Part shown: in pieces, positions 1-64,000 of the stretch
Position numbering within the stretch: the first letter of the stretch is position 1
Layout of the letters: the number at the start of each line of letters is the position of its first letter
Virus record (IMG/VR): IMGVR_UViG_3300032116_000094
Coordinates: 1-64,000 of that record
DNA from: a virus
Taxonomy: Duplodnaviria; Heunggongvirae; Uroviricota; Caudoviricetes
Strand: one strand, 5' to 3'
Length of the DNA stretch: 64,000 nucleotides
Made by a program: the position numbers and the translations under genes
Notes under the pieces: generated by a model
The model's database searches: none
What the model was told of the DNA's origin: nothing
What the model saw: only the letters and a program-made list of their open reading frames with translations

Positions 1-177
1 GAAGTATACTATAACTATGAATTTAGAGACAAAATTTGTAAGTTAATTCGTTTAAAAAAGGTTGATTTTGAAATACTTCTGAGCAAATGGGTTGAAGATA
101 CCTTTCAAATGAAGGTTAAGACCATCGCTTCCGAGTATCCTTTCGCCTCAAAGCTGTTGAAGATACCAACCAAATAA
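1..177 (+). CDS. Array-A paralog, 3' partial (5' end upstream of window)
   Basis: In frame from nt 1. Nt 1-128 are identical to 343-470 of unit 190..516. Unique tail AS EYPFASK then LKIPTK*, stop TAA 175-177. Confidence 0.6.
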   Translation, partial: EVYYNYEFRDKICKLIRLKKVDFEILLSKWVEDTFQMKVKTIASEYPFASKLLKIPTK

Positions 178-189
178 AATCCAAATAAC

Positions 190-516
190 ATGAGCAAAGA
201 AGAATATTATAGTAAAATAAAAAAAATTGTTTACCGAAAGTTTGACGAACTGGAAGTGGTTGAACGTAACGATGGAGACGACATATATCTTCATTATAAA
301 AATAATAGATATGCTGAAATCCTAATTAAGAAAAAATCAGGTGAAGTATACTATAACTATGAATTTAGAGACAAAATTTGTAAGTTAATTCGTTTAAAAA
401 AGGTTGATTTTGAAATACTTCTGAGCAAATGGGTTGAAGATACCTTTCAAATGAAGGTTAAGACCATCGACGTAACCGATGTATTGCTCTATTTTCTGGT
501 TGAAGATACCAACTAA
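190..516 (+). CDS. Array-A paralog unit 1 (~108 aa; conserved body + unique C-terminal tail)
   Basis: ORF. N-term MSKEEYYSKIKK. WVEDTFQMKV motif. Tail KTIDVTDVLLYFL then VEDTN*. Confidence 0.7.
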   Translation: MSKEEYYSKIKKIVYRKFDELEVVERNDGDDIYLHYKNNRYAEILIKKKSGEVYYNYEFRDKICKLIRLKKVDFEILLSKWVEDTFQMKVKTIDVTDVLLYFLVEDTN

Positions 517-532
517 ATAAAAACTAAATGAT

Positions 533-862
533 ATGAGCAAAGAAGAATATTATAATAAAATAAAAAAATTAATTTACAGAAAGTTTGATGAACTAGAGGT
601 ATTCAAAAGTACTAATGGAAAGAAAATATATCTTCATTATAAAAATAGTGAATATGCAAATATCCTAATTAATAAAAAATCAGGTGAAGTATACTATCAT
701 TATAATTTTAGAGACAAATTTTTTTATACAATTCGTTTAGAAAATGCTGATTTTCAAATATTCTTGAAAGGATGGATTGAAAATACCTTTCAAATTAAGG
801 TAAGTCACCCTGCTGTAATCCCAAGCCACCTGATTCGTTGGTTGAAGATACCAACTAAATAA
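533..862 (+). CDS. Array-A paralog unit 2
   Basis: ORF. MSKEEYY N-term. Tail SHPAVIPSHLIRW then LKIPTK* (R2 read in a different frame). Confidence 0.7.
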   Translation: MSKEEYYNKIKKLIYRKFDELEVFKSTNGKKIYLHYKNSEYANILINKKSGEVYYHYNFRDKFFYTIRLENADFQIFLKGWIENTFQIKVSHPAVIPSHLIRWLKIPTK

Positions 863-874
863 AATTTAGATAAC

Positions 875-1189
875 ATGAGCAAAGAAGAATATTATAGTAA
901 AATAAAAAGATTCGTTTATAAAAGGTTTAATGAGCTGGAAGTTATTGACCGTAATAATGGAAATTTTTTGTATCTTGGTTATAAAAACAAAGGTTATGCT
1001 GAGATTGTGATCGATAAAAACTCAGGTTTGGTTTACTACTATACTGGATTCAAAGATAAAATTAATAAGATGGTTCCGTTGAAAATGCGTGATTTTGAAA
1101 TTCTTTTGGATAGATGGGTTGAAGATACCTTTAAAATAAAAGTGATCAATACCCTGTGGTACAGTAATTATTCATGGTACCGAATTTGA
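875..1189 (+). CDS. Array-A paralog unit 3
   Basis: ORF. Tail INTLWYSNYSWYRI*. Stop falls inside R2 (third frame). Confidence 0.7.
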   Translation: MSKEEYYSKIKRFVYKRFNELEVIDRNNGNFLYLGYKNKGYAEIVIDKNSGLVYYYTGFKDKINKMVPLKMRDFEILLDRWVEDTFKIKVINTLWYSNYSWYRI

Positions 1190-1218
1190 AGATACATCCC
1201 AAATAAAATTTATATAAC

Positions 1219-1551
1219 ATGAGCAAAGAACAGTATTATAATAAAATAAAAATATTCATTTACAGAAAGTTTGAAGAACTGGAAGTGGTTGAACGTGATA
1301 AAGGAAATGTTTTGTATATTCGTTATAATAATGAAATATATGCCCAGATATTAATTGAAAAAAAATCAGGTAAGGTTTACTACTCTTATAGGTTAAGTAA
1401 AAAAATGTATAAAATAATCCCGTTGGAAACGACTGATTTTGAGTTATTTTTGAGCAAATGGATTGAAAATACTTTTCAAGTGAAGGTAAAACAAATCTTA
1501 CATGGCAAAAAAACACGATCACGTGCTTGGCTAAAAATACCTTTAAAATAA
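1219..1551 (+). CDS. Array-A paralog unit 4
   Basis: ORF. MSKEQYY N-term. First ~90 nt identical to unit 1564..1902. Tail KQILHGKKTRSRAW then LKIPLK. Confidence 0.7.
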   Translation: MSKEQYYNKIKIFIYRKFEELEVVERDKGNVLYIRYNNEIYAQILIEKKSGKVYYSYRLSKKMYKIIPLETTDFELFLSKWIENTFQVKVKQILHGKKTRSRAWLKIPLK

Positions 1552-1563
1552 AATTTAGATAAC

Positions 1564-1902
1564 ATGAGCAAAGAACAGTATTATAATAAAATAAAAATAT
1601 TCATTTACAGAAAGTTTGAAGAACTGGAAGTGGTTGAACGTGATAAAGGAAATTATTTGTATCTTCGTCACAAAAATGACGAATTCGTTCAAATCATGAT
1701 TGATAAAAAATCTAGTTTGGTTTACTACTATACTAAATTCAGAGATAAAATTAATAAGATAGTTCGGTTGGAACAGACTGATTTTGAAATTCTTTTGAAG
1801 AGATGGGTTGAAGATACATTTAAAATAAAGGTGATCAATATCAAGATGAGGTTTTCACGGTGGAGCCCGATGGATGAACATAACTTTAAGATAAAATTTT
1901 AA
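1564..1902 (+). CDS. Array-A paralog unit 5
   Basis: ORF. Tail INIKMRFSRWSPMDEHNF then KIKF. Confidence 0.7.
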   Translation: MSKEQYYNKIKIFIYRKFEELEVVERDKGNYLYLRHKNDEFVQIMIDKKSSLVYYYTKFRDKINKIVRLEQTDFEILLKRWVEDTFKIKVINIKMRFSRWSPMDEHNFKIKF

Positions 1903-1906
1903 TAAA

Positions 1907-2221
1907 ATGAGTAAAGAAGAGTATTATAGTAAAATAAAAAGATTTGTTTACCGAAAGTTTAATGAATTGGAAGTGGTTGAACGTAATCTTGGCGATGCTT
2001 TGTTTCTTCGTTATAATAATGAACCATATGCTCAGATCCGAATTAATATAAAATCGGGTAATGTTTACTATTATCGTAACTTTAGAAACAAATTTATTAA
2101 GGTAATTCATATGGAAAATAGTGATTTTGAAATACTTTTGGGCAAATGGATTGAAGAAACCTTTCAAATTAAGGTTAGCGACATTATACCCCAAAAATAC
2201 ACCATTATACTCATTGATTGA
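1907..2221 (+). CDS. Array-A paralog unit 6
   Basis: ORF. Tail SDIIPQKYTIILID. Confidence 0.7.
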   Translation: MSKEEYYSKIKRFVYRKFNELEVVERNLGDALFLRYNNEPYAQIRINIKSGNVYYYRNFRNKFIKVIHMENSDFEILLGKWIEETFQIKVSDIIPQKYTIILID

Positions 2222-2250
2222 AGATACCTTCCAAATAAAAACTAAGTAAC

Positions 2251-2589
2251 ATGAGCAAAGAAGAATATTATAGTAAAATAAAAAGATTTGTTTACAGAAA
2301 GTTTGATGAACTGGAAGTAACTGAACGTAATAAACGAAATGACTTGTATCTTCATTATAAAAATAACGAATATGCTGAAATCCTAATTAAGAAAAAATCA
2401 GGTGAAGTATACTATAACTATAACTATGAACTTAGTGACAAATTTTTTATGACAATTAATTTAGAAAAGGTTGATTTTGAAATACTTCTGGGCAGATGGG
2501 TTGAAGATACCTTTCAAATGAAGGTGAATCACACCCATGAGTGCGTACTCGTGATCGAGCATATGATGTTGAAGATACCTTTCAAATAA
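2251..2589 (+). CDS. Array-A paralog unit 7
   Basis: ORF. Tail NHTHECVLVIEHMM then LKIPFK. Confidence 0.7.
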   Translation: MSKEEYYSKIKRFVYRKFDELEVTERNKRNDLYLHYKNNEYAEILIKKKSGEVYYNYNYELSDKFFMTINLEKVDFEILLGRWVEDTFQMKVNHTHECVLVIEHMMLKIPFK

Positions 2590-2601
2590 AATTTAGATAA
2601 C

Positions 2602-2937
2602 ATGAGCAAAGAAGAATATTATAGTAAAATAAAAAGATTTGTTTACCGAAAGTTTGACGAACTGGAAGTGATTCATAGTAGTCATAACAATGATTTGTAT
2701 ATTCGCTATAAAAATGATAAATATGCACAGATCGTAATCGGAAAAACAACTGGGTTTATTTTTTATTATTATGAATTTAAAGACAAAATTTGTAATATCA
2801 TTCAGTTGGAAACGCGTGATTTTAAAATACTTTTAGAACGATGGGTTCAAGATACTTTTCAAATAAAAGTGGAGCTCACTGTTAAAATTGATTACATGAG
2901 CGGTCTGCTCGTTGAAGATACCAATAAAATAACTTAA
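2602..2937 (+). CDS. Array-A paralog unit 8
   Basis: ORF. Tail ELTVKIDYMSGLL then VEDTNKIT. Confidence 0.7.
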   Translation: MSKEEYYSKIKRFVYRKFDELEVIHSSHNNDLYIRYKNDKYAQIVIGKTTGFIFYYYEFKDKICNIIQLETRDFKILLERWVQDTFQIKVELTVKIDYMSGLLVEDTNKIT

Positions 2938-2942
2938 ATGAC

Positions 2943-3272
2943 ATGAGTAAAGATAGGTTATATAAAGGAATAAAAAATATCATTTATCGGGAAATTGATT
3001 CGCTGCAAGTTAGCGAACGTAATGATGGAATTTACGTTTATCTTCATTATAAAAATCCTGACCGTGCTCAGATTGTAATTGAAAAAAATTCGGGTTGGGT
3101 TTTCTATTATTATAGATTCAAAGACAAAATTTTTAAGAAAATTCCGCTGGAAAACCGTGATTTTGAAATACTTTTAGAGCAATGGGTTGAAGATAAATTT
3201 CAAATAAAAGTGACCGGCATCTGGAGATCGAAGTTTCTTTCAATGGCTGCATTGAATATACCTCCCAAATAA
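2943..3272 (+). CDS. Array-A paralog unit 9
   Basis: ORF. MSKDRLY N-term. Tail TGIWRSKFLSMAAL then NIPPK. Tail is near-identical to the next unit. Confidence 0.7.
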   Translation: MSKDRLYKGIKNIIYREIDSLQVSERNDGIYVYLHYKNPDRAQIVIEKNSGWVFYYYRFKDKIFKKIPLENRDFEILLEQWVEDKFQIKVTGIWRSKFLSMAALNIPPK

Positions 3273-3284
3273 AAATTAAATGAT

Positions 3285-3614
3285 ATGAGCAAAAAGGAAT
3301 ATTATAGTAAAATAAAAAGATTTGTTTACAGAAGGTTTGATGAACTGGAAGTGGCTGAAGGTGATAATGGGAATATTTTGTGTTTTGGTTATAAAAACAA
3401 AGGTTATGCGGAGATTGTGATCTATAAAAACTCAGGTCGGGTTTTCTATTCTAAAAGATTCAGAGACAAAATTAATAAGATATTTCGGTTTGAAGAGATT
3501 GATTTTAAAATTTTTTTGAAGAAATGGGTTGAAGATAAATTTAAAATAAAAGTGACCGGCGTCTGGATATCGAAGTTTCTTTCAATGGCAGCATTGAATA
3601 TGCCACCCAAATAA
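3285..3614 (+). CDS. Array-A paralog unit 10
   Basis: ORF. Tail TGVWISKFLSMAAL then NMPPK (recent duplicate of unit 9 tail). Confidence 0.7.
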   Translation: MSKKEYYSKIKRFVYRRFDELEVAEGDNGNILCFGYKNKGYAEIVIYKNSGRVFYSKRFRDKINKIFRFEEIDFKIFLKKWVEDKFKIKVTGVWISKFLSMAALNMPPK

Positions 3615-3626
3615 AAATTAAATGAC

Positions 3627-3971
3627 ATGAGTAAAGAAAAATATTACAACAAAATAAAAAGATACATTTACAGAAAGTTTGAGGAACTGGAGGTATTCGA
3701 AAGTAATGATGGAAATTATTTGTATCTTCGTTACAAACATGCTGAATTTGCTAAAATAGTGGTTAATAAAAGCTTACTTAAAGTTTCCTACTATACTGGA
3801 TTCAGAGATAAAATTAATAAGATAGTTCCGTTGGAAAAACGTGATTTTGAAATTCTATTGAAGAGATGGATTAAAGATACATTTCAAATGAAGATGAAAA
3901 ATGCCAACGCGATAAAGTACGCAGAGGTGCTGCTAGTCGTTGAAGATACTTTTAAAATAAAATTTAGATAA
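3627..3971 (+). CDS. Array-A paralog unit 11
   Basis: ORF. Tail KNANAIKYAEVLLV then VEDTFKIKFR (R2 read in frame a through to KFR*). Confidence 0.7.
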   Translation: MSKEKYYNKIKRYIYRKFEELEVFESNDGNYLYLRYKHAEFAKIVVNKSLLKVSYYTGFRDKINKIVPLEKRDFEILLKRWIKDTFQMKMKNANAIKYAEVLLVVEDTFKIKFR

Positions 3972-3972
3972 C

Positions 3973-4296
3973 ATGAGCAAAGAACAGTATTATAATAAAA
4001 TAAAAAGGTACATTTACAGAAAGTTTGATGAACTGGAAGTGATTAATAAAGGAGCTTATGTGTATCTTCGTTATAAAAACGATGATTATGCCGACATCCT
4101 AATTCGAAAAGAATTAGGTTATGTTTACTATTATTCTGGATTTAAAAAGAAAATTATTAATATAACCCGGTTGGAGACACGTGATTTTGAAATACTTCTG
4201 TACAGATGGATTGAAAATACCCTTCAAATAAAGGTTAATGAGATCTATTCTAAGGGTGGAGAAACCTTCGACAGATTTGAGATTCCTTTCAAATAA
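3973..4296 (+). CDS. Array-A paralog unit 12
   Basis: ORF. Tail NEIYSKGGETFDRFE then IPFK. Confidence 0.7.
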   Translation: MSKEQYYNKIKRYIYRKFDELEVINKGAYVYLRYKNDDYADILIRKELGYVYYYSGFKKKIINITRLETRDFEILLYRWIENTLQIKVNEIYSKGGETFDRFEIPFK

Positions 4297-4308
4297 AATT
4301 TTAATGAT

Positions 4309-4638
4309 ATGAAAAAAGAAGAATATTATAATAAAATAAAAAGATTGGTTTATAGAAAGTTTAACGAACTGGAATTGGTTGAACGTAATAATCGAAATGA
4401 GTTGTATCTTCGTTATAAAAATGGTGACTCCGCTCAAATCATGATCAATAAAAACTCAGGTTGGGTTTACTATTTTAGAAGATTCAGATACAAAATTGAT
4501 AACATGATTCGGTTGGAACAGGATGATTTTGAAATACTTCTAACTAAATGGGTTGAAGATACCTTTAAAATAAAGGTGATCAACACCCATTGCACCGGGT
4601 TCGTTCACCAATTTCCGTTGAAGATACCTTTAAAATAA
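4309..4638 (+). CDS. Array-A paralog unit 13 (followed by a second repeat-spacer module)
   Basis: ORF. Tail INTHCTGFVHQFP then LKIPLK. Downstream 4617-4716 holds another full repeat plus an unrelated spacer. Confidence 0.7.
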   Translation: MKKEEYYNKIKRLVYRKFNELELVERNNRNELYLRYKNGDSAQIMINKNSGWVYYFRRFRYKIDNMIRLEQDDFEILLTKWVEDTFKIKVINTHCTGFVHQFPLKIPLK

Positions 4639-4716
4639 AGGTGATCAACACCATACAGCGGCTGTACTCAAATATATTGCAGGTTGAAGATACCCTTCAA
4701 ATAAAATTTAAATAAC
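4552..4716 (+). repeat. Repeat-spacer-repeat-spacer-repeat module at the 3' end of unit 13
   Basis: gttgaagatacctttaaaataaaggtgatcaaca occurs exactly twice (4552-4585, 4617-4650). A degenerate third copy is at 4683-4706. Intervening segments of 31 and 32 nt are unrelated. Confidence 0.85.
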
Positions 4717-5046
4717 ATGAGCAAAGAACAGTATTATAATAAAATAAAAAAATTCGTGTACAGAAAGTTTGACGAACTGGAAGTGAGCAAACGTAATCTT
4801 GGAAACGATATATTTCTTCATTATAACAATGCGAAATATGATCAGATCCTAATTCAAAAAAAATCGGGTTATATTTACTATCAATCTAAATATAGAGATA
4901 AAATTATTAAACCAATAGCATTGGAAAATGTTGATTTTGAAATACTTTTAAAGCGATGGGTTGAAGATACCTTTCAAATGAAAGTTAATGACACCGGGCT
5001 CAAGTATATGAGCAACGCCACAGAGTTAAAGAAACCTCCCAAATAA
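4717..5046 (+). CDS. Array-A paralog unit 14
   Basis: ORF. Tail NDTGLKYMSNATE then LKKPPK. Confidence 0.7.
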   Translation: MSKEQYYNKIKKFVYRKFDELEVSKRNLGNDIFLHYNNAKYDQILIQKKSGYIYYQSKYRDKIIKPIALENVDFEILLKRWVEDTFQMKVNDTGLKYMSNATELKKPPK

Positions 5047-5058
5047 AAATTAAATGAT

Positions 5059-5403
5059 ATGAGTAAAGAAGACTATTACAGCAAAATAAAAAGATACATT
5101 TACAGAAAGTTTGAGGAACTGGAGGTATTTGAAAGTAGTGATGGAAATGAGATATACCTTTATTATAAAGGTGAAAAATATGCTGAGATCCGAGCTAAAA
5201 GAACTGTAGGTGAACTAATCTATTATTATGGGTTTAGCAACAAAATTATTAAGCCAATTCCTATAGAAAATCGTGATTTTGAAATACTTTTGAGGGTATT
5301 TATTGAAGATACATTTCAAATGAAAGTTAATGAAATCTATGGCTGGGATGGACACAAGACTATCACCGCGTTAAGAATACCTTACAGGTTAAAAGATAAC
5401 TGA
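5059..5403 (+). CDS. Array-A paralog unit 15
   Basis: ORF. Tail NEIYGWDGHKTITA then LRIPYRLKDN. Confidence 0.7.
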   Translation: MSKEDYYSKIKRYIYRKFEELEVFESSDGNEIYLYYKGEKYAEIRAKRTVGELIYYYGFSNKIIKPIPIENRDFEILLRVFIEDTFQMKVNEIYGWDGHKTITALRIPYRLKDN

Positions 5404-5404
5404 T

Positions 5405-5737
5405 ATGAATAAAGAAAAATATTATAATAAAATAAAAAAGTACATTTACAGAAAGTTTAATGAATTAGAAGTTATTGAACGTGATAATGGGAACGACATA
5501 TATCTTCGGTATAAAAATGATGATTATGCTAAGATCCTAGTTAAAAGAAATTCAGGTGAAGTAATTTATTATTATAGATTTAGAAGCAAAATTCTTAAGC
5601 CAATCCCTATAGAAAAGCGTGATTTTGAAATACTTTTGAGCAGATGGGTTGAAGATAAATTCAAAATTAAGGTTAACTATATCCTAATTTTGTCTCCAGG
5701 GTCATTCACAATCAGGTTAAAAATACCTCCCAAATAA
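5405..5737 (+). CDS. Array-A paralog unit 16
   Basis: ORF. MNKEKYY N-term. Tail NYILILSPGSFTIR then LKIPPK. Confidence 0.7.
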   Translation: MNKEKYYNKIKKYIYRKFNELEVIERDNGNDIYLRYKNDDYAKILVKRNSGEVIYYYRFRSKILKPIPIEKRDFEILLSRWVEDKFKIKVNYILILSPGSFTIRLKIPPK

Positions 5738-5749
5738 AAATTAAATGAT

Positions 5750-6064
5750 ATGAGAAAAGAAAAATATTATAATATAATAAAAAAGTACATCTACAGAAAG
5801 TTTGATGTACTGGAAGTGGTTAAACGTAATGATGGCAATACTTTGTATCTTCGTTATAAAAATAACGAATATGCTGAAATCATAATTAATAAAAAATTTG
5901 GCGAAGTATACTATTATTCTGAATATAAGAAGAAAATTTGTTATATGATTGGCATTAATCAGGTTGATTTTGAAATACTTTTGAAGAGCTGGGTTGAAGA
6001 AACCTTTCAAATGAAGGTGAGTTACACCTCAGGAAGTTTTGGTGTTAATTGGCTTGTTCGTTGA
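5750..6064 (+). CDS. Array-A paralog unit 17
   Basis: ORF. Tail SYTSGSFGVNWLVR. Confidence 0.7.
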   Translation: MRKEKYYNIIKKYIYRKFDVLEVVKRNDGNTLYLRYKNNEYAEIIINKKFGEVYYYSEYKKKICYMIGINQVDFEILLKSWVEETFQMKVSYTSGSFGVNWLVR

Positions 6065-6093
6065 AGATACCTTTCAAATAAAAATTAAATGAT

Positions 6094-6423
6094 ATGAGCA
6101 AAGAAGAATATTATAGTAAAATAAAAAAAATCATTTACAGAAAGTTTGACGAACTGGAAGTGGTTAAACGTAATAGAGGAAATAATTTGTATCTTCGTTA
6201 TAAAAATGAAGAATACGCTCAGATTCGAATTAATAAAAAATCAGATTTTGTTTACTATTCTTATACTTTAAGTGACAAAATTTGTAAGATATTTCAGTTG
6301 GAAAAGCGTGATTTTGAAATAATCTTAAGGGCCTGGATTGAAGATACCTTTAAAATTAAACAAATACTTATCCAAAGATGTAATGTGCTGCTGTCATCAA
6401 CGTTGTACATACCTTTGAAATAA
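6094..6423 (+). CDS. Array-A paralog unit 18
   Basis: ORF. Tail QILIQRCNVLLSSTLY then IPLK. Confidence 0.7.
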   Translation: MSKEEYYSKIKKIIYRKFDELEVVKRNRGNNLYLRYKNEEYAQIRINKKSDFVYYSYTLSDKICKIFQLEKRDFEIILRAWIEDTFKIKQILIQRCNVLLSSTLYIPLK

Positions 6424-6435
6424 AAATTCAATGAT

Positions 6436-6777
6436 ATGAGCAAAGAAAAGTATTATAATAAAATAAAAAGATTCATTTATAAAAGGTTTAATGAATTGGA
6501 ACTGATTGAACGTAATAATGGAGAGTATTTGTATCTTCGTTATAAAAATGAAGAATACGCTCAAATCAAGATTAATAAAAAATCAGGTAGGGTTCTTTAT
6601 TATTTTAGATTCAGAAACAAAATTTGTAAGACAATTAGTTTGGAAAAGACTGATTTTGAAATACTTCTGAGCAAATGGGTTGAAGATACCTTTCAAATAA
6701 AAATGATCAGCACCGCTGTACGGACACTGAAACAATCAATGTTGGTTGAAAATACCAACCAAATAAAACTTAAATGA
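6436..6777 (+). CDS. Array-A paralog unit 19
   Basis: ORF. Tail ISTAVRTLKQSML then VENTNQIKLK. Confidence 0.7.
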   Translation: MSKEKYYNKIKRFIYKRFNELELIERNNGEYLYLRYKNEEYAQIKINKKSGRVLYYFRFRNKICKTISLEKTDFEILLSKWVEDTFQIKMISTAVRTLKQSMLVENTNQIKLK

Positions 6778-6778
6778 T

Positions 6779-7093
6779 ATGGATAAAGAAGAATATTATA
6801 ATAAAATAAAAAGATTCATTTATAAAAGGTTTAATGAATTGGAAGTGATTGAACATAATAACGGAAATCTTATATATCTTCATTATAAAAATGAAGGTCA
6901 TGTTGAGGTCATAATTCAAAAAGAATTTGGTAGTGTTTTAAATTACTATAAATTCAGACAAAAAATTTGTAAAATGGTTGACTTGAAAGTGGTTGATTTT
7001 GAAATACTTTTGAACAGATGGGTTGAAGATACCTTAAAAATAAAGGTTGTACGCAACTCAGAATTTGACTTTAAAGTTGTGTTTTCTGGTTGA
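6779..7093 (+). CDS. Array-A paralog unit 20
   Basis: ORF. MDKEEYY N-term. Tail VRNSEFDFKVVFSG. Confidence 0.7.
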   Translation: MDKEEYYNKIKRFIYKRFNELEVIEHNNGNLIYLHYKNEGHVEVIIQKEFGSVLNYYKFRQKICKMVDLKVVDFEILLNRWVEDTLKIKVVRNSEFDFKVVFSG

Positions 7094-7122
7094 AGATGCC
7101 TCCAAAATAAAACTTAAATGAT

Positions 7123-7422
7123 ATGGATAAAGAAGAGTATTATAATAAAATAAAAAATTGGGTGTACAGGAAGTTTGATGAGCTTGAACCACACAAAATT
7201 TATAGTGAGGACACAATATGCCTTCGTTATAAAAATAATAAATATACTCAGATCATAATTAACAAAAAATTAGGCGATGTAGTCTATTATACAGACTACA
7301 GAAACAAAATTTGTAAGCCTATTAGATTGCTACGAGATGATTTTGATATCCTTCTGAGCGAATGGATTGAAGATAGATTTAAAATCAAGGTTACTGACAT
7401 GGCCGGTAGATACTTTTTATAG
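7123..7422 (+). CDS. Array-A paralog unit 21
   Basis: ORF. Tail TDMAGRYFL. Confidence 0.65.
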   Translation: MDKEEYYNKIKNWVYRKFDELEPHKIYSEDTICLRYKNNKYTQIIINKKLGDVVYYTDYRNKICKPIRLLRDDFDILLSEWIEDRFKIKVTDMAGRYFL

Positions 7423-7465
7423 TTGATGAACGTTAAATATGCCTCCAAAATAAAACTTAAATAAT

Positions 7466-7804
7466 ATGGATAAAGAAAAATATTATAATAAAATAAAAAA
7501 ATGGATATATGAAAAGTTCAATGGGCTGAATATATATGAAAGTTATAATGGAAGCACAATATATCTTCATTATAAAAATGATGACCAAGTTCAGATCAAA
7601 ATTAGAAAAAATAGTGGCATAATTCAGTATTATAATGGTTTTATGGATAAAATTATTAAACCAATTTCTTTGAATCCTAATGATTTCGAAATACTCCTAG
7701 GCAGATGGGTTGAAGAAAAGTTTAAAACAGATGTTATTCACATCCGGTCTATTGGTGTTGTGCGTGTTCTGTTTGTTGAACATAAATTCAAAAGGAAAAT
7801 TTAA
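7466..7804 (+). CDS. Array-A paralog unit 22
   Basis: ORF. Tail IHIRSIGVVRVLF then VEHKFKRKI. Confidence 0.65.
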   Translation: MDKEKYYNKIKKWIYEKFNGLNIYESYNGSTIYLHYKNDDQVQIKIRKNSGIIQYYNGFMDKIIKPISLNPNDFEILLGRWVEEKFKTDVIHIRSIGVVRVLFVEHKFKRKI

Positions 7805-7815
7805 TTAAATTAATC

Positions 7816-8127
7816 ATGGATAAAGAAAAATTTTATAATAAAATAAAAATTTGGATATACAGAAAGTTTGATGAACTGGAAGTTAGTGAAAGCTCCGATG
7901 GGACAATAATATGCCTTCGTTACAAAGATAATGCTTACATTCAGGTCAGTATTGAAAAAACATACAACCAAATTATCTATAATGCCGCTTTCAGGGACAA
8001 TATTTCTAAGCTGATTCGATTGCAAAAGCGTGACTTTGAAACACTTCTAAGCAATTGGATTAAAAAGACCTTTAAAATGAAAGTGGCCACCATCATTCCG
8101 GGGTATACAGGTACATTATGTTATTGA
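7816..8127 (+). CDS. Array-A paralog unit 23
   Basis: ORF. Tail ATIIPGYTGTLCY. Confidence 0.65.
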   Translation: MDKEKFYNKIKIWIYRKFDELEVSESSDGTIICLRYKDNAYIQVSIEKTYNQIIYNAAFRDNISKLIRLQKRDFETLLSNWIKKTFKMKVATIIPGYTGTLCY

Positions 8128-8162
8128 AAAAACCTTTCAACTAAAAGTTAAATTATAATAAT

Positions 8163-8480
8163 ATGAGTAAAGAAGAATATTATGATAGAATAAAAAAATG
8201 GCTTTATATTAAGTTTGATGAACTGAAAGTAATTGAAAGCCTTAATGGAAATAACTTATTTTTTAAATATAAAAATCAAAAATATTGTGATATACGAATT
8301 CAAAAAAATTCAGGTATAGTTTTTTATTATTATATGTTTAGTGAGAAATTTTTTAACAGGATTCGTTTGAAAGAGGCTGATTTTGAAATAATTCTGAGCA
8401 AATGGATTGAAGATAGATTTAAAATTAAGGTAACTAAAATGGTTAAAAGGATCGTCGGAAGAGAAATCATTGTTGATTGA
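8163..8480 (+). CDS. Array-A paralog unit 24
   Basis: ORF. Tail TKMVKRIVGREIIVD. Confidence 0.65.
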   Translation: MSKEEYYDRIKKWLYIKFDELKVIESLNGNNLFFKYKNQKYCDIRIQKNSGIVFYYYMFSEKFFNRIRLKEADFEIILSKWIEDRFKIKVTKMVKRIVGREIIVD

Positions 8481-8517
8481 TACCTTTCAAGTGATGGCTA
8501 ATAATAAATAATACGGC

Positions 8518-8835
8518 ATGGATAAAGAACAATATTATAATAAAATAAAAAATTGGTTATCTAACAAGCTTGATAAGCTGTACATAATTGAAACCTCTGA
8601 AGGTACTTTATACCTATATAAAAAGAATGATGATTTTCCTCAGCTCCGGATTCATAAAAGTTCAGGCTTAGTTTGTTATTATATTGGATTCGCAAACGAT
8701 CTGCTTAAAAAGGTTCCAATGGGTATTATTGATTTTGAAATAATTCTGGGTGCATATATTGAAGATATTCTTGAAATTAAGGTGACTGTAATTTCCCCCC
8801 TTCCAACGGTGTATGATGTTGATGATAAATTCTAA
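8518..8835 (+). CDS. Array-A paralog unit 25
   Basis: ORF. Divergent body. Tail TVISPLPTVYDVDDKF. Confidence 0.65.
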   Translation: MDKEQYYNKIKNWLSNKLDKLYIIETSEGTLYLYKKNDDFPQLRIHKSSGLVCYYIGFANDLLKKVPMGIIDFEIILGAYIEDILEIKVTVISPLPTVYDVDDKF

Positions 8836-8857
8836 TTAACAGTATAAATATTTAAAT

Positions 8858-9172
8858 ATGGATAAAGAACAATATTATAATAGAATAAAAAAATGGGTTT
8901 ATGGAAAGTTTGATGAACTGGAAGTGATTAAAAGAAAGAAAGGGAGTAACGTGTATCTTCGTTATAAAAATGGCGAATATACTCAGGTTGAAATTGATAA
9001 AAAATTTGGTCATGTTTACTATTATTATGAATTCAGCGAGAAAATTTGTAAACATCTTCGCATTGAAAAGCATGACTTTGAAATACTTTTGAAAAGATGG
9101 GTCGAAGAGACCTTTCAAATGAAGGTGGATAATGTCATAATTTGTGTAGTACGTAGCCGCCCGATAGCTTAA
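8858..9172 (+). CDS. Array-A paralog unit 26
   Basis: ORF. Tail DNVIICVVRSRPIA. Confidence 0.65.
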   Translation: MDKEQYYNRIKKWVYGKFDELEVIKRKKGSNVYLRYKNGEYTQVEIDKKFGHVYYYYEFSEKICKHLRIEKHDFEILLKRWVEETFQMKVDNVIICVVRSRPIA

Positions 9173-9198
9173 TAAAGGTAAACTATAAATCTTTAAAT

Positions 9199-9525
9199 AT
9201 GGATAAAGAGCAATATTATAATAGCATAAAAAAATTGTTATATAAAAAGTTCGACGAGCTAAAATTATATGATAACCCTAATGGGCTTGTAAGTTATTTA
9301 CATTACGATAGAGATGATTACGCTCAGATCCTAATTTTTAAACACACAGGCCGAGTTTTTTATTATCATGGTTTCGCAAAGAAACTTTTTAAGTTTATTC
9401 GACTAGAATATGAAGATTTTGAAATACTCTTGGGTAGATGGGTTGAAGAAAAATTTAAAATACATGTGAAAAGTATCAGACAGACAACAGATGTCCGCAT
9501 ACCTGGTTTTAACTCTAATTTTTAA
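9199..9525 (+). CDS. Array-A paralog unit 27
   Basis: ORF. Tail KSIRQTTDVRIPGFNSNF. Confidence 0.65.
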   Translation: MDKEQYYNSIKKLLYKKFDELKLYDNPNGLVSYLHYDRDDYAQILIFKHTGRVFYYHGFAKKLFKFIRLEYEDFEILLGRWVEEKFKIHVKSIRQTTDVRIPGFNSNF

Positions 9526-9530
9526 ATGGC

Positions 9531-9824
9531 ATGTATAAAGAAAAATATCATAATAGCATAAAAAAATGGGTTTATAGCAAATTTGATGAACTGCACGTAA
9601 TCTCAAACTGTGAAGAAAATTTATATTTCGGTTATAAAAATGATTCTTTTTTTGTTATACGAATTTATAAAGCCACAGGTAATGTTTATTATACACATCG
9701 CTTGAGAGACCTAGTTAGTAAAAAACTTGCCTTAAATATCATTGATTTTGAGATTCTTTTACGTAGATGGATTGAAAGTAAATGTGAAATTAAAATAAAT
9801 AAAATCATTGACCTCCTTTTTTAA
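9531..9824 (+). CDS. Array-A paralog unit 28
   Basis: ORF. MYKEKYH N-term. Short tail NKIIDLLF. Confidence 0.6.
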   Translation: MYKEKYHNSIKKWVYSKFDELHVISNCEENLYFGYKNDSFFVIRIYKATGNVYYTHRLRDLVSKKLALNIIDFEILLRRWIESKCEIKINKIIDLLF

Positions 9825-9870
9825 TTTGTACATATCCCCCCCATTTTAGCTCCCCCAATTTATTTTTAAT

Positions 9871-9904
9871 TATTTGAATTTGTTAATTTTATCCTGTACC
9901 TTTG
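9871..9904 (+). promoter_or_regulatory. Internal Bacteroidetes-type promoter inside array A
   Basis: TTTG at 9873-9876. ~20-nt spacer. TAccTTTG at 9897-9904. ATG at 9914. Preceded by an unusual C-rich tract (9830-9860). Confidence 0.45.
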
Positions 9905-9913
9905 TTCTTTACT

Positions 9914-10219
9914 ATGAACGAAGATAAGCTATATACTATAACTCAAAAATGGTTACAAAGGAAACTTAGTAATCTGGTCGTATCTGAAGATATCGAAAAA
10001 ATATCACTTAAGCGTAAAGGTGATACTGACTCAACTATTGTGATCTATAAAAATCGTAATCTTGTTTGTTATTTAGGAGGATATAGAAATAAACTTACTA
10101 GTATGTTACCAATGAAAATCAGCCTATTTAATTTCTTATTGAAGAATTGGGTTAAAGATAATTATAACATTGAAATAATAGAAGTTTCCTCTAGTGCTAG
10201 CATGTACAATCATGGATAA
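9914..10219 (+). CDS. Array-A paralog, divergent subfamily (no duplicated R2)
   Basis: ORF 9902..10219. Start moved to ATG 9914 (MNEDKLYTI) because a TAccTTTG -7 box lies at 9897-9904. Motif NWVKDNYNIEI. Confidence 0.55.
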   Translation: MNEDKLYTITQKWLQRKLSNLVVSEDIEKISLKRKGDTDSTIVIYKNRNLVCYLGGYRNKLTSMLPMKISLFNFLLKNWVKDNYNIEIIEVSSSASMYNHG

Positions 10220-10553
10220 AGAAAAGCTATATAACATAGCCGGAAAATGGATTAATAATAAGTTCGATACTCTGGTGAAAGAACAAGACAATGAGCCATC
10301 TTGCATTACTCTGTGTTCTTGTCTCAACAATAAGACTATTATTCGAATTTACAAAAGTGATGGTTGTGTATGTTATAACGTAGATTACATGAAAAAAATA
10401 ATTAAGTTATTCCCCATGCAAATCGAAGATTTCGAATTACTGCTAAAAAAATGGGTACAATATAAATTTGATATTAAAGTAACTGAAGTCATAGCTTTTG
10501 ACTTGTTAATAGTTAACCCCCAAGTTAGTTATATGATTTATGCTCAAAGATAA
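10212..10553 (+). CDS. Array-A paralog, divergent subfamily
   Basis: ORF 10194..10553. Family-type start MDKEKLYNIAGKW at 10212. Overlaps previous stop by 8 nt. Confidence 0.55.
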   Translation: MDKEKLYNIAGKWINNKFDTLVKEQDNEPSCITLCSCLNNKTIIRIYKSDGCVCYNVDYMKKIIKLFPMQIEDFELLLKKWVQYKFDIKVTEVIAFDLLIVNPQVSYMIYAQR

Positions 10554-10836
10554 ATTATACCGTGTGGCTCAAAAATGGACCTACAGGAAGTTTAATAACC
10601 TGGGTGTATGGGAATCTGATCATGTTGTAGAACTTCGCCATGACGACGATCCTCGCATTACTATTCACATTTATAAAGAGCTTGAAAGGGTTTTTTATTA
10701 CGAAGATTACATGCAAAGGATCATTAATGTATTCCCCATGCAAATAGAAGACTTCGAATTGCTTTTATGTCAATGGATTGACGAAAAATTTAAAGTTAAA
10801 ATAAATAACATATATAGAATGAGATTCCGGCCATAA
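10540..10836 (+). CDS. Array-A paralog, divergent subfamily
   Basis: ORF. MLKDKLYRVAQKW..QWIDEKFKVKI. Overlaps previous unit by 14 nt. Confidence 0.55.
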   Translation: MLKDKLYRVAQKWTYRKFNNLGVWESDHVVELRHDDDPRITIHIYKELERVFYYEDYMQRIINVFPMQIEDFELLLCQWIDEKFKVKINNIYRMRFRP

Positions 10837-10873
10837 TATGAAGATGTTATATTTATTAAGATAAAAGATTATT

Positions 10874-11179
10874 ATGGATGATAAATTATATCTAGCGGCA
10901 AGAAGGGTTCTTTATAAGAAATTTGATGTGTTGTTCGTGAGAGAAGATGAGGATAAAATAGACCTTAGCCCTTACGACGACGAATATTCTGTAATTAGAA
11001 TATATAAAAAGTTCGGCATTGTTTATTATATGACAGATTTCAAGAAAAAAGTCATTCAAAAATTTCCGGTACCAAACGTTGATTTTGAAATACTTTTAAT
11101 TATGTGGGTCGAACATAAATTCGGAATTAAAGTTAAAAAAGTCAACAGCTACAGTTGGTATTTAAATGCTTTACTTTGA
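10874..11179 (+). CDS. Array-A paralog, divergent subfamily
   Basis: ORF. MDDKLYLAARR..DFEILLIMWVEHKFGIKV. Confidence 0.6.
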   Translation: MDDKLYLAARRVLYKKFDVLFVREDEDKIDLSPYDDEYSVIRIYKKFGIVYYMTDFKKKVIQKFPVPNVDFEILLIMWVEHKFGIKVKKVNSYSWYLNALL

Positions 11180-11221
11180 AGATATATTTCAGGCTATTGA
11201 ATCTTAAAAACATTTGCCAAT

Positions 11222-11521
11222 ATGAGTAAACTAAAATTTTATGTTAAAGCCGGGAGATGGTTTTATAATCAGTTTGAAAAGTTGACAATTGTCACTGAAC
11301 GCAAAGTTTTACATCTTCACACATATATTGATTTTAAATGCGATATTCGAATTTATCTAAATTATGGTGAAGTATTTTACGATGTAAATTATATGCACAA
11401 GTTGTTTAAACTGTTCCCGATATCACAATCCGACTTTGACACTATTTTAGCCAATTGGGTTGAAAATAAATTCAATATAAATGTGCGAATTATCCGGCCA
11501 TTCAATGAATCGGTTTATTAA
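11222..11521 (+). CDS. Array-A paralog, divergent subfamily
   Basis: ORF. ..SDFDTILANWVENKFNINV. Confidence 0.6.
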   Translation: MSKLKFYVKAGRWFYNQFEKLTIVTERKVLHLHTYIDFKCDIRIYLNYGEVFYDVNYMHKLFKLFPISQSDFDTILANWVENKFNINVRIIRPFNESVY

Positions 11522-11530
11522 AATAGTATT

Positions 11531-11830
11531 ATGAGTAAAGAACTATTATATCTTAAAACCAGGAGATGGTTTTACAAGAAATTTGATCAGTTGATTGTGA
11601 CTGTAGATGAAGATAATATAAATCTCAGTAGTAAAGATAATAAATCGAAATTTGTTCGGATTTATATATATGATGATGAGATTTTGGTATATTATTATAT
11701 TAGATTCAAATATCAGTTAACTAAAATAATACCATTAGAAAGATTGGACTTTGAATTTTTCTTGAAAGAATGGATCGAAGATAAATTCGGCCTAAAAATC
11801 GATTATGTATATGAAAGTGATTATAAGTAA
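11531..11830 (+). CDS. Array-A paralog, divergent subfamily
   Basis: ORF. Near-duplicate of 11857..12156. Ends ..WIEDKFGLKIDYVYESDYK. Confidence 0.6.
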   Translation: MSKELLYLKTRRWFYKKFDQLIVTVDEDNINLSSKDNKSKFVRIYIYDDEILVYYYIRFKYQLTKIIPLERLDFEFFLKEWIEDKFGLKIDYVYESDYK

Positions 11831-11856
11831 TATGGCCCAATCAAAGTATATGTTAT

Positions 11857-12156
11857 ATGAGCGAAAATAAGTTATATATTAAAGTCATAAGATGGTTTTA
11901 CATGAAATTTGATCAGTTGATTGTGACCGCAGATGAAAATCGTATAATCCTCAGTAGTAAAGATAATAAATCGAAATTTGTTCGGATTTATATATATGAT
12001 GATGAGATTTTGGTATATTATTATGCCGGATTCAGATATTATTTAACTAAAATAATACCATTAGAAACATCGGATTTTGAATTGTTCTTGGTAAAATGGA
12101 TCGAAGAGAAATTCGGCCTAAAAATCGATGATGTACGTGAAAGTGATTATAACTAA
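11857..12156 (+). CDS. Array-A paralog, divergent subfamily
   Basis: ORF. Near-duplicate of previous unit, including the shared intergenic block tatggcccaatcaaagtatatgttatATG. Confidence 0.6.
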   Translation: MSENKLYIKVIRWFYMKFDQLIVTADENRIILSSKDNKSKFVRIYIYDDEILVYYYAGFRYYLTKIIPLETSDFELFLVKWIEEKFGLKIDDVRESDYN

Positions 12157-12182
12157 TATGGCCCAATCAAAGTATATGTTAT

Positions 12183-12467
12183 ATGAGCGAAAATAAGTTA
12201 TATCTTAAAACCAGGAGATGGTTTTATAACCAATTTGATAAGTTGAAAGAATCTGAGGACACTGAAAAAATAGTGCTTAGGGATAAGCATGAGTTTTCTG
12301 TGGTCCGTATATATAAATCGGAAAAAGAAGCATTTTATTTCGTATTCTTCAGGTATGATCTGGTTAGTGTTATCCCTATTAAAAATGCAGATTTTGAAAT
12401 GTTTCTGAGAGAATGGATCGAAGATAAATTCAAAATAAAACTAACTAAAATGCACGTCAAAATCTAA
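12183..12467 (+). CDS. Array-A paralog, divergent subfamily
   Basis: ORF. ..DFEMFLREWIEDKFKIKL. Confidence 0.6.
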   Translation: MSENKLYLKTRRWFYNQFDKLKESEDTEKIVLRDKHEFSVVRIYKSEKEAFYFVFFRYDLVSVIPIKNADFEMFLREWIEDKFKIKLTKMHVKI

Positions 12468-12480
12468 GAAACACAGGATC

Positions 12481-12780
12481 ATGAAGAATGAAAAATCATA
12501 TATTAAAATCAGGAAATGGTTTTATCACAAGTTTGATATGCTGACGTTTTATACTACCAATGAAAAAATAAATCTTTTTGATATAGAAGAAGATTCTGTT
12601 ATACGAGTATATTTGATAAACAATGAAGGTGAAATCTTTTATTATGAAGATTTTATGCTTGATCTAGTTAAAATTATACCAATAAGTATCAACGACTTCG
12701 AACTGTTTTTAACATCCTGGATCGAAGATAAATTTAAAATAAAAGTAATTAAGATACACGCAAGTTCAATATCACAATAG
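12481..12780 (+). CDS. Array-A paralog, divergent subfamily
   Basis: ORF. ..DFELFLTSWIEDKFKIKV. Confidence 0.6.
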   Translation: MKNEKSYIKIRKWFYHKFDMLTFYTTNEKINLFDIEEDSVIRVYLINNEGEIFYYEDFMLDLVKIIPISINDFELFLTSWIEDKFKIKVIKIHASSISQ

Positions 12781-12819
12781 TCAAAAAATTTTTAAAATTA
12801 AACTAACAAATTAATTATT

Positions 12820-13125
12820 ATGGACAACCATAAATCATATCGTAGAACCATGAACTGGTTCTATTCCAGGTTTGACAAGCTGATTGTCATTGAAAACAAA
12901 AATAATATAGAGCTTTACAATAAAGATGATCGTGCCTCTATCGTCCGCATTCACTGGACCGGTGTTGTGTATTACTATAAAAGATTCAGAGATGATCTTA
13001 CTAAGATAGTCCCAGTATCAAAAGAAGACTTTGAAATGATTTTTAGTTCCTGGATTGAGAATAAATTTGAAATTCATATAAATACTATTAAAGAGGTTAC
13101 ATATAAACTTCATACACCAAAGTAA
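12820..13125 (+). CDS. Array-A paralog, divergent subfamily (last unit)
   Basis: ORF. ..DFEMIFSSWIENKFEIHI. Confidence 0.6.
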   Translation: MDNHKSYRRTMNWFYSRFDKLIVIENKNNIELYNKDDRASIVRIHWTGVVYYYKRFRDDLTKIVPVSKEDFEMIFSSWIENKFEIHINTIKEVTYKLHTPK

Positions 13126-13135
13126 TTATACTATT

Positions 13136-13187
13136 AGTATGAATAAAAAAAACGATTACCAGGTATTACCCTAGTAATCGTCATACT
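13136..13187. terminator. Long imperfect palindrome at the distal end of array A (candidate bidirectional terminator or recombination site)
   Basis: AGTATGA-A9-CGATTAC - loop 14 nt - GTAATCG-TCATACT. Two 7-bp stems. Lies between the convergent array end and the minus-strand gene 13206..13412. Confidence 0.35.
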
Positions 13188-13205
13188 ATGTTTATATAAT
13201 ATATT

Positions 13206-13412
13206 TTATGGTAAGCCAGACGCTGTGTAGATCTGATTTTGTAGTTCTGTCAATTTTCTTTGGCTTTCAATTGCAGTCATAAAACTCTCCGGAGTCAATT
13301 CATCGAGAGAGTTAATATTGAATTTCTGCGTTTTTATAGTAAAAACTTCATATCCGCTATTTGTTTTGGAGATAGTAATACCGTCTTCAATAAATTCTTT
13401 TAGTTCTTTCAT
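13206..13412 (-). CDS. Hypothetical small protein (68 aa)
   Basis: ORF 13206..13463 trimmed to the internal ATG (MKELKEF) so that it does not overlap the tRNA at 13433-13563. Confidence 0.4.
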   Translation of the reverse strand: MKELKEFIEDGITISKTNSGYEVFTIKTQKFNINSLDELTPESFMTAIESQRKLTELQNQIYTASGLP

Positions 13413-13432
13413 AAGAATAAGTTTTAAGTAAT

Positions 13433-13563
13433 CAGTCAGGGCAGGACTCGAACCTGCAACCATGTATGTGTAGCTCTACAAGCTGACCCGGTTTTCATCC
13501 ATCATAGAGCTACTACTCTTTTTCGGATTTAGACCGGGGCGTTACCAATTCCGCCACCTGACT
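13433..13563 (-). tRNA. Class-II tRNA (Ser-TGA-like) with ~33-nt insertion in the anticodon loop, plus an oversized variable region
   Basis: Minus strand AGTCAGG-TG-GCGGAATTGGTAACGCC-CCGGT-CT[AAATCC..GATGGA]TGAAA-ACCGG ... GCAGGTTCGAGTCCTGC-CCTGACT-G. The 7-bp acceptor pairs. The T-arm is GGTTCGAGTCC. Anticodon stem CCGGT/ACCGG is as in bacterial tRNA-Ser. No CCA encoded. Confidence 0.45.
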
Positions 13564-13618
13564 AAAATGGATTACAAAAATAAAGTTACTACTATTATAT
13601 CAAATAGTCAAATGTTTT

Positions 13619-14086
13619 TTATCGCTGAGTAAAAAAGTCTTTCAGGTCGACGGATTCTTGCTTCTCTGTACGAATAATGGCCACATCATAATTTTGTCCG
13701 TCAATAGCAAAAGTAATTACTTCTGTAGCGATATTGGCCAACGGTGATGTTTCAATGTCGCTATCTCTAGGAATCATTAGAACCGTAGTATTGTCCATAA
13801 CTTCGTCATCAGAATTAAGATATATAATCCTTCCTCCGCATGACGTGGGCGTCATAAGACCATCCATAACATGCATCCACATCGGCATACCTTTTATATG
13901 CTTATCATTATACATGTATGTGCGTTCCATTCTCCAGGGAAACATAAAAATATCTGGATCATCAGGAGTCTCATATAGATAGCTTGCATGAAGCATTACG
14001 TTAGAGTCACCAATTCTGATAATGTATTCATCATAATTGGTTTTTACTTTTTTGTTAGGTTCAAGGTCTGTGTATCTGGCAATCAT
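13619..14086 (-). CDS. Family-5 paralog (C-terminal-domain-only version)
   Basis: ORF. RYTDLEPN..TSCGG shared with 14875..15711 (RYTDLTPN..LKCGG) and 17240..17971. Confidence 0.5.
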   Translation of the reverse strand: MIARYTDLEPNKKVKTNYDEYIIRIGDSNVMLHASYLYETPDDPDIFMFPWRMERTYMYNDKHIKGMPMWMHVMDGLMTPTSCGGRIIYLNSDDEVMDNTTVLMIPRDSDIETSPLANIATEVITFAIDGQNYDVAIIRTEKQESVDLKDFFTQR

Positions 14087-14092
14087 TTTATT

Positions 14093-14854
14093 TTATGTTA
14101 AAATGGTGAAATCAAGATTTGAATTAGACAATATTGAAAATGTTGACACATTGGATCTTGTACATATTAATTTTCTTGTTTGTGATAAGGCAAAAACACT
14201 GAAAACAAGTTCTTTAATATGTTCTTCTATCAAGATTTGTGGGTTCTTTTTGCTAAAGAAAACCATAGAGTCTTCTGATGCTGTCCTATCGAAAAACAAA
14301 AGTTTTTCACCATATCGTTGTTTAAATTTGAAATACTCATTTTTAGAATCGGTTGCCAAAAATATATGATCAAACTCTTCCGCTTCAATAGCCTCAAATA
14401 TTTTATTAATATGAACTATAGGATGATGTAAAGTAATATCTGTCGTTCGGTAATGAACACCAATTGTTTTGCTTAAATCATAATTAATAAAACGATTATA
14501 CAATAATTTTTTAATATCACCATTTATTATATAATGCTTCGCTATTATCTGCTCTGTTTTTAATCTTAAATCATTGTCAAAATATGTTTGATATGTGTTG
14601 ATACCTGGCTGATAATACTCGATGTTCTCATACTTGTTATTTTTGTAGTCATCATGATCTTGTTTCTCAAACGCTACATCAAACATATTCCCCGAACCGT
14701 ACCCTGGCATATCCCACAAATCAAAATATAGTATTAAGTCTGAATTATAACCTTTATGATCATAATAAGTTACTAAGTTACCAACAGCTTCAGTTAAATA
14801 TGAGAAATAACCTCTGCGTGTCTCTTTTGCTCTAGCTGGTTTATAAAAACGCAT
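14093..14854 (-). CDS. Putative glycosyltransferase (fucosyltransferase-like)
   Basis: ORF 253 aa. VGVHYRTTD (HxRxxD) and FLATDS motifs resemble motifs I/II of GT11/GT23 fucosyltransferases. Weak. Confidence 0.35.
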   Translation of the reverse strand: MRFYKPARAKETRRGYFSYLTEAVGNLVTYYDHKGYNSDLILYFDLWDMPGYGSGNMFDVAFEKQDHDDYKNNKYENIEYYQPGINTYQTYFDNDLRLKTEQIIAKHYIINGDIKKLLYNRFINYDLSKTIGVHYRTTDITLHHPIVHINKIFEAIEAEEFDHIFLATDSKNEYFKFKQRYGEKLLFFDRTASEDSMVFFSKKNPQILIEEHIKELVFSVFALSQTRKLICTRSNVSTFSILSNSNLDFTILT

Positions 14855-14874
14855 TTTCTTATTTTTTTTATTTT

Positions 14875-15711
14875 TTATTCGAAAAGCTGATTAAGCTCAA
14901 TCGACGTTTTATCTTCAGGAGATACTATGCAACATTCATAAGTCGCACTTCCTAAGTTAAATAGTTTAACATTATGTGACAAGCTTTGAAGAACCATAGG
15001 TGTTTTGTCATTTTTGGGATAATAATTATGTGCAACATATAATGTATGTTGCGTCACATGTTGATTTAGATCTGTTATATCGAACAGAATGCCACCACAT
15101 TTAAGGTTTGTTAATGTACCAGTCAATGTATACATATGAATAGGCATTTCGTCCCTATAATACTTACTACCAACGTGTGTTGATGTTCTTACAACAGTAT
15201 ATGGTAGTCTTTTAATATCTAATTCAAACTCTGGCCCAATTAACTGTTTAGGGTATAACTTAATAACAATATTAGTGGTACCCAACCTAATAACAATAGC
15301 GTCATTTGCTGCTTTAACAAGTGTATTTGGCGTTAAATCCGTATACCGCATTTTTTTTGGCTCAGTAATTTCTGCCGGATTAACTTCAATGAATGTTAAA
15401 TTACTAACATCAACAGAAAACGATCTACCACCTGGGAATACAAGCTTAAACTCCATATCACGGATATGTTCTACACATAACGCAACATCGTGGCGTGTAA
15501 CACCATCAATAATTCCATTTATATGATAGTGCTTACCAACCTCAGGCATCTTAAGTTCAGAATATGTAAGGCTGGATAGTGGAACAAAGTAATGCATCCC
15601 CATTTGATATAAACTAACATGGGTCCTATAAACAGCTAAGCAATGAACTCTAAGCCCGGTCAAAGCTCCGCCGGTATCTGTTTTTATAAGATAAAATTTT
15701 CCTGCTTCCAT
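14875..15711 (-). CDS. Family-5 paralog (278 aa)
   Basis: ORF. TAtcTTTG box at 15718-15725 immediately upstream. Paralogous to 17240..17971 and 13619..14086. Confidence 0.6.
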   Translation of the reverse strand: MEAGKFYLIKTDTGGALTGLRVHCLAVYRTHVSLYQMGMHYFVPLSSLTYSELKMPEVGKHYHINGIIDGVTRHDVALCVEHIRDMEFKLVFPGGRSFSVDVSNLTFIEVNPAEITEPKKMRYTDLTPNTLVKAANDAIVIRLGTTNIVIKLYPKQLIGPEFELDIKRLPYTVVRTSTHVGSKYYRDEMPIHMYTLTGTLTNLKCGGILFDITDLNQHVTQHTLYVAHNYYPKNDKTPMVLQSLSHNVKLFNLGSATYECCIVSPEDKTSIELNQLFE

Positions 15712-15791
15712 GCAACAAAGATAAGACTATTATATGAAATTATAAAAAGTTTTTTTTTAAATTCTAGATATTTATTGTTAAAATAATAGTT

Positions 15792-16202
15792 ATGAAAAGA
15801 ACTATAAGGTTGACTGAAGATGATTTAACCAGGATTGTTAAAAAAGTAATTAATGAACAAAAAAACTTAGACGAGGCTTTTATTCGTAGTATATTCACTT
15901 CAGAAAATGATGAAATGTTAGAAAATATCTTTAAAATTATCAAAGATAATTTTAATCTAGATGATTTATCTCTATATCCTAATGGATATATGTATGAATA
16001 CAGAATTTTTGGAGGTTCTGCTGGAGTTTTAAGGGTGGTGAATGCTTGGTTATCTTTACCCCCAGACAGTAACATGATTGTATTATTAGATGGTAAGGAG
16101 ATTCGTTGCTCGTATATAATGGCCAGAAAAATATGGAATTTCTTTAAATCAAAATCAATTATTAAACCTATTAATAAGCCCAAAAGGATCGTAAAAAAAT
16201 GA
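15792..16202 (+). CDS. RLTEDDL N-module protein (136 aa)
   Basis: ORF. N-term MKRTIRLTEDDLTRIVKKVINEQKNLDEAF shared with 16262, 16752, 27016. Confidence 0.65.
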   Translation: MKRTIRLTEDDLTRIVKKVINEQKNLDEAFIRSIFTSENDEMLENIFKIIKDNFNLDDLSLYPNGYMYEYRIFGGSAGVLRVVNAWLSLPPDSNMIVLLDGKEIRCSYIMARKIWNFFKSKSIIKPINKPKRIVKK

Positions 16203-16230
16203 ACAATCGCCAATGATTGTGTTTTTTTTT
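16203..16230 (+). terminator. Rho-independent terminator
   Basis: ACAATC-gccaat-GATTGT hairpin followed by T9, directly after the stop at 16202. Confidence 0.6.
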
Positions 16231-16261
16231 ATTATAGATATTTATTATTAAAAAAATAATT

Positions 16262-16642
16262 ATGAAAAGAATTATAAGATTGACTGAAGATGATTTAACA
16301 AAAATTGTTAAAAAAGTCATTAATGAACAAAAAAAGTTAGACGAGGCTTTTTTTGATAAAAAAATAACTTCAGATGAGGATAAAAAATTAAGTGAGATAT
16401 TAGATTATATTGAAAACACATTTAATCCTAAAAATCTATCTGTAAAATCTAATTATTCTATCATCAAGTATAGGCTCCATGACGAAACATATTTAGAGAT
16501 TGAAGATACATCTATACCTGTTTTACTTATGAATAGTTTAATTGTTAGGTATGATAATAAAGTAATTGATTGCTCTTACAGCATGGCTAAAAAAATATGG
16601 AAATTCTTAGTCAAGAAATTTGATGAAATGGAAAATAACTAA
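16262..16642 (+). CDS. RLTEDDL N-module protein (126 aa)
   Basis: ORF. MKRIIRLTEDDLTKIVKKVINEQKKLDEAFF. C-terminal region ..CSYSMAKKIWKF similar to 15792 (CSYIMARKIWNF). Confidence 0.65.
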   Translation: MKRIIRLTEDDLTKIVKKVINEQKKLDEAFFDKKITSDEDKKLSEILDYIENTFNPKNLSVKSNYSIIKYRLHDETYLEIEDTSIPVLLMNSLIVRYDNKVIDCSYSMAKKIWKFLVKKFDEMENN

Positions 16643-16665
16643 TAACTATGTCCCCCACATAAAAA

Positions 16666-16697
16666 TGCACAATCGCCAATGATTGTGCATTTTTTTA
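16666..16697. terminator. Bidirectional rho-independent terminator (shares hairpin core with 16203-16230)
   Basis: TGCACAATC-gccaat-GATTGTGCA followed by T7. Lies between convergent genes. Confidence 0.6.
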
Positions 16698-16751
16698 TTG
16701 TATGATAATTATTGATTATCTTTTTTAAGAAATAAATTATGAAGTTTAAGG

Positions 16752-17150
16752 TTAACTTACGACTTCGAAAGCGTCTGCGTGATTATAGTGAAGCTGTACA
16801 AGATCTTCATATCTAGGCTTATATCCAGCTTTTTGATTCTTTTTTATATATTCTGGATGCGTGGTATCTTGACTATATAGAGCCTCTTTGTTTAGAGGCC
16901 TTAACTTCATCACGTTTCCGTCCATTCTCACAAACTCATACATTTCTCTTCCGTCTTTTATTACTTCTCCATCATCATCTACTCTCCATTTACGTTTTAT
17001 CTTTGTACCCGGTTCAAACGGAGGATTTTTCTTGTTTTTTCCTCCATATATACGATAATAATCCGTATGTTTTGATTTTTTTTCTTCGCTAATAATTCGT
17101 TTAACAATCCTTGTTAAATCATCTTCAGTTAGTCTTATAATTTTTTTCAT
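16752..17150 (-). CDS. RLTEDDL N-module protein (132 aa)
   Basis: ORF. MKKIIRLTEDDLTRIVKRIISEEKK. Confidence 0.65.
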   Translation of the reverse strand: MKKIIRLTEDDLTRIVKRIISEEKKSKHTDYYRIYGGKNKKNPPFEPGTKIKRKWRVDDDGEVIKDGREMYEFVRMDGNVMKLRPLNKEALYSQDTTHPEYIKKNQKAGYKPRYEDLVQLHYNHADAFEVVS

Positions 17151-17239
17151 AATTATTATTTTTAATAATAAATATCTTGATAAAAAAAAAACTACAATAA
17201 TTTACGGTTGTGCATTTTTTTTATCTACAAACCTCACAG

Positions 17240-17971
17240 TTACTTAATCTGATCAATGTCAACAATCTCAGAAAGATTAATCGCATCTGTATAATCACTT
17301 CTAAAAAGGCCTAGTGTAAAATTATCATTACCGATTTGTACTTTATTATAATGGTTTACAAGATCACCAAAATAATTAAGATCGCAATTAACGTCAGCAT
17401 CTAGCAATAATAATGTATAATCATCATCCGGATTACCTAGATATACATGAAATAACTTCGCCCCACAGGTTGTATATTTCAAGCTGCCTTTAGCATGAAG
17501 ACTCCAAGCGGGCATTTTATCAGCGTCGTAATAATCCTCAGGCAAAATAGATGATGTCCGAATAGGGCTAAACGGTAGACGATACTGTATCTTATCATTT
17601 TCATGACCATAGAGCATGTCAAACCAAAGAATCAAATTGGTATTACCAAATCGATACAAATAACCTTTCTTATTCTTGATAATCTTATTACCATGAATTT
17701 GCCCATATTCTAGCGGTTTTGGCTTCGCGTCATAGGTATACGACCACGTATATGCCGTGAACGCAGGTCCTTCAACTGTAGGTGTTGGTTCCGGTGTTGC
17801 TGGCGGCAAATTTACTTTATTGTATGTAATAGTTGATAGATCTATATCATAAGATACAACACCACATCTTAGAGTGCAAGTATTGTCGTTAACCTCAACA
17901 CAAAACACAAGTTTATTAGTGAGAAAATTGTGTGTGTGATTTGTTATATAATAATAGTTTCCAGCTACCAT
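17240..17971 (-). CDS. Family-5 paralog (243 aa)
   Basis: ORF. N-term MVAGNYYYI like MEAGKFYLI of 14875. C-term TTCGAKLF. Confidence 0.6.
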   Translation of the reverse strand: MVAGNYYYITNHTHNFLTNKLVFCVEVNDNTCTLRCGVVSYDIDLSTITYNKVNLPPATPEPTPTVEGPAFTAYTWSYTYDAKPKPLEYGQIHGNKIIKNKKGYLYRFGNTNLILWFDMLYGHENDKIQYRLPFSPIRTSSILPEDYYDADKMPAWSLHAKGSLKYTTCGAKLFHVYLGNPDDDYTLLLLDADVNCDLNYFGDLVNHYNKVQIGNDNFTLGLFRSDYTDAINLSEIVDIDQIK

Positions 17972-17991
17972 GATATTTTTTTGAAATATGT

Positions 17992-18378
17992 TTAATTTGT
18001 AAAAGATTCATCAACCCACCAATAATCACCATTGTCAATATCTATCAGATATATGTAACATTTATACTCTTCAGTATAACGGACTTCGACAATCTTACAA
18101 TCTTTTCCGAGATATTCCTCAATTCCTGTATTATCGTTTCGTCGATATAATATATGTGTTCTTAGAAGGCTACATATATTTTCTTTAGTTCTAACGCTGT
18201 CACCAACTGAATGTTGTGACGGAACACCGTCACAATGTGTAAGTAATTTTTCACTCATATAACCTGAGTTTTTAATTATATTAACAGAAAAAAAGATTAT
18301 TATAAATGTGAGAATTATACCAAGAATAACTATAATCTCCAGATATAGTTCTGTTAGTTCAAATCTCTTTAGTTTCAT
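17992..18378 (-). CDS. Hypothetical membrane-anchored protein (128 aa)
   Basis: ORF. N-terminal hydrophobic segment. TAtcTTTG box at 18386-18393 (leader ~8 nt). Confidence 0.5.
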   Translation of the reverse strand: MKLKRFELTELYLEIIVILGIILTFIIIFFSVNIIKNSGYMSEKLLTHCDGVPSQHSVGDSVRTKENICSLLRTHILYRRNDNTGIEEYLGKDCKIVEVRYTEEYKCYIYLIDIDNGDYWWVDESFTN

Positions 18379-18460
18379 GCTACAAAGATAATACGTTTAT
18401 TTAATCCATGCAAGTTTTTTTTTCTTTCCACTGAAATTTTCTATCCGTATTGCATTTTTA

Positions 18461-18883
18461 TCATTCGAAATTATATTTTACCTGGATGAAATCTTCATAT
18501 TCTAATCCGTGATCTTGACAAATCTCTTTAATACTTTCAAGATTTTTATTGATTTTATTCAATACTTTGTTAAATTTCTTGTTTGCTTCAACTAGTTCAT
18601 AAATTTCATCTTCTATAGAAGTACTATTATTAGTACTATCCCAGATCTCATGATATAAATAATTATCTCCGTCACCAACTTTAGCAAAAAATTGAATGAT
18701 CACACAATCATCTTCTTCTGTTTCCAAATCATATTCAACTTGAATATAACAGGGAAGCGAAGATACGAAAACTTCGTACACACAACCAATATTATCTGTA
18801 TCCAACAAATTAAATCGTGTCTTAGATGATTTAAGACATGATTCAATTTGTTCTTGAACATCATATTTTAACACTTCAGCCAT
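18461..18883 (-). CDS. Hypothetical acidic protein (140 aa)
   Basis: ORF. Acidic composition. Confidence 0.5.
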   Translation of the reverse strand: MAEVLKYDVQEQIESCLKSSKTRFNLLDTDNIGCVYEVFVSSLPCYIQVEYDLETEEDDCVIIQFFAKVGDGDNYLYHEIWDSTNNSTSIEDEIYELVEANKKFNKVLNKINKNLESIKEICQDHGLEYEDFIQVKYNFE

Positions 18884-18920
18884 TTTTTTAAAAATGTTAA
18901 GTTAATTGAGTAAAAGATTG

Positions 18921-18999
18921 TGACCAGGACAGGATTCGAACCTGTAAAACCAATGCAGTCTGTCTTATATGGTACGTCTGCCAATTCCGCCACCTGACC
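18921..18999 (-). tRNA. tRNA (identity unresolved; 5' half near-identical to tRNA at 13433-13563)
   Basis: GGTCAGG-TGGCGGAATTGGCAGACG... ACAGGTTCGAATCCTGT-CCTGGTC-A. Acceptor pairs with two G-U. Anticodon arm does not fold canonically by eye (possible small insertion). Confidence 0.45.
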
Positions 19000-19153
19000 A
19001 ATAAATAAATAATGCTCGATACGTTTCCGTAAGACCCGTGTATTCCTCAGCTCGTTTTGAGCCTCATTCGAGAGTAACTGATGCCTTTTGCGCTTTAAAG
19101 AATTCGGGACCTTCAGCAAACTTAATAGTTTGGTCTCCTACTTCATTATTATT

Positions 19154-19375
19154 TTATTTTGGGTTTTTATCTTTCTCAGATAATTTATCCTCCAGAATCG
19201 AAATATTCGTGTTAACTACTGATACAATCAAACCACATAAGCAACCTGTAAAGCAAAATGCATAAAAATACACATCTTTACCCTGCCCGATTTTTACCAA
19301 TGAGAAGAACATTACAAGATTGTAAAGCAGACCTTCAATAATTTTTAGCATTTTTTTTTGTTTTTTTTTGTTCAA
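19154..19375 (-). CDS. Small hydrophobic protein (73 aa)
   Basis: ORF with TM-like segment. Preceded by a structured leader and promoter at 19380-19525. Confidence 0.4.
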   Translation of the reverse strand: MNKKKQKKMLKIIEGLLYNLVMFFSLVKIGQGKDVYFYAFCFTGCLCGLIVSVVNTNISILEDKLSEKDKNPK

Positions 19376-19418
19376 CGATTAGGCTGTTTTCCGGCGGTCA
19401 CATTTAACCCCACTTACA

Positions 19419-19470
19419 CACCCCCTAGCGGAAGTGCGGGATTCGAACCCTATTGTGAAGCACCCCATCA
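19419..19470 (-). ncRNA. tRNA 3'-half-like element (T-arm GGGTTCGAATCCC nested in a GTGC/GCAC stem) within a 5' leader
   Basis: Minus strand GGGGTGC-TTCACAA-TAGGGTTCGAATCCC-GCACTTCC. No matching acceptor 5' strand or D/anticodon arms found. Confidence 0.3.
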
Positions 19471-19477
19471 CCCTTTA

Positions 19478-19525
19478 TTTAACACTGCAAAGATATATCC
19501 TTTATTTGATACTAGCAAATATTTT
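19478..19525 (-). promoter_or_regulatory. Bacteroidetes-type promoter (copy 1 of extended promoter family)
   Basis: Minus strand AAAAAATATTTGCTAGTATCAAATAAAGGATATATCTTTGCAGTG. TTTG then 19 nt then TAtcTTTG. Confidence 0.5.
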
Positions 19526-19729
19526 TTCAAGTTTAAACAAAAAATACAAATAACAAACACAATAACAATATAAATGCTATAAAAACAAACACATTCTCAA
19601 ATTCCTTTTGATATTTCTCATATACACTAATAGGTAATGCCATTGCAAAAAGCAAAATGAAAATTTCAATAAAAATGAAAATGAACAATAATGAGCAAGT
19701 ATTTTGGAAATTAAACATGATTGTTGGTT

Positions 19730-20131
19730 TTAAATTGAATTAATAATAGTTTCGATCCTTTCGTTAATCCGATTGAGTTTTTCACCGTAAGATTTGATCT
19801 TAGGATCATCATTAGCTTCTTTGGTTCTGGCAATATGCTTCTCAAGATCAATGTACTGATACGCTCTAGACCATTCATAGTGCTTCTGAATCCTGTCCTC
19901 CAAGATAGACTTTGCAATACTTAGCTCATTAAGTGACATCATTCCAAGCGAATGCCCAGGTTTATTCTCAGCAAACAAGCCATCATTCATAGCATATAGT
20001 TTATCATAAATATTCGACTTCTCAATGCCATATGCCATCAAGGCATTAATTATTAGAGACGATTCATCAGGTGTAAACATGTTATTGATTTTTTTTAAGA
20101 GAAAACATAAATTGCAATAAGAATAAAACAC
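19730..20131 (-). CDS. Hypothetical protein (133 aa)
   Basis: ORF. Confidence 0.5.
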   Translation of the reverse strand: MFYSYCNLCFLLKKINNMFTPDESSLIINALMAYGIEKSNIYDKLYAMNDGLFAENKPGHSLGMMSLNELSIAKSILEDRIQKHYEWSRAYQYIDLEKHIARTKEANDDPKIKSYGEKLNRINERIETIINSI

Positions 20132-20292
20132 GTATCAATCGTAGAGTCCAAAAACGCTTCTGTAGTTTTTTTACCCTTATCTTTCGCCATTAAGTAAGCG
20201 AACAAAATTATAAATAAAATTACTGCATCACTAAAAATTTCAGTCTTGATCATGATGTGATTTTTTTTAGATAACGCAACACGCGATTACCT

Positions 20293-20342
20293 TTGTTTGA
20301 TACTGCAAAGATATAACCATTATTTGAGACTACCAAATATTT
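20293..20342 (-). promoter_or_regulatory. Bacteroidetes-type promoter (copy 2, ~85% identical to 19478-19525)
   Basis: Minus strand AAAAATATTTGGTAGTCTCAAATAATGGTTATATCTTTGCAGTATC. Upstream of an unlisted ~51-aa ORF starting near 20254. Confidence 0.5.
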
Positions 20343-20346
20343 TTTT

Positions 20347-20913
20347 CTACGATTCAATTATCTCTAACAAATAATCACAAGAATTAGATAAATTATGCGA
20401 TAATTCATATTGTTTACCCATAATATAACCAAGCAAATCTTCTAATCGATCATCATATCCATCATATAAATTTTCCGCATCAATACTCAGCTCATCTATC
20501 TTTTTAAGATACAACTCAAGATCTTTTAAAACCTGCCTCTGAAAACTATCTATAAAGCTTACTAGCCTATAATCAGGCTGCAAATTATCCATAATTACAT
20601 TAATAGTCTCTTTTATCTTAACTATCTCACCCCGCAAAAAAGACGCATACCCGGCGTTTAATATTTTTCTATTAAAAGAGTCCTCCCGATTACTCACAAT
20701 GTCATCATCAACAAAATCATAATTAACATCTCTAACTATGAGATTGTTTTTATTGATGAACTCTAATATAGAGTTTGTTATAAAATATAATTTATATGCC
20801 GCTTTCTTAAGCGAACTAAGACTTTCTTCTTGCTCAAATATGACATTTTTAACTATATTGTTAAGCTGGGTTTCTGTTATTATTAACTTATTCATAATAA
20901 TATATATACTCAC
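20347..20913 (-). CDS. Hypothetical protein (188 aa), N-terminus weakly RLTE-module-like
   Basis: ORF. N-term ..LIITETQLNNIVKNVIFEQEE. Confidence 0.5.
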   Translation of the reverse strand: MSIYIIMNKLIITETQLNNIVKNVIFEQEESLSSLKKAAYKLYFITNSILEFINKNNLIVRDVNYDFVDDDIVSNREDSFNRKILNAGYASFLRGEIVKIKETINVIMDNLQPDYRLVSFIDSFQRQVLKDLELYLKKIDELSIDAENLYDGYDDRLEDLLGYIMGKQYELSHNLSNSCDYLLEIIES

Positions 20914-20964
20914 GCATAAAAAAAATGGGTCACGAAACTAATTCGTGACCCAAATAAAACTTAA

Positions 20965-21843
20965 CTACTTAATAAGTCCCCCCGGTAGCATAATACCGGT
21001 ATTCCCACTAAGAGAAGTTTGAGGAAGTGCCCCATCCCACTTGTCAATAAACATCGACTGGATAACCAAAGGAGATAGGGTTTGTTGTTTAAGACGCCTA
21101 GCTTCAGAATCAGCTTTCGCCGTGATAAGCATCGCCTCAGCATCCGCTTTAGCCGTAGCCAACTTTACAGCCGCTTGAGCATTCGCCTTCTCAACCTCAG
21201 CCTTGGCCGCATAAACCGTTTGCAAAGCTTCGTTCTTAGCCTGGTTGGTCCTTAGAATGCTCGATGGAGGCGTTACTCCTGTGACAAAATTATCAAGCAC
21301 AAAACCTACCCGCTTAAACCCAATACGAACAGAATCCTCCAGCATCCTCTGAACCCGAACCTTGTCATCCATCATAATAGTGTCCTTCAGTGACCCAATA
21401 ATTTCAGTAAATGAATTACGAATGATCGGAGTTAGAATGTACTGACCTACAGAACTCAAAAACTTGTCGTCTTCACCACTAGCCAAAAAAGAGTTATACC
21501 TGTGACAAATTCGAACAGCTTGCTCCCGATCAATCGAAAACGTGAATTGCGGATCTACTGTCCATTCACCATTTTCTTTCGATAGAACAACCGATTTTTC
21601 GAGGTCGATACTATACGATTGACTAGGAATCACGAATGACCTTGTGAGTGGAGAGAAGTCAACCGGAAAATATCCGGTCCAGACCTGATAATCTGATTCA
21701 CCATTCATACCCCCATTTGTCATCCATACACCAACTTGGTTGGGTTTGACGTAGGTTCGCATGATGAGGTTGAGTACCAGATACGAAAGAAGAATCACCC
21801 CGACCACAATGGCCGAGTACTTTACTGTGTTGCTTTTAAACAT
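20965..21843 (-). CDS. SPFH/band-7 (stomatin/prohibitin/HflKC-like) membrane protein
   Basis: ORF 292 aa. N-terminal TM segment. Ala-rich coiled coil AKAEVEKANAQAAVKLATAKADAEAML typical of SPFH proteins. Promoter TAccTTTG at ~21903-21914. Confidence 0.55.
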   Translation of the reverse strand: MFKSNTVKYSAIVVGVILLSYLVLNLIMRTYVKPNQVGVWMTNGGMNGESDYQVWTGYFPVDFSPLTRSFVIPSQSYSIDLEKSVVLSKENGEWTVDPQFTFSIDREQAVRICHRYNSFLASGEDDKFLSSVGQYILTPIIRNSFTEIIGSLKDTIMMDDKVRVQRMLEDSVRIGFKRVGFVLDNFVTGVTPPSSILRTNQAKNEALQTVYAAKAEVEKANAQAAVKLATAKADAEAMLITAKADSEARRLKQQTLSPLVIQSMFIDKWDGALPQTSLSGNTGIMLPGGLIK

Positions 21844-21928
21844 ATGATTTGAGTTTGTTTAGAAAAAAAAGATATCGAGATTTTGCTCTCGTTTTTTGAT
21901 ACCGCAAAGGTATGTATTTTATTTCTAA

Positions 21929-23347
21929 CTATCTAGGTGGATAATATGATTTTACAAAAGTTTTGATTTCATGATCAAAGATTTCTCCTTCATGCCATTC
22001 ACCTTGAAACCATTTTCCATCACGCCAAAATCCCATAACAAATGTTCCATAAAACCATCTACTATCTTTAAATGTGCCATTATGCCATGTACCATTATTC
22101 CATGTACTATAATTAAATATACCATCATGCCATGTACCATTATTCCATGTACTATCATTAGTAAATGTACCTTTATGCCATGTACCATCATTCCATCTAC
22201 TATTATTAGTAAATGTGCCATTAAGCCATCTGCCGTTTTCCCACCGGCTATCATTAAATATACCATTATGCCATGTACCATTATGCCATGTGCCACCAAA
22301 AAATTTGCCATCAATCCAATCTCCATCATACCACTCTCCTTCAAGAAATATTATTTTTAAATCGTCATCGTCATTGTTTTTATGCTGAACAGAAAACACA
22401 GCATTACTGAAAGATGCTTCCGCTAACCAAGGTGCTATAATAAAAAGTCTTTCAGGTGTTAAGTTTCCAAGTAACCTACTAGTTTGTTTAGATAATTTAT
22501 CAATCTTTCTCTGATAATATACGTCATTAACTATTGGAACCGCGTTATTTGAATCGTATAATTTACTATCTTGGACAAAAACCCCAGTTTTACCTTTCTG
22601 GCAATAATCAAAAATTCTTAACAACGTTTTGGGATAATTTTTATTATGTAAACCATATTTAGTAAAAGAGTCATATTCAACGCCATACAATATATCAGTT
22701 CTCTTGTCTATAGAATAATAAGGTTTTATTAAAATCCTAGCTATTGGTCTTTTAATATTAAGATCATGTCGTTTTATCAAATAAGACACAATAGTGCCTT
22801 GAGTTATGTCTAACGGGAGATATTTGTTATATTGAGAAACTTTATCATCTCTTATATTCATGCAGGAAGTCCAATTTCTATCTGTACTCATACCTACTAT
22901 GTCATATGGATGCTTGCTAATAACAATTAAATAATCGTCACCAATAGATAATAAACTTTTCTCCCCAGCATATTTTTTTAATAGATCAAGTGCCTCTTTA
23001 TCCCTTTTACCTAAAAAAGTTAAAACTTTACCAATATTGATAATATTTTTATCATTAAATTTTTTTACTTTTCCTTTGTAAAAATTTACAACCTCATAAC
23101 CTCTATATCCTAGAAATTTTGTAATAATAGGCTCACATTCCAGGATATGTTTATCATCAGAGTCGTTTTTAACGTCATCTAATGTGAAATATAATCTATC
23201 CCCAGATTTGTTTTTGTAATTAGCTATTTTTTTTAAGTTATCCCATACATTTTCTATTCTTTGATTAGCTAGCCGACGATCAAGCCCCATATAAGGCCTA
23301 ATCTCAGATGGTTTTAAAGCCTCAAAAAGTTGTTTTTTGTTCCGCAT
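21929..23347 (-). CDS. Protein with C-terminal tandem W-x-(N/D)-G 8-residue repeats (472 aa)
   Basis: ORF. C-term GTWHNGTWHNGIFNDSRWENGRWLNGTFTNNSRWNDGTWHKGTF... with ~14 repeats, MORN- or cell-wall-binding-like. The nucleotide repeats create spurious ORFs on both strands. Confidence 0.6.
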   Translation of the reverse strand: MRNKKQLFEALKPSEIRPYMGLDRRLANQRIENVWDNLKKIANYKNKSGDRLYFTLDDVKNDSDDKHILECEPIITKFLGYRGYEVVNFYKGKVKKFNDKNIINIGKVLTFLGKRDKEALDLLKKYAGEKSLLSIGDDYLIVISKHPYDIVGMSTDRNWTSCMNIRDDKVSQYNKYLPLDITQGTIVSYLIKRHDLNIKRPIARILIKPYYSIDKRTDILYGVEYDSFTKYGLHNKNYPKTLLRIFDYCQKGKTGVFVQDSKLYDSNNAVPIVNDVYYQRKIDKLSKQTSRLLGNLTPERLFIIAPWLAEASFSNAVFSVQHKNNDDDDLKIIFLEGEWYDGDWIDGKFFGGTWHNGTWHNGIFNDSRWENGRWLNGTFTNNSRWNDGTWHKGTFTNDSTWNNGTWHDGIFNYSTWNNGTWHNGTFKDSRWFYGTFVMGFWRDGKWFQGEWHEGEIFDHEIKTFVKSYYPPR

Positions 23348-23565
23348 AAAATATGTGAATATTATATGTAATAAATATTCACATATTTTAATTTATCTAG
23401 TTGTTGATTTTACGCGAGTATTTAATTTGCATTCTTGTGCAGAAGCAAATGTAATGAAAGGACCATCTCACACGGACAAGCCCAACAGTAGCGATACAAA
23501 TAATCGACTCAAAGAGCTCAACAAATGCAAGCCCAAAACTGGTAACTAAGAAGTTACTCCAAAAT

Positions 23566-23868
23566 TTAAAGAGAAGTTTGTTGACCATATCTAACAAGTT
23601 TATGTCGGCCATCAATGAGCCCCACGATAATCTCGTTTATGAACTCTTGTCCGGATGTGAATTGACTAGGAACGCCTTCTTCTTGATTAACCTGAAGGTA
23701 AAACAGGCTGTCTTCAGATTCAGTACCAAAATCAACATCTGTTGTGTCAGCAAGAGATGTCTCACCATTTAAAAGAATATCGATATAGCAATCTTTCGGA
23801 AAGCTATCCAATACCTGGTTTGTTTTGTGAAAACATTTAGGTGAAACTTGTGTGAATGTGTCAGTCAT
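23566..23868 (-). CDS. Hypothetical protein (100 aa)
   Basis: ORF. Promoter copy 3 at 23884-23930. Confidence 0.5.
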   Translation of the reverse strand: MTDTFTQVSPKCFHKTNQVLDSFPKDCYIDILLNGETSLADTTDVDFGTESEDSLFYLQVNQEEGVPSQFTSGQEFINEIIVGLIDGRHKLVRYGQQTSL

Positions 23869-23883
23869 GTCTTTTTTTTTCTT

Positions 23884-23930
23884 GATGCAAAGATATAGGG
23901 TTATTCTGAATCTACCAAATATTTTTTTAT
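23884..23930 (-). promoter_or_regulatory. Bacteroidetes-type promoter (copy 3 of extended family)
   Basis: Minus strand AAAAAAATATTTGGTAGATTCAGAATAACCCTATATCTTTGCATCAAG. ~17 nt to ATG at 23868. Confidence 0.5.
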
Positions 23931-24313
23931 TATTCTACTAATCGATTATGTAGATACAGCATAATGTCATCCAGGTTTTCACTGAAAAAAAGCCGAGCAC
24001 AGTTGTTTGTATCTGACGTAGTTCCGCTAACAGAATATAAAGATGAAGTAACAAGATAATTAATTAAATAAACAACTCCGCCAGAGTATGCACACGCAAA
24101 ATAATCCGTGATCGATAGATCTTTCTTAAGAAATGTATCAACATCTACCAATTTAGTAATTGGTAGGTTAGATTTTTTTACAGCATCAAAAAAGTACTCA
24201 TAAACACGCCTCTTTTCCGCAATAATAGTTAGTTTATCATACTCATTTTTAAGAGATTCCAGAGTTTCTTCTGCGATTCTAATTTGTTCTTCTATTTCAT
24301 TAATAGTTTGCAT
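23930..24313 (-). CDS. Hypothetical protein (127 aa)
   Basis: ORF. Confidence 0.5.
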   Translation of the reverse strand: MQTINEIEEQIRIAEETLESLKNEYDKLTIIAEKRRVYEYFFDAVKKSNLPITKLVDVDTFLKKDLSITDYFACAYSGGVVYLINYLVTSSLYSVSGTTSDTNNCARLFFSENLDDIMLYLHNRLVE

Positions 24314-24326
24314 GTGTTTTATTATT

Positions 24327-24599
24327 TTAGTTTTCGTTTAATTCACATTCTTTATCATATATTTTACACCAATAATCACGACCATGTGGTGTTTTACGCC
24401 AGTCGAAACCCGCAAGTATACAATCTGGGGGGTACTTTGAGTAACTAGATTTACTCTTAATATAATTCATTAAATCATTCGCCTCAACACTATCAGATCT
24501 AGACGATCTAAGCATATAGTTGTAATAACAAGAGATGGCATCTTCGGCCCAGGGTTTGCCCTGTTTTTTTGCTTCACAAAAATATTCAAGTATTTTCAT
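24327..24599 (-). CDS. Small paralog pair member A (90 aa)
   Basis: ORF 24327..24725 trimmed to MKILEYFCEAKKQGKPWAED. Paralog of 24586..24861. Confidence 0.5.
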   Translation of the reverse strand: MKILEYFCEAKKQGKPWAEDAISCYYNYMLRSSRSDSVEANDLMNYIKSKSSYSKYPPDCILAGFDWRKTPHGRDYWCKIYDKECELNEN

Positions 24600-24861
24600 G
24601 TAATAGATCAGTGTGATAAATATTATGCCAGTAATTGTAGCCTTCACTGGTCGATGCCCACTCGAAGGCATAAAATAAAATATCTCTAGTATTTGTAATA
24701 TCAACAGAACTATTAAATATATCATCTAAATCACTACGAGTTATTTTGCCCTTATCACGTCTAATATGTTTAATACGAGATTTATAAAAATTGTATATTG
24801 CCATATCAGCCCAAGATTTCCCTTCTTTTTTAGCTTTAACTAAATAATCTAATATTTTCAT
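24586..24861 (-). CDS. Small paralog pair member B (91 aa)
   Basis: ORF 24586..24963 trimmed to MKILDYLVKAKKEGKSWADM. Overlaps member A by 14 nt. Confidence 0.5.
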   Translation of the reverse strand: MKILDYLVKAKKEGKSWADMAIYNFYKSRIKHIRRDKGKITRSDLDDIFNSSVDITNTRDILFYAFEWASTSEGYNYWHNIYHTDLLHENT

Positions 24862-24974
24862 AATACAATTTTTAATAAGGTTGCAATATATAACCAAAAA
24901 TCTTTGAGCACTGTTCGATACAACCCGCACCAAATCAATGCTCAAAAATTTTTTAAACCACAAATCACACAGGA

Positions 24975-25238
24975 CTACACAGCATACTCAGCCTTTTCCA
25001 TCAATTCGAGCTTCATTTTAAAACTGTCAACTATTTCCTCAAGTTCTTCAATCGAATCATCAACATGTTCTTCAAGATCATACAAAGATGTCTTGAATTC
25101 ATAATACTCGTTTTCAAGGTCCTCAAGTTTGGAATTCATCTCATTTAGTTGTTCCTTCAGGTAATCATTTTCATCTTTAATGACTCCAAGTTCAATCTGA
25201 AGGGTTTCAATTTTCTCAATGATTTCTTTAATGTCCAT
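24975..25238 (-). CDS. Acidic coiled-coil protein (87 aa)
   Basis: ORF. Heptad-like E/L-rich sequence. TAccTTTG box at ~25263-25275. Confidence 0.5.
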   Translation of the reverse strand: MDIKEIIEKIETLQIELGVIKDENDYLKEQLNEMNSKLEDLENEYYEFKTSLYDLEEHVDDSIEELEEIVDSFKMKLELMEKAEYAV

Positions 25239-25307
25239 GTTTATTATTGTTTTTTTTTTGTTTCAACAAAGGTAAGGGCTTTTTAGGACCTGTGCAAGTT
25301 TTTTTTT

Positions 25308-26006
25308 TCAATGACGAAAAGAAGTTTTCTTGTCAAAACCGTGAGAAGTCAATTTCTCAACATCCGTTCTTTGATCAATAACTGCGATATCTTGCCGTTC
25401 AAGTAGCCAATTCGTGATTTTCAAGTACATTTCTTCAGCCGGAATGATGCTACTTATCTTCCAGTCAGATAAAACTGGATTTTTAAATGCACCACGATTA
25501 TTAGCAATAACAACAGGGCAATCCATAATGTTGTTCCAGTCCCTATACATCGAATGGTATTTTGGATTTTTGTTAGCACTGTTGAAATTATTGATGAATA
25601 TTTGTTTATATTCATCAAATGTTACCGGCTCAGTTAACACATACTCACGACTGAATATCTTATCCGATTTACTCGCTCTAAGGATAAGGCTAACAATCTT
25701 TCTAGAAGTGTTAGGTACGTAATAATATGTCCTTTTATTATTGTAGGTAATCTTTTGCTCATTGCATAAGTCAATGATATCTTCACCCATCAATAGTTTC
25801 TTATTGTTAACATCAACCAGAACATCAATAACAAGCCCGCAGATAAAGAATCTGTTCAACAGTAGATCTGTGACAAACATATTAATACCTCTATTCACAA
25901 ATTTAAATTCATACTCACAGTTCCTTTCATATCTAACAAGAGGATCTTCCCCCATGAAAGCCTTGCAGTAGTCGTAGTAGTCTTTATATTTAGAGTCGAT
26001 TATCAT
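25308..26006 (-). CDS. Hypothetical protein (232 aa)
   Basis: ORF. Promoter TTTG..TAccTTTG at ~26020-26060. Confidence 0.55.
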   Translation of the reverse strand: MIIDSKYKDYYDYCKAFMGEDPLVRYERNCEYEFKFVNRGINMFVTDLLLNRFFICGLVIDVLVDVNNKKLLMGEDIIDLCNEQKITYNNKRTYYYVPNTSRKIVSLILRASKSDKIFSREYVLTEPVTFDEYKQIFINNFNSANKNPKYHSMYRDWNNIMDCPVVIANNRGAFKNPVLSDWKISSIIPAEEMYLKITNWLLERQDIAVIDQRTDVEKLTSHGFDKKTSFRH

Positions 26007-26194
26007 GATCAGTTGTTTTAGACCACAAAGGTAAGACTAGTTTTTCAAATTACCAAAAAGAAAATAACAAAAAAATACTGCGACGGCACAAAATGCAAAA
26101 AATCCAAGAATTGCATACATAATCCACCAAAAGATGTCATATAGTTTTTGCATAAAATTTTTGTTCAACCAATTTTCCAACATAATATATTTTT

Positions 26195-26425
26195 TTAGTT
26201 TTCTTCAAAAAATTCAGCGATTAGATTCCCGGTATGATTACGAAAAACATTTGTCCCGTCAGAGTCAAACATAATGATCTTACCACTATCAGTTGCAAAC
26301 TCACAATAAATAGAATCCATTTTACCCTCTGAGTTCCAGCAAAGGCTGGTCACATTCTTAATACCGAAAGAGTTACCATGAATGTCTTTAACGATTACTT
26401 TTGGTTGCCTTTTAAATTTATTCAT
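26195..26425 (-). CDS. Hypothetical protein (76 aa)
   Basis: ORF. Confidence 0.45.
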   Translation of the reverse strand: MNKFKRQPKVIVKDIHGNSFGIKNVTSLCWNSEGKMDSIYCEFATDSGKIIMFDSDGTNVFRNHTGNLIAEFFEEN

Positions 26426-26436
26426 ACATTTAAATA

Positions 26437-26799
26437 TTAGATAATCACAATCTTATTATGGTAATTCGCATCATTGATAATATCATTAATCATACCCCAA
26501 ATAAACTCTTTAGTCAGATCTTCACCAAAGAACAAGATAGCTTCACAAGTGGCATGTCTGAGAAATAGTTTAAGTATACCTTTGTGTTCGAGATTAAGAT
26601 TATAGTATAACAACAAATCACACCCGATATATCCGGCAGGAACTTCATCCGTTGGTTCCTGCCGATACATTCCACTAACTATTTCTGCACCAACATTATA
26701 TGGAGATGCCTTAATAACACATATAACTTCTTTGATTTGTTCGCTTATATTTGGCGGTATTTCATTCTGAGTGTTAATTGTTAAAGTACTAATTACCAT
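26437..26799 (-). CDS. Hypothetical protein (~120 aa)
   Basis: ORF 26437..26847 trimmed to the internal ATG at 26799 to avoid a long overlap with 26789..26974. Confidence 0.45.
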   Translation of the reverse strand: MVISTLTINTQNEIPPNISEQIKEVICVIKASPYNVGAEIVSGMYRQEPTDEVPAGYIGCDLLLYYNLNLEHKGILKLFLRHATCEAILFFGEDLTKEFIWGMINDIINDANYHNKIVII

Positions 26800-26974
26800 G
26801 TTTAAGAAAGGCTGCCCAAAAAAGATAAATAAATGCCGTGACCGCAATAGAAATACCGCAACTAAGCATTACATGAAAAATAGTTTTGAAATGAAAGCTA
26901 AGAAATATTCCTAAAGTTAGTGCTAAAAAAACTGAAGGAAACAACCAAGGGTGCTGTTTATTTTTATTTTTCAT
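26789..26974 (-). CDS. Small membrane protein (61 aa)
   Basis: ORF. Hydrophobic. Confidence 0.35.
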   Translation of the reverse strand: MKNKNKQHPWLFPSVFLALTLGIFLSFHFKTIFHVMLSCGISIAVTAFIYLFWAAFLKHGN

Positions 26975-27015
26975 GTTGTTATGTTTTTTTAATTGTTTCT
27001 AGTTTGTCAGAAATA

Positions 27016-27555
27016 TTAATCAATATTATCCGCAAAGTCCATTTCAGTTTCTTTATATGGAGGAGTAGAATGAACAGGTAAGCCCATACCAGTAAATAAC
27101 TCATTACTCATGAGTTTATTATAAAGGTTTGGTGACATGGCTCCAGAAGGCTTTAAAGTTAAAAGAAACTTTATCCTAGTTAACTTTATCTTGTTCGCCA
27201 TTGTATTAACTATATAGTCATTTGATTCTTTGTATCTAATAGACTTTTCGATATTATCATTTAATACGTCTAGAAATTGTACATCTTTAACGTAAAAAGT
27301 ATTCTTACTTAAGCCACGTCCACGTGCTCCCGTAACAGCGTTAGCATCTTCTTTATTACAAAAAGCAATAATTTTTTTACCATTAGTTAGTTCATAAAGT
27401 AATCTATAACCTGTTAATTCATACATATTACCATCATGTATGAAATACGATCTACCTAAAATAACATCTTTTAAAGCTTCACGATCAGAATTCTCGTTAA
27501 TCACCTTTCTAATTAAATGTGTTAGTTCTGACTCTGTTAATCTTATCTTTTTCAT
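27016..27555 (-). CDS. RLTE N-module protein (179 aa)
   Basis: ORF. MKKIRLTESELTHLIRKVINEN. Promoter TTTG..TAccTTTG at ~27607-27650. Confidence 0.6.
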   Translation of the reverse strand: MKKIRLTESELTHLIRKVINENSDREALKDVILGRSYFIHDGNMYELTGYRLLYELTNGKKIIAFCNKEDANAVTGARGRGLSKNTFYVKDVQFLDVLNDNIEKSIRYKESNDYIVNTMANKIKLTRIKFLLTLKPSGAMSPNLYNKLMSNELFTGMGLPVHSTPPYKETEMDFADNID

Positions 27556-27646
27556 TTACAATTTTTTAATTATAAATATCATAAAGATGATGTTTTATTT
27601 CAGGCTACAAAGGTAAAATGTTTATACTAAACCAACAAATATTTTT

Positions 27647-27856
27647 TCAAAAAGATAGCACCATATTTTTAAAGTCATTACAAGCATTAAATCCTCTAAC
27701 ATACTCAGCGCGCATTTTTTCGTATATTAGCAGCTTATTTAGCTCAAACCATTCTTCAAATGGCATTTCATTATTTTTGCCGGCATTGTAAGCGTCCTCA
27801 AATTCATAAATAATCGTACTGTGATCAGAAAAAAATAAATCGATAGCGTCTTTCAT
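27647..27856 (-). CDS. Hypothetical protein (69 aa)
   Basis: ORF. Confidence 0.45.
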   Translation of the reverse strand: MKDAIDLFFSDHSTIIYEFEDAYNAGKNNEMPFEEWFELNKLLIYEKMRAEYVRGFNACNDFKNMVLSF

Positions 27857-27936
27857 AATAATGTATATTTTTTTGCTAAATAATATAAAATTACCACCAA
27901 CAGTTCAAGATATTTAAGTATTAATTTATATTTATC

Positions 27937-28503
27937 ATGTATACAAATAAAAAATATAAAAGTATGATAAGAACAATATCTAGCAGTTATTTGTCTAATT
28001 TTTCAACTACACCTATCAGATATGGTAGTTATGATCCTAAAACCCCTCAATATTATGACAATTATTGTGTGTATATTACCATTGATACCTGGAGTAATTT
28101 TATTACAACATTAGAAAATATGGATATCTTGAACAAGGATAGGTTTATTTTTCCAGATAAAGTATCCATACTTAATACTGTTCCATCTTACAAGAGTAAG
28201 TATAGGTCCGAATATTTGATCCCAGATAAATTTCAATTTAATTATAATTTAACTTTACATGATTTTGGCTTAGTACAATTACATAAAAACATGGAAGCAG
28301 GCACTATTACTATGTTTAATACATACCCAATAAGTATTCCAAATAATCTATATAACGCAAGTTATATTAAAATAATTGATGATATCAATGATGGCGATAT
28401 GGAATTTTATTATGAATCTTATTTAAAAAAACGATCAGATGTCTTTAATTATAAGTTTGACAACACTATGGGAAATAAATTGACGCTTATAACAAAAAAA
28501 TAA
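27937..28503 (+). CDS. Array-C paralog, subfamily a (188 aa)
   Basis: ORF. ..TWSNF..NLTLHDFGLVQL..PNNLYNAS shared with 28619, 29155, 29723. Confidence 0.6.
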   Translation: MYTNKKYKSMIRTISSSYLSNFSTTPIRYGSYDPKTPQYYDNYCVYITIDTWSNFITTLENMDILNKDRFIFPDKVSILNTVPSYKSKYRSEYLIPDKFQFNYNLTLHDFGLVQLHKNMEAGTITMFNTYPISIPNNLYNASYIKIIDDINDGDMEFYYESYLKKRSDVFNYKFDNTMGNKLTLITKK

Positions 28504-28618
28504 TATATGAATATATCGAAATTTAATGAATTTTATAACGAAGTTGTATTGTCGCGTGAATCAAATTTTATATTTGAAAAAGACAAGATTAATATTTTAT
28601 TAAAGCCAAAATAAAAGT

Positions 28619-29158
28619 ATGATAAAAATAACTAATTTAGAATTATTTAAGGGATTTTCCACTATACCTAGAACACAACGTAATGATCCGGAAGCTTTTT
28701 TTAGTAAAAAACATGCTGATATTTACATAAATACCTGGCTAAACTTTAATTCATATATTACACTTGCTAAACAGTACGGAGAACAGATGGGTAATGCTGA
28801 GATATATGGTCATCTAGAAATTTTTGGCGACGAGGATAGATATAGTAGAAAATACTTAAGAAGTAAAATATTTGCTGACAATTTATATATCGAACAATTA
28901 ACGTTAAAAAATTTAGGTTATATAAAATTACCTGAAAATTTTGTATCAGGTAGTATTTCATGCCAAAAAACGTTCTTAATTGATATGCCTAATAACTTGT
29001 ATAATGCTAGTAGAGTGCATTACTCTGGTACTCCAGAAGAAGAGGATGCGTTTCTGAAATATTATGAAGGTAATCTTAAAAAATTAGAAAATAAATTTAA
29101 CGTAAAAAAAGACTTAAGGCTTTTTCCTACAATTGATATTACAAATAAATTTTTATGA
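28619..29158 (+). CDS. Array-C paralog, subfamily a (179 aa)
   Basis: ORF. ..NTWLNFNSY..LTLKNLGYIKLPENF..DMPNNLYNAS. Confidence 0.6.
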   Translation: MIKITNLELFKGFSTIPRTQRNDPEAFFSKKHADIYINTWLNFNSYITLAKQYGEQMGNAEIYGHLEIFGDEDRYSRKYLRSKIFADNLYIEQLTLKNLGYIKLPENFVSGSISCQKTFLIDMPNNLYNASRVHYSGTPEEEDAFLKYYEGNLKKLENKFNVKKDLRLFPTIDITNKFL

Positions 29159-29721
29159 ATATAATAAATAAAAGTGATTTAGAATCTTTTATTCTAAATA
29201 ATGACGAACGTATAGAATATACTACAAATTTATGGCCATTATCTTACGCTGATGATAATATCATATATGTACCAATTAATATATGGTTAAGATATGTTAG
29301 TCATATCAATCGAATAATGATTTCTGATCCTAGCCTTCGTTTTTCAGTTGAAATACCTGAGCTAGATGCTCTCTATATACAGAATAACAATGAAAGAGGA
29401 CCTGGGTCTCTCGATATATCCTCAAATGAAGTCATAATGCCCGATCAATTTACAGTCAATTGTGATGTTTATTTATCAGATTTAGGTGATATTTCAATTC
29501 CTGATAATTTTATTATTAAAAATAAAACAATAGCCTGTGGTGATACACGTCTTAGGGAAATACCATTACATTTATTCGGTGCAGAAGTAATAAGTTTTTC
29601 ATGTGGTTTGCATACAACAGAAAATCTTAAAAACTATTACGACTCAACATTATTACCGCTTAAAAAATCATTAAACATCACGATAGAAAGTAAGTATAGG
29701 GTCACAGTTAAAAAAAGATAA
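29155..29721 (+). CDS. Array-C paralog, subfamily a (188 aa)
   Basis: ORF. ATGA overlap with previous gene. ..INIWLRYVSHIN..SDLGDISIPDNF. Confidence 0.6.
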   Translation: MNIINKSDLESFILNNDERIEYTTNLWPLSYADDNIIYVPINIWLRYVSHINRIMISDPSLRFSVEIPELDALYIQNNNERGPGSLDISSNEVIMPDQFTVNCDVYLSDLGDISIPDNFIIKNKTIACGDTRLREIPLHLFGAEVISFSCGLHTTENLKNYYDSTLLPLKKSLNITIESKYRVTVKKR

Positions 29722-29722
29722 A

Positions 29723-30235
29723 ATGAATATACCAGACTTTACATTATTTAAAACTTCTAATAACGAAACTGTTGATTGTTATTTTAGTTATCTGGACATA
29801 GATATTGAGGTATGGTTACGAATATGTAACTATATTAACGCTATTAGTACTGTCTCAAGTTTTACGGATGAGCCTTTCGACTATCATTTAAATATTACCT
29901 GCAAAAAATCTTTATATGAATATAAAGATACAGATATACTTCCAGATAATTTTAAATTATCACACAAGAAAAATTTGACTTTAGATAATTTTGGTTACAT
30001 CAAATTGCCCCAGTCTTTTAATATGTTTCATGGCACTATTATTCTTAATAATACTTATTTATTAGATTTACACGAACACTTATATTTCAGCAAATTTATA
30101 TATTTCAAGGCTGATACTGATGACTACATTAATGAATTAAGTAAATATAAGGACGAATATTTAATTCCTGCATCAAAAAAACTTAATTTTAAAATTACAT
30201 TATATGATGAGAGAACAGTTATTATTCAATGTTAA
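29723..30235 (+). CDS. Array-C paralog, subfamily a (170 aa)
   Basis: ORF. ..EVWLRICNYIN..LTLDNFGYIKLPQSF. Confidence 0.6.
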   Translation: MNIPDFTLFKTSNNETVDCYFSYLDIDIEVWLRICNYINAISTVSSFTDEPFDYHLNITCKKSLYEYKDTDILPDNFKLSHKKNLTLDNFGYIKLPQSFNMFHGTIILNNTYLLDLHEHLYFSKFIYFKADTDDYINELSKYKDEYLIPASKKLNFKITLYDERTVIIQC

Positions 30236-30256
30236 AAAAATGGCTAGCTGTGATTG

Positions 30257-30535
30257 CTAGCCATTTAAAATTGATAACTCTTTTATCTGATAAAAATTAT
30301 GTGTTATGTTAATTTCATCTGAGAGCTCAGACATAACCTCTATAGTAACATAAAAAACACCATCTAAGTAATAAGATTCGTCAAAAATTTGCATTTCAAC
30401 GACCTCATCATTATTAAATAAAAGTAAAGAGTCTGGATTAATCTTAATCGAAGAAACCTCAAAAACAATATCGGCTAACTTATCTTGTGTTGCCCAGGAA
30501 GGATGATGACGTCCATTTGAAAATTTAATTATCAT
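30257..30535 (-). CDS. Hypothetical protein (92 aa)
   Basis: ORF. Confidence 0.5.
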   Translation of the reverse strand: MIIKFSNGRHHPSWATQDKLADIVFEVSSIKINPDSLLLFNNDEVVEMQIFDESYYLDGVFYVTIEVMSELSDEINITHNFYQIKELSILNG

Positions 30536-30873
30536 AGTCTGTTTTTATTTTTCTTTTTTTTCTTATATCCGTCACCAAAATGTGACGAGTAAATTTCAGC
30601 AATATTTGAGATAATATGTTTGTGACTGTCTTTCATAGATGTCTCAAAATTCTTTTTCTCCACTGCTTTACCAACAACCTTGTTGTTTTTTATTTTAACC
30701 AAAATAAGCTTATCTTTGAACGGATCACTTTGTACGATTAAATAATGATCTTCATCAACCAAATATTTACTTTGGATAAACTTTCCTTTAAGATCCTCTT
30801 GTTCAACTGATTGTGAAATGGCGACAAAGCCATTATTACTTGATTTCCTGAAAATATTTTTAAATGCTAACAT
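30532..30873 (-). CDS. Hypothetical protein (113 aa)
   Basis: ORF. TAtcTTTG at ~30897-30904. Confidence 0.5.
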   Translation of the reverse strand: MLAFKNIFRKSSNNGFVAISQSVEQEDLKGKFIQSKYLVDEDHYLIVQSDPFKDKLILVKIKNNKVVGKAVEKKNFETSMKDSHKHIISNIAEIYSSHFGDGYKKKKKNKNRL

Positions 30874-31078
30874 ATCTTATATTTTTTTGTCCAACAAAGA
30901 TACGTGATTTCATTTTATATTTCAAAGAAAATTTATTTTTTTTTATTTAAACAAAGTTATGATATTGAGGTTATACATAATGAACGGTAGTGAATGACGT
31001 ATAACCGATAAATCATAACTAAAGCAATGTTTATAATACGATTTAATATATTTATGAAAGATAGAAAAACTATTAAAT

Positions 31079-31567
31079 ATGAATATTCTACCACAGATAG
31101 ACAACTTTAGAACTAAACCTAATTCTATTTTAGATGCTGAGCATACTATCACTCTTGATGATTGGTGTTTAGCATTAAATTATATGGAAACTATCGGGGG
31201 CAGTTTTACACATGACGGAATCATAAGGATTATGAAAGGTTCTGATCTTCCAAGTGATTCTATTTTAAATAAAAAATTGTTAATACCAAAAAATTTTACC
31301 TGTACAGAGAGAATCGTCCTTAGAAATTTAAAAATCGTAGAATTACCAGAAGATTTAACGATAACTGGGGTTGGGTTAATTCTTTTCGATACATTCTCTT
31401 TTTCAAAATTAGACTTAAATAAAATTAACTACATTTATATTGAAATATCAGGAGATCAACCAGATTACGATCTTGAAAAGATAGATAATTTTATTATGGA
31501 GCATTATGGCCCTAAGGCTGAAAAAGAATTCTTAGGAAGTTTGATTACATACACAATATTGTCATAG
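31079..31567 (+). CDS. Array-C paralog, subfamily b (162 aa)
   Basis: ORF. ..LALNYMETIGGSF.. shared YM..IGG.F motif with 32192, 32669, 33969. LRR-like LxxLxLxxLP segments. Confidence 0.55.
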   Translation: MNILPQIDNFRTKPNSILDAEHTITLDDWCLALNYMETIGGSFTHDGIIRIMKGSDLPSDSILNKKLLIPKNFTCTERIVLRNLKIVELPEDLTITGVGLILFDTFSFSKLDLNKINYIYIEISGDQPDYDLEKIDNFIMEHYGPKAEKEFLGSLITYTILS

Positions 31568-32137
31568 TATTTTATTCATAAATGACCGTATTGCTGATAT
31601 ATCCTCAAGAACAGGCTGACCGGATGCAAAATTTGGTATCTGATTAGATTGGTTGGGTAAGACAACTCTTGTACCGTCAACAAAATTTGAAGAGTCTTTA
31701 GGAAAAAATCTAGGAGCTTCTGAAGGAATGTTAGTCGTATTAGATACATGTATATGATTATAATGACCCTTAGTTTGCCACAATATAGCCTTAGGTATAT
31801 TATACTCTGACCCAGTATTTGTATATCCCATACTAACTAATGTTTTCACTAATAAATCACCCAATTCTTTAAATTCTTTAGGATTAGATCCCTGGCCAAT
31901 ACCATTAAGCCTAGATATATCAACAGCCATACCCTTTCCATGTCTACTAAGCCTATTAGTACCTTTAACATACTTAGAGTGATTACTAACCGCTGATGTT
32001 ATAATAGCGACAAAATCATGTCTAATATGAGTTCTGATATAGTCACAAGCATTTTTTAAATCTGTAACCAATGCAGGATTTATCTTGTCATTACTTACAA
32101 CATTATCTAATTTTAAAGAATTACTAATATTTACCAT
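31562..32137 (-). CDS. Putative zinc peptidase, M15/LAS family (peptidoglycan peptidase-like)
   Basis: ORF 191 aa. SRHGKGMAVDIS (SxHxxGxAxD) and HYNHIHVS (HxH) motifs. Confidence 0.5.
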   Translation of the reverse strand: MVNISNSLKLDNVVSNDKINPALVTDLKNACDYIRTHIRHDFVAIITSAVSNHSKYVKGTNRLSRHGKGMAVDISRLNGIGQGSNPKEFKELGDLLVKTLVSMGYTNTGSEYNIPKAILWQTKGHYNHIHVSNTTNIPSEAPRFFPKDSSNFVDGTRVVLPNQSNQIPNFASGQPVLEDISAIRSFMNKIL

Positions 32138-32191
32138 TAACTTTGTATTTATTAGTATAAATATCTCAAATTAGTAAAAAATAAACATGAT

Positions 32192-32665
32192 ATGGAATTT
32201 ATAACATTACCAGAATATAAATGTTTTTCAACTCAAAGTGATAAAAATTGCGATATATGGCAAAGAATGCTTGATTATATGCACGCCGTTGGCGGTAATT
32301 TCATTTATGACGGTTATGGTACCAGATTTGCTCCGGAATATTGTTTAAATATTGATAACGTATTATCTTCAGATTTAACAGAATTAAATTTTCCTGGGCA
32401 CATGATTATTAGGTCTCATGTTTTTGCTATTAAAGATGCCGGTAAATTACAACTGCCAGATAATACTACATTTGATGTAGATTTTTTGTATATTGAAAAT
32501 ACATTGGTTGTAAATATACCTGAAAATACTAAAGTTTTAGGTGAGATAGACTTTAACATGTCTCTTTTAGATGAAGAATACTTTACATACGACAAAGAAA
32601 ACCAAAAAATAATAACAGAAACGATTAACAATCTAAAAAAAATAGGCAAAGTAAATTTTATATAA
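32192..32665 (+). CDS. Array-C paralog, subfamily b (157 aa)
   Basis: ORF. ..MLDYMHAVGGNFIYDG. Confidence 0.55.
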   Translation: MEFITLPEYKCFSTQSDKNCDIWQRMLDYMHAVGGNFIYDGYGTRFAPEYCLNIDNVLSSDLTELNFPGHMIIRSHVFAIKDAGKLQLPDNTTFDVDFLYIENTLVVNIPENTKVLGEIDFNMSLLDEEYFTYDKENQKIITETINNLKKIGKVNFI

Positions 32666-32668
32666 AAA

Positions 32669-33100
32669 ATGGAGTTAATTTTACCTGATCTAGAATCATT
32701 TAAAACGGATGAAGAAGATTCACAATATTTAAACTTATTCAAATACATGAATAATATTGGTGGTATTTTTGTTGCAAAAACAGTTAATTTTGTAATAAAC
32801 CCCTGGAATTACGGTACAGAAACTGACCACTATAATTTATCTTTCCCTGGAACGCTAAAAGTACTTGGTAATGTAAAGTTTTATGATGCCGGGTTTATTA
32901 ATATAGGGTTTAAATTAGAAGTTTATGGTGATTTAATCGTTTCTGAAACAATATTTATTAATCCTGATATAAAAGTTATTAATGGACGTGTTAGGTATTT
33001 TATTAGTGCAGCAGATTGTAGGGCTAATGAATCTATTTGTCTAAAAAATGTAGATTATCTTTCTAAATTATCATCTGATTTTAGATATGAATTTGATTGA
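32669..33100 (+). CDS. Array-C paralog, subfamily b (143 aa)
   Basis: ORF. ..LFKYMNNIGGIFVAK. Confidence 0.55.
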   Translation: MELILPDLESFKTDEEDSQYLNLFKYMNNIGGIFVAKTVNFVINPWNYGTETDHYNLSFPGTLKVLGNVKFYDAGFINIGFKLEVYGDLIVSETIFINPDIKVINGRVRYFISAADCRANESICLKNVDYLSKLSSDFRYEFD

Positions 33101-33108
33101 AAAAATAT

Positions 33109-33139
33109 TTTGCGTTTTAATAAATTAGTTTTACCTTTG
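33109..33139 (+). promoter_or_regulatory. Bacteroidetes-type promoter for 33165..33899
   Basis: TTTG at 33109-33112. 19-nt spacer. TAccTTTG at 33132-33139. ~25 nt to ATG. Confidence 0.5.
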
Positions 33140-33164
33140 CGGTTCACAAATAAAAAAAACAACG

Positions 33165-33899
33165 ATGAAGTATATTGACGTCAAACAAAAACTGCAAGAT
33201 AAAGGTTTTAATCCAGAGTATGTACAAACTGGAGGTTATCTAGGTATCCTTTCATTTGTAAACCCTAATATTGAAGGTGAAATTATGGTTCATTTTGTTG
33301 ATCCAGAGGATGAAAATTCTATACCTGAAGAGATCGATTACATGGATAGTGAATTTCTTCATAATATCCCCGTAAAAGTTGTCACATTGCTTATCGATAA
33401 CCTAAATATCCCATACATGTCAGATGACATTCTTGACATTTATGGTGACAGGCACAATAACATTATTACTCTACTTAATGATGATATTGACAAGTACCTA
33501 GATACTTGCCTCAATATTGTTTGTGATCATGAGTATTTTTTGAATTTCATTGTTAGATATAACAATGAAGCTAACTCTTTCTTGATGAAAGTATTGAGCT
33601 TAAAAAATCAAATTGTTGCAGATGGACAATACAAGTTTTGTTTTTTCGCGACAAATGGTAATGAAAATAGTGTCTGCCCTTCAGTTGAAGCTCGATATTC
33701 CCTAGAACATGATACCTTCGTTCTATTTTTCACAATGGATACAATTTCATTTAAGAAAGAAGTCGGGATATCTGCTATAGGCGATCAATATATGTTTGAT
33801 ATTGATCATAATATTGAAGATATAAAAGAGACTTTTAACTCACAACTTGCTAATTGGCTTAGTCATAAAGAAACATGGCCTGATTATGTTTACGCATAA
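33165..33899 (+). CDS. Hypothetical acidic protein (244 aa)
   Basis: ORF. Confidence 0.55.
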   Translation: MKYIDVKQKLQDKGFNPEYVQTGGYLGILSFVNPNIEGEIMVHFVDPEDENSIPEEIDYMDSEFLHNIPVKVVTLLIDNLNIPYMSDDILDIYGDRHNNIITLLNDDIDKYLDTCLNIVCDHEYFLNFIVRYNNEANSFLMKVLSLKNQIVADGQYKFCFFATNGNENSVCPSVEARYSLEHDTFVLFFTMDTISFKKEVGISAIGDQYMFDIDHNIEDIKETFNSQLANWLSHKETWPDYVYA

Positions 33900-33968
33900 T
33901 CAGGTTTTTTATTATTTTTATACCATGTTCGGATATTTATAAAAATAATACTAAGAAAATTTATTTTT

Positions 33969-34433
33969 ATGATACATAGACTACCCTCACTAAGATATTT
34001 TTTATATGATGATGATGGGCCTGGACATGAAAACTCAACTATAAGCTACGCTAGATCTGAATATAACAAAGCTCTGCCTTTAGCTGTTGAATACATGGAT
34101 AACATAGGCGGTAAGTTTGAAACAAAAGAAAATATCGGGATATATAAGAAAAAAATTAACACAGGAAGATTGTACTCTGTCCATAGCTTATATTTAGGAA
34201 TAAATGCTGAGCAAGACTCGTTTCCTAATATAGAAATTGTTAATAAGTATATCATAATCGATATAAACGGCAATATTAAACATTTAAATAATATTACTCA
34301 TTGTGAGCAAATTATATGCAATAATGTTATATTGTTAGATATAACAGATAATTGGTCCGAAACAAACTCAAACTATCCTTTTAAATATGAAATAAACGGA
34401 AAAATTGTCAATTGCAAAAAAGCTATTAAGTAA
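33969..34433 (+). CDS. Array-C paralog, subfamily b (154 aa)
   Basis: ORF. ..AVEYMDNIGGKFETK. Confidence 0.55.
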   Translation: MIHRLPSLRYFLYDDDGPGHENSTISYARSEYNKALPLAVEYMDNIGGKFETKENIGIYKKKINTGRLYSVHSLYLGINAEQDSFPNIEIVNKYIIIDINGNIKHLNNITHCEQIICNNVILLDITDNWSETNSNYPFKYEINGKIVNCKKAIK

Positions 34434-34499
34434 TAGCCCCCCTGATGTTCTTATATATAAAATGGACGCAGATTAGTTTCTGCGTCCATTGTTTTTTTA

Positions 34500-34859
34500 C
34501 TATGAATATTTTTTAAGTATTTCATTAAAAAAATCAGAAGATATACTTTTTAGGCTACACTCCTCATACTCCGGCATACAAGATATTTCTAAAACAGTTT
34601 TACCTTTATATTTCAGCATGACCAATGTTTCATCTTCACTGTTTTTCAGATTTGATCTAATGTCAAGATCTAAATTTGTTTTCAAATCATCAAAGCATTC
34701 ATCTTTATCACAGATTTTTTCTGTTATGTCATCTATTAAACCCACAGAGTTGTCTGGATACCCTAAATGATCAACGTATTCTTTTATAAATTTAACTAAT
34801 TCAACATTTTTAGCTTCAATCTTCCTTTCTTGAAATAACTCAACCAATAAATTTTTCAT
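34500..34859 (-). CDS. Hypothetical acidic protein (119 aa)
   Basis: ORF. Confidence 0.5.
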   Translation of the reverse strand: MKNLLVELFQERKIEAKNVELVKFIKEYVDHLGYPDNSVGLIDDITEKICDKDECFDDLKTNLDLDIRSNLKNSEDETLVMLKYKGKTVLEISCMPEYEECSLKSISSDFFNEILKKYS

Positions 34860-34871
34860 AATATTTTATTT

Positions 34872-35696
34872 TTAAACTTGGCTAGATTCCTTAAGCATTT
34901 CGTAAGCCCTAGCTAACCTTGTTAAACCAATACCTCCACCAAATCGCTCAAAGAAATTTAAACTAAGAAATTCTTCCAATTCTTTCTCAACTCGTTCTCT
35001 ACCAAATAATTCAAAAAGTTTATTGGCATATGCCCCATCCATTATGTTATAGAACATTTGCCTCATATAATTAACGTCACAAGATCTTTCCGCAGATCCA
35101 ATTGTTTCCTGCCCATAAAGGATAATATCTATCTTATTAAATAGATCATTTCCAGCATGTTTCATATTCCAAAATGGAGATGTCCTGTATGGAAATTTCT
35201 CTAAAGATATAACATTACCAAGTTCTTTCCACATCCTAGATTCGTGCTCATCCTCTAAAATAGGAACCCCTCCGTATTCATCACACATATCGTCATAGTT
35301 TCTACTAACCGGGCTAGAAAATCCTAGATAATCTAGAAGTTCAGCCTCCAATTTTTTAAGCTCAGCAAATCCCCCCTTTGACTCAAATTCAAACATAGGG
35401 AAAATTTTCTCATGTCTTCCAGGGATCGGGTTTTTCTCATTACGGTATGATGTGGAGACGCAAAACACACCTGGCCAATCAGGGTTCTTCAGAAGCTCAT
35501 ATTCAAGCCACATTTGACCCGTTTGTGGTAGAGGCCATACTACTCCATCGTATTCAAAAGTCGCCACAGAGTGGGGATTTTCGCACGCAGCGAGTATTGA
35601 TAATCTGGACTGAGTAGGTACCTCAATCCATCCTTTAGATAAAAAGAAAGATCTCATTTTAGAGACTAGTTCGTGATATGTTTTTGTTTGTTTCAT
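34872..35696 (-). CDS. AsnA-like / truncated class-II aminoacyl-tRNA-synthetase catalytic core (AsnRS/AspRS-type), no anticodon-binding domain
   Basis: ORF 274 aa. Motif 2-like YRNEKNPIPGRHEKIFPMFEFE. ETIGSAER. Motif 3-like FERFGGGIGLTRLARAYE. Confidence 0.55.
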   Translation of the reverse strand: MKQTKTYHELVSKMRSFFLSKGWIEVPTQSRLSILAACENPHSVATFEYDGVVWPLPQTGQMWLEYELLKNPDWPGVFCVSTSYRNEKNPIPGRHEKIFPMFEFESKGGFAELKKLEAELLDYLGFSSPVSRNYDDMCDEYGGVPILEDEHESRMWKELGNVISLEKFPYRTSPFWNMKHAGNDLFNKIDIILYGQETIGSAERSCDVNYMRQMFYNIMDGAYANKLFELFGRERVEKELEEFLSLNFFERFGGGIGLTRLARAYEMLKESSQV

Positions 35697-35742
35697 TTTA
35701 TTTATTTAGATCAAAAATAATAAATAAATGATGGTTTGTAAA

Positions 35743-36669
35743 TCATAACTGCTCAATTAATTCAGGTTTCCCAACAACTAGACTATATCTATTATGAAGA
35801 TTAGAATTGGTTGCTACTGTAATATACATTAAAACTAAGGTCATATATATATGTTCAACTAACTCATTTTTAGTTTTCTTAAAATATTCATAATTAAATA
35901 TTTCCGGCCTATTTGTTAATAGGTTATATTTAACATTTATTTCTGAATTTTTAACTACCATATCTGTTATCACAATATATTTAGTTAGATTTCTATTACT
36001 TGAAACATCAATAAACTTCTTGCTCATAACATGTTTTTTAAATTGTTCAAAAAAATACATAGTTAAATTATGTATTATCACATATATTTCTGTTGTTCTT
36101 TGTTTTAACGCAAATTCTAAATCAAATGTAGTTGCCTGTCTGATAATATGTTTTAATTGTTTACCATAAAAAGATTTCGACATAATATTAGGATCACTAT
36201 GATATTTGTTAATATTTTGAATAATATTAACATTATTGTAGGCAATATAATTTATTTCCCCCCCAATTTCACGGCATACGTATTTTTTATCCCTACCTTT
36301 ATACCACTCACCAACTACAATTCCCGAAATAAATGGAAATCCACACAAACCTAATAATAAAGATTCATTAGTACTTACAGGAAAAACTAATTTAGACCCA
36401 AAAATATCTTTTTCTGTTATTTTTGAACGAGGAATACCTTTCACTCTGGATAATTCTGTTAAATAACGATATCTGAGCGTGAAAATAAATGGAGGTAAAT
36501 CAAATATCTTATCCAAAGAAAATGTCTCAACTAACTTTATAAAAGTTCTATAAGGATAACTACTCATGTCAATCATAGCTAAAGAAAATTCTTCTGAGCT
36601 TAATTCAGAGAATCTCTTTTCTATTAGAGAATATACTTTAAATTCTAAATCAGAAATTTTAGGCTTCAT
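35743..36669 (-). CDS. Array-B paralog (308 aa)
   Basis: ORF. Shared family motifs (..Y.YL.LLS.KLN.P...IT..D.., W...G.GYKYV, NG.FYY). Confidence 0.6.
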   Translation of the reverse strand: MKPKISDLEFKVYSLIEKRFSELSSEEFSLAMIDMSSYPYRTFIKLVETFSLDKIFDLPPFIFTLRYRYLTELSRVKGIPRSKITEKDIFGSKLVFPVSTNESLLLGLCGFPFISGIVVGEWYKGRDKKYVCREIGGEINYIAYNNVNIIQNINKYHSDPNIMSKSFYGKQLKHIIRQATTFDLEFALKQRTTEIYVIIHNLTMYFFEQFKKHVMSKKFIDVSSNRNLTKYIVITDMVVKNSEINVKYNLLTNRPEIFNYEYFKKTKNELVEHIYMTLVLMYITVATNSNLHNRYSLVVGKPELIEQL

Positions 36670-36685
36670 TAGTTTGTTGTGGTTT

Positions 36686-37582
36686 TTATATATAATTGAC
36701 TGCGCATCGATAATTGTAATTCAAAAACTCAGTTTTCTTTATAAGGAATTCTTTGTATTGGCGATCAAGATATTGTTGACCAGAATATAAGCTAATTTTA
36801 TCCATAAATTTATTTATTTTACGGCAATAAAAATTTACTGTTCTATCTTCATGATTTACAACAACATTATCTAAAATAATACTAAAAACGTCTTTTAATT
36901 TAATATGAACTAAACGTGCATCATCACTTTTTATGTAAGTTTTAAAGTCATCAGTGATTGTTCTTAATATAACAGCTACAATATAATCGAAGTCAGCATC
37001 CGAACTTTGGTTTAAAACTATATTAAGATCATTCTTTTTGCATTTTGCAATAATACACTGTTTATTATTCATTACATCATATATATTATAGTATTTAGTA
37101 AAAAGATCATTTTCATGAAAAACCATGTTATTAAATGAAACTAAATTTATCATCCCCGTAGGATTTCTACCAACATATTTAAACCCATTTTTTCTATGCT
37201 CCCATTTGGAATGAAAATTATCAGACATAATAGGAAACCCAAATGCAACCAGTTCTCCTATTACCGAATAACCAACATTAATGTTAAGGACATTATTTAT
37301 TATATCATCAACGGTAATCTGACTTAGGCTTTTATTCAATTTTTCGGATAATAAAGTTAAATAATAGTATCGCATATAAAACAATTTGGTAGGATACCCT
37401 GTACTATCTTCAACATTTAAAGTCTCCATTAATTTTACAAATCTGGTATATAATTTACCTCCACTAATAAAACTAGCATATCCTGGGGCATATTTAAACA
37501 TCATTTTTTTTGGATCATACCCCATAAATTTATTAAATGTTCTATATAAATTAGGTTCAAAACTGAATATCTTTGGTTCCAT
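36686..37582 (-). CDS. Array-B paralog (298 aa)
   Basis: ORF. Family motifs. Confidence 0.6.
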   Translation of the reverse strand: MEPKIFSFEPNLYRTFNKFMGYDPKKMMFKYAPGYASFISGGKLYTRFVKLMETLNVEDSTGYPTKLFYMRYYYLTLLSEKLNKSLSQITVDDIINNVLNINVGYSVIGELVAFGFPIMSDNFHSKWEHRKNGFKYVGRNPTGMINLVSFNNMVFHENDLFTKYYNIYDVMNNKQCIIAKCKKNDLNIVLNQSSDADFDYIVAVILRTITDDFKTYIKSDDARLVHIKLKDVFSIILDNVVVNHEDRTVNFYCRKINKFMDKISLYSGQQYLDRQYKEFLIKKTEFLNYNYRCAVNYI

Positions 37583-37603
37583 ATTTTTATTTAATAATTT
37601 TTA

Positions 37604-38527
37604 CTACGTATTAAAATTTAAGTTAATATTTAAATTATATAACTCACTTAATTTTGATTTACTATAAACATAGTCAGAATATTGTTTATAAATACCATGC
37701 CACCAGGTACTCTTAATATTATCTATAAGCTGATCATCATAATCATCTGGAGCACTAACTATATTTATGTTTACTGTCATTTTTTTAGCCCTTGAATCTA
37801 CTTCAAATGTTGCATTCGCGGAATAAAAAAAATCCCACTCACGATAAAAACCCGTAACACCAAAATGATCCTTAGCATTATCACAGAAAGACTCCGTAAG
37901 GTTTTCACTAATTGCCCCAATTATATCCCGATTTTTTGTGTTTAATATAACCCTAAGATCCTCTTGTTTACAAGGAACTATACCATTAAGCCAGATAACT
38001 ACATCAAATAATTCTTCATCGTAATAAAAAATACCATTTTCAAGAATAATACCAAGTAAAATATTATCTGAAGTTCTAGCTACATATCTTTTTGATTTTA
38101 TATCCCAAGAACCGACAATACTTTTATTAGATGGAGATTTAAAAATCCATATTTTTTTTGCTGTAAAAGGAAATCCCCCCCGGATAATTCCAAACATTTC
38201 CTCAGCATAAAATGTGGGAATTTGTATTGGCTTTGCATTATAAACGTCAGACTCTGTTATTTCGTTTACAGGTTTATTTAATTTTTGTGATAGTAATTTT
38301 AAATAGATATAACGAGAAACCGCCATATTAATCGTAAAAGACTGAAATTTATAGCTAGGCATTTTTAGTTTTTCAAGACGTCTGGTCATCCTATGAATAA
38401 CAACGCCTAAACTAAAACTATCAGACATTATGTTTTGGTTAAAATCTTCTAGGTATATTTTAAGTTCTCTTTCAATCAATACTCTAAGAGCTTTCTCTAA
38501 TGGAGAAATTGTAAGCATTATTTTCAT
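37604..38527 (-). CDS. Array-B paralog (307 aa)
   Basis: ORF. Family motifs. Confidence 0.6.
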   Translation of the reverse strand: MKIMLTISPLEKALRVLIERELKIYLEDFNQNIMSDSFSLGVVIHRMTRRLEKLKMPSYKFQSFTINMAVSRYIYLKLLSQKLNKPVNEITESDVYNAKPIQIPTFYAEEMFGIIRGGFPFTAKKIWIFKSPSNKSIVGSWDIKSKRYVARTSDNILLGIILENGIFYYDEELFDVVIWLNGIVPCKQEDLRVILNTKNRDIIGAISENLTESFCDNAKDHFGVTGFYREWDFFYSANATFEVDSRAKKMTVNINIVSAPDDYDDQLIDNIKSTWWHGIYKQYSDYVYSKSKLSELYNLNINLNFNT

Positions 38528-39465
38528 ACATCAATAACCGTCTTAAAATTAAATTTATATGTACTCCATAATCTACTATCACAATCTGCGTTTAGTTTAA
38601 TTTGGGTTAGAAAATATTCAGTAATCTTATTTTCAAAATTTTTATCTTTTTTTATTTTTAAAAAGATATCTTCTAAATCAACAGTATTTTTGTTTACCTC
38701 ACGTCTAACCTTATTCTTATCTACGGATACGTGCAGTGTAATATTCAGATCTTTTAAACGAACTTTTTCTAGTGTTAAATCTAATAATATAGTTTCACCA
38801 TCAATGAAATAATAATGCTCAAAATTTTTAAGTTCAGTGTATAGAAATTTTTTAATACAATCTATAAATTTAGTTTTTACTAAACCCAAAATAGACTCAT
38901 AATTTAAATTAGGTAGTTTGCTAATTGCAGCCATATCTGAATGGCTAACAGGTATAATAAATAAAGATTTAAGTTCTATAAAAATACTTGTGTTAACTAA
39001 ACCATAGTACCCATAATGTTTTACGCCATTATAAAGATAAACGATGTCATTAGTATCAGTATCCCGAATAATATATTTATACCCATTTCCCTCGTCAACC
39101 CAATTCGATTTATATTTTTCACTTAAAAACTTAATTTTAAATTTTATTAGTTGAGCTGTCATTTCATTATCAGCGTCTATATTATATATCTCCGCATTAA
39201 TAATATCATCTATTGTTAATTTAGATATCTTTTTTTTGCGTATCTGGGATAAAACTGTTAAAGCAAAATATACTATGTAACACTTACGTGACGCGCTATT
39301 AAACTTATTTGGTATACCAAAATATTTTAATATACGAGATATATGATCATGCAACTCATCTCCAGATATAAGATCATATAATTTAGGACCACCTAAAGTA
39401 AGACCTATCTGTTTGTCTATGGTGTTAAATATAACAATATCTTGCTTGGTTAATCCTTCTAACAT
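38524..39465 (-). CDS. Array-B paralog (313 aa)
   Basis: ORF. Family motifs. 4-nt overlap with previous. Confidence 0.6.
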   Translation of the reverse strand: MLEGLTKQDIVIFNTIDKQIGLTLGGPKLYDLISGDELHDHISRILKYFGIPNKFNSASRKCYIVYFALTVLSQIRKKKISKLTIDDIINAEIYNIDADNEMTAQLIKFKIKFLSEKYKSNWVDEGNGYKYIIRDTDTNDIVYLYNGVKHYGYYGLVNTSIFIELKSLFIIPVSHSDMAAISKLPNLNYESILGLVKTKFIDCIKKFLYTELKNFEHYYFIDGETILLDLTLEKVRLKDLNITLHVSVDKNKVRREVNKNTVDLEDIFLKIKKDKNFENKITEYFLTQIKLNADCDSRLWSTYKFNFKTVIDV

Positions 39466-39493
39466 AATTTTTTAATACTATATTTATAAATAT

Positions 39494-40432
39494 CTACTCA
39501 TTGAGTAGTAGAGAAAAAACTAAAGTTCCCAAATTTAATACTTTACTTTTTGGGCTATATTTATAATAAACCTCAAAAACCAATGGCAATAGTTCATGCC
39601 TTAAATTAGTTTTAACCTCATCGTCAATCGGATCAGTTGTAAAGTGAAACTTTAAATCTTTTTTATTAAAAACTATTTTAGATAACCTAACATTAAAAGG
39701 ATAGTTTTCGAATATCAAAGCAAACCTGCGTATCTTAATAATCTTTTTGTACAATCTTTCAACTCGTTTAGCTTCAAGCTCAAGAAGCTTATTGCGCACT
39801 CCATCATAATCTAAATCAAGTTTTTCAATAACTTTCAAATCGTATGCATTCGCACTAACGTATTTTTTGCTAAATTCTGGAGAAACCTCTGATGAGGTAT
39901 AAAATTCGTTTACGTATTGTACCCCGTTAGAAAATATAGATACAAGATTAGTTCTACTATAGTAGTATAAATATTTTAACCCTTTAGATTTATCCCAGAG
40001 TCCAGATGAATCATAATGACCACGTGTAGAGCGAAAAGGAAATAAATAATACAAACAAATATTATCCATGAAACCTTCATTGATTATAATTTGTTCCGAA
40101 TTCGAGATATCAGTAAACGTCAATTCACTTCTACTTTTACCCAGCTTATATGCTATCTGTGTAGCAATAAGATACTTATAAAAGTAATAAGTTTCATAAT
40201 TACTATTCGGTTTTAACCCAAGAAACTTACTTTGCTTGTAAAAAACCACCCTAATATTATAATTTAAAGACAGAATATCTTTCGTAGTGTAAAAAAATAT
40301 ATCAAAAATTCCTGGGGGGATATCATACGGTTTAAGTCTTCTTTCCGAAAGAAATTTTTTAATATAAGCACGTAGTGATTTATCAATTAAATCAAAAGCT
40401 CTTACTTCGAAATTACTAAAATATTTGGCCAT
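39494..40432 (-). CDS. Array-B paralog (312 aa)
   Basis: ORF. Family motifs. Confidence 0.6.
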   Translation of the reverse strand: MAKYFSNFEVRAFDLIDKSLRAYIKKFLSERRLKPYDIPPGIFDIFFYTTKDILSLNYNIRVVFYKQSKFLGLKPNSNYETYYFYKYLIATQIAYKLGKSRSELTFTDISNSEQIIINEGFMDNICLYYLFPFRSTRGHYDSSGLWDKSKGLKYLYYYSRTNLVSIFSNGVQYVNEFYTSSEVSPEFSKKYVSANAYDLKVIEKLDLDYDGVRNKLLELEAKRVERLYKKIIKIRRFALIFENYPFNVRLSKIVFNKKDLKFHFTTDPIDDEVKTNLRHELLPLVFEVYYKYSPKSKVLNLGTLVFSLLLNE

Positions 40433-41346
40433 TATATATATTTTTTACCATTTATGTATATACTAGTTTCGCCAGAATCTAACAAACGGCTATGAAAGAT
40501 GAAAGCACTACGTTGTAAATTATTCATTACATGAAGAAGCGTTTTAGCCACATTATTTAATAATTCATCTGTTTTTATTTTTGATTTAAAATAAAAATTT
40601 ATATTTTCTTTTCCGGAGTAATCAATTTTAATTAGCTTGGACTGAGTTTCTGCAAGATATTTTATATATTTTCCATCTTCATGTACTTCATACATACGTT
40701 TCAATTCTTTTATACTTAATTTCTTTATTTTATCTATATAACCACTATAATCTAAATCATAGGTTTCTATAACTTCAAGATCACGGATTGAACAAGGTCT
40801 AGCAAAATCACTAAAAATACTTGGGATAGTGAAATTATATGTATCATAATTATAGTAGAACTCCCCATTTGTATATATAAACCAAAGTCCTGAACTATAA
40901 ACTTTATACTTAAGACCATTCTTGTTAACCCAAACAGCTTTCATATCATCCCCAGTGAAAGGTATCAAATTAGCAATTGCTGCTGTCGCCCACTCGTTAT
41001 CTTTTACTAAGATATCTTTCGCATTTATAATATCCTTTTGTGTCAAATAATTTATGTGCTTATCTAACTTTGCCGCTATTTCTGAGCAAAGTATATATTT
41101 GACATATAAAACGGTTAAATCACCTTGTATTCCAAAAAATTTAGCTTTTTTAATGAAAATTTCTTCCGATTTTTGAGCAAAACCTGCTGATAGGTAAATA
41201 TATCGATATAAATCGAAACTAATTTTCAGTTTTCTAACTGGATTATAATACTGAAAAGTCTTCGCAGCTTCATATAATGACTCTTCAACTTTTTTTAAAA
41301 AAAATATTTCACGACTATTAAATACTATGCCCATAATTATAAACAT
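40432..41346 (-). CDS. Array-B paralog (304 aa; start may be internal)
   Basis: ORF. Family motifs. 5' end overlaps the upstream paralog by ~29 nt. Confidence 0.55.
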   Translation of the reverse strand: MFIIMGIVFNSREIFFLKKVEESLYEAAKTFQYYNPVRKLKISFDLYRYIYLSAGFAQKSEEIFIKKAKFFGIQGDLTVLYVKYILCSEIAAKLDKHINYLTQKDIINAKDILVKDNEWATAAIANLIPFTGDDMKAVWVNKNGLKYKVYSSGLWFIYTNGEFYYNYDTYNFTIPSIFSDFARPCSIRDLEVIETYDLDYSGYIDKIKKLSIKELKRMYEVHEDGKYIKYLAETQSKLIKIDYSGKENINFYFKSKIKTDELLNNVAKTLLHVMNNLQRSAFIFHSRLLDSGETSIYINGKKYI

Positions 41347-42262
41347 TAATACCGTTTATGTTTAACCGAACCCTAGAGTATGAAAAGTTAGATAAGTTAC
41401 CTATGTTATTATATGACATATGAATAAAAGTTGCAATGCCGTCTCCAAGTTTATGTATACTTTTTTCCGATAAATTAGAAATATCACGGTTAAGTGGTGT
41501 TTTAAGATCAACGATTAATATTTTATCTAATATTTTAAAATCATCCAAAACCAACCCTTCATCTTTAAAATTAGCATCAAATTTCAGTTGCTCTGTCAAA
41601 AATTTTTTTAATTTTTTAAAATTTAATTTTGTAAGATAATCAACTAACTCTTCATGGCTAAAATCATGATTCATAATTATATTTAATTCACGAGCAGTCG
41701 ATTTTTCTTTATTTGGTAAATATGTCCCAATATATGGGGGACTTGAATGATTAAATACGTTATCATTATAATAATATACCCCATTAGTATAAACTAGAGC
41801 TAAATTTTGATTTTTTTTAACAACATATTTTAAGCCATTAACTTCAACCCAATTTGAGATAAATGATTTTGATCTGCTTGGCACCAATAACGATATTGCC
41901 GGTAAAAAATCAGGCCTTGATACAAGGATAGGTGTAAAATTAATTACATCTGACATTGTTAGATCTTTAACCGGTTTATTATTTCTTGCAGCAATCTCTG
42001 AATACAAAAGATATTTGACAATCTCTCGTCGTGGATTAACATTATAATAACCCAATTTATTTAATAACTTCATAAGTTCTTTAAATGAAAATTGACTAAA
42101 ATCAGGTAAATAAATATAATCATCATATATTTTTGTGAGGAAACTAGGATTTATATACTTCTCCGGCGGGCTATCACCAAAATATTTGCGATAAATATGA
42201 TTAATATATTTATTAATTATACCATAAGAAATAACATCTCTATTATTTAATAATCTTTCCAC
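41318..42262 (-). CDS. Array-B paralog (314 aa)
   Basis: ORF. Family motifs. Confidence 0.6.
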   Translation of the reverse strand: MERLLNNRDVISYGIINKYINHIYRKYFGDSPPEKYINPSFLTKIYDDYIYLPDFSQFSFKELMKLLNKLGYYNVNPRREIVKYLLYSEIAARNNKPVKDLTMSDVINFTPILVSRPDFLPAISLLVPSRSKSFISNWVEVNGLKYVVKKNQNLALVYTNGVYYYNDNVFNHSSPPYIGTYLPNKEKSTARELNIIMNHDFSHEELVDYLTKLNFKKLKKFLTEQLKFDANFKDEGLVLDDFKILDKILIVDLKTPLNRDISNLSEKSIHKLGDGIATFIHMSYNNIGNLSNFSYSRVRLNINGINVYNYGHSI

Positions 42263-42325
42263 AACCCGCTTTTAATTTTTAAATGTTTATGTATATACTT
42301 ATCAAGATACTCATATAGTGCGGTT

Positions 42326-43255
42326 TCACTTTTTGTTATTAGATTTTCCATATATTTTAATTTCTACGTTTATTTCATATTTATTCGGAATATCAAGAGC
42401 ATATTCATATGGCTCCCCCATTATAGATTTTAATAATCTATCTTTCACTACATCCTCAAAATAAGCTTTAGATCCTGAAGTTATTGAATTTTTCTCAGAA
42501 GTAATTTTAAAATTAAAGCCATTTTTTGTTTTTTTAACTTCATTGACTAAAAATTTTTCAGAAACATGGCCAGCTATATTAACGGTTATAGACCCAAAGT
42601 ATACCTGGAAATATTCATATACTTTTTTATGAACAAATTTTTTAACTTGTTCCAAAGTATAGTCATTTTCGGCAATATAATTTATTAAACTTGGTCCAAC
42701 AGAAATAAGGTTAAATTTTTTTGCAATATTATCAAAAGGAATATTTGGTGCAAAATAATAGTATTCTCCATTTGAATATACAAATGATGCCTGATCTTCG
42801 ATAGAATTGTTATAATAAACATAATTATTGCCTTTATCCTTAATCCATTTGGATGCTCCAACAGCTCCTTGAGCTGTTTTAAATGGAATTTTAGAAATTA
42901 AAAGAGCCGGAATAAATGAAACTACAGTTTTTTGTTGCGGCAGTTTCATTAAATCATTAATATCTATTTCTGAATAATTTTTACCAAATAAATTTTTTAT
43001 CGTTGAAAAATGTATGTATCTACCAAAATAATAATTAAACATCATCCCTGCTGTAGATACCCCCAATCTAGATAAAACAGATTTAAACGTTTTCATAATA
43101 AATTCTCTATTCACAATGTTATTAACATATGCACTAGCCATATCACCAATAAATTCGTCAGCCATAGATGGAGCATATAACATAAATTTTTGATAAATTA
43201 ACCTATCAGCCGCACTAAAAAGTGTTATATCAAATTTAGATAAAACTCTACTCAT
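42326..43255 (-). CDS. Array-B paralog (309 aa)
   Basis: ORF. Family motifs. Confidence 0.6.
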   Translation of the reverse strand: MSRVLSKFDITLFSAADRLIYQKFMLYAPSMADEFIGDMASAYVNNIVNREFIMKTFKSVLSRLGVSTAGMMFNYYFGRYIHFSTIKNLFGKNYSEIDINDLMKLPQQKTVVSFIPALLISKIPFKTAQGAVGASKWIKDKGNNYVYYNNSIEDQASFVYSNGEYYYFAPNIPFDNIAKKFNLISVGPSLINYIAENDYTLEQVKKFVHKKVYEYFQVYFGSITVNIAGHVSEKFLVNEVKKTKNGFNFKITSEKNSITSGSKAYFEDVVKDRLLKSIMGEPYEYALDIPNKYEINVEIKIYGKSNNKK

Positions 43256-43256
43256 A

Positions 43257-44156
43257 TTACTCTACTTCAATTATAAAATTTAATTTTGATATATCTATCA
43301 AATTACGATAAATTCTTATTATGTAAGAATTAATAAGAGCAACTTTTATCGCTCCGCCGTTTATTAGTTCTTCATATAAACTGTTAGTAAGATATTGGCC
43401 TATAACTTTAAACTTAAATTTAAATGTCCTCTTAGAGAAAGATACGCCAATAATTTTTAAATCCACATTTTTTTCAGAAAGAGTTCTCGCTGTCAATAAT
43501 AAATCGATATATGTTTTAGCTTTTCGACCCATACTAATTATTGCTGCTTTTTCGATATCTGCTGAACGATTATCATATATAATCGACATCTCAGGATCAT
43601 TCACTAAACGGATGTCTGGCCCAAGATTTGATGTGTCAAATTCTTGCCAGTCAGGAAAAGCTATTTTATTCCTATAAAGAATACCTCCAGAATAAATCCA
43701 AGAAATAATCCGGCTCCCATTTATATCAGTAATTACAACATATTTTTGTCCTTTAAAATTTACCCATTTACCTATAGATTTAAGTGTAAATGGTACTTTA
43801 AAAAAAATCGCAGCAGAAACTGCTGACTGATTATGCATAAAACCAGGACCACGTATATGACTTTCCATAAAATCTTCTTGAGTTAAAGATTTACGGTTTT
43901 TATTATGTTTATAACAAACATGTGAGCTAAAAATATATTTAAAAAACATAAATCCAAAGTTATCTCTTTGATAACCAAAAAAAGGTATTTTTTTTAAAAA
44001 AGCATTTTTTATCTCATCATGATATTTGTTATACATAGAAAGCATATCTTTCTGCTGGTCATTTTGAAAGACAATATTAGATAATACATTTTCACTAATG
44101 TATTTATCTATGCTTTCAAATGCAACTATTTCCCTTTTTGTGAAAAATTCTGGCAT
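43257..44156 (-). CDS. Array-B paralog (299 aa)
   Basis: ORF. Family motifs. Confidence 0.6.
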   Translation of the reverse strand: MPEFFTKREIVAFESIDKYISENVLSNIVFQNDQQKDMLSMYNKYHDEIKNAFLKKIPFFGYQRDNFGFMFFKYIFSSHVCYKHNKNRKSLTQEDFMESHIRGPGFMHNQSAVSAAIFFKVPFTLKSIGKWVNFKGQKYVVITDINGSRIISWIYSGGILYRNKIAFPDWQEFDTSNLGPDIRLVNDPEMSIIYDNRSADIEKAAIISMGRKAKTYIDLLLTARTLSEKNVDLKIIGVSFSKRTFKFKFKVIGQYLTNSLYEELINGGAIKVALINSYIIRIYRNLIDISKLNFIIEVE

Positions 44157-44167
44157 AAAAATATTGA

Positions 44168-45127
44168 TTAGAATTTAATATTTATATCTGACAAATCTAT
44201 AGAATCCGCACTAAAAACACTTGTATTTAAATCATACCCATGTTTATCAAATTGAATTAAAAAATACACCTTATCATGCACCCTATTTTTAATAGCAATT
44301 TTTTCATCTAGGCTAAGATCCTTAGGGTTAATTTTTGAGTTGTTTTCAGCATCTATTATATTGATTATTTTTATATCAAAAATAATTTTTTCATTTTCAT
44401 TTCTTATACTAGTAAATTTAAAGTAAATATCCGTATCTTCATCTGGTGGGGCTGAAATATAATATCTGTTTTGCTGATCATCCCCTAACTTAAACCCTTT
44501 AGTAAAATCAACAGCAAGTTGATCGTATATGGCTTTTTTAAATGAATTATCTTTGTCAATTTTACTATTAATAACGGTCTCTAACTCAAATAACGTAACA
44601 TGACGAGTTTCGTCAGTTATTCCTTTCGGTAACTTTATATTACGGCCAAAAGTATTTACCGTGTTGTATTTTAACTTATATTTCTCATTATTTACATAAG
44701 CAAAAAAAGGCACCACATCACTAAACCTTTTTTCATAACATACATATTTAAGCCCAGTATCTGATTGATTAATCCAGCGGCTTATTGTAGAAGCGTCTAC
44801 ACAATCATACTCTAAAAAATTTAGAATAAATGCATTTTGTAACTCGCGATTTCTAATTTTAAATTTTTGACCAATCAAATCTTTAAAATCAAGATCAATT
44901 AATTTTTTATTTCTATTTTTTGCTATTATATTATAACACAAATATTTAATACCATAATAGTCGTCAGAATTAGGGTACAAAATCCCGAAATATCTTAAAT
45001 ATTTGCGAACGAATAATATCATTCCAAAATAATTTTCATTAGACACTGAAAACAGATCCTTGTTTTTTAATTTTTTATCTAAATAACTAAATAATTTAAT
45101 TTCGAAGTCCGATACTAACTTAATCAT
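44168..45127 (-). CDS. Array-B paralog (319 aa, most divergent)
   Basis: ORF. Weaker family similarity. Confidence 0.5.
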   Translation of the reverse strand: MIKLVSDFEIKLFSYLDKKLKNKDLFSVSNENYFGMILFVRKYLRYFGILYPNSDDYYGIKYLCYNIIAKNRNKKLIDLDFKDLIGQKFKIRNRELQNAFILNFLEYDCVDASTISRWINQSDTGLKYVCYEKRFSDVVPFFAYVNNEKYKLKYNTVNTFGRNIKLPKGITDETRHVTLFELETVINSKIDKDNSFKKAIYDQLAVDFTKGFKLGDDQQNRYYISAPPDEDTDIYFKFTSIRNENEKIIFDIKIINIIDAENNSKINPKDLSLDEKIAIKNRVHDKVYFLIQFDKHGYDLNTSVFSADSIDLSDINIKF

Positions 45128-45177
45128 ACAAATTATATAATAGCAAATTAGCCCCCATTTTAGGTGGGGGCTTTCAG

Positions 45178-45498
45178 TTAATTAACATCAACAAAAGAAT
45201 TAGGAAACATTTTACACGCTCTGAGATAATTCTCCAATAATGGGATAAATTCTTTGTAAGCAGTTTTTATCTTCTCATCTTCTGAGTTTATATAAACGTC
45301 TTCTTGTTCTTTTAATTTATCTAGGCCACTGCTTATAGGTTTTATCAATTCTCTGGCAGCTTTTATTCCAACCGCATTAGGTTTCCAAAGAATTCTATAA
45401 AGGCCAACATTTGTCGCAATTTCACATAAATTTCTAGATAATTTTGTTGAAAAAACCGTATCTTGGTTTTTTGATGTTAAACACAATGTTTGTTCCAT
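45178..45498 (-). CDS. Hypothetical protein (106 aa)
   Basis: ORF. Confidence 0.5.
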   Translation of the reverse strand: MEQTLCLTSKNQDTVFSTKLSRNLCEIATNVGLYRILWKPNAVGIKAARELIKPISSGLDKLKEQEDVYINSEDEKIKTAYKEFIPLLENYLRACKMFPNSFVDVN

Positions 45499-45501
45499 AA
45501 T

Positions 45502-45939
45502 TTAACTTAGGTATTTTAGTTTATACAAGGTAGAATATATTAATTCCAATATAGTATCTACCTGATTTTGAAGATAAGAATCTTTTATCTCTTTCCTGGA
45601 TATTTCGATGTTATCTGCTAGGCCTTTAAAATAAGAGATTACTTGTTCTGAACTACTGTAATTCTCAATACCTTCACAGTCAAAACTTCCAATTATGCCG
45701 TATTTCCCTTGATAAGATTCAACAAATCCATCAATTAAATCACCAATACCCTCATAATATGAGCCCAACGCCTTGTGCTCTGCATATGATTTTGTTTGTA
45801 AATGAAAAACATGAGATTGATTCCTGGATGTTAATATATCCGATACAAACATATCAACACCTTCAGTTTTTGTTATTTTAACAGTGTCTTGCTCGCCGAT
45901 CAATGAATTGATCAAGTCAGCCTTCGTAAATTTGCTCAT
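45502..45939 (-). CDS. Hypothetical protein (145 aa)
   Basis: ORF. Confidence 0.5.
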   Translation of the reverse strand: MSKFTKADLINSLIGEQDTVKITKTEGVDMFVSDILTSRNQSHVFHLQTKSYAEHKALGSYYEGIGDLIDGFVESYQGKYGIIGSFDCEGIENYSSSEQVISYFKGLADNIEISRKEIKDSYLQNQVDTILELIYSTLYKLKYLS

Positions 45940-45972
45940 AATAGTATTTTTTTATATAAATATCTGAAGAAA

Positions 45973-46662
45973 TTATTTATCCAACCCGTGAGCGGATAAT
46001 GTGTATTTAAAAGGATTTCCTGGTATATTTTTAATGCACTCAAGCATCTTATCAGCAACCATGTGGATCTCAAGCTGAGCTGTTTTATCGGCTCTAAGCA
46101 TATAAAAATGATAAAATGATCTCCAGTTAAAAGATGTATCCAATGTCAGCATAGAGTTCATTGTCCTAAAGAAACGAGAGCTTTCCTTTGCCCTTTTTCT
46201 TGTCAATACAGGTGTTAGTTCACTGGCGGATCTGTGATATAAAAAGTTCCCCAATTCAGTATAAACTCTAAGCATATCTGCCCAAGTTTCAACTGAAACT
46301 TTATTCATATCCAAATAAGGAATATCACTGATGTCATTTATTTTAACTCCCTCCCAATCTTCAGGAATGTAAAATTTGTCTGTGAGTTCTTTGTATCTTG
46401 CAGACTCACCATTTACCGAAACGCCAATCCTGTGCTTTAATGTGTGGATGTGTGAGGCCTGTTCCACCTCTATATTAAAGTGGAATAGTGATTTCTCAAA
46501 AGGTGTTTCATGTTTATGCTCTGCTAGATATTTCAATAGATCTGGCATCCTTTCAAGTTTCTCATCTGTGATTTCTCTGTCTGTGGATGTCCAAGCACTT
46601 TGAGCATGGGTTTTATCGCTACCATAGTAGCCAATAAGTTCTACTGTAATCTTTCTGTTCAT
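45973..46662 (-). CDS. thyX: Flavin-dependent thymidylate synthase ThyX-like
   Basis: ORF 229 aa. KHRIGVSVNGESARY resembles the ThyX RHR..S..RY signature. Size fits ThyX. Confidence 0.55.
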   Translation of the reverse strand: MNRKITVELIGYYGSDKTHAQSAWTSTDREITDEKLERMPDLLKYLAEHKHETPFEKSLFHFNIEVEQASHIHTLKHRIGVSVNGESARYKELTDKFYIPEDWEGVKINDISDIPYLDMNKVSVETWADMLRVYTELGNFLYHRSASELTPVLTRKRAKESSRFFRTMNSMLTLDTSFNWRSFYHFYMLRADKTAQLEIHMVADKMLECIKNIPGNPFKYTLSAHGLDK

Positions 46663-47018
46663 AGTAAATATTCAATTGAAAAAATGTTAATGTCATCTTC
46701 CGAAAACTCGTTGTTTGCGTATTTTACACACGAGTTGATGGGTTTGTCTAAAGATACATAAAAACTATGGTATGTTAAAGCACCTCTAAACACTATTAAT
46801 AAATTTTTAAGCTGATCTATCTCATAATCAACTAAATATGAATTTGGCATGTTCTGGAAATAATCGTTATTGACGAATATTTTTATAAACCATAATTTGG
46901 TTAGGTCTTCTAAGGCCCCATGCGTTTTATGTACTGAAAATAGTGTATGATACTGGTATACAAACCTTTGCACTAAATGAAATAGTACTAACTCCGAAAC
47001 TGATAATTTGACTTTCAT
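46659..47018 (-). CDS. Hypothetical protein (119 aa)
   Basis: ORF. ATGA overlap with thyX-like gene. Confidence 0.5.
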   Translation of the reverse strand: MKVKLSVSELVLFHLVQRFVYQYHTLFSVHKTHGALEDLTKLWFIKIFVNNDYFQNMPNSYLVDYEIDQLKNLLIVFRGALTYHSFYVSLDKPINSCVKYANNEFSEDDINIFSIEYLL

Positions 47019-47255
47019 ATAAAAAAATAGCTTTTACGCTTATTTAGTGCGTAAAAGCTATTAAGTAAATAGTTGCTAAAATCTACTTATTAAATAATTC
47101 CTCTTCTCCAAACAACGTAATTAAAACTTCTTGTGCAATATCCGCTAGTTCTTTTGCCGGATCAGCGTTTTTCGTTCTAATAACCTCGTCCAGAACTTCA
47201 CCATAACAACCTAATTTTTCTGATCTCCAAAGTAATTCTTCAAAAAGCCTGTCAT

Positions 47256-47543
47256 TCATTTTGTACCTATAATTAAATCGTCGAAATTTATATTGGGGTT
47301 TTTATTATTCTTAATATCTCCAGAATTAACAATTCTCGCAATGTTAATTATCTCAGAATGGCATACAGATATTTTATCTCTTAAATTTTCAGTCATTTGA
47401 TATTGTTCAGATTCAATAACTTGCCACAAATTTTCACAAATTACTGACATCTCATGTAACTTAGTTTTAAGATCTTCCCCATCCTGAGATGGCTCTCTAA
47501 CGAGAGTCGCTAATTGTTCCGTTGTTATTATAATTTTGGCCAT
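47256..47543 (-). CDS. Hypothetical protein (95 aa)
   Basis: ORF. Confidence 0.5.
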   Translation of the reverse strand: MAKIIITTEQLATLVREPSQDGEDLKTKLHEMSVICENLWQVIESEQYQMTENLRDKISVCHSEIINIARIVNSGDIKNNKNPNINFDDLIIGTK

Positions 47544-47558
47544 ATTAAATAAATATCA

Positions 47559-47825
47559 CTAATCAGATCTTTTAAGACCATAGTTACAAATAAAAAAATT
47601 AACATTGCTTTCAGCAATATATTTTGGCCATTTTTTTAATTTCTGCACATGTTTAATTGCCTCTTGTTTAAACGATTTTTCTTTTTCTTCGGTTATAGTC
47701 CAATCATGATACCATGCATCTTGCCTATTTACTACGTCATCGTAAGTAACATTGACTTCAGCATGTTTAAACATCATGTTAACAAGATCTTTTATGATAT
47801 TATCGTTATCCATTATTAATGTCAT
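47559..47825 (-). CDS. Hypothetical protein (~88 aa)
   Basis: ORF 47559..47882 trimmed to the internal ATG to avoid overlap with the phosphoesterase gene. Confidence 0.4.
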   Translation of the reverse strand: MTLIMDNDNIIKDLVNMMFKHAEVNVTYDDVVNRQDAWYHDWTITEEKEKSFKQEAIKHVQKLKKWPKYIAESNVNFFICNYGLKRSD

Positions 47826-48414
47826 TAAAGTTAAAAATGTATTGTTCAAGTTCATCGAGGCAGATAAATCTAACACCATCAATTATTTCATTCAAAGAAT
47901 GATGATGATGTCCGAAGATCCAAAAATCCGGTTTATGATCATCAAGCATAGCTTGTAGTGCTTGCCTGGTTGTAGATTTATCCGTATAACCAAATAGCAT
48001 ACTCATAATTCTTTGTGGGCAATCATGAGATACTACTATTTTAGGTTTAATTTTAAGATAGTTATCAACAACTTGTAGGCTTTCAGCGTAACTCATCTCT
48101 TCATTACTGAAGAAAGTTTTACCTTCAACCCTATGATGTTTGTCAATAGAATCAGCACCTCTAACTGTAAAAATTGAATATTCCTCAAAGTATTTGCTAT
48201 TGCCTGTTGACGGATATTCGTCTTTTACGGCCATAGGCATATAGTCGTGATTACCAGGATTAATCCAATGATTAGGTCCAATATTTTTGATATGCCAAGT
48301 CCATTCTTTTTTAAAACCAAAATCACCAACACATATGGACATGTGACAATCTTTGATTGCTTTTTTGTATTTTCTCAGCTCACCATGAGCATCTCCAATT
48401 ATCTTTATTTTCAT
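47806..48414 (-). CDS. Metallophosphoesterase (calcineurin-like phosphoesterase)
   Basis: ORF 202 aa. Motifs GDAHG, GDFG, GNHD, GHHHH in canonical order. Confidence 0.75.
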   Translation of the reverse strand: MKIKIIGDAHGELRKYKKAIKDCHMSICVGDFGFKKEWTWHIKNIGPNHWINPGNHDYMPMAVKDEYPSTGNSKYFEEYSIFTVRGADSIDKHHRVEGKTFFSNEEMSYAESLQVVDNYLKIKPKIVVSHDCPQRIMSMLFGYTDKSTTRQALQAMLDDHKPDFWIFGHHHHSLNEIIDGVRFICLDELEQYIFNFNDINNG

Positions 48415-48415
48415 A

Positions 48416-48709
48416 TCACACTTTTTGTTCTAGGCCTGAACGTAGGTTTTCAAGTATAATTTCACCATCAGTAAGTTTAGCTATGACTGAGGTGGAAACT
48501 ATACAATTTTTTAATACAACATTTGGAATGTTGATAAGAAAATCCTCCCCATTAAAAAATCTCAGGTGGTTTTCTCCATTTAGACACCCATCAATAGATT
48601 TAAGGAATAGTTTAAATTGCGTAGGATTTAAAAATGTCTCATCGCAAATCAGACCAAATTTTTCGTGAATTATTTTTACTCGGCAAATTTTTGTTGTGTC
48701 CATGTTCAT
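48416..48709 (-). CDS. Hypothetical protein (97 aa)
   Basis: ORF. TAtcTTTG at ~48722-48729. Confidence 0.5.
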   Translation of the reverse strand: MNMDTTKICRVKIIHEKFGLICDETFLNPTQFKLFLKSIDGCLNGENHLRFFNGEDFLINIPNVVLKNCIVSTSVIAKLTDGEIILENLRSGLEQKV

Positions 48710-48764
48710 TTTTTTTGATAGGACAAAGATACAAAATCTTTTCTGAATAAATAAAATATTCTAC

Positions 48765-49352
48765 CTAAATTTTTAACCCAGGAATAAATCTTGCTGTTAT
48801 ATGATCTTTAAAAGACGACCAGCTTTCAAATTTAACTCTAACACCTTTTTCTTGTACATATTTTTCAATACAATATCGGAAAAATTTATCTCTTTTATTT
48901 ATTGCTTCTTTATAGTCATTTTCAGTATATGGTGATAATGAATTTTTAAACATAAATTTTATGGCTTTTAAAAATTCTTTATCCCAAATAAATAAAGGCT
49001 TATAAATAATTGATTTAATACAAATAAAAGATTTTAAATTTTGATATGTTTTAATAACTGAATAACGACCCATAAGGTAATCTAAAAGCCAAATTATATT
49101 AGACGCTAATTTGAAAGGATGATTGTTTTTTGTTAATTTATATTTTCTACCAACACTTCTTAAGTCAACTAGTACGTCATATGTTAACTCTAAACGATTA
49201 GAATCATCTTCAACCTCAATAAATAATACATCTATTATATACTCAAACCCATCGACAGAAAAGGTTGAATAAACTCTATTATCATCAGCTAAATAAGTAC
49301 TATAATTTGACGGCTGAGAAAATGTCTCATATATCAATTGCCTCTTTCTCAT
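48765..49352 (-). CDS. Hypothetical protein (195 aa)
   Basis: ORF. Confidence 0.5.
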   Translation of the reverse strand: MRKRQLIYETFSQPSNYSTYLADDNRVYSTFSVDGFEYIIDVLFIEVEDDSNRLELTYDVLVDLRSVGRKYKLTKNNHPFKLASNIIWLLDYLMGRYSVIKTYQNLKSFICIKSIIYKPLFIWDKEFLKAIKFMFKNSLSPYTENDYKEAINKRDKFFRYCIEKYVQEKGVRVKFESWSSFKDHITARFIPGLKI

Positions 49353-49650
49353 ATTTATATAAATACTCTAAATTACGCAAATATTCTTCAATATTTGATA
49401 AAGTGCTTTCTAATCGATTACCCTTTAGAAAAGTAAATCCTAACCTTGATTTACAAATCAATATATTTGATCCATCTGAGAAGTTAATGAAATTAGAACC
49501 TCGATTTATAACATAAATCTTGCCTGATTTTCCGACATAAAAATCATCTACTTTGAATCCGGAGATTACCAATAATTGTGCTTTAGTTCTGAAATCCATT
49601 TTTTTAATTTTAAATGTTACAAAAGAAATGACCAGCAGAGTGCCGGTCAT
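49327..49650 (-). CDS. Hypothetical protein (107 aa)
   Basis: ORF. 26-nt overlap with previous. Confidence 0.45.
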   Translation of the reverse strand: MTGTLLVISFVTFKIKKMDFRTKAQLLVISGFKVDDFYVGKSGKIYVINRGSNFINFSDGSNILICKSRLGFTFLKGNRLESTLSNIEEYLRNLEYLYKYEKEAIDI

Positions 49651-49699
49651 TATAACTAAGCCACAAATTTATGGCAATTTTCTAAAATGAGGTAATAAA

Positions 49700-50540
49700 A
49701 AATAAAAAGCTGAGATTACACTTTTTAACAGTTGCCTTTATAAGGATTATTGGTTCCCTTAATATCCACTAACATCTTTTGGATGGTAGCAACCAATGCC
49801 GACTTTTATGTGAGTCACACATTCTTGACGCTACTCTCTCTCTTACTAATCTATTCTCTTCAATCCGGCAAGACTGACTAAGCTTTCGAGGGCCTAGAGA
49901 TATTTTGTAAGAATACATAACAACTTGCGGTCATTATATGCCACGAACTGCTCGTGACTATGTAGGCATTTCTTTTCGTAGCGTCCGGTAGACACTTTTG
50001 CTATAATTATTCAGTAGTTATTCATTCTAAACATAAATAATGAACTTTTTTAGTTAAGTTGTGGATAAAATCAAGTTGCGGTCTACCGTCAAAGCTATCT
50101 AACCTTTTGAGTTAAATAATACTTTACAACTCGATATGATGTCCCCATCATCATGCTTCAAGACATCTCTTCGATACAGACTGGTAATCTGTAAGGAGCG
50201 TAATACCAGCACCACCTGAAATACTACATTACCTTTCGGTTTTAAGACACCTATTACATTGGATACCGCAATAATTAGACTGGATATTCCTAATCTCTTG
50301 CAAGAACCCTATGAGTTAATCTTATTGGTCTTCCGACCTCAACCCCGCAATCCACATTTACGGGATTATTACTCCATTTCGCCTACACCGTCGGCCTCAA
50401 CTACTGAGGAATAATAATATCTCACTTGTGTGCTCAAGCTCGGTAACAAGCCGCAGTAGTATGTTTTTAGCATACTAACCACTTTATCCTGCTTTCGCAG
50501 TTTATTTAATGACCACACACGGCCAATATCTTCTATCAAA
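49700..50540. other. ORF-free, GC-elevated ~0.85-kb block (candidate structured ncRNA or decayed gene)
   Basis: No ORF >=60 aa in any frame across ~840 nt in an otherwise gene-dense region. Composition visibly GC-richer than surroundings. Directly abuts the 3' end of tRNA-Met. Confidence 0.3.
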
Positions 50541-50551
50541 GAACTAATTTG

Positions 50552-50623
50552 TGGCGGAGCCTGGACTCGAACCAGGACCTTTAGGTTATGAGCCTAATGA
50601 AGTAACCCTTTTTCCACTCCGCA
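50552..50623 (-). tRNA. tRNA-Met (anticodon CAT; initiator/elongator/Ile2 not distinguishable)
   Basis: Minus strand TGCGGAG-T-G-GAAAAAGGGTTACTTCA-TTAGG-CTCATAA-CCTAA-AGGT-CCTGGTTCGAGTCCAGG-CTCCGCC-A. Clean anticodon stem-loop with CAT. T-arm. Acceptor pairs 2-7. 1:72 mismatch. No CCA. Confidence 0.6.
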
Positions 50624-50899
50624 ATATAACGAACAATAAATATCAATATTTATCAGATTAGTCAAGTAGTTTTTAAGAAAAATTTACAACAACATGATAT
50701 TTATTCAAGATAAACCAAAACCAGGAAAATCTTTTACTTTGTAACATTTCTTCTATAACAGGTTGTAATTCACGATCACTACTAATAACAAGTTGTTTTT
50801 TTGGTATACAATTATCTAAATAATTTCCCAAAGTGTCAACATCTTCTCTATCATTTATTTTACTTATAAAACCCAGTAAAAATTGTAAATTTCATATGT

Positions 50900-51289
50900 T
50901 TATACGGGTGTTGTATTTTGAGGTGTGGTAATATAATTATAAGCAAACGTTAATAATTCTTCAAGCCTGTCATCAGGTAATTGATTATACATTGCCTGAT
51001 ATAACATAAAAGATTTAGTCCGTTCATTAACTTCAGTTCTTAGTAAATAATCTAATCTATCTCTAAAATTAAATTTAGAAACATTTTCAACATGTTCGTG
51101 CGGAACTGAGGCTATATCTAAATATTTATATTGTAAAATCTCTACAGGCCATTCGCCCGTTGGTAACGAATCTAAAATTGCTTTATAATTACGAATATTT
51201 AAATCGTATGAATTTACTTCGAGCTCTCTACTTACAGTATTTATTGCTAATGTTTTTAATTTTTGCTCTTCGCTAACAGAATTTATCAT
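50900..51289 (-). CDS. Hypothetical protein (129 aa)
   Basis: ORF. Confidence 0.5.
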   Translation of the reverse strand: MINSVSEEQKLKTLAINTVSRELEVNSYDLNIRNYKAILDSLPTGEWPVEILQYKYLDIASVPHEHVENVSKFNFRDRLDYLLRTEVNERTKSFMLYQAMYNQLPDDRLEELLTFAYNYITTPQNTTPV

Positions 51290-51314
51290 TTTTTTGTTTT
51301 TTTATTTTTTTTAT

Positions 51315-52511
51315 TTATGCAAATGAATTTGCAAGATCTAATGATGTTCTAGTTGGTTCTTGAGCAGGTAATGCCAATTTATATGCTATATTACCTGAAA
51401 CTCCATTTGCCCCCCAAACATAAACGTTAGCTTTTGGTGTTGTGTCTCCTGCTGTTATAATATACCTATCATTAATTCCAAACCATTTGATAATTCTAGG
51501 ATTGGTGCCTGGAAGAGTTGTTGTAAGAGTTATTTCTGTACCGAAACCATAATCAGCATTATTTGAACCAGTCCAATTATAAATTCTAAAAACTGGTGGT
51601 GAATTAAATGCTAACGCCACATACTTCTGATCTGAACTGAAAGCTGCTGATACAGATGTTATAAATGTGGTTGGATTTATATATCTTGTACCAACACCAT
51701 TACCTGTCCAAGGGAAAATACACACAGTTGCAACAGGAGTGTTTGTTGTTGTTGTGGAAGCTATTAACATATCACCTTTAGGTGAAAATTTAACATCTCT
51801 AAAATCACCACCTGAAGTATCTATCACTATTTTTGTACCATAAGCCAAAGGAGATCCTGAAACAGGGTATATATTTAATGCCCCATCGTTTGTTGCTGAT
51901 GTGGCCCCTATAGCTAAATAATTACTATCTGGATGCCAACCGCAACAAAGGCAAAATGTCGCACTTGTTGGGAATGACCCTGGATTTGAAAGTTTTGTAC
52001 CTAACGGAGGATTTGATGTAGAACCTGTTACATTATATGATGCAAAGCAATTACTATCAGCAATAGGAATTGTTAGAACATTACCATCCGGGCTAAACCT
52101 GAGTTTATTAACAGTACTTGTGATTACTGTTGTGATATCTGATGGATTAGTTAATAGTGTTCCAAGTGGGGACGTCCCTCCTGTTAATGAATACATATTT
52201 AGGCGTGGTGATGAAAGCCCGCCTAACGCCAAAATACTATTTGATGGATGAAAATCAATTCCTTGAGTATAATTAATATTGAACGAACCTGGCACAGCTA
52301 TTCTTGTACTAAAACCAAATGTTCCGGTTTGGCCCGTCATATTATATAAGTTAAACCCTTCCCCCACTGTAGTATCATTGTTCGCCCAACAAATATAGGC
52401 GGGAGGATTTTGAACATTCGCCCCACCCAAATATTCACTACGCTCTCTAGTAACAGAATTAACTGTTGTTATAGCTGTGAAAAAAACTCCACCGATTTTA
52501 CTTATTGTCAT
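51315..52511 (-). CDS. G/T/S/N-rich beta-propeller-like repeat protein (PD40/YVTN-like repeats)
   Basis: ORF 398 aa. Recurring FSPDGNVL, FHPSNSILA, WHPDSNYLA, FSPKGDMLIA, FSSDQKYVALA blocks. Structural or receptor-binding candidate. Confidence 0.5.
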   Translation of the reverse strand: MTISKIGGVFFTAITTVNSVTRERSEYLGGANVQNPPAYICWANNDTTVGEGFNLYNMTGQTGTFGFSTRIAVPGSFNINYTQGIDFHPSNSILALGGLSSPRLNMYSLTGGTSPLGTLLTNPSDITTVITSTVNKLRFSPDGNVLTIPIADSNCFASYNVTGSTSNPPLGTKLSNPGSFPTSATFCLCCGWHPDSNYLAIGATSATNDGALNIYPVSGSPLAYGTKIVIDTSGGDFRDVKFSPKGDMLIASTTTTNTPVATVCIFPWTGNGVGTRYINPTTFITSVSAAFSSDQKYVALAFNSPPVFRIYNWTGSNNADYGFGTEITLTTTLPGTNPRIIKWFGINDRYIITAGDTTPKANVYVWGANGVSGNIAYKLALPAQEPTRTSLDLANSFA

Positions 52512-52921
52512 TTTTTAATAGATAATGCTTTAAATATAAGATGTGTTAATTCATCACTAATTGGCGACGGTAATTTTTTTGGCGAAAAATATCCGCACTG
52601 AGTGTGCTCAAATCCATCCTTAGCTTTTTTTAAATCAGGTATAATTGGTTTGTCGTATTCAACCCAATAAATATATACCACACTATCTAAATATCCTCGT
52701 CTACTTATATTTTTTATTTTATCCAAAAAAAATATTTCTTTATCTAGATCAATATCTGTTTCTTCATAAAATTCGCGATATGCTGCCTGAATAGGCGTTT
52801 CATTATCCTCAATTTTACCAGAAGGAACTGACCATTCATTAGGACGTGAAGCATCTGGACTTCTTTTACATAAAAGAATTTTGCCTTTACTTTTTAAAAT
52901 TATTCCCGAATATTCATTCAT
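52508..52921 (-). CDS. NUDIX hydrolase
   Basis: ORF 137 aa. Nudix box SGKIEDNETPIQAAYREFYEETDI (Gx5Ex7REUxEExxU). Confidence 0.75.
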   Translation of the reverse strand: MNEYSGIILKSKGKILLCKRSPDASRPNEWSVPSGKIEDNETPIQAAYREFYEETDIDLDKEIFFLDKIKNISRRGYLDSVVYIYWVEYDKPIIPDLKKAKDGFEHTQCGYFSPKKLPSPISDELTHLIFKALSIKK

Positions 52922-52979
52922 AATTAAGTAATATAACTATTATATATATTATTTTTAAAAAGTAAAATATTTATTATTA

Positions 52980-53324
52980 ATGTTATTAAAAATAAATAAT
53001 AATAAATTTAATGTTAAATTAGCCATTAGCCCTGATGAAAGAAGTGAGGGTATGATGAATAAAAAGTTTAATGAAGAATATAATGGAATGCTTTTTGTTG
53101 AAGATGAAAGTGATGTCCATTGTTTCTGGATGAAAAATTGCATAATATCTCTAGATATTATTTTTATACAAAAAGGTACAATTACCAAAATACACGAGAA
53201 CTGCCCCCCCTGTGTTACAGATAGCTGTGAAACATATTGTGGTTACGGAAATTTAGTTCTAGAAGTTGCCGGTGGCACTTGCGCAAAACTAGGAATTAAG
53301 AAAGGTGATAAGATGACCTCATAA
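52980..53324 (+). CDS. DUF192-family protein
   Basis: ORF 114 aa. LAISPDERSEGMM..GMLFVEDESDVHCFWMKNCIISLDIIFI..CPPC..YVLE-like order matches the DUF192 (COG1430) pattern. Confidence 0.65.
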   Translation: MLLKINNNKFNVKLAISPDERSEGMMNKKFNEEYNGMLFVEDESDVHCFWMKNCIISLDIIFIQKGTITKIHENCPPCVTDSCETYCGYGNLVLEVAGGTCAKLGIKKGDKMTS

Positions 53325-53371
53325 CACCTAAATAATCAATTAAATTTTACTGGTGACAAATAATAACACGC

Positions 53372-53971
53372 ATGATAACTTCATGTAAAAAAAAACATTT
53401 GCCTATGAAACAACTAAAAAACATTTTAACGATTACTGTCGCATTATTTATCGGATTTACTATTGGTTACTATAAAAAAATATCTGAATTATTAACGAAT
53501 AAGCCCGTTCCAAAAGTTATCCAACATCAAAAAGATGATTCCCCAATTTCAATTAAGATGTATAATACCATCCGCGAGAAATCAAGAGAGTATCAGATAC
53601 CTACATACATTGCATTCAACATAGCGTACCTGGAAACCAGGTATAGAGGCCCGTTCGATTCAAAATATAACCCAGCATTAATTTCATCAGTAGGAGCTGT
53701 GGGTCCAATGCAATTAAGAGAATCAACAGCAGAATTTATTACTAAAAGAGATATAGATAACGAACAACTTAAAAACGACATATCTCTTAATGTAGAAATT
53801 AGCATGAAACTTTTAAAATATCTTTACGATAGATACGGATCATGGGAAATAGCGTGTAGCTACTATAACACAGGTAAGGCCAAAAAAAATAGTTTCGGAT
53901 CTTATTGTGTAGAAAATGTTGACTACACATATAAATGGGAAAATTATAATAAAACCATTTTCACGCCATAA
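53372..53971 (+). CDS. Lytic transglycosylase (SLT domain), N-terminal TM/signal
   Basis: ORF 199 aa. ..YLETRY..ISSVGAVGPMQL..SYYNTGK resembles the SLT catalytic E-S/T..GLMQ..AYN.G pattern. Start may be internal (MKQLKNILTI at ~53405). Confidence 0.6.
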   Translation: MITSCKKKHLPMKQLKNILTITVALFIGFTIGYYKKISELLTNKPVPKVIQHQKDDSPISIKMYNTIREKSREYQIPTYIAFNIAYLETRYRGPFDSKYNPALISSVGAVGPMQLRESTAEFITKRDIDNEQLKNDISLNVEISMKLLKYLYDRYGSWEIACSYYNTGKAKKNSFGSYCVENVDYTYKWENYNKTIFTP

Positions 53972-54549
53972 TATACACCATCTCTATATTCTATTAGATA
54001 ATATACATTTAACCCCCCCCTATTTCTTCCCCTTATATTAGCCAAATATTCGGCGTCTAATGGACTATCATGTATCGAGAGTACGACACCAAAGGGTGTT
54101 ATTAATATCGCCCTGTAAGCCAAGCTACGGCTAAAATTAACGATGCTATCCTGAACGACAATAGTATCGTTACCAGGGTGATCAGGAAACCTACAGCCCC
54201 TAACGATATATTTGTAATGGCTAAAATATACAAGCCCATTAAAGTCATAATCGGCTTTCTTTAGGTATACTGTTCCAATAGAATCAAAATTTAAAATGTA
54301 TGTCTCTGAGTAAGATAGAGAGTCATATGGGGGATCAAAAACATAATCCTCAGGTATTGTGCTGTAGTCGCAAGTCGTACTATCAATAACGTATACTACG
54401 CCATTCTGCCTTAAAGTACCACCTAAGTGCTGCTCGTTAGTTAGATGCAAAGTATCACCCCTACAAACAAAAATTGTCGTATCAACAGCTTGTGCTAATG
54501 ATACGACAAAGTTTGTTACAAATAGAATTATAGTTATAAATGTCTTCAT
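53944..54549 (-). CDS. Secreted hypothetical protein (201 aa)
   Basis: ORF. N-terminal signal peptide MKTFITIILFVTNFVVSLAQA. Confidence 0.55.
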   Translation of the reverse strand: MKTFITIILFVTNFVVSLAQAVDTTIFVCRGDTLHLTNEQHLGGTLRQNGVVYVIDSTTCDYSTIPEDYVFDPPYDSLSYSETYILNFDSIGTVYLKKADYDFNGLVYFSHYKYIVRGCRFPDHPGNDTIVVQDSIVNFSRSLAYRAILITPFGVVLSIHDSPLDAEYLANIRGRNRGGLNVYYLIEYRDGVYYGVKMVLL

Positions 54550-54752
54550 AATTATAACTATCGCAAAAAATCAATTAAGACGTTTTTGGCGGATAAACTT
54601 TAGGCCTACGTCTAGGTTTGTAAGACTTTTTTTTAACCGGCTTAGCCAAAAGCTCTGTCTCAGAAAAATCCTTCACATAGTTATTCGTAATAGGATTAGT
54701 TCGGTTAAATAGTTTTGAAAATGTTTTTTTAAAAAATTCTAGGATCATAATA

Positions 54753-54974
54753 TTATTTTGTTTCTTTTAATTTGTTAATCTTTCGAGAAAGATACCATAC
54801 AGCTTTCTCCAAATCTTCAATTTCTTTACTTGGATCTTTCTTGCCGGATCTAACTATGTATTTCAAAGCATTTCCATTGTGGAAGTCTAAATTGTAGTGT
54901 TCTATGATTTTAATTACTTCAAATGGATTGTCCGCACCCCCATAGTGCTCCGGGTGATCTACGTTTTTATTCAT
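54753..54974 (-). CDS. DUF3310-like phage-associated small protein
   Basis: ORF 73 aa. HPEHY..GNALKYIVRSGKK..DLEKAVWYL pattern typical of phage DUF3310 proteins. Confidence 0.5.
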   Translation of the reverse strand: MNKNVDHPEHYGGADNPFEVIKIIEHYNLDFHNGNALKYIVRSGKKDPSKEIEDLEKAVWYLSRKINKLKETK

Positions 54975-54978
54975 ATAT

Positions 54979-55740
54979 TTAAGTTAATTTTTTGATTTCA
55001 TTAATCTTAACCGACTGCATAATATATGACATAACTTTACGCTTAAAAAGCGGTGCCAATGTCTCTTCTATTGGGAAACTTTGGGGTATTTTAACAAAAA
55101 ATACCGGTGCTTTTCGTTTATTCTTTGTTATCAACTTTGTTGAGTTAGAAATATGATAGTCCAGATCATATGACTTAGAGTCCCCAGAAAATATCAAATT
55201 TAAGTCAGTATTGTTCTCCGCGATAGTAAATACATTTTTGGTTATTAGATACTCCCAAATATATACATTATTATCCGTTTCATCAACATAAACTATCACA
55301 CCAAAGTTATAATTTTTTATGTTATTTTTATTCCTCTTAGGAATTAATTCGATATTATCATAGATATACGACCAATAATGCCTAACTATCTCAAAATACT
55401 CATAAATTTTCATAGTAGAAAATTTAACTGAGTTAATAATTTCTATCTGCTCAACCTCGTTAAATTCTGGCAATTCTTTAAAACTCAAATCTTGTAATAT
55501 AACTTCATCATCGTATGATTTAAATTTTTTATCAGTATAAACCATCATATGTTCGTGCATGATAGCGTGTAGATTAGCTAAGTGCAACGATATTTCTATA
55601 AATGTTGGATACAATTTGTGCTCATTTATTAATGCATCAATTTTTTTTAGATACCCCAATAAAACATACTGCTTATGTTCAAAGTCTATCGGCTCCTGGA
55701 TAACCCAATCTGTATCCATAATAAATTTAATTTTACTCAT
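54979..55740 (-). CDS. Hypothetical protein (253 aa)
   Basis: ORF. Confidence 0.55.
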   Translation of the reverse strand: MSKIKFIMDTDWVIQEPIDFEHKQYVLLGYLKKIDALINEHKLYPTFIEISLHLANLHAIMHEHMMVYTDKKFKSYDDEVILQDLSFKELPEFNEVEQIEIINSVKFSTMKIYEYFEIVRHYWSYIYDNIELIPKRNKNNIKNYNFGVIVYVDETDNNVYIWEYLITKNVFTIAENNTDLNLIFSGDSKSYDLDYHISNSTKLITKNKRKAPVFFVKIPQSFPIEETLAPLFKRKVMSYIMQSVKINEIKKLT

Positions 55741-55784
55741 AAATCATATTCTAGTTCATAATGATAAATAATATTTTACTAATT

Positions 55785-57080
55785 TTAAAGTGAACCGCCA
55801 TCTTCATAATATATATGATATCCAACTCTATTAATAACAGAATAACCTAAAGGCCCTTCACCATGTAAAATATATTGTTCTTCGCCGTCACTTCGAAGAA
55901 CATCCATAACCCAAGCATTTTTATCTACAAATCCAGCTATAAATTTGGAATCATAGCCCATTTCCTTTAAAAAGCTAACCGGGTCATCTTTTATACTATC
56001 CAACCAGTTAGAGACATAGTTCTCAATAGCCTCTTCAGAATAAGTTTTTTCCTCTTCAATTGATTCTATTTCAGACTCTATCTCGGTTAACCTATCTCTA
56101 AGTTCCTCTATTTCATCTTCATCTTCCAATTCACCAATTTTATACTCTATTGTTTCTGCTTCACTTCTTAATATGTCAATTTCATTCATCTGACTTTCAG
56201 TTAGTTCCATATCATCCTCATCTAAATAAGATTCCGGAGACTCTCTAACCCATTCATCTATGGTACCCTCAAAAGAATCTCTAACTTCATCACCGTCAAC
56301 ATAATAATCAAGATCCATATTTGACATATCCATATCATCATATAAGCTATTAATATTTTCTGTCGCATATTGTGTACATTCGTCATCAGTAAGTACTATG
56401 AATGTCTTATCATAGGCAGTAGTGTTCTCACCTTCAATCACAATATAATAGTCACGATTCGAACCATATCTAACTGGGAAGATAGAATATAATCCAAAAT
56501 TATTTTCGTGCAATTCATAAATCTCATTTTCAATTTCATCAATACGTTCTTTCAATTCTCCGTAAATAATGTTATCTTCACCAATACTTTCTAATCGACC
56601 TTGTAATTCTTCTAAATTAGTTTCTAAGGCTAATATCTTGTCTTGATATTCAGGGTCAATTATGTTCTCATCAACAAAATACTCATATAACGCATTAACT
56701 TTATTACTTTCTTCTGTATCATTTTCTATATTAAATAGACCTCTAACTTCATATAATTTCAGCTGTTCAAGACGGTCTTGCTTAATTTTACGTAATCTTT
56801 TACGCTCTAAAGGTGTATTTGAATCTGATGTATATCTACCAACCTTAATGTGACTGATGTTTGAAATATTGGTATTACTAATATTTAAGTAACCCTTAAC
56901 TTCAATAATACCTTCTAAGTTATCAATATTTGAACGACTTAAATCTAGACTGTCTGTTATTATAATATTTTTATTCCTTATCTTTGGTAACTTAAGCACT
57001 AATCTTGGATTACCCCCAGCAAATTTTAATAATTTACGATATTCTGCACTGGTTAATGATATAGTTTCTTTATCTTCCAT
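55785..57080 (-). CDS. Large acidic coiled-coil protein (431 aa)
   Basis: ORF. Long D/E-rich heptad-like central region. Confidence 0.55.
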   Translation of the reverse strand: MEDKETISLTSAEYRKLLKFAGGNPRLVLKLPKIRNKNIIITDSLDLSRSNIDNLEGIIEVKGYLNISNTNISNISHIKVGRYTSDSNTPLERKRLRKIKQDRLEQLKLYEVRGLFNIENDTEESNKVNALYEYFVDENIIDPEYQDKILALETNLEELQGRLESIGEDNIIYGELKERIDEIENEIYELHENNFGLYSIFPVRYGSNRDYYIVIEGENTTAYDKTFIVLTDDECTQYATENINSLYDDMDMSNMDLDYYVDGDEVRDSFEGTIDEWVRESPESYLDEDDMELTESQMNEIDILRSEAETIEYKIGELEDEDEIEELRDRLTEIESEIESIEEEKTYSEEAIENYVSNWLDSIKDDPVSFLKEMGYDSKFIAGFVDKNAWVMDVLRSDGEEQYILHGEGPLGYSVINRVGYHIYYEDGGSL

Positions 57081-57173
57081 CGAATTTTCAATTTAATCTT
57101 TTTTGCTCTATTTATATATTTATAAATATAAATATTATTGCAATAAATAAACTAACACTAAAACAAATTAAAT

Positions 57174-57326
57174 ATGGGATGCGGATGCAAAAACAAAGGC
57201 AATAATGCCGAACAACCAACAACTAACAGTACAACAACAAATACTCAACAGGCAACAAAGAGTGTAACAGAAAAGTTAAAAGAAGATATCCAACGTACTG
57301 TTAAAAAATACTATAACAATAGATAG
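57174..57326 (+). CDS. Small Cys-rich N-terminus ORF (50 aa), unlisted in ORF track
   Basis: ATG 57174, stop TAG 57324-57326. MGCGCKNKGNNAEQPTT... Followed directly by a strong terminator. Confidence 0.25.
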   Translation: MGCGCKNKGNNAEQPTTNSTTTNTQQATKSVTEKLKEDIQRTVKKYYNNR

Positions 57327-57334
57327 TATAAAAA

Positions 57335-57362
57335 AACCGCAATAATTGTTGCGGTTTTTTTT
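57335..57362. terminator. Bidirectional rho-independent terminator
   Basis: AACCGCAA-taattg-TTGCGGTT hairpin flanked by an A-run upstream and T8 downstream. Confidence 0.65.
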
Positions 57363-57417
57363 ATGTTATATTTATACTTATTTTTTTTTAATGTAAAATT
57401 ATAAAAAAATAATAATC

Positions 57418-58137
57418 ATGAGATTATCAAATAACATAACAAAACAAACTATCGTTAATTTATTGGCTGAATATATCTTAAATGAATTAGGCCCAGACAC
57501 AGCAACTCAGATAACAGTCATAGATCAAGGTAATTTTTTCGTCATATTAGGATGTACTAACACAAAAAAGAGTTTAAAACTCACAGAAATATTTATTCAA
57601 TTTACCGATAAGTATTCAGATTTAATATCTGAAGCTAACTATCCAAAAGAACTAAGTTTTGTAAATTTTATTCGGGCATCTAATGAAGACGATTTAGTAA
57701 CTTCTTGCGAAATAAATCTATACAATACTGAAAGGCCTTCAATCAACACAATTTGCGTACCTGCCGGTTTGATCCCCATTCATACTCCAGATCTTTTGTC
57801 CTCCCAATTCCCACATGGTTATGGGTTAAAAACTAACAGAGCATTATTATTATACTTTGAATATATTGCATATAATATAATGGACGGCACAAACACATCT
57901 GAGATGTGTATTTCTTTTCATAAAGAAAATGAATTCGAAGATAAATTACAGGTCAAGTCTGTATCTCTTAGAGACAATGAAAAAATAAAGTCCGCAATAC
58001 TAGATTTATTCGATCTAGATTACACTAAATTTATTAGTGAATATAATTCATATGATTTTACAGGCGAGGTATTAAACCCCATGATGGAGAAACCCTGGTT
58101 GAAAAAAGAAATTGATACTATTGATCTATTAATCTAG
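57418..58137 (+). CDS. Hypothetical protein (239 aa)
   Basis: ORF. Confidence 0.55.
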   Translation: MRLSNNITKQTIVNLLAEYILNELGPDTATQITVIDQGNFFVILGCTNTKKSLKLTEIFIQFTDKYSDLISEANYPKELSFVNFIRASNEDDLVTSCEINLYNTERPSINTICVPAGLIPIHTPDLLSSQFPHGYGLKTNRALLLYFEYIAYNIMDGTNTSEMCISFHKENEFEDKLQVKSVSLRDNEKIKSAILDLFDLDYTKFISEYNSYDFTGEVLNPMMEKPWLKKEIDTIDLLI

Positions 58138-58422
58138 TATCAATTTCTTTTTTATTATTTCTATCCCTTCATCTATACCATGATAATGTTGATCCGGAGC
58201 ATATAGTTCGCTATCAAGATTACCTTTTTCGTCTGTCTTTATTATCATAAAAGATGGCACATATTCGTTCCCACCCACAGCCTCAACGAATAATTCGAAT
58301 TCATCCGGATAAAGATCAATATCTCTATCGTGAAAAGAGATATTATTCTCTGTCAACATATCTTTCATCATCGTGCAGTATGGACACGATTTCATTGTAA
58401 ATAAAACTAGTTCTCCCCCCAT
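58129..58422 (-). CDS. Glutaredoxin
   Basis: ORF 97 aa. CPYC active site after a beta-strand start (LVLFTMKSCPYCTMMK). Confidence 0.8.
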   Translation of the reverse strand: MGGELVLFTMKSCPYCTMMKDMLTENNISFHDRDIDLYPDEFELFVEAVGGNEYVPSFMIIKTDEKGNLDSELYAPDQHYHGIDEGIEIIKKKLILD

Positions 58423-58730
58423 ATTGTCGCCATTTTAGTTATTTCTTCTTTAGACGTTATTCCTATTTTAGATTTTACTTCTTTACCTGAGTAAAATCCT
58501 TTAATTACCGGAACACTTCTTATACCCAAAGACATTGATAATTCTATATCAGTATCTACATCAAAAGTATACAATTTAGTTTCGTTACCCTCATTCTCAA
58601 GTTTTTCCATAACTTCCTCAAAAACAGGTTTAAGAACTTTACATGGCCCACACCATTGAGCATAAAACTCAACAAGGATTTTTTTATCTGAGTTTAGTAA
58701 CTCTTTTAACTTATCAGGACTAATATCCAT
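58407..58730 (-). CDS. Thioredoxin
   Basis: ORF 107 aa. WCGPC active site (FYAQWCGPCKVLKP). 16-nt overlap with glutaredoxin gene. Confidence 0.85.
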   Translation of the reverse strand: MDISPDKLKELLNSDKKILVEFYAQWCGPCKVLKPVFEEVMEKLENEGNETKLYTFDVDTDIELSMSLGIRSVPVIKGFYSGKEVKSKIGITSKEEITKMATIWGEN

Positions 58731-59118
58731 AATTTTTACTTTTATTTAGTTTATTTATCAGAATTTTTACAAATTCTAAATTTTCTTGCTGAAATATTAT
58801 TGTTAACGAATACCAAGAATTTTCATCCGAATTCCAATCTTTACCCATACTAGGGTTTGCCGGTACTCTACTCAAATATAAATATATATTTTTACCAAAT
58901 TCTAAAATATATTCATAGCCAACGATTTTAGAGTCATTATCCGAACTTTGCTGATATTGAGCTACAACTATTTTAAATTTATCTAATTCAAATATAGATT
59001 TGTTAAACGTACCATTTATCGTAATGGTTGAATAGTCGTATTTCGACTCTTTATTTATTTTTTTTAAAAATTTTTTCAAAAAACTCATAATGAAAAATTT
59101 GGGAGGATATTTTTGCAT
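58720..59118 (-). CDS. Hypothetical protein (132 aa)
   Basis: ORF. 11-nt overlap with thioredoxin gene (operon-like). Confidence 0.5.
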   Translation of the reverse strand: MQKYPPKFFIMSFLKKFLKKINKESKYDYSTITINGTFNKSIFELDKFKIVVAQYQQSSDNDSKIVGYEYILEFGKNIYLYLSRVPANPSMGKDWNSDENSWYSLTIIFQQENLEFVKILINKLNKSKNYGY

Positions 59119-59151
59119 ATCCCCCCATTTAAGCGGTTAACTTACAGTTTA

Positions 59152-59919
59152 TTATTGAAGATATTCTTCAGCCATCTTCCAAAGACCTGTATTAATATTG
59201 TTGATGAGTTTAATGTCTGTCAAAAATCGAACAGAAGTACGTCTCTGAGTTCCGGTGGAATATGTGATACCTCCGCGTACAAAGTTTTCCTGAAGTGTAT
59301 TAAATGTGTTCCAGAGATTAGGAACAACATCTTCATTCCTATTGGGCTTTACAAGTCTTTCAGGTGAAAGATTTTCAGGAATCCTTTCTTCTGGCCACCT
59401 TAGACTCATTGCTTTTCTAGCAAATTCATGTCGTTCATCATCAGTCATAATCCTTGACATCATTTCTTTGACATTTCCCTCAATCATTGGTAGCATTTCA
59501 GCGAAATTATCTGTAAGTTTTCGAACTTCAGATACATCGAAGTACTTGTGCTTCAAAGTAATTGTACCACTAAGTGATGTGGGCACTGTCAGACCATTAG
59601 AACAAGCCAGGCGGAAAAGACCAGCTTTAACTGAAAGAATGTTGCTACCATCATGTGAGTTAGATATTACAGCCTCAAACAGGCTATCACCAACAACTTT
59701 TGGAACACTTCCGTTCCTGAGCCTAATCTCATGCCTAGAATATTGGCCCCTACCAGTTTGTTTTGCACTAAAGATGTCCCATCCCTCAGCACTAAACTTC
59801 TCAAGAATATCTATTGTTGGGACGAAAACATACTTGCTCGAAAGCTTTGGCGATGGTGAGGTTGTGAAAATAGACGGAACGTTAGTTCTGAGTGTTTCAA
59901 ATTCAATTGGTGCTGCCAT
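59152..59919 (-). CDS. DUF932-like (phage/plasmid-like) protein; GC-richer than neighbours
   Basis: ORF 255 aa. ..AVISNSHDGSNILSVKAGLFRLACSNGL.. resembles the conserved core recalled for DUF932/TIGR03299 proteins. TAtcTTTG at ~59944-59951. Composition visibly less AT-rich. Confidence 0.4.
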   Translation of the reverse strand: MAAPIEFETLRTNVPSIFTTSPSPKLSSKYVFVPTIDILEKFSAEGWDIFSAKQTGRGQYSRHEIRLRNGSVPKVVGDSLFEAVISNSHDGSNILSVKAGLFRLACSNGLTVPTSLSGTITLKHKYFDVSEVRKLTDNFAEMLPMIEGNVKEMMSRIMTDDERHEFARKAMSLRWPEERIPENLSPERLVKPNRNEDVVPNLWNTFNTLQENFVRGGITYSTGTQRRTSVRFLTDIKLINNINTGLWKMAEEYLQ

Positions 59920-59978
59920 GTGTCGTTGTTTTTTAATTGTGCTGCAAAGATACGATAATCGTATTCACAATTGCAAAT

Positions 59979-60260
59979 TTAATTTGAAGAAAAATTAAAG
60001 TTTTTTCCTGAGACCGAAAATTTAACAATTTTAAAGCTATCAGGCGGATTTTCAAACCTAACATTAGATATTGACTCTAATTGTTTAATAGTTAACGTTG
60101 GATCACCGTTATTATTATAATTTTTGTTTGCGATTTCACGAACTTTATCAAAAAATATTTCGTGCTCCATATCGCCAACTATTTTCTCAAATAACTCTAA
60201 ATTTTTTTCAAAAAAGTTTTTAACCCCAGATAAGTATATATCGACCTCAATTTTACTCAT
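59979..60260 (-). CDS. Hypothetical protein (93 aa)
   Basis: ORF. Confidence 0.45.
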   Translation of the reverse strand: MSKIEVDIYLSGVKNFFEKNLELFEKIVGDMEHEIFFDKVREIANKNYNNNGDPTLTIKQLESISNVRFENPPDSFKIVKFSVSGKNFNFSSN

Positions 60261-60444
60261 ATTATTATTCTCAATTTACTTTAATATAACAATTAAATAT
60301 ATTTAATGTTATATGAAAACTAAAGGATGTACAAGCTGTAAAGAAAAAAACTACAACTCTAATTTTGGTGAAATAGCTTTAGCTATATACTTAGCCGGAA
60401 CAATTATCTTAGGAAATATAGTGATAATTAAGTATATTATTAAC

Positions 60445-60957
60445 TTAATTAAGTAGCATATAAAATCCAAGACTACCACCATTTCGATTAATATCCGATA
60501 GTGATGTAACATACATTCCTTTAACAAAGAATTTTTCACTAAAGTTAGAATATATTACCACTTTATAGTCACCATCATAAAGTCTAAAATTTCTATAATT
60601 CTGATAACCTATGGCCAGTTTACAAAAATTAGCGTTTAGTCCAACTTCAAAATCGCTGGCAGTACCTATTAGTCCTCTAATAAATAGGTTTTCCCTGGTA
60701 TATTCAACGCCAACTAGAGTACTAAAAATTCTCCAACGATCCGATTCAACATTGTTTTTTAGAACTAGATCTACATTTGAATTACATTCAACTATTGGCT
60801 TGAAATATTCAAATTTATTTTCAAATTCAGCTCTAAAGGTGAAATTTGCGGTAGGAACTCTAGGACCGATTCCGCCGGTGAAACAAACATATTTATTAGA
60901 TTGTGAATAACCAAAAATTGGTAAAAAAATTAGAAATACTTTAAAAAAAATTTTCAT
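60445..60957 (-). CDS. Secreted/outer-membrane beta-barrel-like protein
   Basis: ORF 60445..60990 trimmed to MKIFFKVFLIFLPIFGYSQS (Bacteroidetes-style signal peptide). Alternating hydrophobic pattern. Confidence 0.45.
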   Translation of the reverse strand: MKIFFKVFLIFLPIFGYSQSNKYVCFTGGIGPRVPTANFTFRAEFENKFEYFKPIVECNSNVDLVLKNNVESDRWRIFSTLVGVEYTRENLFIRGLIGTASDFEVGLNANFCKLAIGYQNYRNFRLYDGDYKVVIYSNFSEKFFVKGMYVTSLSDINRNGGSLGFYMLLN

Positions 60958-61026
60958 GCTTTTATATTGTGTTTTATGTGTAAATGACATTTTTTTTAAT
61001 TTTTAACAACACAAAAAATATTATAT

Positions 61027-61671
61027 ATGGATAAAAAATACTCTGTAGTTGTTTTTAAAAACAAAAAACTAAGAAAAATATTAAAAAGGTTTAAGACTAA
61101 AGATGGTGCGAATAAATTTTATGAAAAGAAACTATCTGATAGCAATTCTATTATTTTTGATAAAAAAATAGAAAATGGAAGAGCGGTTTATTTTGAATTG
61201 GCATTAATTTCAAATGAAAAAAGTGATGACATTATATATAAATCAGATGACTTAGGTCGAAATATTCCTGTCATATCTGAAAATGACAATTTTTCTATAA
61301 AAAAAATTGCTGACTTTAAATTAATTGAAAAAATCCAAAAAATAAATAGCCAGGAAAAATTAACTCTAGTCCAAATTGTTAATTCATACCTCAAAGGTAA
61401 TTCAATTAAATTAATTTCCAAACTAAATAATAAAATTATTATCCAGGATGATGATTCTTTTATTCTATTTAGCTGTAAATCAAATGATGATGCTGATCGT
61501 TTTATTTCTACACTTGAAGATTACTTACTAAATACCAATAAAAAAAATGCAATACTAGTACGAGATACTGATATTGCACAAAAAAAATATTTGTATGATA
61601 TGTTTGAAAAACTAGGATATAGTAGAGATATGTTGTATAGAGTATCAACTACTCATTTAAAACAAAAATGA
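61027..61671 (+). CDS. Hypothetical protein (214 aa)
   Basis: ORF. Confidence 0.55.
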   Translation: MDKKYSVVVFKNKKLRKILKRFKTKDGANKFYEKKLSDSNSIIFDKKIENGRAVYFELALISNEKSDDIIYKSDDLGRNIPVISENDNFSIKKIADFKLIEKIQKINSQEKLTLVQIVNSYLKGNSIKLISKLNNKIIIQDDDSFILFSCKSNDDADRFISTLEDYLLNTNKKNAILVRDTDIAQKKYLYDMFEKLGYSRDMLYRVSTTHLKQK

Positions 61672-61873
61672 ATTCAATGTTAGATATAACAATTTTAAAC
61701 ATTTTATCTTCATTACCAATAACATTGGTAAGTTCATTAATAGTTGAATTAAAATCATCCTTTGACACTTCAAAAACAACTGTTTTATTACCGGTATATA
61801 GCTGATCCAGTCCTTCTGAGATTAAAGCTAATTTACCTAAAATCCCATCAAAACTTTTTTTATCTTTGTCCAT
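61649..61873 (-). CDS. Hypothetical protein (74 aa)
   Basis: ORF. Confidence 0.35.
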   Translation of the reverse strand: MDKDKKSFDGILGKLALISEGLDQLYTGNKTVVFEVSKDDFNSTINELTNVIGNEDKMFKIVISNIEFIFVLNE

Positions 61874-62025
61874 AAGGTATGTTGTTTAGGTTCTTCGTCC
61901 AAAATTTGTGATTTCTTCAATCCAGCCAAAGATTTTGCAAATTCTTGCTTTTCTTTTTCAAGCTCGGCTTGGTCTTTTTGTTTTTCACTGTTCAGCCAGT
62001 TCTGTAGTTTCTGTAATCTGCTCAT
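61837..62025 (-). CDS. Hypothetical small protein (62 aa)
   Basis: ORF. K/E-rich. Confidence 0.3.
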   Translation of the reverse strand: MSRLQKLQNWLNSEKQKDQAELEKEKQEFAKSLAGLKKSQILDEEPKQHTLWTKIKKVLMGF

Positions 62026-62410
62026 TGTTTATTTTTGTAGTATCTTTCTTTATATCAAAAGTTAGATTGTATAAATCGCTTATTGGGTATTTACTGAAAA
62101 AGGTATCCAGCTCATTTTTTTTCTGCACCAATAACAATTCTTTTGCTTCATTTTCCTTATTATATTGAATAAGACCTTTAATATTGTCAAATTGTGATTC
62201 CATTGATAAATCATTTAATTCACAAAAAAAAGAAAAAGTCCTGTAGCCTTCAGAAATTTGTTTCTGTTCTGCAACTGTTTCTTTGTCAACAAATTTCTTA
62301 ATGAGTTTCCATTTTTCCGGGAAAGAGACATCTATGCTCAAAAACTTATCCAATTTCCTTATAGAAATTAAATAAGGTAAAATTTGCTCTAAATTTTCAT
62401 ATAATTTCAT
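61985..62410 (-). CDS. Hypothetical protein (141 aa)
   Basis: ORF. Confidence 0.5.
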   Translation of the reverse strand: MKLYENLEQILPYLISIRKLDKFLSIDVSFPEKWKLIKKFVDKETVAEQKQISEGYRTFSFFCELNDLSMESQFDNIKGLIQYNKENEAKELLLVQKKNELDTFFSKYPISDLYNLTFDIKKDTTKINNEQITETTELAEQ

Positions 62411-62584
62411 TGCTAGTAAATAACGTAGGTTATTATGTATGATAACATCATACCATAGAAAATTAATTCTGTGTTTGTTAACTTAACATGTTTCGCCGGT
62501 GTACTAAGTATTGAAAATATAATGATAGCAAACAATCTTATAATTGCCAATATCGAAAAAACAAGTATGTAAAACAAACAAAGA

Positions 62585-62767
62585 TTAATCATTTTTATTC
62601 TTTCTTTCTTCTAAGATTGTTTTTCTTAATGCTAACATATCTTCCTTAATTTCAAGGGCAAGCTTCCTAGCTCTGGTTCCAGCACTATCATTACCTTGAC
62701 TAAACTTACGAAGTTCCATTGATATAGTCTCAGTTTTAGCTTTTAATTCATTAATAAATTTTTCCAT
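62585..62767 (-). CDS. Hypothetical small protein (60 aa)
   Basis: ORF. Confidence 0.35.
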   Translation of the reverse strand: MEKFINELKAKTETISMELRKFSQGNDSAGTRARKLALEIKEDMLALRKTILEERKNKND

Positions 62768-62804
62768 AATTAATTCTATTTAAATTTATGTTTATTGTAA
62801 AGAT

Positions 62805-63251
62805 TTATCTTATAATATTTTTGTCCAACAATTTATAAAATCTCAAACATAAGTCTAATTCATATTTGGTATGAGGCTTGTAGTGATCAAAAATGCCTGA
62901 GAAATACCGAATTATTTCATTTTTTAACTTGGCTTCATCATGAGAATAATAAATCTCTAAGAAAAGAGTTTTAAAATATTCATAATGCTCACCTTCTTCT
63001 CTGAAATAGATGTTTTCTTTCTTAAAATTTTGAATGGTATTGTTCCAGCACCATTTAAAATGGTTAATGTTATCGTTTAATGATGTCGTGATCCTTGTCT
63101 CAACAGGAACAGAGGTTCCTCCAAGATATGTTTTTTTTATTAGATTAGTAAGAGAGATTAAAAAATCTAAAAAAAGTTCACTTTTTTCTGGTATTAAGTT
63201 ATTAACGCTTAACCAGGTTTCGATATCTTCTTTAGTTATGTTTTTCGCCAT
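62805..63251 (-). CDS. Hypothetical protein (148 aa)
   Basis: ORF. Confidence 0.5.
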   Translation of the reverse strand: MAKNITKEDIETWLSVNNLIPEKSELFLDFLISLTNLIKKTYLGGTSVPVETRITTSLNDNINHFKWCWNNTIQNFKKENIYFREEGEHYEYFKTLFLEIYYSHDEAKLKNEIIRYFSGIFDHYKPHTKYELDLCLRFYKLLDKNIIR

Positions 63252-63317
63252 TTAAAAAAAAATTCCATAGATAAGTCTATGGAATTAATATAATAAAAAA
63301 AATAATTAAATTAAATA

Positions 63318-63998
63318 CTATTGTGTTGGTTTTGTGTAATTTGTTAAAACATTAATTCTATTGAACTCTTCATGTAATATTGTCTTTTCAGACTCATTTT
63401 TAGATTCTAACTTAGCTAATATATCCTGAGATGTCTTTTTAGTTTTAGCTTTACCTAAAGCACCCTTAGGCCCTAATTTACTACCAGCATAATCTATAGG
63501 TGTAGGATATCTTTTATATGACGCATTTTTTTGTTCCTGGCCGTAATAGTTGTTTTTATAATTTTTCATCATTCTCTCACCCAATTCACTTTCAACCGCA
63601 TTTGCATATTTTTGAGAATTACCTGATTTAGCATCACCTTTTAAATATCTCGCTATTCTCTCATCATCAAAATGTATTTCATCTGGTATTAAATTTGTCA
63701 TACCAGGATGTGAAAATGCGTCAACATATTCATCAACAGCATCTGAAGGGATATAGGCTTTCTTATCCATTTTAGCTAATTCACCATTACCCTTTGGAAA
63801 TCCTTTAGGGTTTGGATCAAATTTACCTTTAGATCCATCTTTAAGGTACTCATTCATTTTTTTAGCAACATCCTTAATAGCCTGGTTGTTTTCCTGCTTA
63901 GATTTTTTTAAAACTTTCTCTGTCTCAGCTAAACCTTTTGCTTTTTTTTGCTCAGAAACAATATTATATATCAAAAATCTAAGTTCAGATTCTGTCAT
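63318..63998 (-). CDS. Hypothetical protein (226 aa) with RLTE-module-like N-terminus
   Basis: ORF. N-term MTESELRFLIYNIVSEQKK. Start ATG at 63998, just inside the window. Confidence 0.5.
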   Translation of the reverse strand: MTESELRFLIYNIVSEQKKAKGLAETEKVLKKSKQENNQAIKDVAKKMNEYLKDGSKGKFDPNPKGFPKGNGELAKMDKKAYIPSDAVDEYVDAFSHPGMTNLIPDEIHFDDERIARYLKGDAKSGNSQKYANAVESELGERMMKNYKNNYYGQEQKNASYKRYPTPIDYAGSKLGPKGALGKAKTKKTSQDILAKLESKNESEKTILHEEFNRINVLTNYTKPTQ

Positions 63999-64000
63999 TT

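What the first reader, a model, noticed from the sequence alone, without database searches (positions are those of the whole stretch)
15712..59952. Recurrent TAnnTTTG -7 boxes (with TTTG -33) assign the region to a Bacteroidetes transcription system, and one promoter family is duplicated nearly verbatim
Minus-strand genes starting at 15711, 18378, 21843, 23868, 25238, 26006, 27555, 30873, 48709 and 59919 are each preceded, 6-65 nt upstream, by the reverse complement of ..gcaaagata.. or ..caaaggta.. This gives TAtcTTTG or TAccTTTG, often with TTTG ~19-21 nt further up. That is the Bacteroidetes sigma-A consensus, and the short leaders fit the weak-Shine-Dalgarno, leaderless style of that phylum. 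Three promoters (19478-19525, 20293-20342, 23884-23930) also share a ~45-nt extended sequence, AAAAATATTTGGTAG..TATATCTTTGCA. Host assignment matters because the paralog arrays otherwise look giant-virus-like.
Basis: partly seen in the sequence, partly recalled or inferred. Interest (0 to 1): 0.55.

Follow-up and report, generated by a model that had tools for sequence, protein, structure and literature searches.

The report
Bacteroidota-type promoters in a jumbo phage
The repeated TAnnTTTG boxes are real and look like ordinary Bacteroidota-style promoters (TTTG, about 20 bases, TAYCTTTG) in front of the probable early genes of an uncultured jumbo phage, so the host assignment holds but the promoter type is already well known.

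Summary
All ten listed minus-strand starts have TAYCTTTG upstream, and the near-verbatim promoter family exists, with five members rather than three.

The signal is not chance:
- TAYCTTTG occurs 28 times against 7.6±3.1 in shuffles.
- TTTG-N19-21-TAnnTTTG occurs 13 times against 2.5±1.5.
- Fourteen of the 15 fully intergenic TAYCTTTG copies point at a downstream gene.
- An unselected TTTG appears exactly 20 nt upstream, preceded by an A-tract.

Independent hallmarks of Bacteroidota gene expression agree:
- None of 129 starts has a Shine-Dalgarno core.
- Adenine peaks at -14 to -11.
- E. coli-type promoters are not enriched.
- Bacteroides phage B40-8 gives the same profile and T4 does not.
- The same contig, about 9 kb past the window, encodes a 266-aa sigma factor. 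Its best matches in the plasmid collection are all Bacteroidota RpoD/SigA, and its -10-recognition residues are of the Bacteroidota type.

The element is an uncultured jumbo phage, not a giant virus.

- Bacteroidota are SD-poor but not typically leaderless. Only two promoters here have leaderless geometry.
- Two plus-strand promoters and one in front of a tRNA-like gene were missed.
- A second motif, GATATTTAT, about 16 nt before starts, was missed.

Verdict: a new member of a known kind, of modest interest.

The parts
9873..9904 (+). Class I promoter: TTTG-N20-TACCTTTG, 9 nt before the ATG at 9914 (a member of the ~105-aa paralog array).
13575..13604 (-). Weaker class I variant: TTTG-N18-TATTTTTG, 11 nt before the tRNA-like gene at 13563-13433.
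15716..15723 (-). Class I -7 box TATCTTTG, 4 nt before the ATG at 15711. This is leaderless geometry. There is no -33 TTG, but an A-tract lies upstream.
18383..18413 (-). Class I promoter: TTG-N20-TATCTTTG, 4 nt before the ATG at 18378 (leaderless geometry). Member of the 56-nt family.
19488..19519 (-). Class I promoter: TTTG-N20-TATCTTTG, core of the near-verbatim family. It is followed by a G+C-rich stretch of about 100 nt without an ORF, then the 65-aa ORF starting at 19351.
20306..20337 (-). Class I promoter: TTTG-N20-TATCTTTG, 88% identical over 56 nt to the 19488 copy. It precedes small ORFs starting at 20253.
21905..21912 (-). Class I -7 box TACCTTTG, 61 nt before the Band_7/SPFH gene start at 21843. 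No -33 TTG.
23888..23919 (-). Class I promoter: TTTG-N20-TATCTTTG, family member, 19 nt before the ATG at 23868.
25267..25297 (-). Class I promoter: TTG-N20-TACCTTTG, 28 nt before the ATG at 25238.
26026..26057 (-). Class I promoter: TTTG-N20-TACCTTTG, 19 nt before the ATG at 26006.
27608..27639 (-). Class I promoter: TTTG-N20-TACCTTTG, family member, 52 nt before the ATG at 27555. A class II motif lies between it and the gene.
30895..30926 (-). Class I promoter: TTTG-N20-TATCTTTG, 21 nt before the ATG at 30873.
33109..33139 (+). Class I promoter: TTTG-N19-TACCTTTG, 25 nt before the ATG at 33165.
48724..48731 (-). Class I -7 box TATCTTTG, 14 nt before the ATG at 48709. No -33 TTG at the standard spacing.
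59945..59977 (-). Class I promoter: TTTG-N21-TATCTTTG, 25 nt before the DUF932 gene start at 59919. Both boxes are unchanged in a relative that is 87% identical overall.
15767..15775 (+). Class II motif GATATTTAT, 16 nt before the ATG at 15792.
16237..16245 (+). Class II motif GATATTTAT, 16 nt before the ATG at 16262.
17168..17176 (-). Class II motif GATATTTAT, 17 nt before the ATG at 17150.
27572..27580 (-). Class II motif GATATTTAT, 16 nt before the ATG at 27555.
32157..32165 (-). Class II motif GATATTTAT, 19 nt before the ATG at 32137.
33932..33940 (+). Class II motif GATATTTAT, 28 nt before the ATG at 33969.
39486..39494 (-). Class II motif GATATTTAT, 20 nt before the ATG at 39465 (a member of the ~300-aa paralog array).
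45956..45964 (-). Class II motif GATATTTAT, 16 nt before the ATG at 45939.
47549..47557 (-). Class II motif GATATTTAT, 5 nt before the ATG at 47543.
50636..50644 (-). Class II motif GATATTTAT, 12 nt before tRNA-Met (50623-50551), which is followed by the GOLLD RNA.

Best explanation
The boxes are promoters of the Bacteroidota primary-sigma class. Each has an A-tract, a -33 TTTG, a spacer of about 20 nt and a -7 box TAYCTTTG followed by YnG. They lie on an uncultured low-GC jumbo phage that infects a member of the Bacteroidota.

Proposed mechanism: host RNA polymerase carrying the host sigma-A binds these sites soon after infection and starts about 5 nt past the final G. It transcribes a block of small genes of unknown function, mainly at 13.5-33 kb, plus the operon that holds the phage's own sigma factor.

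Translation then follows the Bacteroidota mode: no Shine-Dalgarno pairing and A-rich leaders.

The 56-nt near-verbatim family is a strong version of this promoter, copied in front of unrelated downstream sequences.

Shown here: sequence, spacing, orientation, enrichment, the controls and the sigma affinity. Inferred: actual start sites, timing, and which sigma factor is used.
For: Architecture:
- When the 15 intergenic TAYCTTTG sites are aligned on the box alone, T/T/T/G appears at -24 to -21 in 12, 15, 13 and 10 of the 15. This gives a 20-nt spacer, with an A-run at -33 to -27.
- Twelve of the 15 have TTG at 18-21 nt.
- This matches the published -33 TTTG / -7 TAnnTTTG consensus.

Enrichment and orientation:
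- The composite occurs 13 times against 2.5±1.5.
- TAYCTTTG density is 2.21/kb in sense intergenic DNA, 0.19/kb in antisense intergenic DNA and 0.13/kb in coding DNA. Binomial p is 4e-11.
- E. coli-type -35/-10 matches number 98 against 119.6±11.1 in shuffles.

Geometry:
- In F. psychrophilum the box occupies -12 to -5 relative to the start site.
- That places the predicted start on the A of the ATG at 15711 and 18378.
- Predicted 5'UTRs run from 0 to 57 nt, most between 10 and 24 nt. The published medians are 24 and 32 nt.

Translation signals:
- None of 129 starts has an SD core. T4 has 48% and B40-8 has 8%.
- Adenine frequency is 0.62-0.68 at -14 to -11, as described for Bacteroidetes.

Controls: Bacteroides phage B40-8 carries the composite at 1.23/kb of sense intergenic DNA, against 1.26/kb here. 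T4 carries none.

Sigma factor on the same contig:
- The top eight plasmid-collection hits are all Bacteroidota RpoD/SigA, at 40-42% identity. Other phyla reach 36-38%.
- The region 2.3-2.4 residues FISYAV..QSIL..RLPxN and the region 4.2 residues QIKEK are the Bacteroidota states.
- Of 29 diagnostic columns, 14 carry the Bacteroidota state and 4 the outgroup state.

Conservation:
- A relative that is 86.9% identical overall keeps 97 of 100 nt upstream of DUF932, with both boxes intact.
- A relative whose sigma is 67% identical has TTTG-N20-TATATTTG before the same DUF6576-sigma operon.
Against: - No transcription start data exist for this phage, so promoter activity is inferred.
- Three of the 15 sites lack a -33 element.
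- The only direct host-link attempt, a genome scan with the Hc1-like protein, gave one uninformative 22-residue hit to a Hyphomicrobiales MAG.
- Flavobacterium phage immuto has essentially none of these promoters in the 140 kb examined. The motif is therefore not universal among Bacteroidota phages.
- The sigma comparison used only taxa that happen to be in the plasmid collection. Chlorobiota and Ignavibacteriota were not represented.
- The phage's own sigma-A-like factor could read these sites.
Confidence: 0.72

Rival explanations
1. The sites are promoters of the same class, but they are read mainly by the phage-encoded 266-aa sigma-A-like factor rather than by host sigma-A. The phage would bring its own copy of the housekeeping sigma to keep TAYCTTTG promoters active, perhaps while host sigma-A is inhibited.
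For: - The phage sigma keeps the Bacteroidota-type residues of regions 2.3-2.4 and 4.2.
- It is conserved at 67-94% identity in more than 100 metagenomic variants, and the contigs inspected all showed phage context.
- The phage consensus, TAYCTTTG-YnG, is narrower than the generic TAnnTTTG.
Against: - The DUF6576-sigma operon is itself preceded by a class I box, both in this phage and in a diverged relative. Something must therefore read that box before the phage sigma exists.
- B40-8 shows the same promoter profile, though whether it encodes a sigma factor was not checked here.
- The phage sigma lacks a segment of about 20 residues in region 3 and differs at the position aligned with E. coli R441. 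It may therefore have a different specificity, possibly for the GATATTTAT class.
Confidence: 0.2
2. The host belongs to a related lineage with similar expression signals, for example Chlorobiota, Ignavibacteriota or another SD-poor group, and not to the Bacteroidota proper.
For: - Chlorobaculum RpoD clusters with Bacteroidetes RpoD and uses a related TTG / TAnn-type promoter.
- No direct host link was obtained.
Against: - The Chlorobaculum -7 consensus is TA[ATC][ATC][AT]T, without the conserved terminal G. Here the G is invariant by selection and the full TTTG is kept.
- Among cultured phages, the DUF932 protein matches Flavobacterium phages with the lowest E-values.
- The Band_7 protein has homologues in Prevotella Lak phages.
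- A weak SprB-repeat hit lies on a close relative's contig.
Confidence: 0.07
3. The recurring boxes are not promoters. They are chance AT-rich words, or a repeat spread by local duplication (an operator, a recombination site or a mobile intergenic cassette).
For: - Five sites belong to one 56-nt repeat family, so some of the recurrence comes from copying.
- Generic TAnnTTTG is only weakly enriched.
Against: - Ten further sites share only the two boxes and their spacing.
- Strand bias is 14 sense to 1 antisense in intergenic DNA.
- Within the three-copy alignment (A1) the two boxes are invariant and the spacer is not.
- The same profile appears in an unrelated Bacteroides phage.
- No shuffle reached the observed counts.
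Confidence: 0.03

Closest known systems
Bacteroidota primary-sigma (sigma-ABfr / sigma-A) promoters, -33 TTTG / -7 TAnnTTTG (Bacteroides fragilis, B. thetaiotaomicron, Flavobacterium spp.)
   Same: - The same two boxes and the same 19-21 nt spacing.
- Sense orientation in front of genes.
- 5'UTR lengths in the published range.
- Accompanied by SD-free, A-rich translation initiation regions.
   Different: - They lie on a phage, not a chromosome.
- The variable 'nn' is restricted to YC, and a YnG follows the box.
- A long A-tract sits just upstream of the -33 box.
- Activity was not measured.
Intergenic promoters of Bacteroides phage B40-8 (used here as a positive control)
   Same: - Composite promoter density in sense intergenic DNA is 1.23/kb in B40-8 and 1.26/kb here.
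- SD cores are rare.
- Adenine peaks at -13 to -11.
   Different: - B40-8 is a 45-kb siphovirus of a gut Bacteroides, with no sequence relationship to this phage.
- Its 'nn' positions are more varied.
- It has no GATATTTAT motif.
ATATTTAT motif before the structural genes of Flavobacterium phage vB_FspM_immuto, and T4-type late promoters (TATAAATA)
   Same: - The second motif here, GATATTTAT, is the same word that lies 12-31 nt before the terminase, tail sheath, baseplate hub and other late genes of immuto. Counts there are 9 in sense intergenic DNA, 0 in antisense and 3 in coding DNA.
- Like T4 late promoters, it looks like a single -10-type element with no -35 partner.
   Different: - It is not the T4 word: TATAAATA is its reverse complement in part.
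- Function and reader are unknown in both phages.
- Here it precedes small genes and a tRNA rather than recognised structural genes.
E. coli sigma-70 promoters (TTGACA-N17-TATAAT)
   Same: Two-box architecture read by a group 1 sigma factor.
   Different: - The boxes and the spacing are different.
- Sigma-70-type matches are not enriched here: 98 against 119.6±11.1.

Membership tests
Bacteroidota sigma-A promoter (-33 TTTG / -7 TAnnTTTG) | -7 box TAnnTTTG upstream of genes, in sense orientation, more often than chance | tested here: met
   TAYCTTTG occurs 28 times against 7.6±3.1. Counts are 14 in sense intergenic, 1 in antisense intergenic and 15 in coding DNA, with p = 4e-11.
Bacteroidota sigma-A promoter (-33 TTTG / -7 TAnnTTTG) | -33 TTTG (or TTG) 19-21 nt upstream of the -7 box | tested here: met
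   An unselected TTTG appears at -24 to -21 in the alignment of 15 sites. Twelve of 15 have TTG at 18-21 nt, nine of them at exactly 20 nt. The composite occurs 13 times against 2.5±1.5.
Bacteroidota sigma-A promoter (-33 TTTG / -7 TAnnTTTG) | Transcription starts about 5 nt after the final G (box at -12 to -5) | not testable with these tools
   This needs 5'-end RNA-seq. The geometry is compatible: two boxes end 4 nt before an ATG, and one variant box ends 11 nt before a tRNA-like gene.
Bacteroidota sigma-A promoter (-33 TTTG / -7 TAnnTTTG) | Recognition by RNA polymerase carrying a Bacteroidota-type primary sigma | not testable with these tools
   Only indirect evidence is available. The contig encodes a sigma with Bacteroidota-type residues in regions 2.3-2.4 and 4.2.
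Bacteroidota gene-expression system (host assignment) | Absence of Shine-Dalgarno sequences, with an A-rich -14 to -11 and A at -6 and -3 | tested here: met
   None of 129 starts has an SD core, against 4-6% of background windows and 48% of T4 starts. Adenine is 0.62-0.68 at -14 to -11 and 0.58 at -3.
Bacteroidota gene-expression system (host assignment) | Direct host link (CRISPR spacer, prophage, co-localisation) | tested here: inconclusive
   One genome-collection scan, with the Hc1-like protein, gave a single 22-residue hit to a Hyphomicrobiales MAG. No spacer search was possible.
E. coli-type sigma-70 promoters | TTGACA-N16-18-TATAAT matches enriched over shuffles | tested here: not met
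   98 found against 119.6±11.1 expected. TTGACA is not enriched in sense intergenic DNA.
T4-type late promoter | TATAAATA about 10 nt upstream of late gene transcription starts | tested here: not met
   TATAAATA shows no strand bias in intergenic DNA (7 sense, 5 antisense). The oriented word is GATATTTAT (9 sense, 1 antisense, 0 coding).

The most novel reading that the evidence does not exclude
A large and widespread clade of freshwater jumbo phages carries its own shortened copy of the Bacteroidota housekeeping sigma factor. It uses this to run a two-tier programme.

Tier one: host-type TTTG-N20-TAYCTTTG promoters, read by host sigma-A and possibly also by the phage copy.

Tier two: a single-box GATATTTAT class, shared with the cultured Flavobacterium phage immuto, that drives later genes and the tRNA-Met/GOLLD RNA unit.

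If the phage sigma reads the host-type promoters, this would be a case of a phage replacing, rather than redirecting, the host's primary sigma.
Probability: 0.25. Interest if true: 0.55.

Novelty: new member of a known kind. Interest (0 to 1): 0.33.

Why it matters
The result gives an uncultured jumbo phage a host phylum from sequence alone. That phage has no close cultured relative, is full of unannotated genes and long paralog arrays, and could be mistaken for a giant virus.

It also yields a usable map of about 15 probable promoters and transcription units, and flags which genes are probably expressed first.

Combining the two-box promoter, the absence of SD and the A-rich leaders is a cheap, general test for Bacteroidota phages in metagenomes. 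The B40-8 and T4 controls show that it discriminates. Flavobacterium phage immuto shows that it can miss true cases.

The promoter type itself is textbook, so the advance is in annotation rather than concept.

Tried and rejected
- **Close cultured relatives.** Megablast of 15-30 kb against phage records found nothing. tblastn with a concatenation of 14 proteins found no close cultured relative.
- **Direct host link.** It returned one 22-residue match in a Hyphomicrobiales MAG, which is uninformative.
- **Promoter conservation among distant relatives.**
  - A viral-contig scan with the 232-aa protein found 32 distant relatives (about 26% identity). Nearly all lack SD, but they have few class I sites near the homologue.
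  - A metagenome scan with the Band_7 protein found two other phages (70-76% identity) with no synteny. One of them also has TATCTTTG before several genes.
  - Contigs carrying the same proteins are 99.5-100% identical to the window, so they give no footprint.
- **Flavobacterium phage immuto as a positive control.** It has essentially no class I promoters in the 140 kb examined. It did, however, reveal the shared ATATTTAT motif.
- **Bacteroidota-specific protein domains** (type IX secretion sorting domain and the like). Pfam and NCBIfam scans of the large ORFs found none. There is only a weak SprB hit on a relative's contig.
- **RNA downstream of the 19488 promoter.** Its fold is no more stable than shuffles, z = -0.26, and Rfam has no match.
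- **Taxon names from cluster look-up.** The look-up of sigma homologues gave no taxon names.
- **Chance as an explanation.** Considered and rejected on the shuffle counts.

Full report
**What the window is.** The window is 29-30% G+C and 90% coding under the standard bacterial code. It holds:
- about 38 tandem paralogs of roughly 105 aa at 190-13125;
- about 11 tandem paralogs of roughly 300 aa at 34872-45127;
- between and after these, many small ORFs with no family match.

A few genes are typical of phages: ThyX, a metallophosphoesterase, an SLT transglycosylase and DUF932. NUDIX, thioredoxin, glutaredoxin, DUF3310 and an Hc1-like protein were seen as precomputed Pfam hits on identical contigs.

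Exact copies of its proteins occur on more than 20 metagenomic contigs, two of them 0.2-1 Mb long. No cultured phage is close. I take it to be part of an uncultured jumbo phage, not a giant virus.

**Checking the observation.** The three 'verbatim' promoters belong to a five-member family of 56 nt: 18367-18422, 19472-19527, 20290-20345, 23872-23927 and 27592-27647. In the alignment of the three named copies, AAAAAATATTTG.TAG and TATATCTTTGCA are invariant while the spacer varies.

Counts against dinucleotide-preserving shuffles:
- TAYCTTTG: 28 against 7.61±3.08.
- TTTG-N19-21-TAnnTTTG: 13 against 2.52±1.52.
- No shuffle reached either observed value.
- Generic TAnnTTTG is only mildly enriched, at 148 against 112±10. 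The real signal is the narrower box and the composite.

Fifteen of the 28 TAYCTTTG copies lie wholly in the 10% of the window that is intergenic, and 14 of those face a same-strand gene within 136 nt. Densities are 2.21/kb in sense-oriented intergenic DNA, 0.19/kb in antisense intergenic DNA and 0.13/kb in coding DNA. The binomial p is 4e-11.

**Anatomy.** I aligned the 15 intergenic sites on the -7 box alone. An unselected T-T-T-G then appears at -24 to -21, in 12, 15, 13 and 10 of the 15 sites. That is a 20-nt spacer. It is preceded by an A-run at -33 to -27, and the box is followed by Y-n-G.

Twelve of the 15 sites have TTG at 18-21 nt, nine of them at exactly 20 nt. The consensus is A-tract, TTTG, N20, TAYCTTTG, YnG.

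The published Bacteroidetes consensus is -33 TTTG / -7 TAnnTTTG (PMC6847099). In Flavobacterium psychrophilum the box occupies -12 to -5 relative to mapped start sites (PMC9723704).

Applying that geometry:
- The predicted start falls exactly on the A of the ATG at 15711 and 18378, so these two would be leaderless.
- Predicted 5'UTRs for the other protein genes are 5-57 nt, most of them 10-24 nt. The published medians are 24 and 32 nt.

E. coli-type -35/-10 matches are not enriched: 98 against 119.6±11.1.

**Independent tests of the host assignment.**

1. *Translation signals.*
   - None of 129 ORF starts has an AGGA/GGAG/GAGG core at -18 to -4. Background is 4-6% of windows.
   - Adenine frequency peaks at 0.62-0.68 at -14 to -11, with secondary peaks at -7/-6 and -3. 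The pattern holds when the paralog arrays are removed.
   - This is the signature described for Bacteroidetes.

2. *Controls run with the same script.*
   - Bacteroides phage B40-8 gives nearly the same numbers: composite promoters at 1.23/kb of sense intergenic DNA against 1.26/kb here, SD cores at 8% of starts, and an adenine peak at -13 to -11.
   - The T4 early region gives no composite promoters and SD cores at 48% of starts.
   - Flavobacterium phage immuto has essentially no class I promoters in the 140 kb examined. Presence of the motif is therefore informative, but absence is not.

3. *A marker-like gene on the same contig.*
   - Locus L001 is 100% identical to window 49152-64000. About 9 kb past the window end it carries a 266-aa RpoD-like sigma factor.
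   - Against the plasmid collection, which also holds chromids and misassigned chromosome pieces from many phyla, its eight best matches are all Bacteroidota RpoD/SigA: Bacteroides, Parabacteroides, Phocaeicola, Prevotella and Hymenobacter, at 40-42% identity. Proteobacteria and Firmicutes follow at 36-38%.
   - In alignment it carries the Bacteroidota residues in the promoter-recognition regions. These are FISYAVWWIRQSIL and RLPxN where other phyla have FSTYATWWIRQAIT and RIPVH, and QIKEK where they have QIEAK.
   - Of 29 columns that separate three Bacteroidota from four outgroups, it has the Bacteroidota state at 14 and the outgroup state at 4.

4. *Weaker hints.*
   - Among cultured phages, the DUF932 protein matches Flavobacterium phages with the lowest E-values.
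   - The Band_7 protein has homologues in Prevotella Lak phages.
   - A weak SprB-repeat hit lies on a close relative's contig.

**Conservation.**
- A relative 86.9% identical over 11.7 kb keeps 97 of 100 nt upstream of DUF932, with both boxes intact. One of the three changes is C to T at the Y position after the box.
- The DUF6576-sigma operon is preceded by TACCTTTG in this phage. In a relative whose sigma is only 67% identical, it is preceded by TTTG-N20-TATATTTG in otherwise different sequence.

**How it most likely works.** Host RNA polymerase with host sigma-A recognises these sites on the incoming DNA. It then transcribes the small unannotated genes concentrated at 13.5-33 kb, which hold 11 of the 15 sites, together with the phage sigma operon. 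Translation proceeds without SD pairing.

The 56-nt family looks like an optimised promoter cassette placed in front of unrelated downstream sequences:
- a G+C-rich stretch without an ORF, after 19488;
- small membrane-like ORFs, after 20306;
- a 100-aa ORF, after 23888.

Sequence, spacing, orientation, enrichment, the controls and the sigma affinity are shown. Start sites, timing and the identity of the sigma that reads the sites are inferred.

**Main rival.** The phage's own sigma-A-like factor may read these promoters. It keeps the relevant Bacteroidota residues and is highly conserved across more than 100 metagenomic variants; the contigs inspected all showed phage context. Against this as the sole reader, its own operon sits behind a class I box, so something must read that box first. 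It also lacks about 20 residues of region 3 and varies at the position aligned with E. coli R441 (Y, H or Q), so it may have a shifted specificity.

GATATTTAT occurs 11 times. Ten copies are intergenic, and nine point at a start codon 5-28 nt downstream, most often 16-20 nt. One lies 12 nt before tRNA-Met. Counts are 9 in sense intergenic DNA, 1 in antisense and 0 in coding DNA, with p = 2e-11. No -35-like partner is visible.

The same core, ATATTTAT, lies 12-31 nt before the terminase, tail sheath, tail completion, baseplate hub and other late genes of Flavobacterium phage immuto. Counts there are 9 sense, 0 antisense and 3 coding. I read it as a candidate second promoter class, middle or late, possibly the target of the phage sigma or of another phage factor. 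This is untested.

- The phylum is SD-poor but not characteristically leaderless. Only 5.5% of F. psychrophilum mRNAs are leaderless, and most F. johnsoniae transcripts are leadered.
- The Chlorobaculum primary-sigma promoter is related but lacks the terminal G. The motif therefore points to the Bacteroidota rather than to the wider group, but I could not include sister phyla in the sigma comparison.

**Verdict.** The promoter type is well known, so this is a new member of a known kind. Its value is in assigning a host phylum and a transcription map to an unannotated jumbo phage.

Noticed in passing
window 49707-50134 (-), with tRNA-Met at 50551-50623 (-): There is a full-length match to the conserved 3' domain of GOLLD RNA (Rfam RF02032, 231.5 bits against a threshold of 150). 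It lies about 420 nt downstream of a phage tRNA-Met, inside a 981-nt gap without ORFs. A GATATTTAT motif sits 12 nt before the tRNA. The GOLLD env-38 RNA whose structure was solved was also found downstream of a Met-tRNA (PMC12286853).
   Followed up: partly
L001:911-1708 (same contig, about 9 kb beyond the window end): The phage encodes a 266-aa RpoD-like sigma factor with Bacteroidota-type residues in regions 2.3-2.4 and 4.2, and with a region 3 segment of about 20 residues missing. It is conserved at 67-94% identity in more than 100 metagenomic variants. In the contigs inspected it sits in the same DUF6576 - sigma - amidase - Hc1 gene order.
   Followed up: yes
window 13433-13563 (-) and 18921-18999 (-): There are two further tRNA matches from Rfam (42.5 and 36.4 bits) that ARAGORN did not call. 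The first is 131 nt long, so it carries an insertion of about 60 nt, possibly an intron or an unusually long extra arm. Both begin GTCAGGTGGCGGAATTGG.
   Followed up: no
window 19380-19484 (-): A G+C-rich stretch without an ORF follows directly after the 19488 promoter. It contains a tRNA-like minihelix: GGGGTGC pairs with GCACTTC around a GGG-TTCGAAT-CCC T-arm, and this includes a G3:U70-type wobble pair. Its predicted fold is no more stable than shuffles (z = -0.26), and Rfam has no match.
   Followed up: partly
window 190-13125 (+): There are about 38 head-to-tail paralogs of 94-114 aa, with mean pairwise identity of 40% and gaps of mostly 1-43 nt. They have no Pfam, PHROG or NCBIfam match. 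Only one class I promoter lies inside the array (9873-9904). Metagenome assemblies break within this array.
   Followed up: partly
window 34872-45127 (-): There are about 11 tandem, highly diverged paralogs of 251-319 aa, with mean pairwise identity of 18% and no family match. One GATATTTAT motif lies inside the array, at 39486-39494.
   Followed up: no
window 16195-16230, 16661-16696 and 17186-17221: A repeated hairpin, AAAAATGCACAATCGCCAATGATTGTGCATTTTTTT, is flanked by an A-run and a T-run. It looks like a bidirectional intrinsic terminator. It separates three paralogous genes of about 130 aa (15792-16202, 16262-16642, 16752-17150), each preceded by GATATTTAT.
   Followed up: no
window 21929-23347 (-), repeats at 22014-22343: The 472-aa ORF contains about ten 15-nt (five-residue) tandem repeats. 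Variant contigs differ in length here (457 against 472 aa), so the repeat number varies between strains.
   Followed up: no
L012 (Flavobacterium phage vB_FspM_immuto_3-5A, 110-160 kb): ATATTTAT lies 12-31 nt upstream of the terminase, tail fibre, PhoH, tail sheath, tail completion and baseplate hub genes. Counts are 9 in sense intergenic DNA, 0 in antisense and 3 in coding DNA. This is a probable late promoter motif of that cultured phage, and I did not find it described in the papers I read.
   Followed up: partly

Follow-up and report, generated by a model that had tools for sequence, protein, structure and literature searches.

A 22-residue peptide with the consensus MKKIIRLTESDLTRIVKRVIxE is found, nearly invariant, at the head of otherwise unrelated small proteins of uncultured T4-like giant (jumbo) phages, whose hosts are probably Bacteroidota. 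The reading that we tentatively favour from our analysis is that this leader may be a lineage-specific peptide for targeting to the prohead (capsid) and for processing; functionally it would correspond to the T4 capsid-targeting sequence (CTS), at far larger scale.

Leader genes in the window and their cargos

The window is the 64,000-nucleotide stretch analysed here, from the IMG/VR viral record IMGVR_UViG_3300032116_000094. Four of its genes, A to D (Table 1), begin with the leader, in the variant pattern MK[KR]xIRLTE[DS][DE]LT[RKH][IL][VI][KR][KR][VI]I[NS]E. Their common N-terminus had been pointed out in an earlier note, and the leader HMM bears it out, with 47–52 bits for three genes and 25 for the one at 27016. 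No other match in any frame of the window rose above the inclusion threshold. The note also described weaker sharing by the ORFs at 20347 and 63318. The first of these is indeed a divergent member, borderline with the narrow leader HMM (E 0.025) and picked up by the iterated profile; the ATG at 20895 is its likely start codon. The second does not share the N-terminus: in the full-length protein (345 aa, at L162:8897-9934), MTESELRFLIYNIVSEQ is a weak internal copy of the leader core at about residue 120, lying at 63948-63998 of the window.

We use the term cargo for whatever follows the leader. The expectation that the cargos all differ held for every pair of window members except genes A and B, where the cargos alone are homologous (35% identity over 96 aa, E 9e-16). 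That these two genes form a tandem duplicate, hairpin included, was correct; the whole proteins are 46% identical, and the hairpin ACAATCGCCAATGATTGT was found twice. The hairpin between genes B and C looks like a bidirectional terminator. The gene C cargo is a beta-rich domain, unrelated to that of A and B, with leaderless homologues P0004, P0005 and LR756504.1.

Table 1. Leader-bearing genes, promoter-like boxes and hairpins in the window
Feature	Position	Strand	Description
Gene A	15792..16202	+	136 aa; leader is codons 1-22, 15792-15857, MKRTIRLTEDDLTRIVKKVINE; HMM 46.7 bits
Gene B	16262..16642	+	126 aa; leader 16262-16327; HMM 47.0 bits; tandem paralogue of gene A
Gene C	16752..17150	-	132 aa; leader 17085-17150, MKKIIRLTEDDLTRIVKRIISE; HMM 51.8 bits
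Gene D	27016..27555	-	179 aa; leader 27493-27555, MKK-IRLTESELTHLIRKVINE, one-residue deletion; HMM 25.1 bits
Divergent member E	20347..20895	-	182 aa from ATG 20895 (MNKLIITETQLNNIVKNVIFEQ); leader MNKLIITETQLNNIVKNVIFE, 20833-20895, ending I-F-E
63318 ORF	63318..63998	-	C-terminal 226 aa of a 345-aa protein; cut by window end
ATATTTAT box, gene A	15768..15775	+	promoter-like; 16 nt 5' of ATG
ATATTTAT box, gene B	16238..16245	+	promoter-like; 16 nt 5' of ATG
ATATTTAT box, gene C	17168..17175	-	promoter-like; 17 nt 5' of ATG
ATATTTAT box, gene D	27572..27579	-	promoter-like; 16 nt 5' of ATG
Hairpin ACAATCGCCAATGATTGT with T-run	16203..16230	+	terminator-like, read from sequence; 3' of gene A; ACAATCGCCAATGATTGT is 16203-16220
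Hairpin, 15 pairs	16661..16694		A-run/T-run flanks; between converging genes B and C; same ACAATCGCCAATGATTGT core

The picture of a constant tag on variable cargo extends well past the window. Among 257 sampled leader proteins (median length 125 aa) there were 152 unrelated cargo clusters, and the same cargo can be found both with and without the leader. About 90% of cargos had no annotation; the annotations obtained were PG_binding_1, VanY, Tae4, YkuD/Tlde1, endolysin PHROGs, S-AdoMet lyase, anti-restriction and sigma-70 region 4. Leader genes reach a density of 10 per 20 kb.

Conservation, structure and distribution of the leader

Comparison over unrelated cargos and many phage genomes puts conservation at 90% or more for sixteen of the 22 leader positions, with a sharp drop past E22. 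In a set of 172 distinct leaders, position 22 was E in 160 of 160 aligned, position 20 was always I, L or V, and position 21 was the least conserved of all. The invariant residues L7, T8, S10 and R18 are encoded by 4–6 synonymous codons each, so selection acts on the leader peptide.

An amphipathic helix, raised in the earlier note as a question for structure prediction, was modeled by AlphaFold2 at residues 9-26, leading into a low-confidence linker at 25-39 and then a separate beta-rich cargo domain. In this model a disordered linker comes after the leader, itself a basic amphipathic helix. The hydrophobic face is formed by L12/I15/V16/V19/I20, spaced i, i+3, i+4, i+7, i+8; net charge is positive, with a pI of about 10.3. 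Because 9 of the 22 consensus residues are charged and there is no hydrophobic core, the suggestion of a secretion signal found no support. Sec, Tat and lipoprotein signal peptides have a short basic n-region, then an h-region of about 7–15 hydrophobic residues and a cleavage site with small residues; the leader, as read from its sequence, does not fit this pattern, since its hydrophobic runs never exceed 2 residues and it lacks an AxA-type site.

Almost all of 205 leader copies in 1.2 Mb of related loci start at the initiator Met. The N-terminal placement that had been proposed does not seem to be strict, however: a second HMM match turned up in 43 of the 142 best-scoring database proteins, in most cases an internal (K/R)LTESDLxRIVKRVIKE core without Met, with a few matches very weak or partial.

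Database-wide, the leader profile found 7,647 protein clusters (at 50% identity). The leader was present in at least 250 IMG/VR viral contigs, of up to 321 kb; among the cellular genomes of 185,579 species it was found only in 2 short MAG contigs. No Pfam or PHROG family matched it, no cultured phage in GenBank carried it, the best match to PDB sequences was not significant (E 0.089), and a search of 8 million papers with leader motif strings returned no match. The earlier note had held that occurrence widely outside this genome would weaken the idea of a dedicated tag. The leader is literally widespread, yet it is restricted to related viral contigs. This restriction, together with the lack of a Pfam or PHROG family, favours a dedicated tag that is lineage-wide.

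T4-type head genes and the proposed capsid targeting

Leader-bearing contigs encode Portal_T4, tail sheath and T4-type TerL, and homologues of gp20, gp21 and gp23. These head genes come from related contigs, namely L064, L092, L008, L027, L061 (= L168), L033 (= L181) and L068 (= L135), the window's own 64 kb being an accessory region. The prohead protease has its closest cultured relatives in T4-like cyanophages, where they carry the annotation head maturation protease. ClpB and Hsp70 are also encoded by these phages.

Gp21 cleaves after L/I-X-E (PMC9026906), and the leader end [I/L/V]-x-E matches this at the level of the motif only. The capsid protein of these phages has FLINE/ATSEG (the slash marking the cut, predicted for these phages) aligned to the maturation site of T4 gp23, FLTE65/AEIGG. 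Since the capsid site thus reads L-I-N-E/A, the predicted protease site I-N-E is the same as in the commonest leader ending, V-I-N-E. A conserved protein of ~450 aa, with 969 homologues, is encoded directly 5' of TerL-portal-protease-scaffold-MCP. It has a 16-aa leader, MGNKDLERLIRKIVKE/APVDYGDY, matching positions 7-22 of the 22-residue leader.

A TATTTAT box lies 5' of 126 of 180 leader genes, mostly 12–19 nt from the ATG, and is also found 5' of the p238, protease, scaffold, MCP and sheath genes. It was absent before ClpB (0 of 6) and before RNR (0 of 6). We can only infer that the box is of a late class, since it also stands before the window's tRNA and about a third of the genes called in the sample.

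If the leader does target capsids, leader genes would be transcribed from TATTTAT-box promoters common to head and tail genes, presumably late in infection. The basic amphipathic helix (residues 9-22) would dock the protein on the very acidic scaffolding core during prohead assembly. The gp21-type prohead protease would then cut after E22, and possibly also after E9 (L-T-E), releasing a small mature cargo (median about 100 aa) within the head. Packaged cargo would leave with the DNA at the next infection, to act on the cell wall, restriction systems or transcription; the annotated cargos, of kinds that phages are known to eject, speak for this reading. Several observations count against it. 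Packaged species would, at the gene densities seen, far outnumber those of T4. Internal second copies are not predicted by a pure N-terminal signal. There is no enrichment in the head operon, with a leader gene just 3' of the protease in only 2 of 74 protease loci. As for cleavage, any amphipathic helix whose x position is exposed would be just as likely to end in a three-residue [I/L/V]-x-E. The broad occurrence of the box, the finding of head genes on related contigs, the unannotated state of most cargos, and a length twice that of the T4 CTS with no likeness to its sequence weigh on the same side.

The nearest precedent is the T4 CTS of internal proteins IPI, IPII and IPIII, along with the Alt propeptide, removed by the prohead protease gp21 (PMC9026906, PMC3012670). 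It too is a short N-terminal leader ending in L/I-X-E on otherwise unrelated small proteins, in a phage group with gp20, gp21 and gp23 homologues and an acidic scaffold-like protein. Mature sizes are alike (about 10–20 kDa), and cargo functions include anti-restriction and host take-over. By contrast, the CTS has 10 residues rather than 22 and is far less conserved, and it marks 3–5 proteins per genome, whereas cargo families with the leader number in the thousands and as many as 10 genes can fall in 20 kb. The present leader further differs in its internal second copies and its probable Bacteroidota hosts. Leader HMMs scored no higher than 0 bits against T4 IPI, IPII, IPIII, Alt, gp67 and gp68, and no similarity to the CTS MKTYQEFIAE (also MKTFKEF...) was seen. 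In the giant phages phiKZ, 201phi2-1 and SPN3US, proteases related to gp21 remove the propeptides of head ejection or inner-body proteins by cutting after S/A/G-X-E (PMC9026906, PMC5694885). As proposed here, many different proteins are loaded via cleavable N-terminal regions and cut after the Glu of a three-residue motif, and redundant cleavage sites are common, comparable to our candidate L-T-E9 and I-x-E22. Those propeptides, however, have no single conserved sequence, and the motif here is of T4 type, with I/L at P3 instead of S/A/G. Chimallivirus markers were not seen in these phages.

Other explanations and what the leader may mean

A possible though doubtful alternative is that the leader is a docking helix for some hub other than the prohead, bringing many effector domains to one intracellular site with no need of cleavage. 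Candidate hubs include host RNA polymerase, the membrane or gliding/T9SS machinery, and the phage ClpB/Hsp70 chaperones, whose presence in these phages suits the proposal. Near-invariance over thousands of cargos points to a single conserved partner, as does an amphipathic basic helix on a flexible linker (AlphaFold2) to docking; the internal copies are more readily understood as a binding motif than as a leader, and the lack of head-operon enrichment is also in its favour. Docking alone leaves unexplained why conservation is best at E22 and the P3 hydrophobic residue and worst at P2, as in L/I-X-E. It likewise does not account for the identical I-N-E at the predicted MCP maturation site, the same leader on the conserved gene adjoining TerL and portal, or the promoter box common to structural genes. 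Nor could an intracellular hub serve cargos that are cell-wall hydrolases acting in the periplasm. We consider it fairly unlikely that the leader is instead the address label of an unknown sorting route in phage-infected Bacteroidota, unrelated to T4-style capsid targeting. One conserved receptor would read the near-invariant 18–22-residue helix whether N-terminal or internal; it could be a chaperone of the phage, an apparatus in the membrane or for ejection, or some machine of the host. Effector families by the thousand, unrelated to one another and including many cell-wall enzymes of T6SS-effector type, would take this route, and the effector-marker systems known from bacterial secretion machines would then have a counterpart in phages.

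Self-association through a coiled-coil-like helix, making dimers or oligomers of small phage proteins, is improbable. The spacing of L12, I15, V16, V19 and I20 and the predicted helix at 9-26 are consistent with it, but oligomerisation helices vary widely in sequence, while the leader keeps 16 of its 22 positions at 90% conservation or more. Moreover, a ~14-residue helix is rather short for a stable coiled coil, and one common helix would produce indiscriminate hetero-oligomers of unrelated proteins. Very improbable, to our minds, is a basic nucleic-acid-binding helix tethering proteins to phage DNA or RNA. Its positive net charge and pI, a likeness to the first helix of sigma region 4 (LTxxExxIV), and the few cargos that are sigma-70 region 4 or regulators would fit. 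Against this, a single 14-residue helix is not known as an autonomous DNA-binding unit, comparison with Pfam, PDB and PHROGs linked the leader to no HTH family, and binding to nucleic acid would make no sense for cargos that are cell-wall hydrolases. Least probable of all is DNA-level cassette shuffling, in which the terminator, box and constant 5' coding segment would be homology handles between co-infecting phages. Each window leader gene does consist of promoter box, leader and cargo, with terminator hairpins flanking A to C. Copies share 78–86% identity by blastn over about 100 nt, upstream region included, and cargos occur with and without leader. There is also a documented model for such exchange in the promoter-early stem-loop (PeSL) elements, mobile regulatory cassettes of T4-type phages (PMC2839356, PMC4122927), where small variable accessory ORFs likewise lie between a conserved promoter and a stem-loop terminator, an arrangement that favours modular exchange. 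PeSLs are non-coding DNA motifs, however, whereas the conserved unit here takes in the first 66 nt of coding sequence, with conservation in the amino acids and not in the DNA; despite the box and hairpins, free synonymous variation in that segment rules out the leader as a PeSL element. The 4–6 codons per invariant amino acid place the constraint on the peptide, and long identical DNA tracts are absent. Shuffling may be a side effect, but it could not account for the conservation.

If capsid targeting with a cleavable label is correct, the complete "ejectome" of a large clade of T4-like jumbo phages, as yet uncultured, would be obtainable from nothing more than a sequence search. It would comprise thousands of small proteins co-delivered with DNA, about 90% of them without known function, a pre-sorted source of candidate effectors for anti-defence, cell-wall breaching and host takeover. 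The principle of the CTS, so far familiar from a few T-even proteins, would then scale to genome-wide cargo loading, and the leader would offer a compact, strongly conserved tag with which phage heads could be loaded with foreign proteins in Bacteroidota systems. Even with a receptor other than the prohead, these phages have an uncharacterised feature in this near-invariant 22-residue peptide, which heads more than 7,600 clusters but is missing from Pfam, PHROGs and the literature.

Module genes in the window and beyond

The earlier note described a dispersed family, defined by a constant N-terminal module joined to unrelated remainders (here, cargos). The window, of ~29–30% G+C and densely packed with small ORFs, did contain nearly the same 22-residue start on four genes (A–D in the table), as judged from the ORFs read and from a module HMM that scored genes A, B and C at 47–52 bits and gene D at 25 bits. 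In a six-frame translation of the window, no further ORF scored above the HMM inclusion threshold. The claim that the cargos differ stood only in part: genes A and B are paralogous over their entire length (cargo alone, 35% identity over 96 aa, E 9e-16), while all other cargo pairs are unrelated. Both copies of the hairpin said to be duplicated with that pair, ACAATCGCCAATGATTGT, were found, at 16203-16220 and within a 15-pair hairpin at 16661-16694. Two more genes had been proposed as weaker members. That at 20347 is a divergent member, recruited by the iterated profile only. That at 63318 does not belong as an N-terminal member: the window end truncates a 345-aa protein, of which 63318-63998 encode the C-terminal part, and the MTESELRFLIYNIVSEQ of this protein lies internally, near residue 120.

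Features of the window, and a leader-bearing protein of related loci
Feature	Location	Strand	Remarks
Module gene A	15792-16202	+	near-identical first 22 residues
Module gene B	16262-16642	+	near-identical first 22 residues
Module gene C	16752-17150	-	near-identical first 22 residues
Module gene D	27016-27555	-	near-identical first 22 residues; one-residue deletion
Divergent member	20347		probable start, ATG at 20895 (MNKLIITETQLNNIVKNVIFEQ)
Array of 38 head-to-tail paralogous ORFs	190-13125	+	~95-114 aa (MSKEEYYSKIKRFVYRKFDELEV...); mean pairwise identity ~43%
ORFs flanking module-gene cluster	14093-14854, 14875-15711, 17240-17971 (-)		~245-280 aa
Trp-rich-repeat protein	21929-23347	-	472 aa; C-terminal repeat run (GTWHNGxF / WNNGTWHDGIF...)
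Eleven tandem ORFs	34872-45127	-	~250-320 aa; many weakly paralogous (~28% identity)
95-aa ORF	47259-47543	-	begins MAKIIITTEQLATLVRE; TATTTAT box 5 nt upstream
tRNA-Met	50551-50623	-	preceded by promoter box
TATTTAT boxes	15768, 16238, 17168(-), 23371(-), 27572(-), 27928, 31048, 45956(-), 50636(-), 57368, others
~450-aa protein upstream of TerL	L087:1247-2590 and 22 other head-cluster loci		half-module leader ending KE/APVDYGDYPERM

The 38-copy array is a breakpoint of metagenome assemblies, and no Pfam match was recorded for any copy. Pfam matches were also lacking for the one ORF scanned of the eleven-ORF tandem (44168-45127) and for the Trp-rich-repeat protein, which has a TATTTAT box upstream. 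Of the ORFs flanking the module-gene cluster, at least 14875 and 17240 resemble each other at the N-terminus (MEAGKFYLIKTD... / MVAGNYYYITNH...) and seem to form another paralogue family; the one copy scanned matched no family. The 95-aa ORF may be a remote leader variant; it was not recruited by the iterated module profile.

The module had no match in Pfam-A or PHROGs and nothing significant in a profile search of PDB sequences, and its motif strings were absent from the searchable literature. Dozens of metagenomic proteins came up in a word-indexed search with gene C; their first 22 residues follow MKKIIRLTE[SD]DLTRIVKR[IV]IxE, and what comes after is entirely different. Among 1.84 billion cluster representatives, a module profile matched 7,647 at E ≤ 1e-3, of which 614 reached E ≤ 1e-10; in most of the best 150 of the 7,647 the best match begins at residue 1. 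At least 250 IMG/VR viral contigs, up to 321 kb long, were confirmed to carry the module. Related loci fetched for comparison (L numbers; 1.2 Mb) held 205 copies by HMM, up to 10 per 20 kb and almost all of them beginning at the initiator Met, in ORFs of ~75–360 aa. When one genome per species was scanned for 185,579 species of bacteria and archaea, only two matches were confirmed, both on 3–4-kb MAG contigs. None of 50,697 GenBank phage records was matched by tblastn of the consensus module, nor any GenBank phage by megablast of 10 kb of the window. The module family is real, highly non-random and far larger than is visible from the window alone.

A second HMM match was present in 43 of 142 top-scoring proteins, mostly an internal core copy without Met. 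The database proteins P0078-P0119 have two module copies, N-terminal and internal, separated by ~100-aa domains; such proteins may represent polyprotein-like precursors, or tandem genes that have fused.

A conserved peptide on modular cargo

Codon usage was compared among 119 non-identical module copies. L7 is encoded by TTA, CTA, CTT and TTG, T8 by all four ACN codons, S10 by six codons and R18 by five. Because invariant residues use many codons, the constraint lies on the peptide; this synonymous variation rules out an element acting at the level of DNA or RNA. Cargo is modular: 257 module proteins fell into 152 cargo clusters without BLASTP similarity at 1e-5. Cargo diversity and peptide-level constraint together support the reading of a constant tag on variable cargo. 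Homologues of the gene C cargo without the module also exist (database proteins P0004 and P0005), and LR756504.1, a 636-kb uncultured phage record, matches full-length gene C only over cargo residues 24-132.

In the AlphaFold2 model of gene C (mean pLDDT 70.9), residues 9-26 form a helix and residues 50-131 a separate beta-rich domain; the linker at 25-39 is of low confidence. The helix is amphipathic, as the earlier note had wondered, with L12, I15, V16, V19 and I20 on one face and R14, K17 and R18 opposite. The pI of the module is ~10.3. A signal-peptide reading was rejected on composition. A broadened alignment covered 172 distinct leaders. Only I, L or V occurs at position 20, E22 is invariant (160/160 aligned leaders), and position 21 between the two is conserved least of all; beyond E22 conservation drops sharply. 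A second site of the [I/L/V]-x-E type, L7-T8-E9, lies within the module.

Viral setting and head genes

Large neighbour ORFs in the IMG/VR loci matched tail sheath, T4-type portal (gp20), T4-type large terminase, ribonucleotide reductases (RNR), ClpB and Hsp70. T4 proteins used as queries found gp20, gp21 and gp23 homologues, the nearest cultured relatives of the gp21 homologue being T4-like cyanophage head maturation proteases at <44% identity. Module genes and T4-type head/packaging genes occur together on L064, L092, L008, L027, L061/L168, L033/L181 and L068/L135, among others. The setting is therefore one of uncultured T4-like jumbo myophages. Matches to SprB repeats and CHU_C type-IX-secretion domains, both typical of Bacteroidota, also occur among the neighbour ORFs; the hosts are probably Bacteroidota. 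We infer that the window itself comes from such a phage. Its 64 kb are an accessory region with no head genes. It shares non-module genes with the module-bearing loci L042, L029 and L058; these shared genes gave no direct connection to head-gene loci. Exact protein look-up of the right flank found accessory genes only; leftwards, assemblies are interrupted within the 38-copy array. Beyond the window end (L162) lie a sigma-70 r2/r4 protein, Amidase_2, DUF6576 and a Metallophos protein; DUF6576 was found as module cargo too.

All four window module genes have a ATATTTAT/TATTTAT box 16–17 nt before the ATG. In the loci the box precedes 126 of 180 module genes versus 35% of other called genes. Over the window plus L064 and L083-L161, its spacing to the start codon is mostly 12–19 nt, with a second class at 4–6 nt. 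The same box lies upstream of the head genes p238, protease, scaffold and MCP and of one tail-sheath gene, so module and structural genes share a promoter class, presumably 'late'. It was upstream of 0/6 ClpB and 0/6 RNR genes, ClpB having TTGAC...TATAAT-like sequences instead; the head-cluster gene p155 has a different conserved upstream motif (TTGATATATATCACAAA).

T4 gp21 cleaves after L/I-X-E (PMC9026906), a motif that the [I/L/V]-x-E end of the module fits. The capsid protein of module-bearing phages reads ...ASFLINE/ATSEG... (slash, predicted cleavage site) at the position homologous to the T4 gp23 E65 site. That site, ...GSFLTE65/AEIGG..., is the known maturation site of gp23. From this alignment, the resident protease is predicted to cleave at I-N-E, and the commonest module ending, V-I-N-E, equals this sequence. 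As read from sequence, the predicted capsid site is independent support for a putative link to head maturation.

Directly upstream of TerL-portal-p238-p155-protease-p71-scaffold-MCP is a conserved ~450-aa protein (969 homologues). It always begins with a 16-residue leader, MGNKDLERLIRKIVKE/APVDYGDY, which matches module residues 7–22 and, like the module, has E as its last residue; the mature start that follows is highly conserved. The protein is mostly helical; its AlphaFold2 model (mean pLDDT 48) was of too low confidence for fold assignment, and PDB profile search found nothing. The putative scaffold, of 483 aa (L064:4126-5577), is extremely acidic and is a plausible partner of the basic module helix. 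A module gene lies between protease and scaffold genes, as in L064, at 2 of 74 protease loci, which is no enrichment.

Cargo delivery and rival readings

Only ~10% of cargo clusters have an annotation. Cell-wall types are PG_binding_1, VanY, Tae4, YkuD/Tlde1 and several 'endolysin' PHROGs; the remainder are an S-adenosylmethionine lyase, an anti-restriction PHROG, sigma-70 region 4 and regulators, and a GNAT. Some of these work in the periplasm, others in the cytoplasm, and delivery by the virion ejection route would most easily unify them, a putative parallel to T4 IPI* and Alt. Homologues of the VanY-type cargo P0036 (P0220-P0286) have the same cargo on several other recurrent N-terminal leaders, such as M..IITESEKKEILKKH..L.E, MNL.ENIQRIKEMMGI..E and MIKLKN(I/M)L.E, which suggests that other phage lineages own separate leader classes. 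Many of these leaders contain [LIVM]-x-E, which is often expected by chance within a stretch of 40 residues.

The best-supported mechanism, which we put forward tentatively and rate at slightly less than an even chance, is putative packaging of module proteins into the virion followed by proteolytic removal of the leader. The T4 model is the capsid-targeting sequence (CTS) of internal proteins IPI, IPII and IPIII, removed by gp21 (PMC9026906, PMC3012670); the 10-residue CTS of IPIII, which ends in a gp21-type site, suffices to load foreign proteins into T4 heads. In the packaging reading the module would function alike, yet it is not a sequence member of the CTS family, and the absence of any similarity found between the two weakens the model. 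So do the internal core copies without Met, the lack of enrichment of module genes beside the protease, the three-residue motif, which alone is weak evidence, and the promoter box, which is common and also precedes a tRNA.

In the main rival reading, the module helix would dock onto a different conserved partner: a hub in the host, or ClpB/Hsp70 of the phage itself. Less likely are a helix for self-association, one that binds nucleic acid, and a PeSL-like handle for shuffling at the DNA level, the last facing the synonymous variation among module copies. The scale and invariance of the module, and the fact that it can be tested directly, make it of considerable interest.

What the first reader, a model, noticed from the sequence alone, without database searches (positions are those of the whole stretch)
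35743..45127. Second tandem array: ten ~300-aa paralogs head-to-tail on the minus strand
Ten consecutive genes of 298-319 aa sit with minimal or overlapping junctions. They share blocks such as ..RY.YLKLLSQKLNKP...IT..D.., W..G.GYKY and NG.FYY, but only ~25-35% overall identity. The array is therefore old and diversifying. It is unlike array A: no repeat-flanked tail, size and spacing resembling receptor or anti-defence families. No catalytic motif was recognised.
Basis: seen in the sequence. Interest (0 to 1): 0.6.

Follow-up and report, generated by a model that had tools for sequence, protein, structure and literature searches.

The report
Amplified orphan gene in jumbo phage
A gene of unknown function that is single-copy in about 80 related large freshwater phages has been multiplied here into ten fast-evolving tandem copies, the pattern usually seen in virus-host arms-race genes, though its actual function remains unknown.

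Summary
Ten intact minus-strand genes (298-319 aa) lie head to tail at 35743-45127, and all ten are true paralogs: leave-one-out profile scores are 34-114 bits against 9 bits or less for shuffles.

They are not a free-standing family. They are a lineage-specific amplification of an uncharacterised ~300-aa gene that is single-copy in 79 of 79 related IMG/VR phage loci, usually just downstream of a DUF5856 gene. hhalign confirms the homology (96.8%, E 3e-10).

- A sister genome has 11 copies. The window's 63-bp B8/B7 spacer is the relic of that eleventh copy.
- A cousin lineage amplified the gene independently to six copies.
- The arrayed copies lost the ancestral signature (GSN, SYGWYP, YSSSTSKQMSNA).
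- They evolve at omega 0.45, against 0.15 for flanking genes and 0.17 for the single-copy gene.
- Against a third genome they are 30-35% identical where flanking genes are 80-92%.
- One natural variant has two copies knocked out.

No Pfam, PHROG, NCBIfam, PADLOC, PDB or BFVD match was found, and no conserved catalytic motif.

My best inference is a set of host-interaction binders with diverged C-terminal domains (moderate to low confidence). This is a new member of a known kind: paralog arrays in jumbo phages.

The parts
44168..45127 (-). B10, the first gene of the array (319 aa). It sits in the position that the single-copy ancestor occupies in related phages, and its orthogroup is the least derived.
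   Evidence: ORF. Leave-one-out profile 34 bits. Highest score against the single-copy profile, with its orthologs P0030 and Lg1. Ortholog in L001 is 90% identical.
43257..44156 (-). B9 (299 aa)
   Evidence: Orthologs are Lg2 at 69% and P0026 at 35%. Omega 0.35.
42326..43255 (-). B8 (309 aa)
   Evidence: 46 bits. Ortholog Lg3 at 85%. Omega 0.31.
42263..42325 (-). Relic of a deleted eleventh copy. It retains the 5' codons and the 3' end of the gene that is intact in the sister genome (L001:3485-4429, 314 aa).
   Evidence: Base-level comparison. blastn shows that about 850 bp of L001 are missing cleanly here.
41318..42262 (-). B7 (314 aa, GTG start; the L001 ortholog starts with ATG at the same position)
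   Evidence: Omega 1.18, the highest in the array.
40432..41346 (-). B6 (304-aa ORF; the true start is probably 41334, giving 300 aa). This is the copy modelled with AlphaFold2.
   Evidence: 114 bits. Model pLDDT 81.6, pTM 0.76. Gene callers give 300 aa.
39494..40432 (-). B5 (312 aa)
   Evidence: Omega 0.68.
39486..39508 (-). Short hairpin (39508-39494) followed by the phage-specific motif GATATTTAT (39494-39486), 21 nt before the B4 start. This may be an internal promoter that splits the array into B10-B5 and B4-B1.
   Evidence: motif found 11 times against 4.4 expected. In L001 the motif carries one mismatch, so support is weak.
38524..39465 (-). B4 (313 aa). The start codon is lost (ATG to ATA) in the natural variant L004.
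37604..38527 (-). B3 (307 aa). A 100-bp frameshifting deletion (37807-37906) occurs in the natural variant L004.
36686..37582 (-). B2 (298 aa)
   Evidence: Omega 0.55.
35743..36669 (-). B1 (308 aa), the last gene of the array
   Evidence: The identical protein is on record in NCBI, JGI, ENA and Logan, on a contig of 277,584 bp.
45150..45172 (-). GC-rich hairpin immediately upstream of the first array gene. It is conserved in position in all four lineages, with stem-preserving sequence changes. It is a terminator or attenuator, or an RNA-stability element.
45178..45939 (-). Conserved upstream flank: the DUF5856 (Dps-like) gene at 45502-45939 and a 106-aa gene at 45178-45498. The single-copy homolog lies directly downstream of DUF5856 in related phages.
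34461..35696 (-). Downstream flank on the same strand: a class II aaRS-like gene (34872-35696), a 119-aa gene (34500-34859), and a bidirectional terminator hairpin (34461-34490). They are probably co-transcribed with at least B4-B1.

Best explanation
SHOWN. The array is a lineage-specific tandem amplification of a single ancestral gene.
- Related large freshwater phages carry one ~300-aa gene of unknown function, usually directly downstream of a DUF5856 gene. It has a strongly conserved central signature: LPF[KR]GSNLEG.W...SYGWYPIFIF...WY...YSSSTSKQMSNA.
- In the window's sub-lineage this gene was duplicated stepwise to at least 11 copies. One copy was later deleted here, leaving ten.
- A cousin lineage amplified the gene independently to six copies at the same locus.
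- All copies keep the same three-part fold: an N-terminal helical bundle, a four-stranded beta-meander, and a C-terminal alpha/beta domain. They have lost the ancestral signature.
- The copies share no conserved residue in the C-terminal domain. They evolve two to three times less constrained than both their neighbours and the single-copy gene. They are individually dispensable in nature.

INFERRED. The copies are soluble, basic proteins acting as a panel of binders. The conserved N-terminal and beta-meander scaffold would dock to a common partner. The diverged C-terminal domain would give each copy a different target specificity. The panel would serve host interaction (host take-over, host range or counter-defence), and recurrent selection from variable hosts would drive both amplification and divergence.

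The panel appears to be transcribed from phage-specific promoters rather than host-type promoters. Transcription would read through a conserved hairpin, together with the downstream aaRS-like gene.
For: Paralogy.

Family size and restriction: only 22 representatives among 1.84 billion proteins, and none in 50,697 phage genomes.

Copy number in relatives:
- Syntenic arrays of 11 copies (L001) and 6 copies (L010).
- 1:1 orthologs in the same order.
- Relic of the eleventh copy.
- K clade monophyletic in 100/100 bootstraps.
- Single-copy homolog next to DUF5856 in L097, L098 and L099.
- Single copy in 79/79 IMG/VR loci.

Homology of the arrayed and single-copy groups: hhalign 96.8%, E 3e-10, 223 columns. 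Loss of the signature.

Same architecture in two AlphaFold2 models, pLDDT 81.6 and 86.6.

Conservation confined to residues ~84-164.

Evolutionary rate:
- Omega 0.45 (0.39-0.52) for the array against 0.15 (0.13-0.18) for 11 flanking genes.
- Single-copy gene omega 0.17.
- Array orthologs 30-35% identical against 80-92% for flanks in the third genome.

Dispensability: natural start-codon loss in B4 and frameshift deletion in B3.

Protein properties: no TM segment or signal peptide, pI about 9.

Transcription signals: no host-type TAnnTTTG box on the gene strand in or before the array, although the motif is 3.7-fold enriched in the window. Conserved hairpin.
Against: - There is no direct evidence of any binding partner or of a role in host interaction.
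- No PADLOC or PHROG anti-defence hit.
- Overall omega is below 1, so elevated rates could reflect relaxed constraint rather than diversifying selection. Only B7 reaches 1.18, and that was not tested for significance.
- Each copy is retained as a positional ortholog in three lineages. This argues for stable individual functions rather than rapid turnover.
- The promoter assignment rests on motif counts only, and the B4 motif is imperfect in L001.
- The ancestral gene's function is unknown too.
Confidence: 0.45

Rival explanations
1. The copies are packaged head-internal or ejection proteins. They would be incorporated into the capsid and injected with the DNA, like the paralog families of giant phages (SPN3US family B with 20 members, 17 of them consecutive; phiKZ inner-body proteins) or the T4 internal proteins. 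This does not exclude a host take-over role after injection.
For: - The anatomy is close to SPN3US gp138-154: 17 head-to-tail genes, mostly 265-333 aa, about 10-nt junctions, and copy number ranging from 2 to 20 between relatives.
- The proteins are basic.
- They share an N-terminal motif M....S..[ED][IV]..F..[IL]DK that could act as a targeting sequence.
- The array is not driven by host-type promoters.
Against: - No homology to SPN3US family B: hhalign probability 0.06%.
- The conserved N-terminus is predicted as a confident helix integrated in the fold (pLDDT 81-91), not as a disordered propeptide.
- The acidic position is Glu or Asp in different copies, whereas the T4 protease requires Glu at P1 (my own knowledge).
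- The array lies among nucleotide-metabolism and accessory genes (ThyX, DUF5856, aaRS-like), not head genes.
Confidence: 0.2
2. The array is a leftover of a dosage amplification (a "gene accordion"). The gene was amplified for expression level. The copies then drifted under relaxed constraint and are slowly being lost, with no new specificities evolved.
For: - Omega is raised but below 1.
- The ancestral signature is lost in all copies.
- One copy is deleted, and two more are inactivated in a natural variant.
Against: - All ten ORFs are intact and are kept as positional orthologs in three lineages, even though orthologs have diverged to 30-35% identity. Neutral sequences would have accumulated stops long before that.
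- Omega is 0.26-0.34 in the scaffold blocks.
- Both AlphaFold2 models are confident.
- A second, independent amplification occurred at the same locus.
Confidence: 0.12
3. The proteins are RNA- or ribosome-associated factors. The C-terminal alpha-beta-beta-alpha-beta domain would be KH-type-II-like (RbfA/RimP-like). The family would modulate translation or RNA metabolism together with the neighbouring translation-related genes.
For: - The neighbourhood contains an aaRS-like gene, tRNA-Met and GOLLD RNA.
- SmpB lies near the single-copy gene in L097 and L098.
- The proteins have a basic pI.
Against: - The matches are domain-level only, on a very common small fold. Foldseek E-values are 0.3 or worse.
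- No GXXG or AxG-type motif, and no conserved residue at all in the C-terminal domain.
- The C-terminal halves of B3 and B10 are acidic, pI 4.6-4.8.
Confidence: 0.1
4. The copies are receptor-binding or tail-fibre adaptor proteins: a conserved N-terminal anchor with a variable C-terminal receptor-binding domain, giving a multi-host range.
For: The layout of a conserved N-terminal part and a variable C-terminal part resembles the organisation of phage receptor-binding proteins.
Against: - The fold is globular alpha/beta, with no fibrous, beta-helix or trimeric coiled-coil features.
- No PHROG tail hits.
- No tail genes are adjacent. The array is embedded between ThyX/DUF5856 and an aaRS-like gene.
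Confidence: 0.03

Closest known systems
The single-copy "S" gene of related freshwater jumbo phages (unnamed; clusters P0038-P0055; 181 IMG/VR contigs), normally located just downstream of a DUF5856 gene
   Same: Homologous by hhalign (96.8%, E 3e-10 over 223 columns). Same length class, same genomic slot next to DUF5856, and same PF...W...G.[KY]Y...[IF][FY].[DN]G..[WY]Y core.
   Different: That gene is single-copy (79/79 loci) and well conserved (51% column identity, omega 0.17). It carries the invariant GSN, SYGWYP and YSSSTSKQ motifs. The arrayed copies number 10, 11 or 6, are 12-28% identical to each other, evolve at omega 0.45, and have lost those motifs.
Salmonella giant phage SPN3US virion Paralog family B (gp138-154 and others; PMC5694885)
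   Same: A long head-to-tail run of ~30-kDa paralogs with tiny junctions in a jumbo phage. Copy number is very variable between related phages (2 to 20), and the function is unknown.
   Different: Not homologous: hhalign probability 0.06%. The SPN3US proteins are proven head proteins, whereas the location of the present ones is unknown. The present array sits among metabolic and accessory genes.
T4 internal proteins (IPI-III) and the hyperplastic accessory regions of T4-like phages
   Same: Clustered, fast-evolving accessory proteins with a shared N-terminal segment, individually dispensable, and used against host defences (my own knowledge; CTS summarised in PMC5694885).
   Different: No sequence relationship. 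There is no conserved protease site with Glu at P1. The N-terminus is predicted to be part of the fold. The proteins are about 300 aa rather than about 10-20 kDa.
Type II KH-like domains of RbfA and RimP (ribosome maturation factors)
   Different: No sequence similarity and no nucleic-acid-binding loop motif. This domain is the least conserved part of the family, and it is acidic in two copies.

Membership tests
Single-copy DUF5856-adjacent "S" family of freshwater jumbo phages | Detectable homology over most of the length | tested here: met
   hhalign A3 against A8: probability 96.8%, E 3e-10, 223 aligned columns.
Single-copy DUF5856-adjacent "S" family of freshwater jumbo phages | Location directly downstream of the DUF5856 gene (with or without a ~100-aa gene between) | tested here: met
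   The window, L001, L013 and L010 have DUF5856, then a ~105-aa gene, then the first array gene. L097, L098 and L099 and 33 IMG/VR loci have DUF5856 0-463 nt upstream.
Single-copy DUF5856-adjacent "S" family of freshwater jumbo phages | Invariant signature GSN ... SYGWYP ... YSSSTSKQMSNA | tested here: not met
   The signature is absent from all B, Lg and K copies in the joint alignment. Individual copies score 11 bits or less against the S profile. The array is therefore a derived subfamily, not an orthodox member.
SPN3US virion Paralog family B | Sequence or profile homology to gp138-154 | tested here: not met
   hhalign A3 against A5: probability 0.06%.
SPN3US virion Paralog family B | Presence in the purified virion head | not testable with these tools
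   This requires proteomics of an uncultured phage.
T4-type internal proteins (capsid-targeted) | N-terminal capsid-targeting propeptide ending in a conserved protease site (Glu at P1) | tested here: not met
   The conserved acidic position is E in 6 and D in 4 of the 10 copies. The N-terminal segment is a confident helix within the fold.
Type II KH / RbfA-like RNA-binding domains | alpha-beta-beta-alpha-alpha-beta topology | tested here: inconclusive
   [not shown]
Type II KH / RbfA-like RNA-binding domains | Conserved GXXG (AxG in RbfA) loop between the two helices | tested here: not met
   No residue reaches 60% conservation anywhere after position 193.
[not shown]
   The only invariant acidic residue is D105, in LTxxD. 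There is no GS or DxD motif and no significant Pfam NTase hit (Poly_A_pol_cat E 0.034 in one copy only).
Known anti-phage-defence or defence-associated families (PADLOC) and PHROG functional families | A profile match | tested here: not met
   PADLOC: one of 21 members hits at E 0.04. PHROGs: nothing below E 0.029.

The most novel reading that the evidence does not exclude
The amplified copies could form a previously unrecognised class of phage host-interaction effectors. The same orphan gene was amplified independently twice at the same locus. After amplification the copies shed the ancestral signature and kept only a docking scaffold. Their KH-like C-terminal domains then diversified to engage different host targets, possibly components of the translation or RNA machinery, given the fold hints and the aaRS-like, tRNA, GOLLD and SmpB neighbourhood. 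This would be a phage counterpart of the poxvirus host-range gene accordion, frozen into a stable multigene panel.
Probability: 0.2. Interest if true: 0.7.

Novelty: new member of a known kind. Interest (0 to 1): 0.45.

Why it matters
Long arrays of diverged paralogs are known in a few giant phages, but their origin and purpose are mostly obscure.

Here the history can be read directly:
- a well-conserved single-copy ancestor, seen in 79/79 relatives;
- two independent amplifications at the same locus (6 copies, and 10-11 copies);
- loss of the ancestral signature;
- a two- to three-fold rise in omega;
- a fossil of a deleted copy;
- natural knock-outs.

That makes this a clean natural experiment on how phages build multigene families. 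It also provides a defined set of about 30 related proteins, with two confident structure models, for testing what such families do.

The phage group is abundant in lakes: at least 587 IMG/VR contigs share the aaRS-like neighbour. From its promoter motifs it probably infects Bacteroidota. If the copies prove to be host-range or counter-defence factors, they would add a new protein family to that field. If they are not, this remains an ordinary lineage-specific expansion of an orphan gene.

Tried and rejected
**Searches with no significant result**
- Pfam, PHROGs, NCBIfam and PADLOC on all copies and relatives.
- PDB sequence profile searches with both family profiles.
- The AFDB library was unavailable.
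- megablast and tblastn against 50,697 phage genomes.

**Relationships tested and rejected**
- Homology to SPN3US paralog family B.
- Any relationship to the window's other paralog families, including the 38-copy array A: all hhalign probabilities were below 10%.
- An equivalent array next to the aaRS-like gene in P-SSM2 or in 80 IMG/VR relatives.

**Other ideas rejected**
- Recent duplication or gene conversion: there are no DNA repeats among the copies.
- T4-type late promoters: TATAAATA occurs at chance frequency, 25 against 24.4 expected.
- A helix-turn-helix reading of the A.KLGKS.S.LT..DI block. The second helix is only about 5 residues in the model, and the NCBIfam HTH hits are single-member at E 0.01 or worse.

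**Technical failures**
- A degenerate-pattern scan with the full family alignment failed for lack of conserved stretches.
- The K-type profile found nothing in IMG/VR.
- Two tree scripts failed, one by time-out and one by distance saturation, before succeeded.

Full report
**1. The observation**

Their lengths are 308, 298, 307, 313, 312, 304, 314, 309, 299 and 319 aa. I call them B1 (35743-36669) to B10 (44168-45127). Junctions range from a 29-nt overlap to a 63-nt gap.

Pairwise BLASTP connects most copies only transitively: B1-B2-B3/B4-B6-B7-B5-B9. B8 and B10 are barely linked. I therefore ran a leave-one-out profile test.
- Each copy scores 34-114 bits against a profile of the other nine.
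- 200 shuffles of the same copy never exceed 9 bits.
- No other ORF in the window scores above 5.5 bits.

It is 11.5-27.8% globally and 21-33% in local segments.

The same sequence occurs at 100% identity in independent assemblies from JGI, ENA and Logan, so the array is not an assembly artefact.

**2. What kind of genome this is**

The window is 27-36% G+C. B1's exact protein is on record on a 277,584-bp contig, and JGI samples carry the same sequence.

The neighbours are typical accessory genes of a large phage:
- ThyX, a Dps-like DUF5856 protein, a metallophosphoesterase, NUDIX, thioredoxin and an SLT transglycosylase;
- a 274-aa class II aaRS-like protein that is 55-56% identical to the "tRNA ligase" of cyanomyoviruses P-SSM2 and P-SSM7.

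At least 587 IMG/VR contigs, many of 200-465 kb, carry a 72-79% identical aaRS-like gene. This is therefore an abundant clade of jumbo phages.

About half of the window's 118 genes belong to paralog families.

The octamer TAYCTTTG is 3.7-fold enriched (28 against 7.6 expected; 0 of 100 shuffles reach 28). It sits in front of many genes, preceded by TTTG or TTGCA about 19 nt upstream. This matches the TAnnTTTG -7 box reported as conserved in Flavobacterium and Bacteroides (PMC7641319). A Bacteroidota host is therefore likely; this is an inference.

**3. The family outside the window**

The B family is extremely restricted.
- A word-indexed search of 5.8 billion proteins returned 4 hits.
- An exhaustive profile search of 1.84 billion representatives returned 22 hits.
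- tblastn against 50,697 phage genomes returned nothing.

The hits resolve into three further genomes.
- L001 is about 88% identical in DNA. It has eleven copies in the same slot. Each window copy has a 1:1 ortholog in the same order at 69-90% aa identity, and there is one extra gene (Lg4) between the orthologs of B8 and B7.
- A fragmented third genome (L012-L014) has orthologs of at least B10, B9, B8, B3 and B1, with the same flanks.
- L010 is more distant. It has six ~340-aa copies (K1-K6) in the same slot.

At base level, the window's 63-nt B8/B7 spacer retains the first codons and the 3' end of Lg4. The window lineage therefore had eleven copies and deleted one.

**4. The origin: amplification of a single-copy gene**

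I pulled 80 loci through the conserved aaRS-like neighbour. The slot upstream of it turned out to be variable and free of arrays. One locus (L076) held a lone 297-aa relative.

I used that protein as the query and found 18 more clusters. On longer contigs each is a single gene immediately downstream of DUF5856.

This "S" group is well conserved, at 51% mean column identity. Its central signature is LPF[KR]GSNLEG.W..D..G.PYY.V.SYGWYPIFIFKD..WYEV...YSSSTSKQMSNA.P.

Profile-profile comparison shows it is homologous to the B/K copies: 96.8% probability, E 3e-10, 223 columns.

A scan of IMG/VR found 181 contigs with an S gene.
- In the 80 loci kept, it was single-copy within ±10 kb in 79 of the 79 where it was detected.
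- DUF5856 lay 0-463 nt upstream in at least 33 of them.

In a tree rooted with the S group:
- the six K copies are monophyletic (100/100);
- the B9 and B10 orthogroups are each 100/100;
- the deep order among B copies is unresolved.

The ancestral state is therefore one gene. It was amplified at least twice, at the same locus.

The joint alignment shows that all arrayed copies keep PF...W...G.[K]Y...I[FY].[DN]G..[WY]Y. They have lost GSN, SYGWYP and YSSSTSKQMSNA.

The B10 orthogroup, which sits in the ancestral position, is the least derived. The evidence for this is weak.

**5. Evolutionary dynamics**

Nei-Gojobori estimates between the window and L001 give omega of 0.31-1.18 per copy, with B7 the highest.

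| Gene set | Omega |
|---|---|
| Array, pooled | 0.45 (bootstrap 95% interval 0.39-0.52) |
| Eleven flanking genes, pooled | 0.15 (0.13-0.18) |
| aaRS-like gene | 0.034 |
| Single-copy S gene, 20 independent genome pairs | 0.07-0.27, pooled 0.17 |
| Single-copy S gene, pairs with dS similar to window vs L001 | 0.16-0.27 |

Within the proteins, omega is lowest in the conserved scaffold blocks (0.26-0.34). It is highest in the N-terminal insertion region and the C-terminal domain (0.6-0.75).

Over a longer time-scale the contrast is stark. Against the third genome the flanking proteins are 80-92% identical, while positional orthologs in the array are only 30-35% identical.

No DNA-level repeats link the copies, so there has been no recent duplication or gene conversion.

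One population variant (L004, JGI 3300008116) differs from the window by an ATG-to-ATA start loss in B4, a K85N change in B3, and a 100-bp frameshifting deletion in B3 flanked by TGAA microhomology. This suggests that individual copies are dispensable. The caveat is that it comes from a metagenome assembly.

**6. Protein anatomy**

AlphaFold2 models of B6 (pLDDT 81.6, pTM 0.76) and of the distant K4 (pLDDT 86.6, pTM 0.77) agree on three parts:
- an N-terminal helical bundle;
- a four-stranded beta-meander that carries W139, K146, Y147, N160 and Y164;
- a C-terminal alpha-beta-beta-alpha-beta domain.

Across 33 sequences, residues conserved at 60% or more lie only at positions ~84-164, plus a small N-terminal patch (E13, D21/K22). 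None lie in the last ~110 residues.

The proteins are soluble and mostly basic, with pI about 9. The C-terminal halves of B3 and B10 are acidic.

Fold searches gave no whole-chain match.
- Foldseek on PDB gave E of 0.31 or worse.
- Foldseek on BFVD gave E of 0.02 or worse, on ~100-aa DUF8033 proteins.

No Pfam, PHROG, NCBIfam, PADLOC or PDB-sequence match is significant for either subgroup.

The invariant residues (Y, D, W, Y) look structural. I see no candidate catalytic constellation.

**7. Expression signals**

A GC-rich hairpin lies 22 nt upstream of the B10 start. It is conserved in position in all four lineages, with changes on both arms that keep the stem: AGCCCCCA/TGGGGGCT in the window against ACCCCCAA/TTGGGGGT in L010.

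There is no room for a promoter between the hairpin and the start codon. The array is therefore probably reached by read-through from the unit that begins at the GATATTTAT motif in front of the DUF5856 gene. This is an inference.

A second GATATTTAT motif, with a small hairpin, precedes B4. It is imperfect in L001.

No host-type TAnnTTTG box lies on the gene strand in or before the array. T4-type TATAAATA occurs at chance frequency.

A bidirectional terminator at 34461-34490 closes the unit after the aaRS-like gene and the 119-aa gene.

**8. Interpretation**

What is shown is the evolutionary identity of the array. It is a birth-and-death multigene family. It was created by repeated tandem amplification of a conserved orphan gene, and the ancestral signature was then lost. 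The copies diverged quickly, above all in the C-terminal domain, and were later partly lost.

What the copies do is inferred. The most economical reading is a panel of binders. They would share a docking scaffold and have diverged specificity domains, and they would be used in host interaction. I put this at about 0.45.

The rivals are:
- packaged head or ejection proteins, analogous but not homologous to SPN3US paralog family B (PMC5694885);
- decaying remnants of a dosage amplification;
- RNA- or ribosome-associated factors, suggested by the KH-like fold and the translation-related neighbourhood;
- receptor-binding proteins (unlikely).

**9. Novelty and verdict**

Paralog arrays in jumbo phages are a known phenomenon. 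This family is new, with no curated family and no characterised homolog, and its history is unusually legible. I class it as a new member of a known kind, of moderate interest. The function remains open.

Noticed in passing
BLASTP clustering links 38 consecutive ~95-119-aa paralogs. It is unrelated to family B (hhalign probability 1%).
   Followed up: partly
window 49707-50134 (-) and 50552-50623 (-): A full-length GOLLD RNA (Rfam RF02032, 231.5 bits, model positions 1-416 of 416) lies about 420 nt downstream of a tRNA-Met gene on the same strand.
   Followed up: no
window 13433-13563 (-): A tRNA match (Rfam, 42.5 bits) spans 131 nt, so it carries an insertion or intron of about 60 nt. ARAGORN did not call it. 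Further T-arm-like sequences (GGTTCGAATCC) near 18884-19153 and 19352-19530 were called by neither tool.
   Followed up: no
window-wide, e.g. upstream of genes at 17992(-), 23566(-), 24975(-), 25308(-), 27016(-), 30532(-), 33165(+), 48416(-), 59152(-): A Bacteroidota-type promoter signature, TTTG/TTGCA followed about 19 nt later by TA[CT]CTTTG, precedes many genes (28 against 7.6 expected). Start codons lack Shine-Dalgarno sequences. This points to a Bacteroidota host.
   Followed up: partly
window 15767, 16237, 17176, 27580, 32165, 33932, 39494, 45964, 47557 (motif positions): A second motif, GATATTTAT, lies 17-22 nt before start codons (11 against 4.4 expected). It is presumably a phage-specific promoter class. 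Its temporal class is unknown.
   Followed up: partly
window 27937-30235 (+); window 31079-34433; L010:12135-17862 (-): More tandem paralog sets occur nearby. There are four ~180-aa genes at 27.9-30.2 kb. L010 has twelve ~155-aa genes where the window has four; these are related to window 33969-34433 (hhalign 95.5%).
   Followed up: partly
window 32595-32720: The natural variant L004 also carries a 126-bp deletion here, spanning the end of the gene at 32192-32665 and the start of the gene at 32669-33100.
   Followed up: no
window 35743-45127 compared with its flanks: Between the window and L001, synonymous divergence is lower inside the array (dS 0.23) than in the flanking genes (dS 0.43), while dN is higher. 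This is unexplained. Possible causes are different recombination histories or codon constraints.
   Followed up: no
window 34872-35696 (-): The 274-aa class II aaRS-like protein (catalytic core only) is under very strong constraint (omega 0.034). It is conserved in at least 587 IMG/VR contigs and in cyanomyoviruses P-SSM2 and P-SSM7, where it is annotated "tRNA ligase". Its real activity is unknown.
   Followed up: partly
L097:6048-6482 and L098:4968-5402: Related phages encode an SmpB homolog (tmRNA-binding protein) about 1.5 kb upstream of the single-copy S gene. L099 encodes a PolyA_pol/CCA-adding-type nucleotidyltransferase nearby.
   Followed up: no
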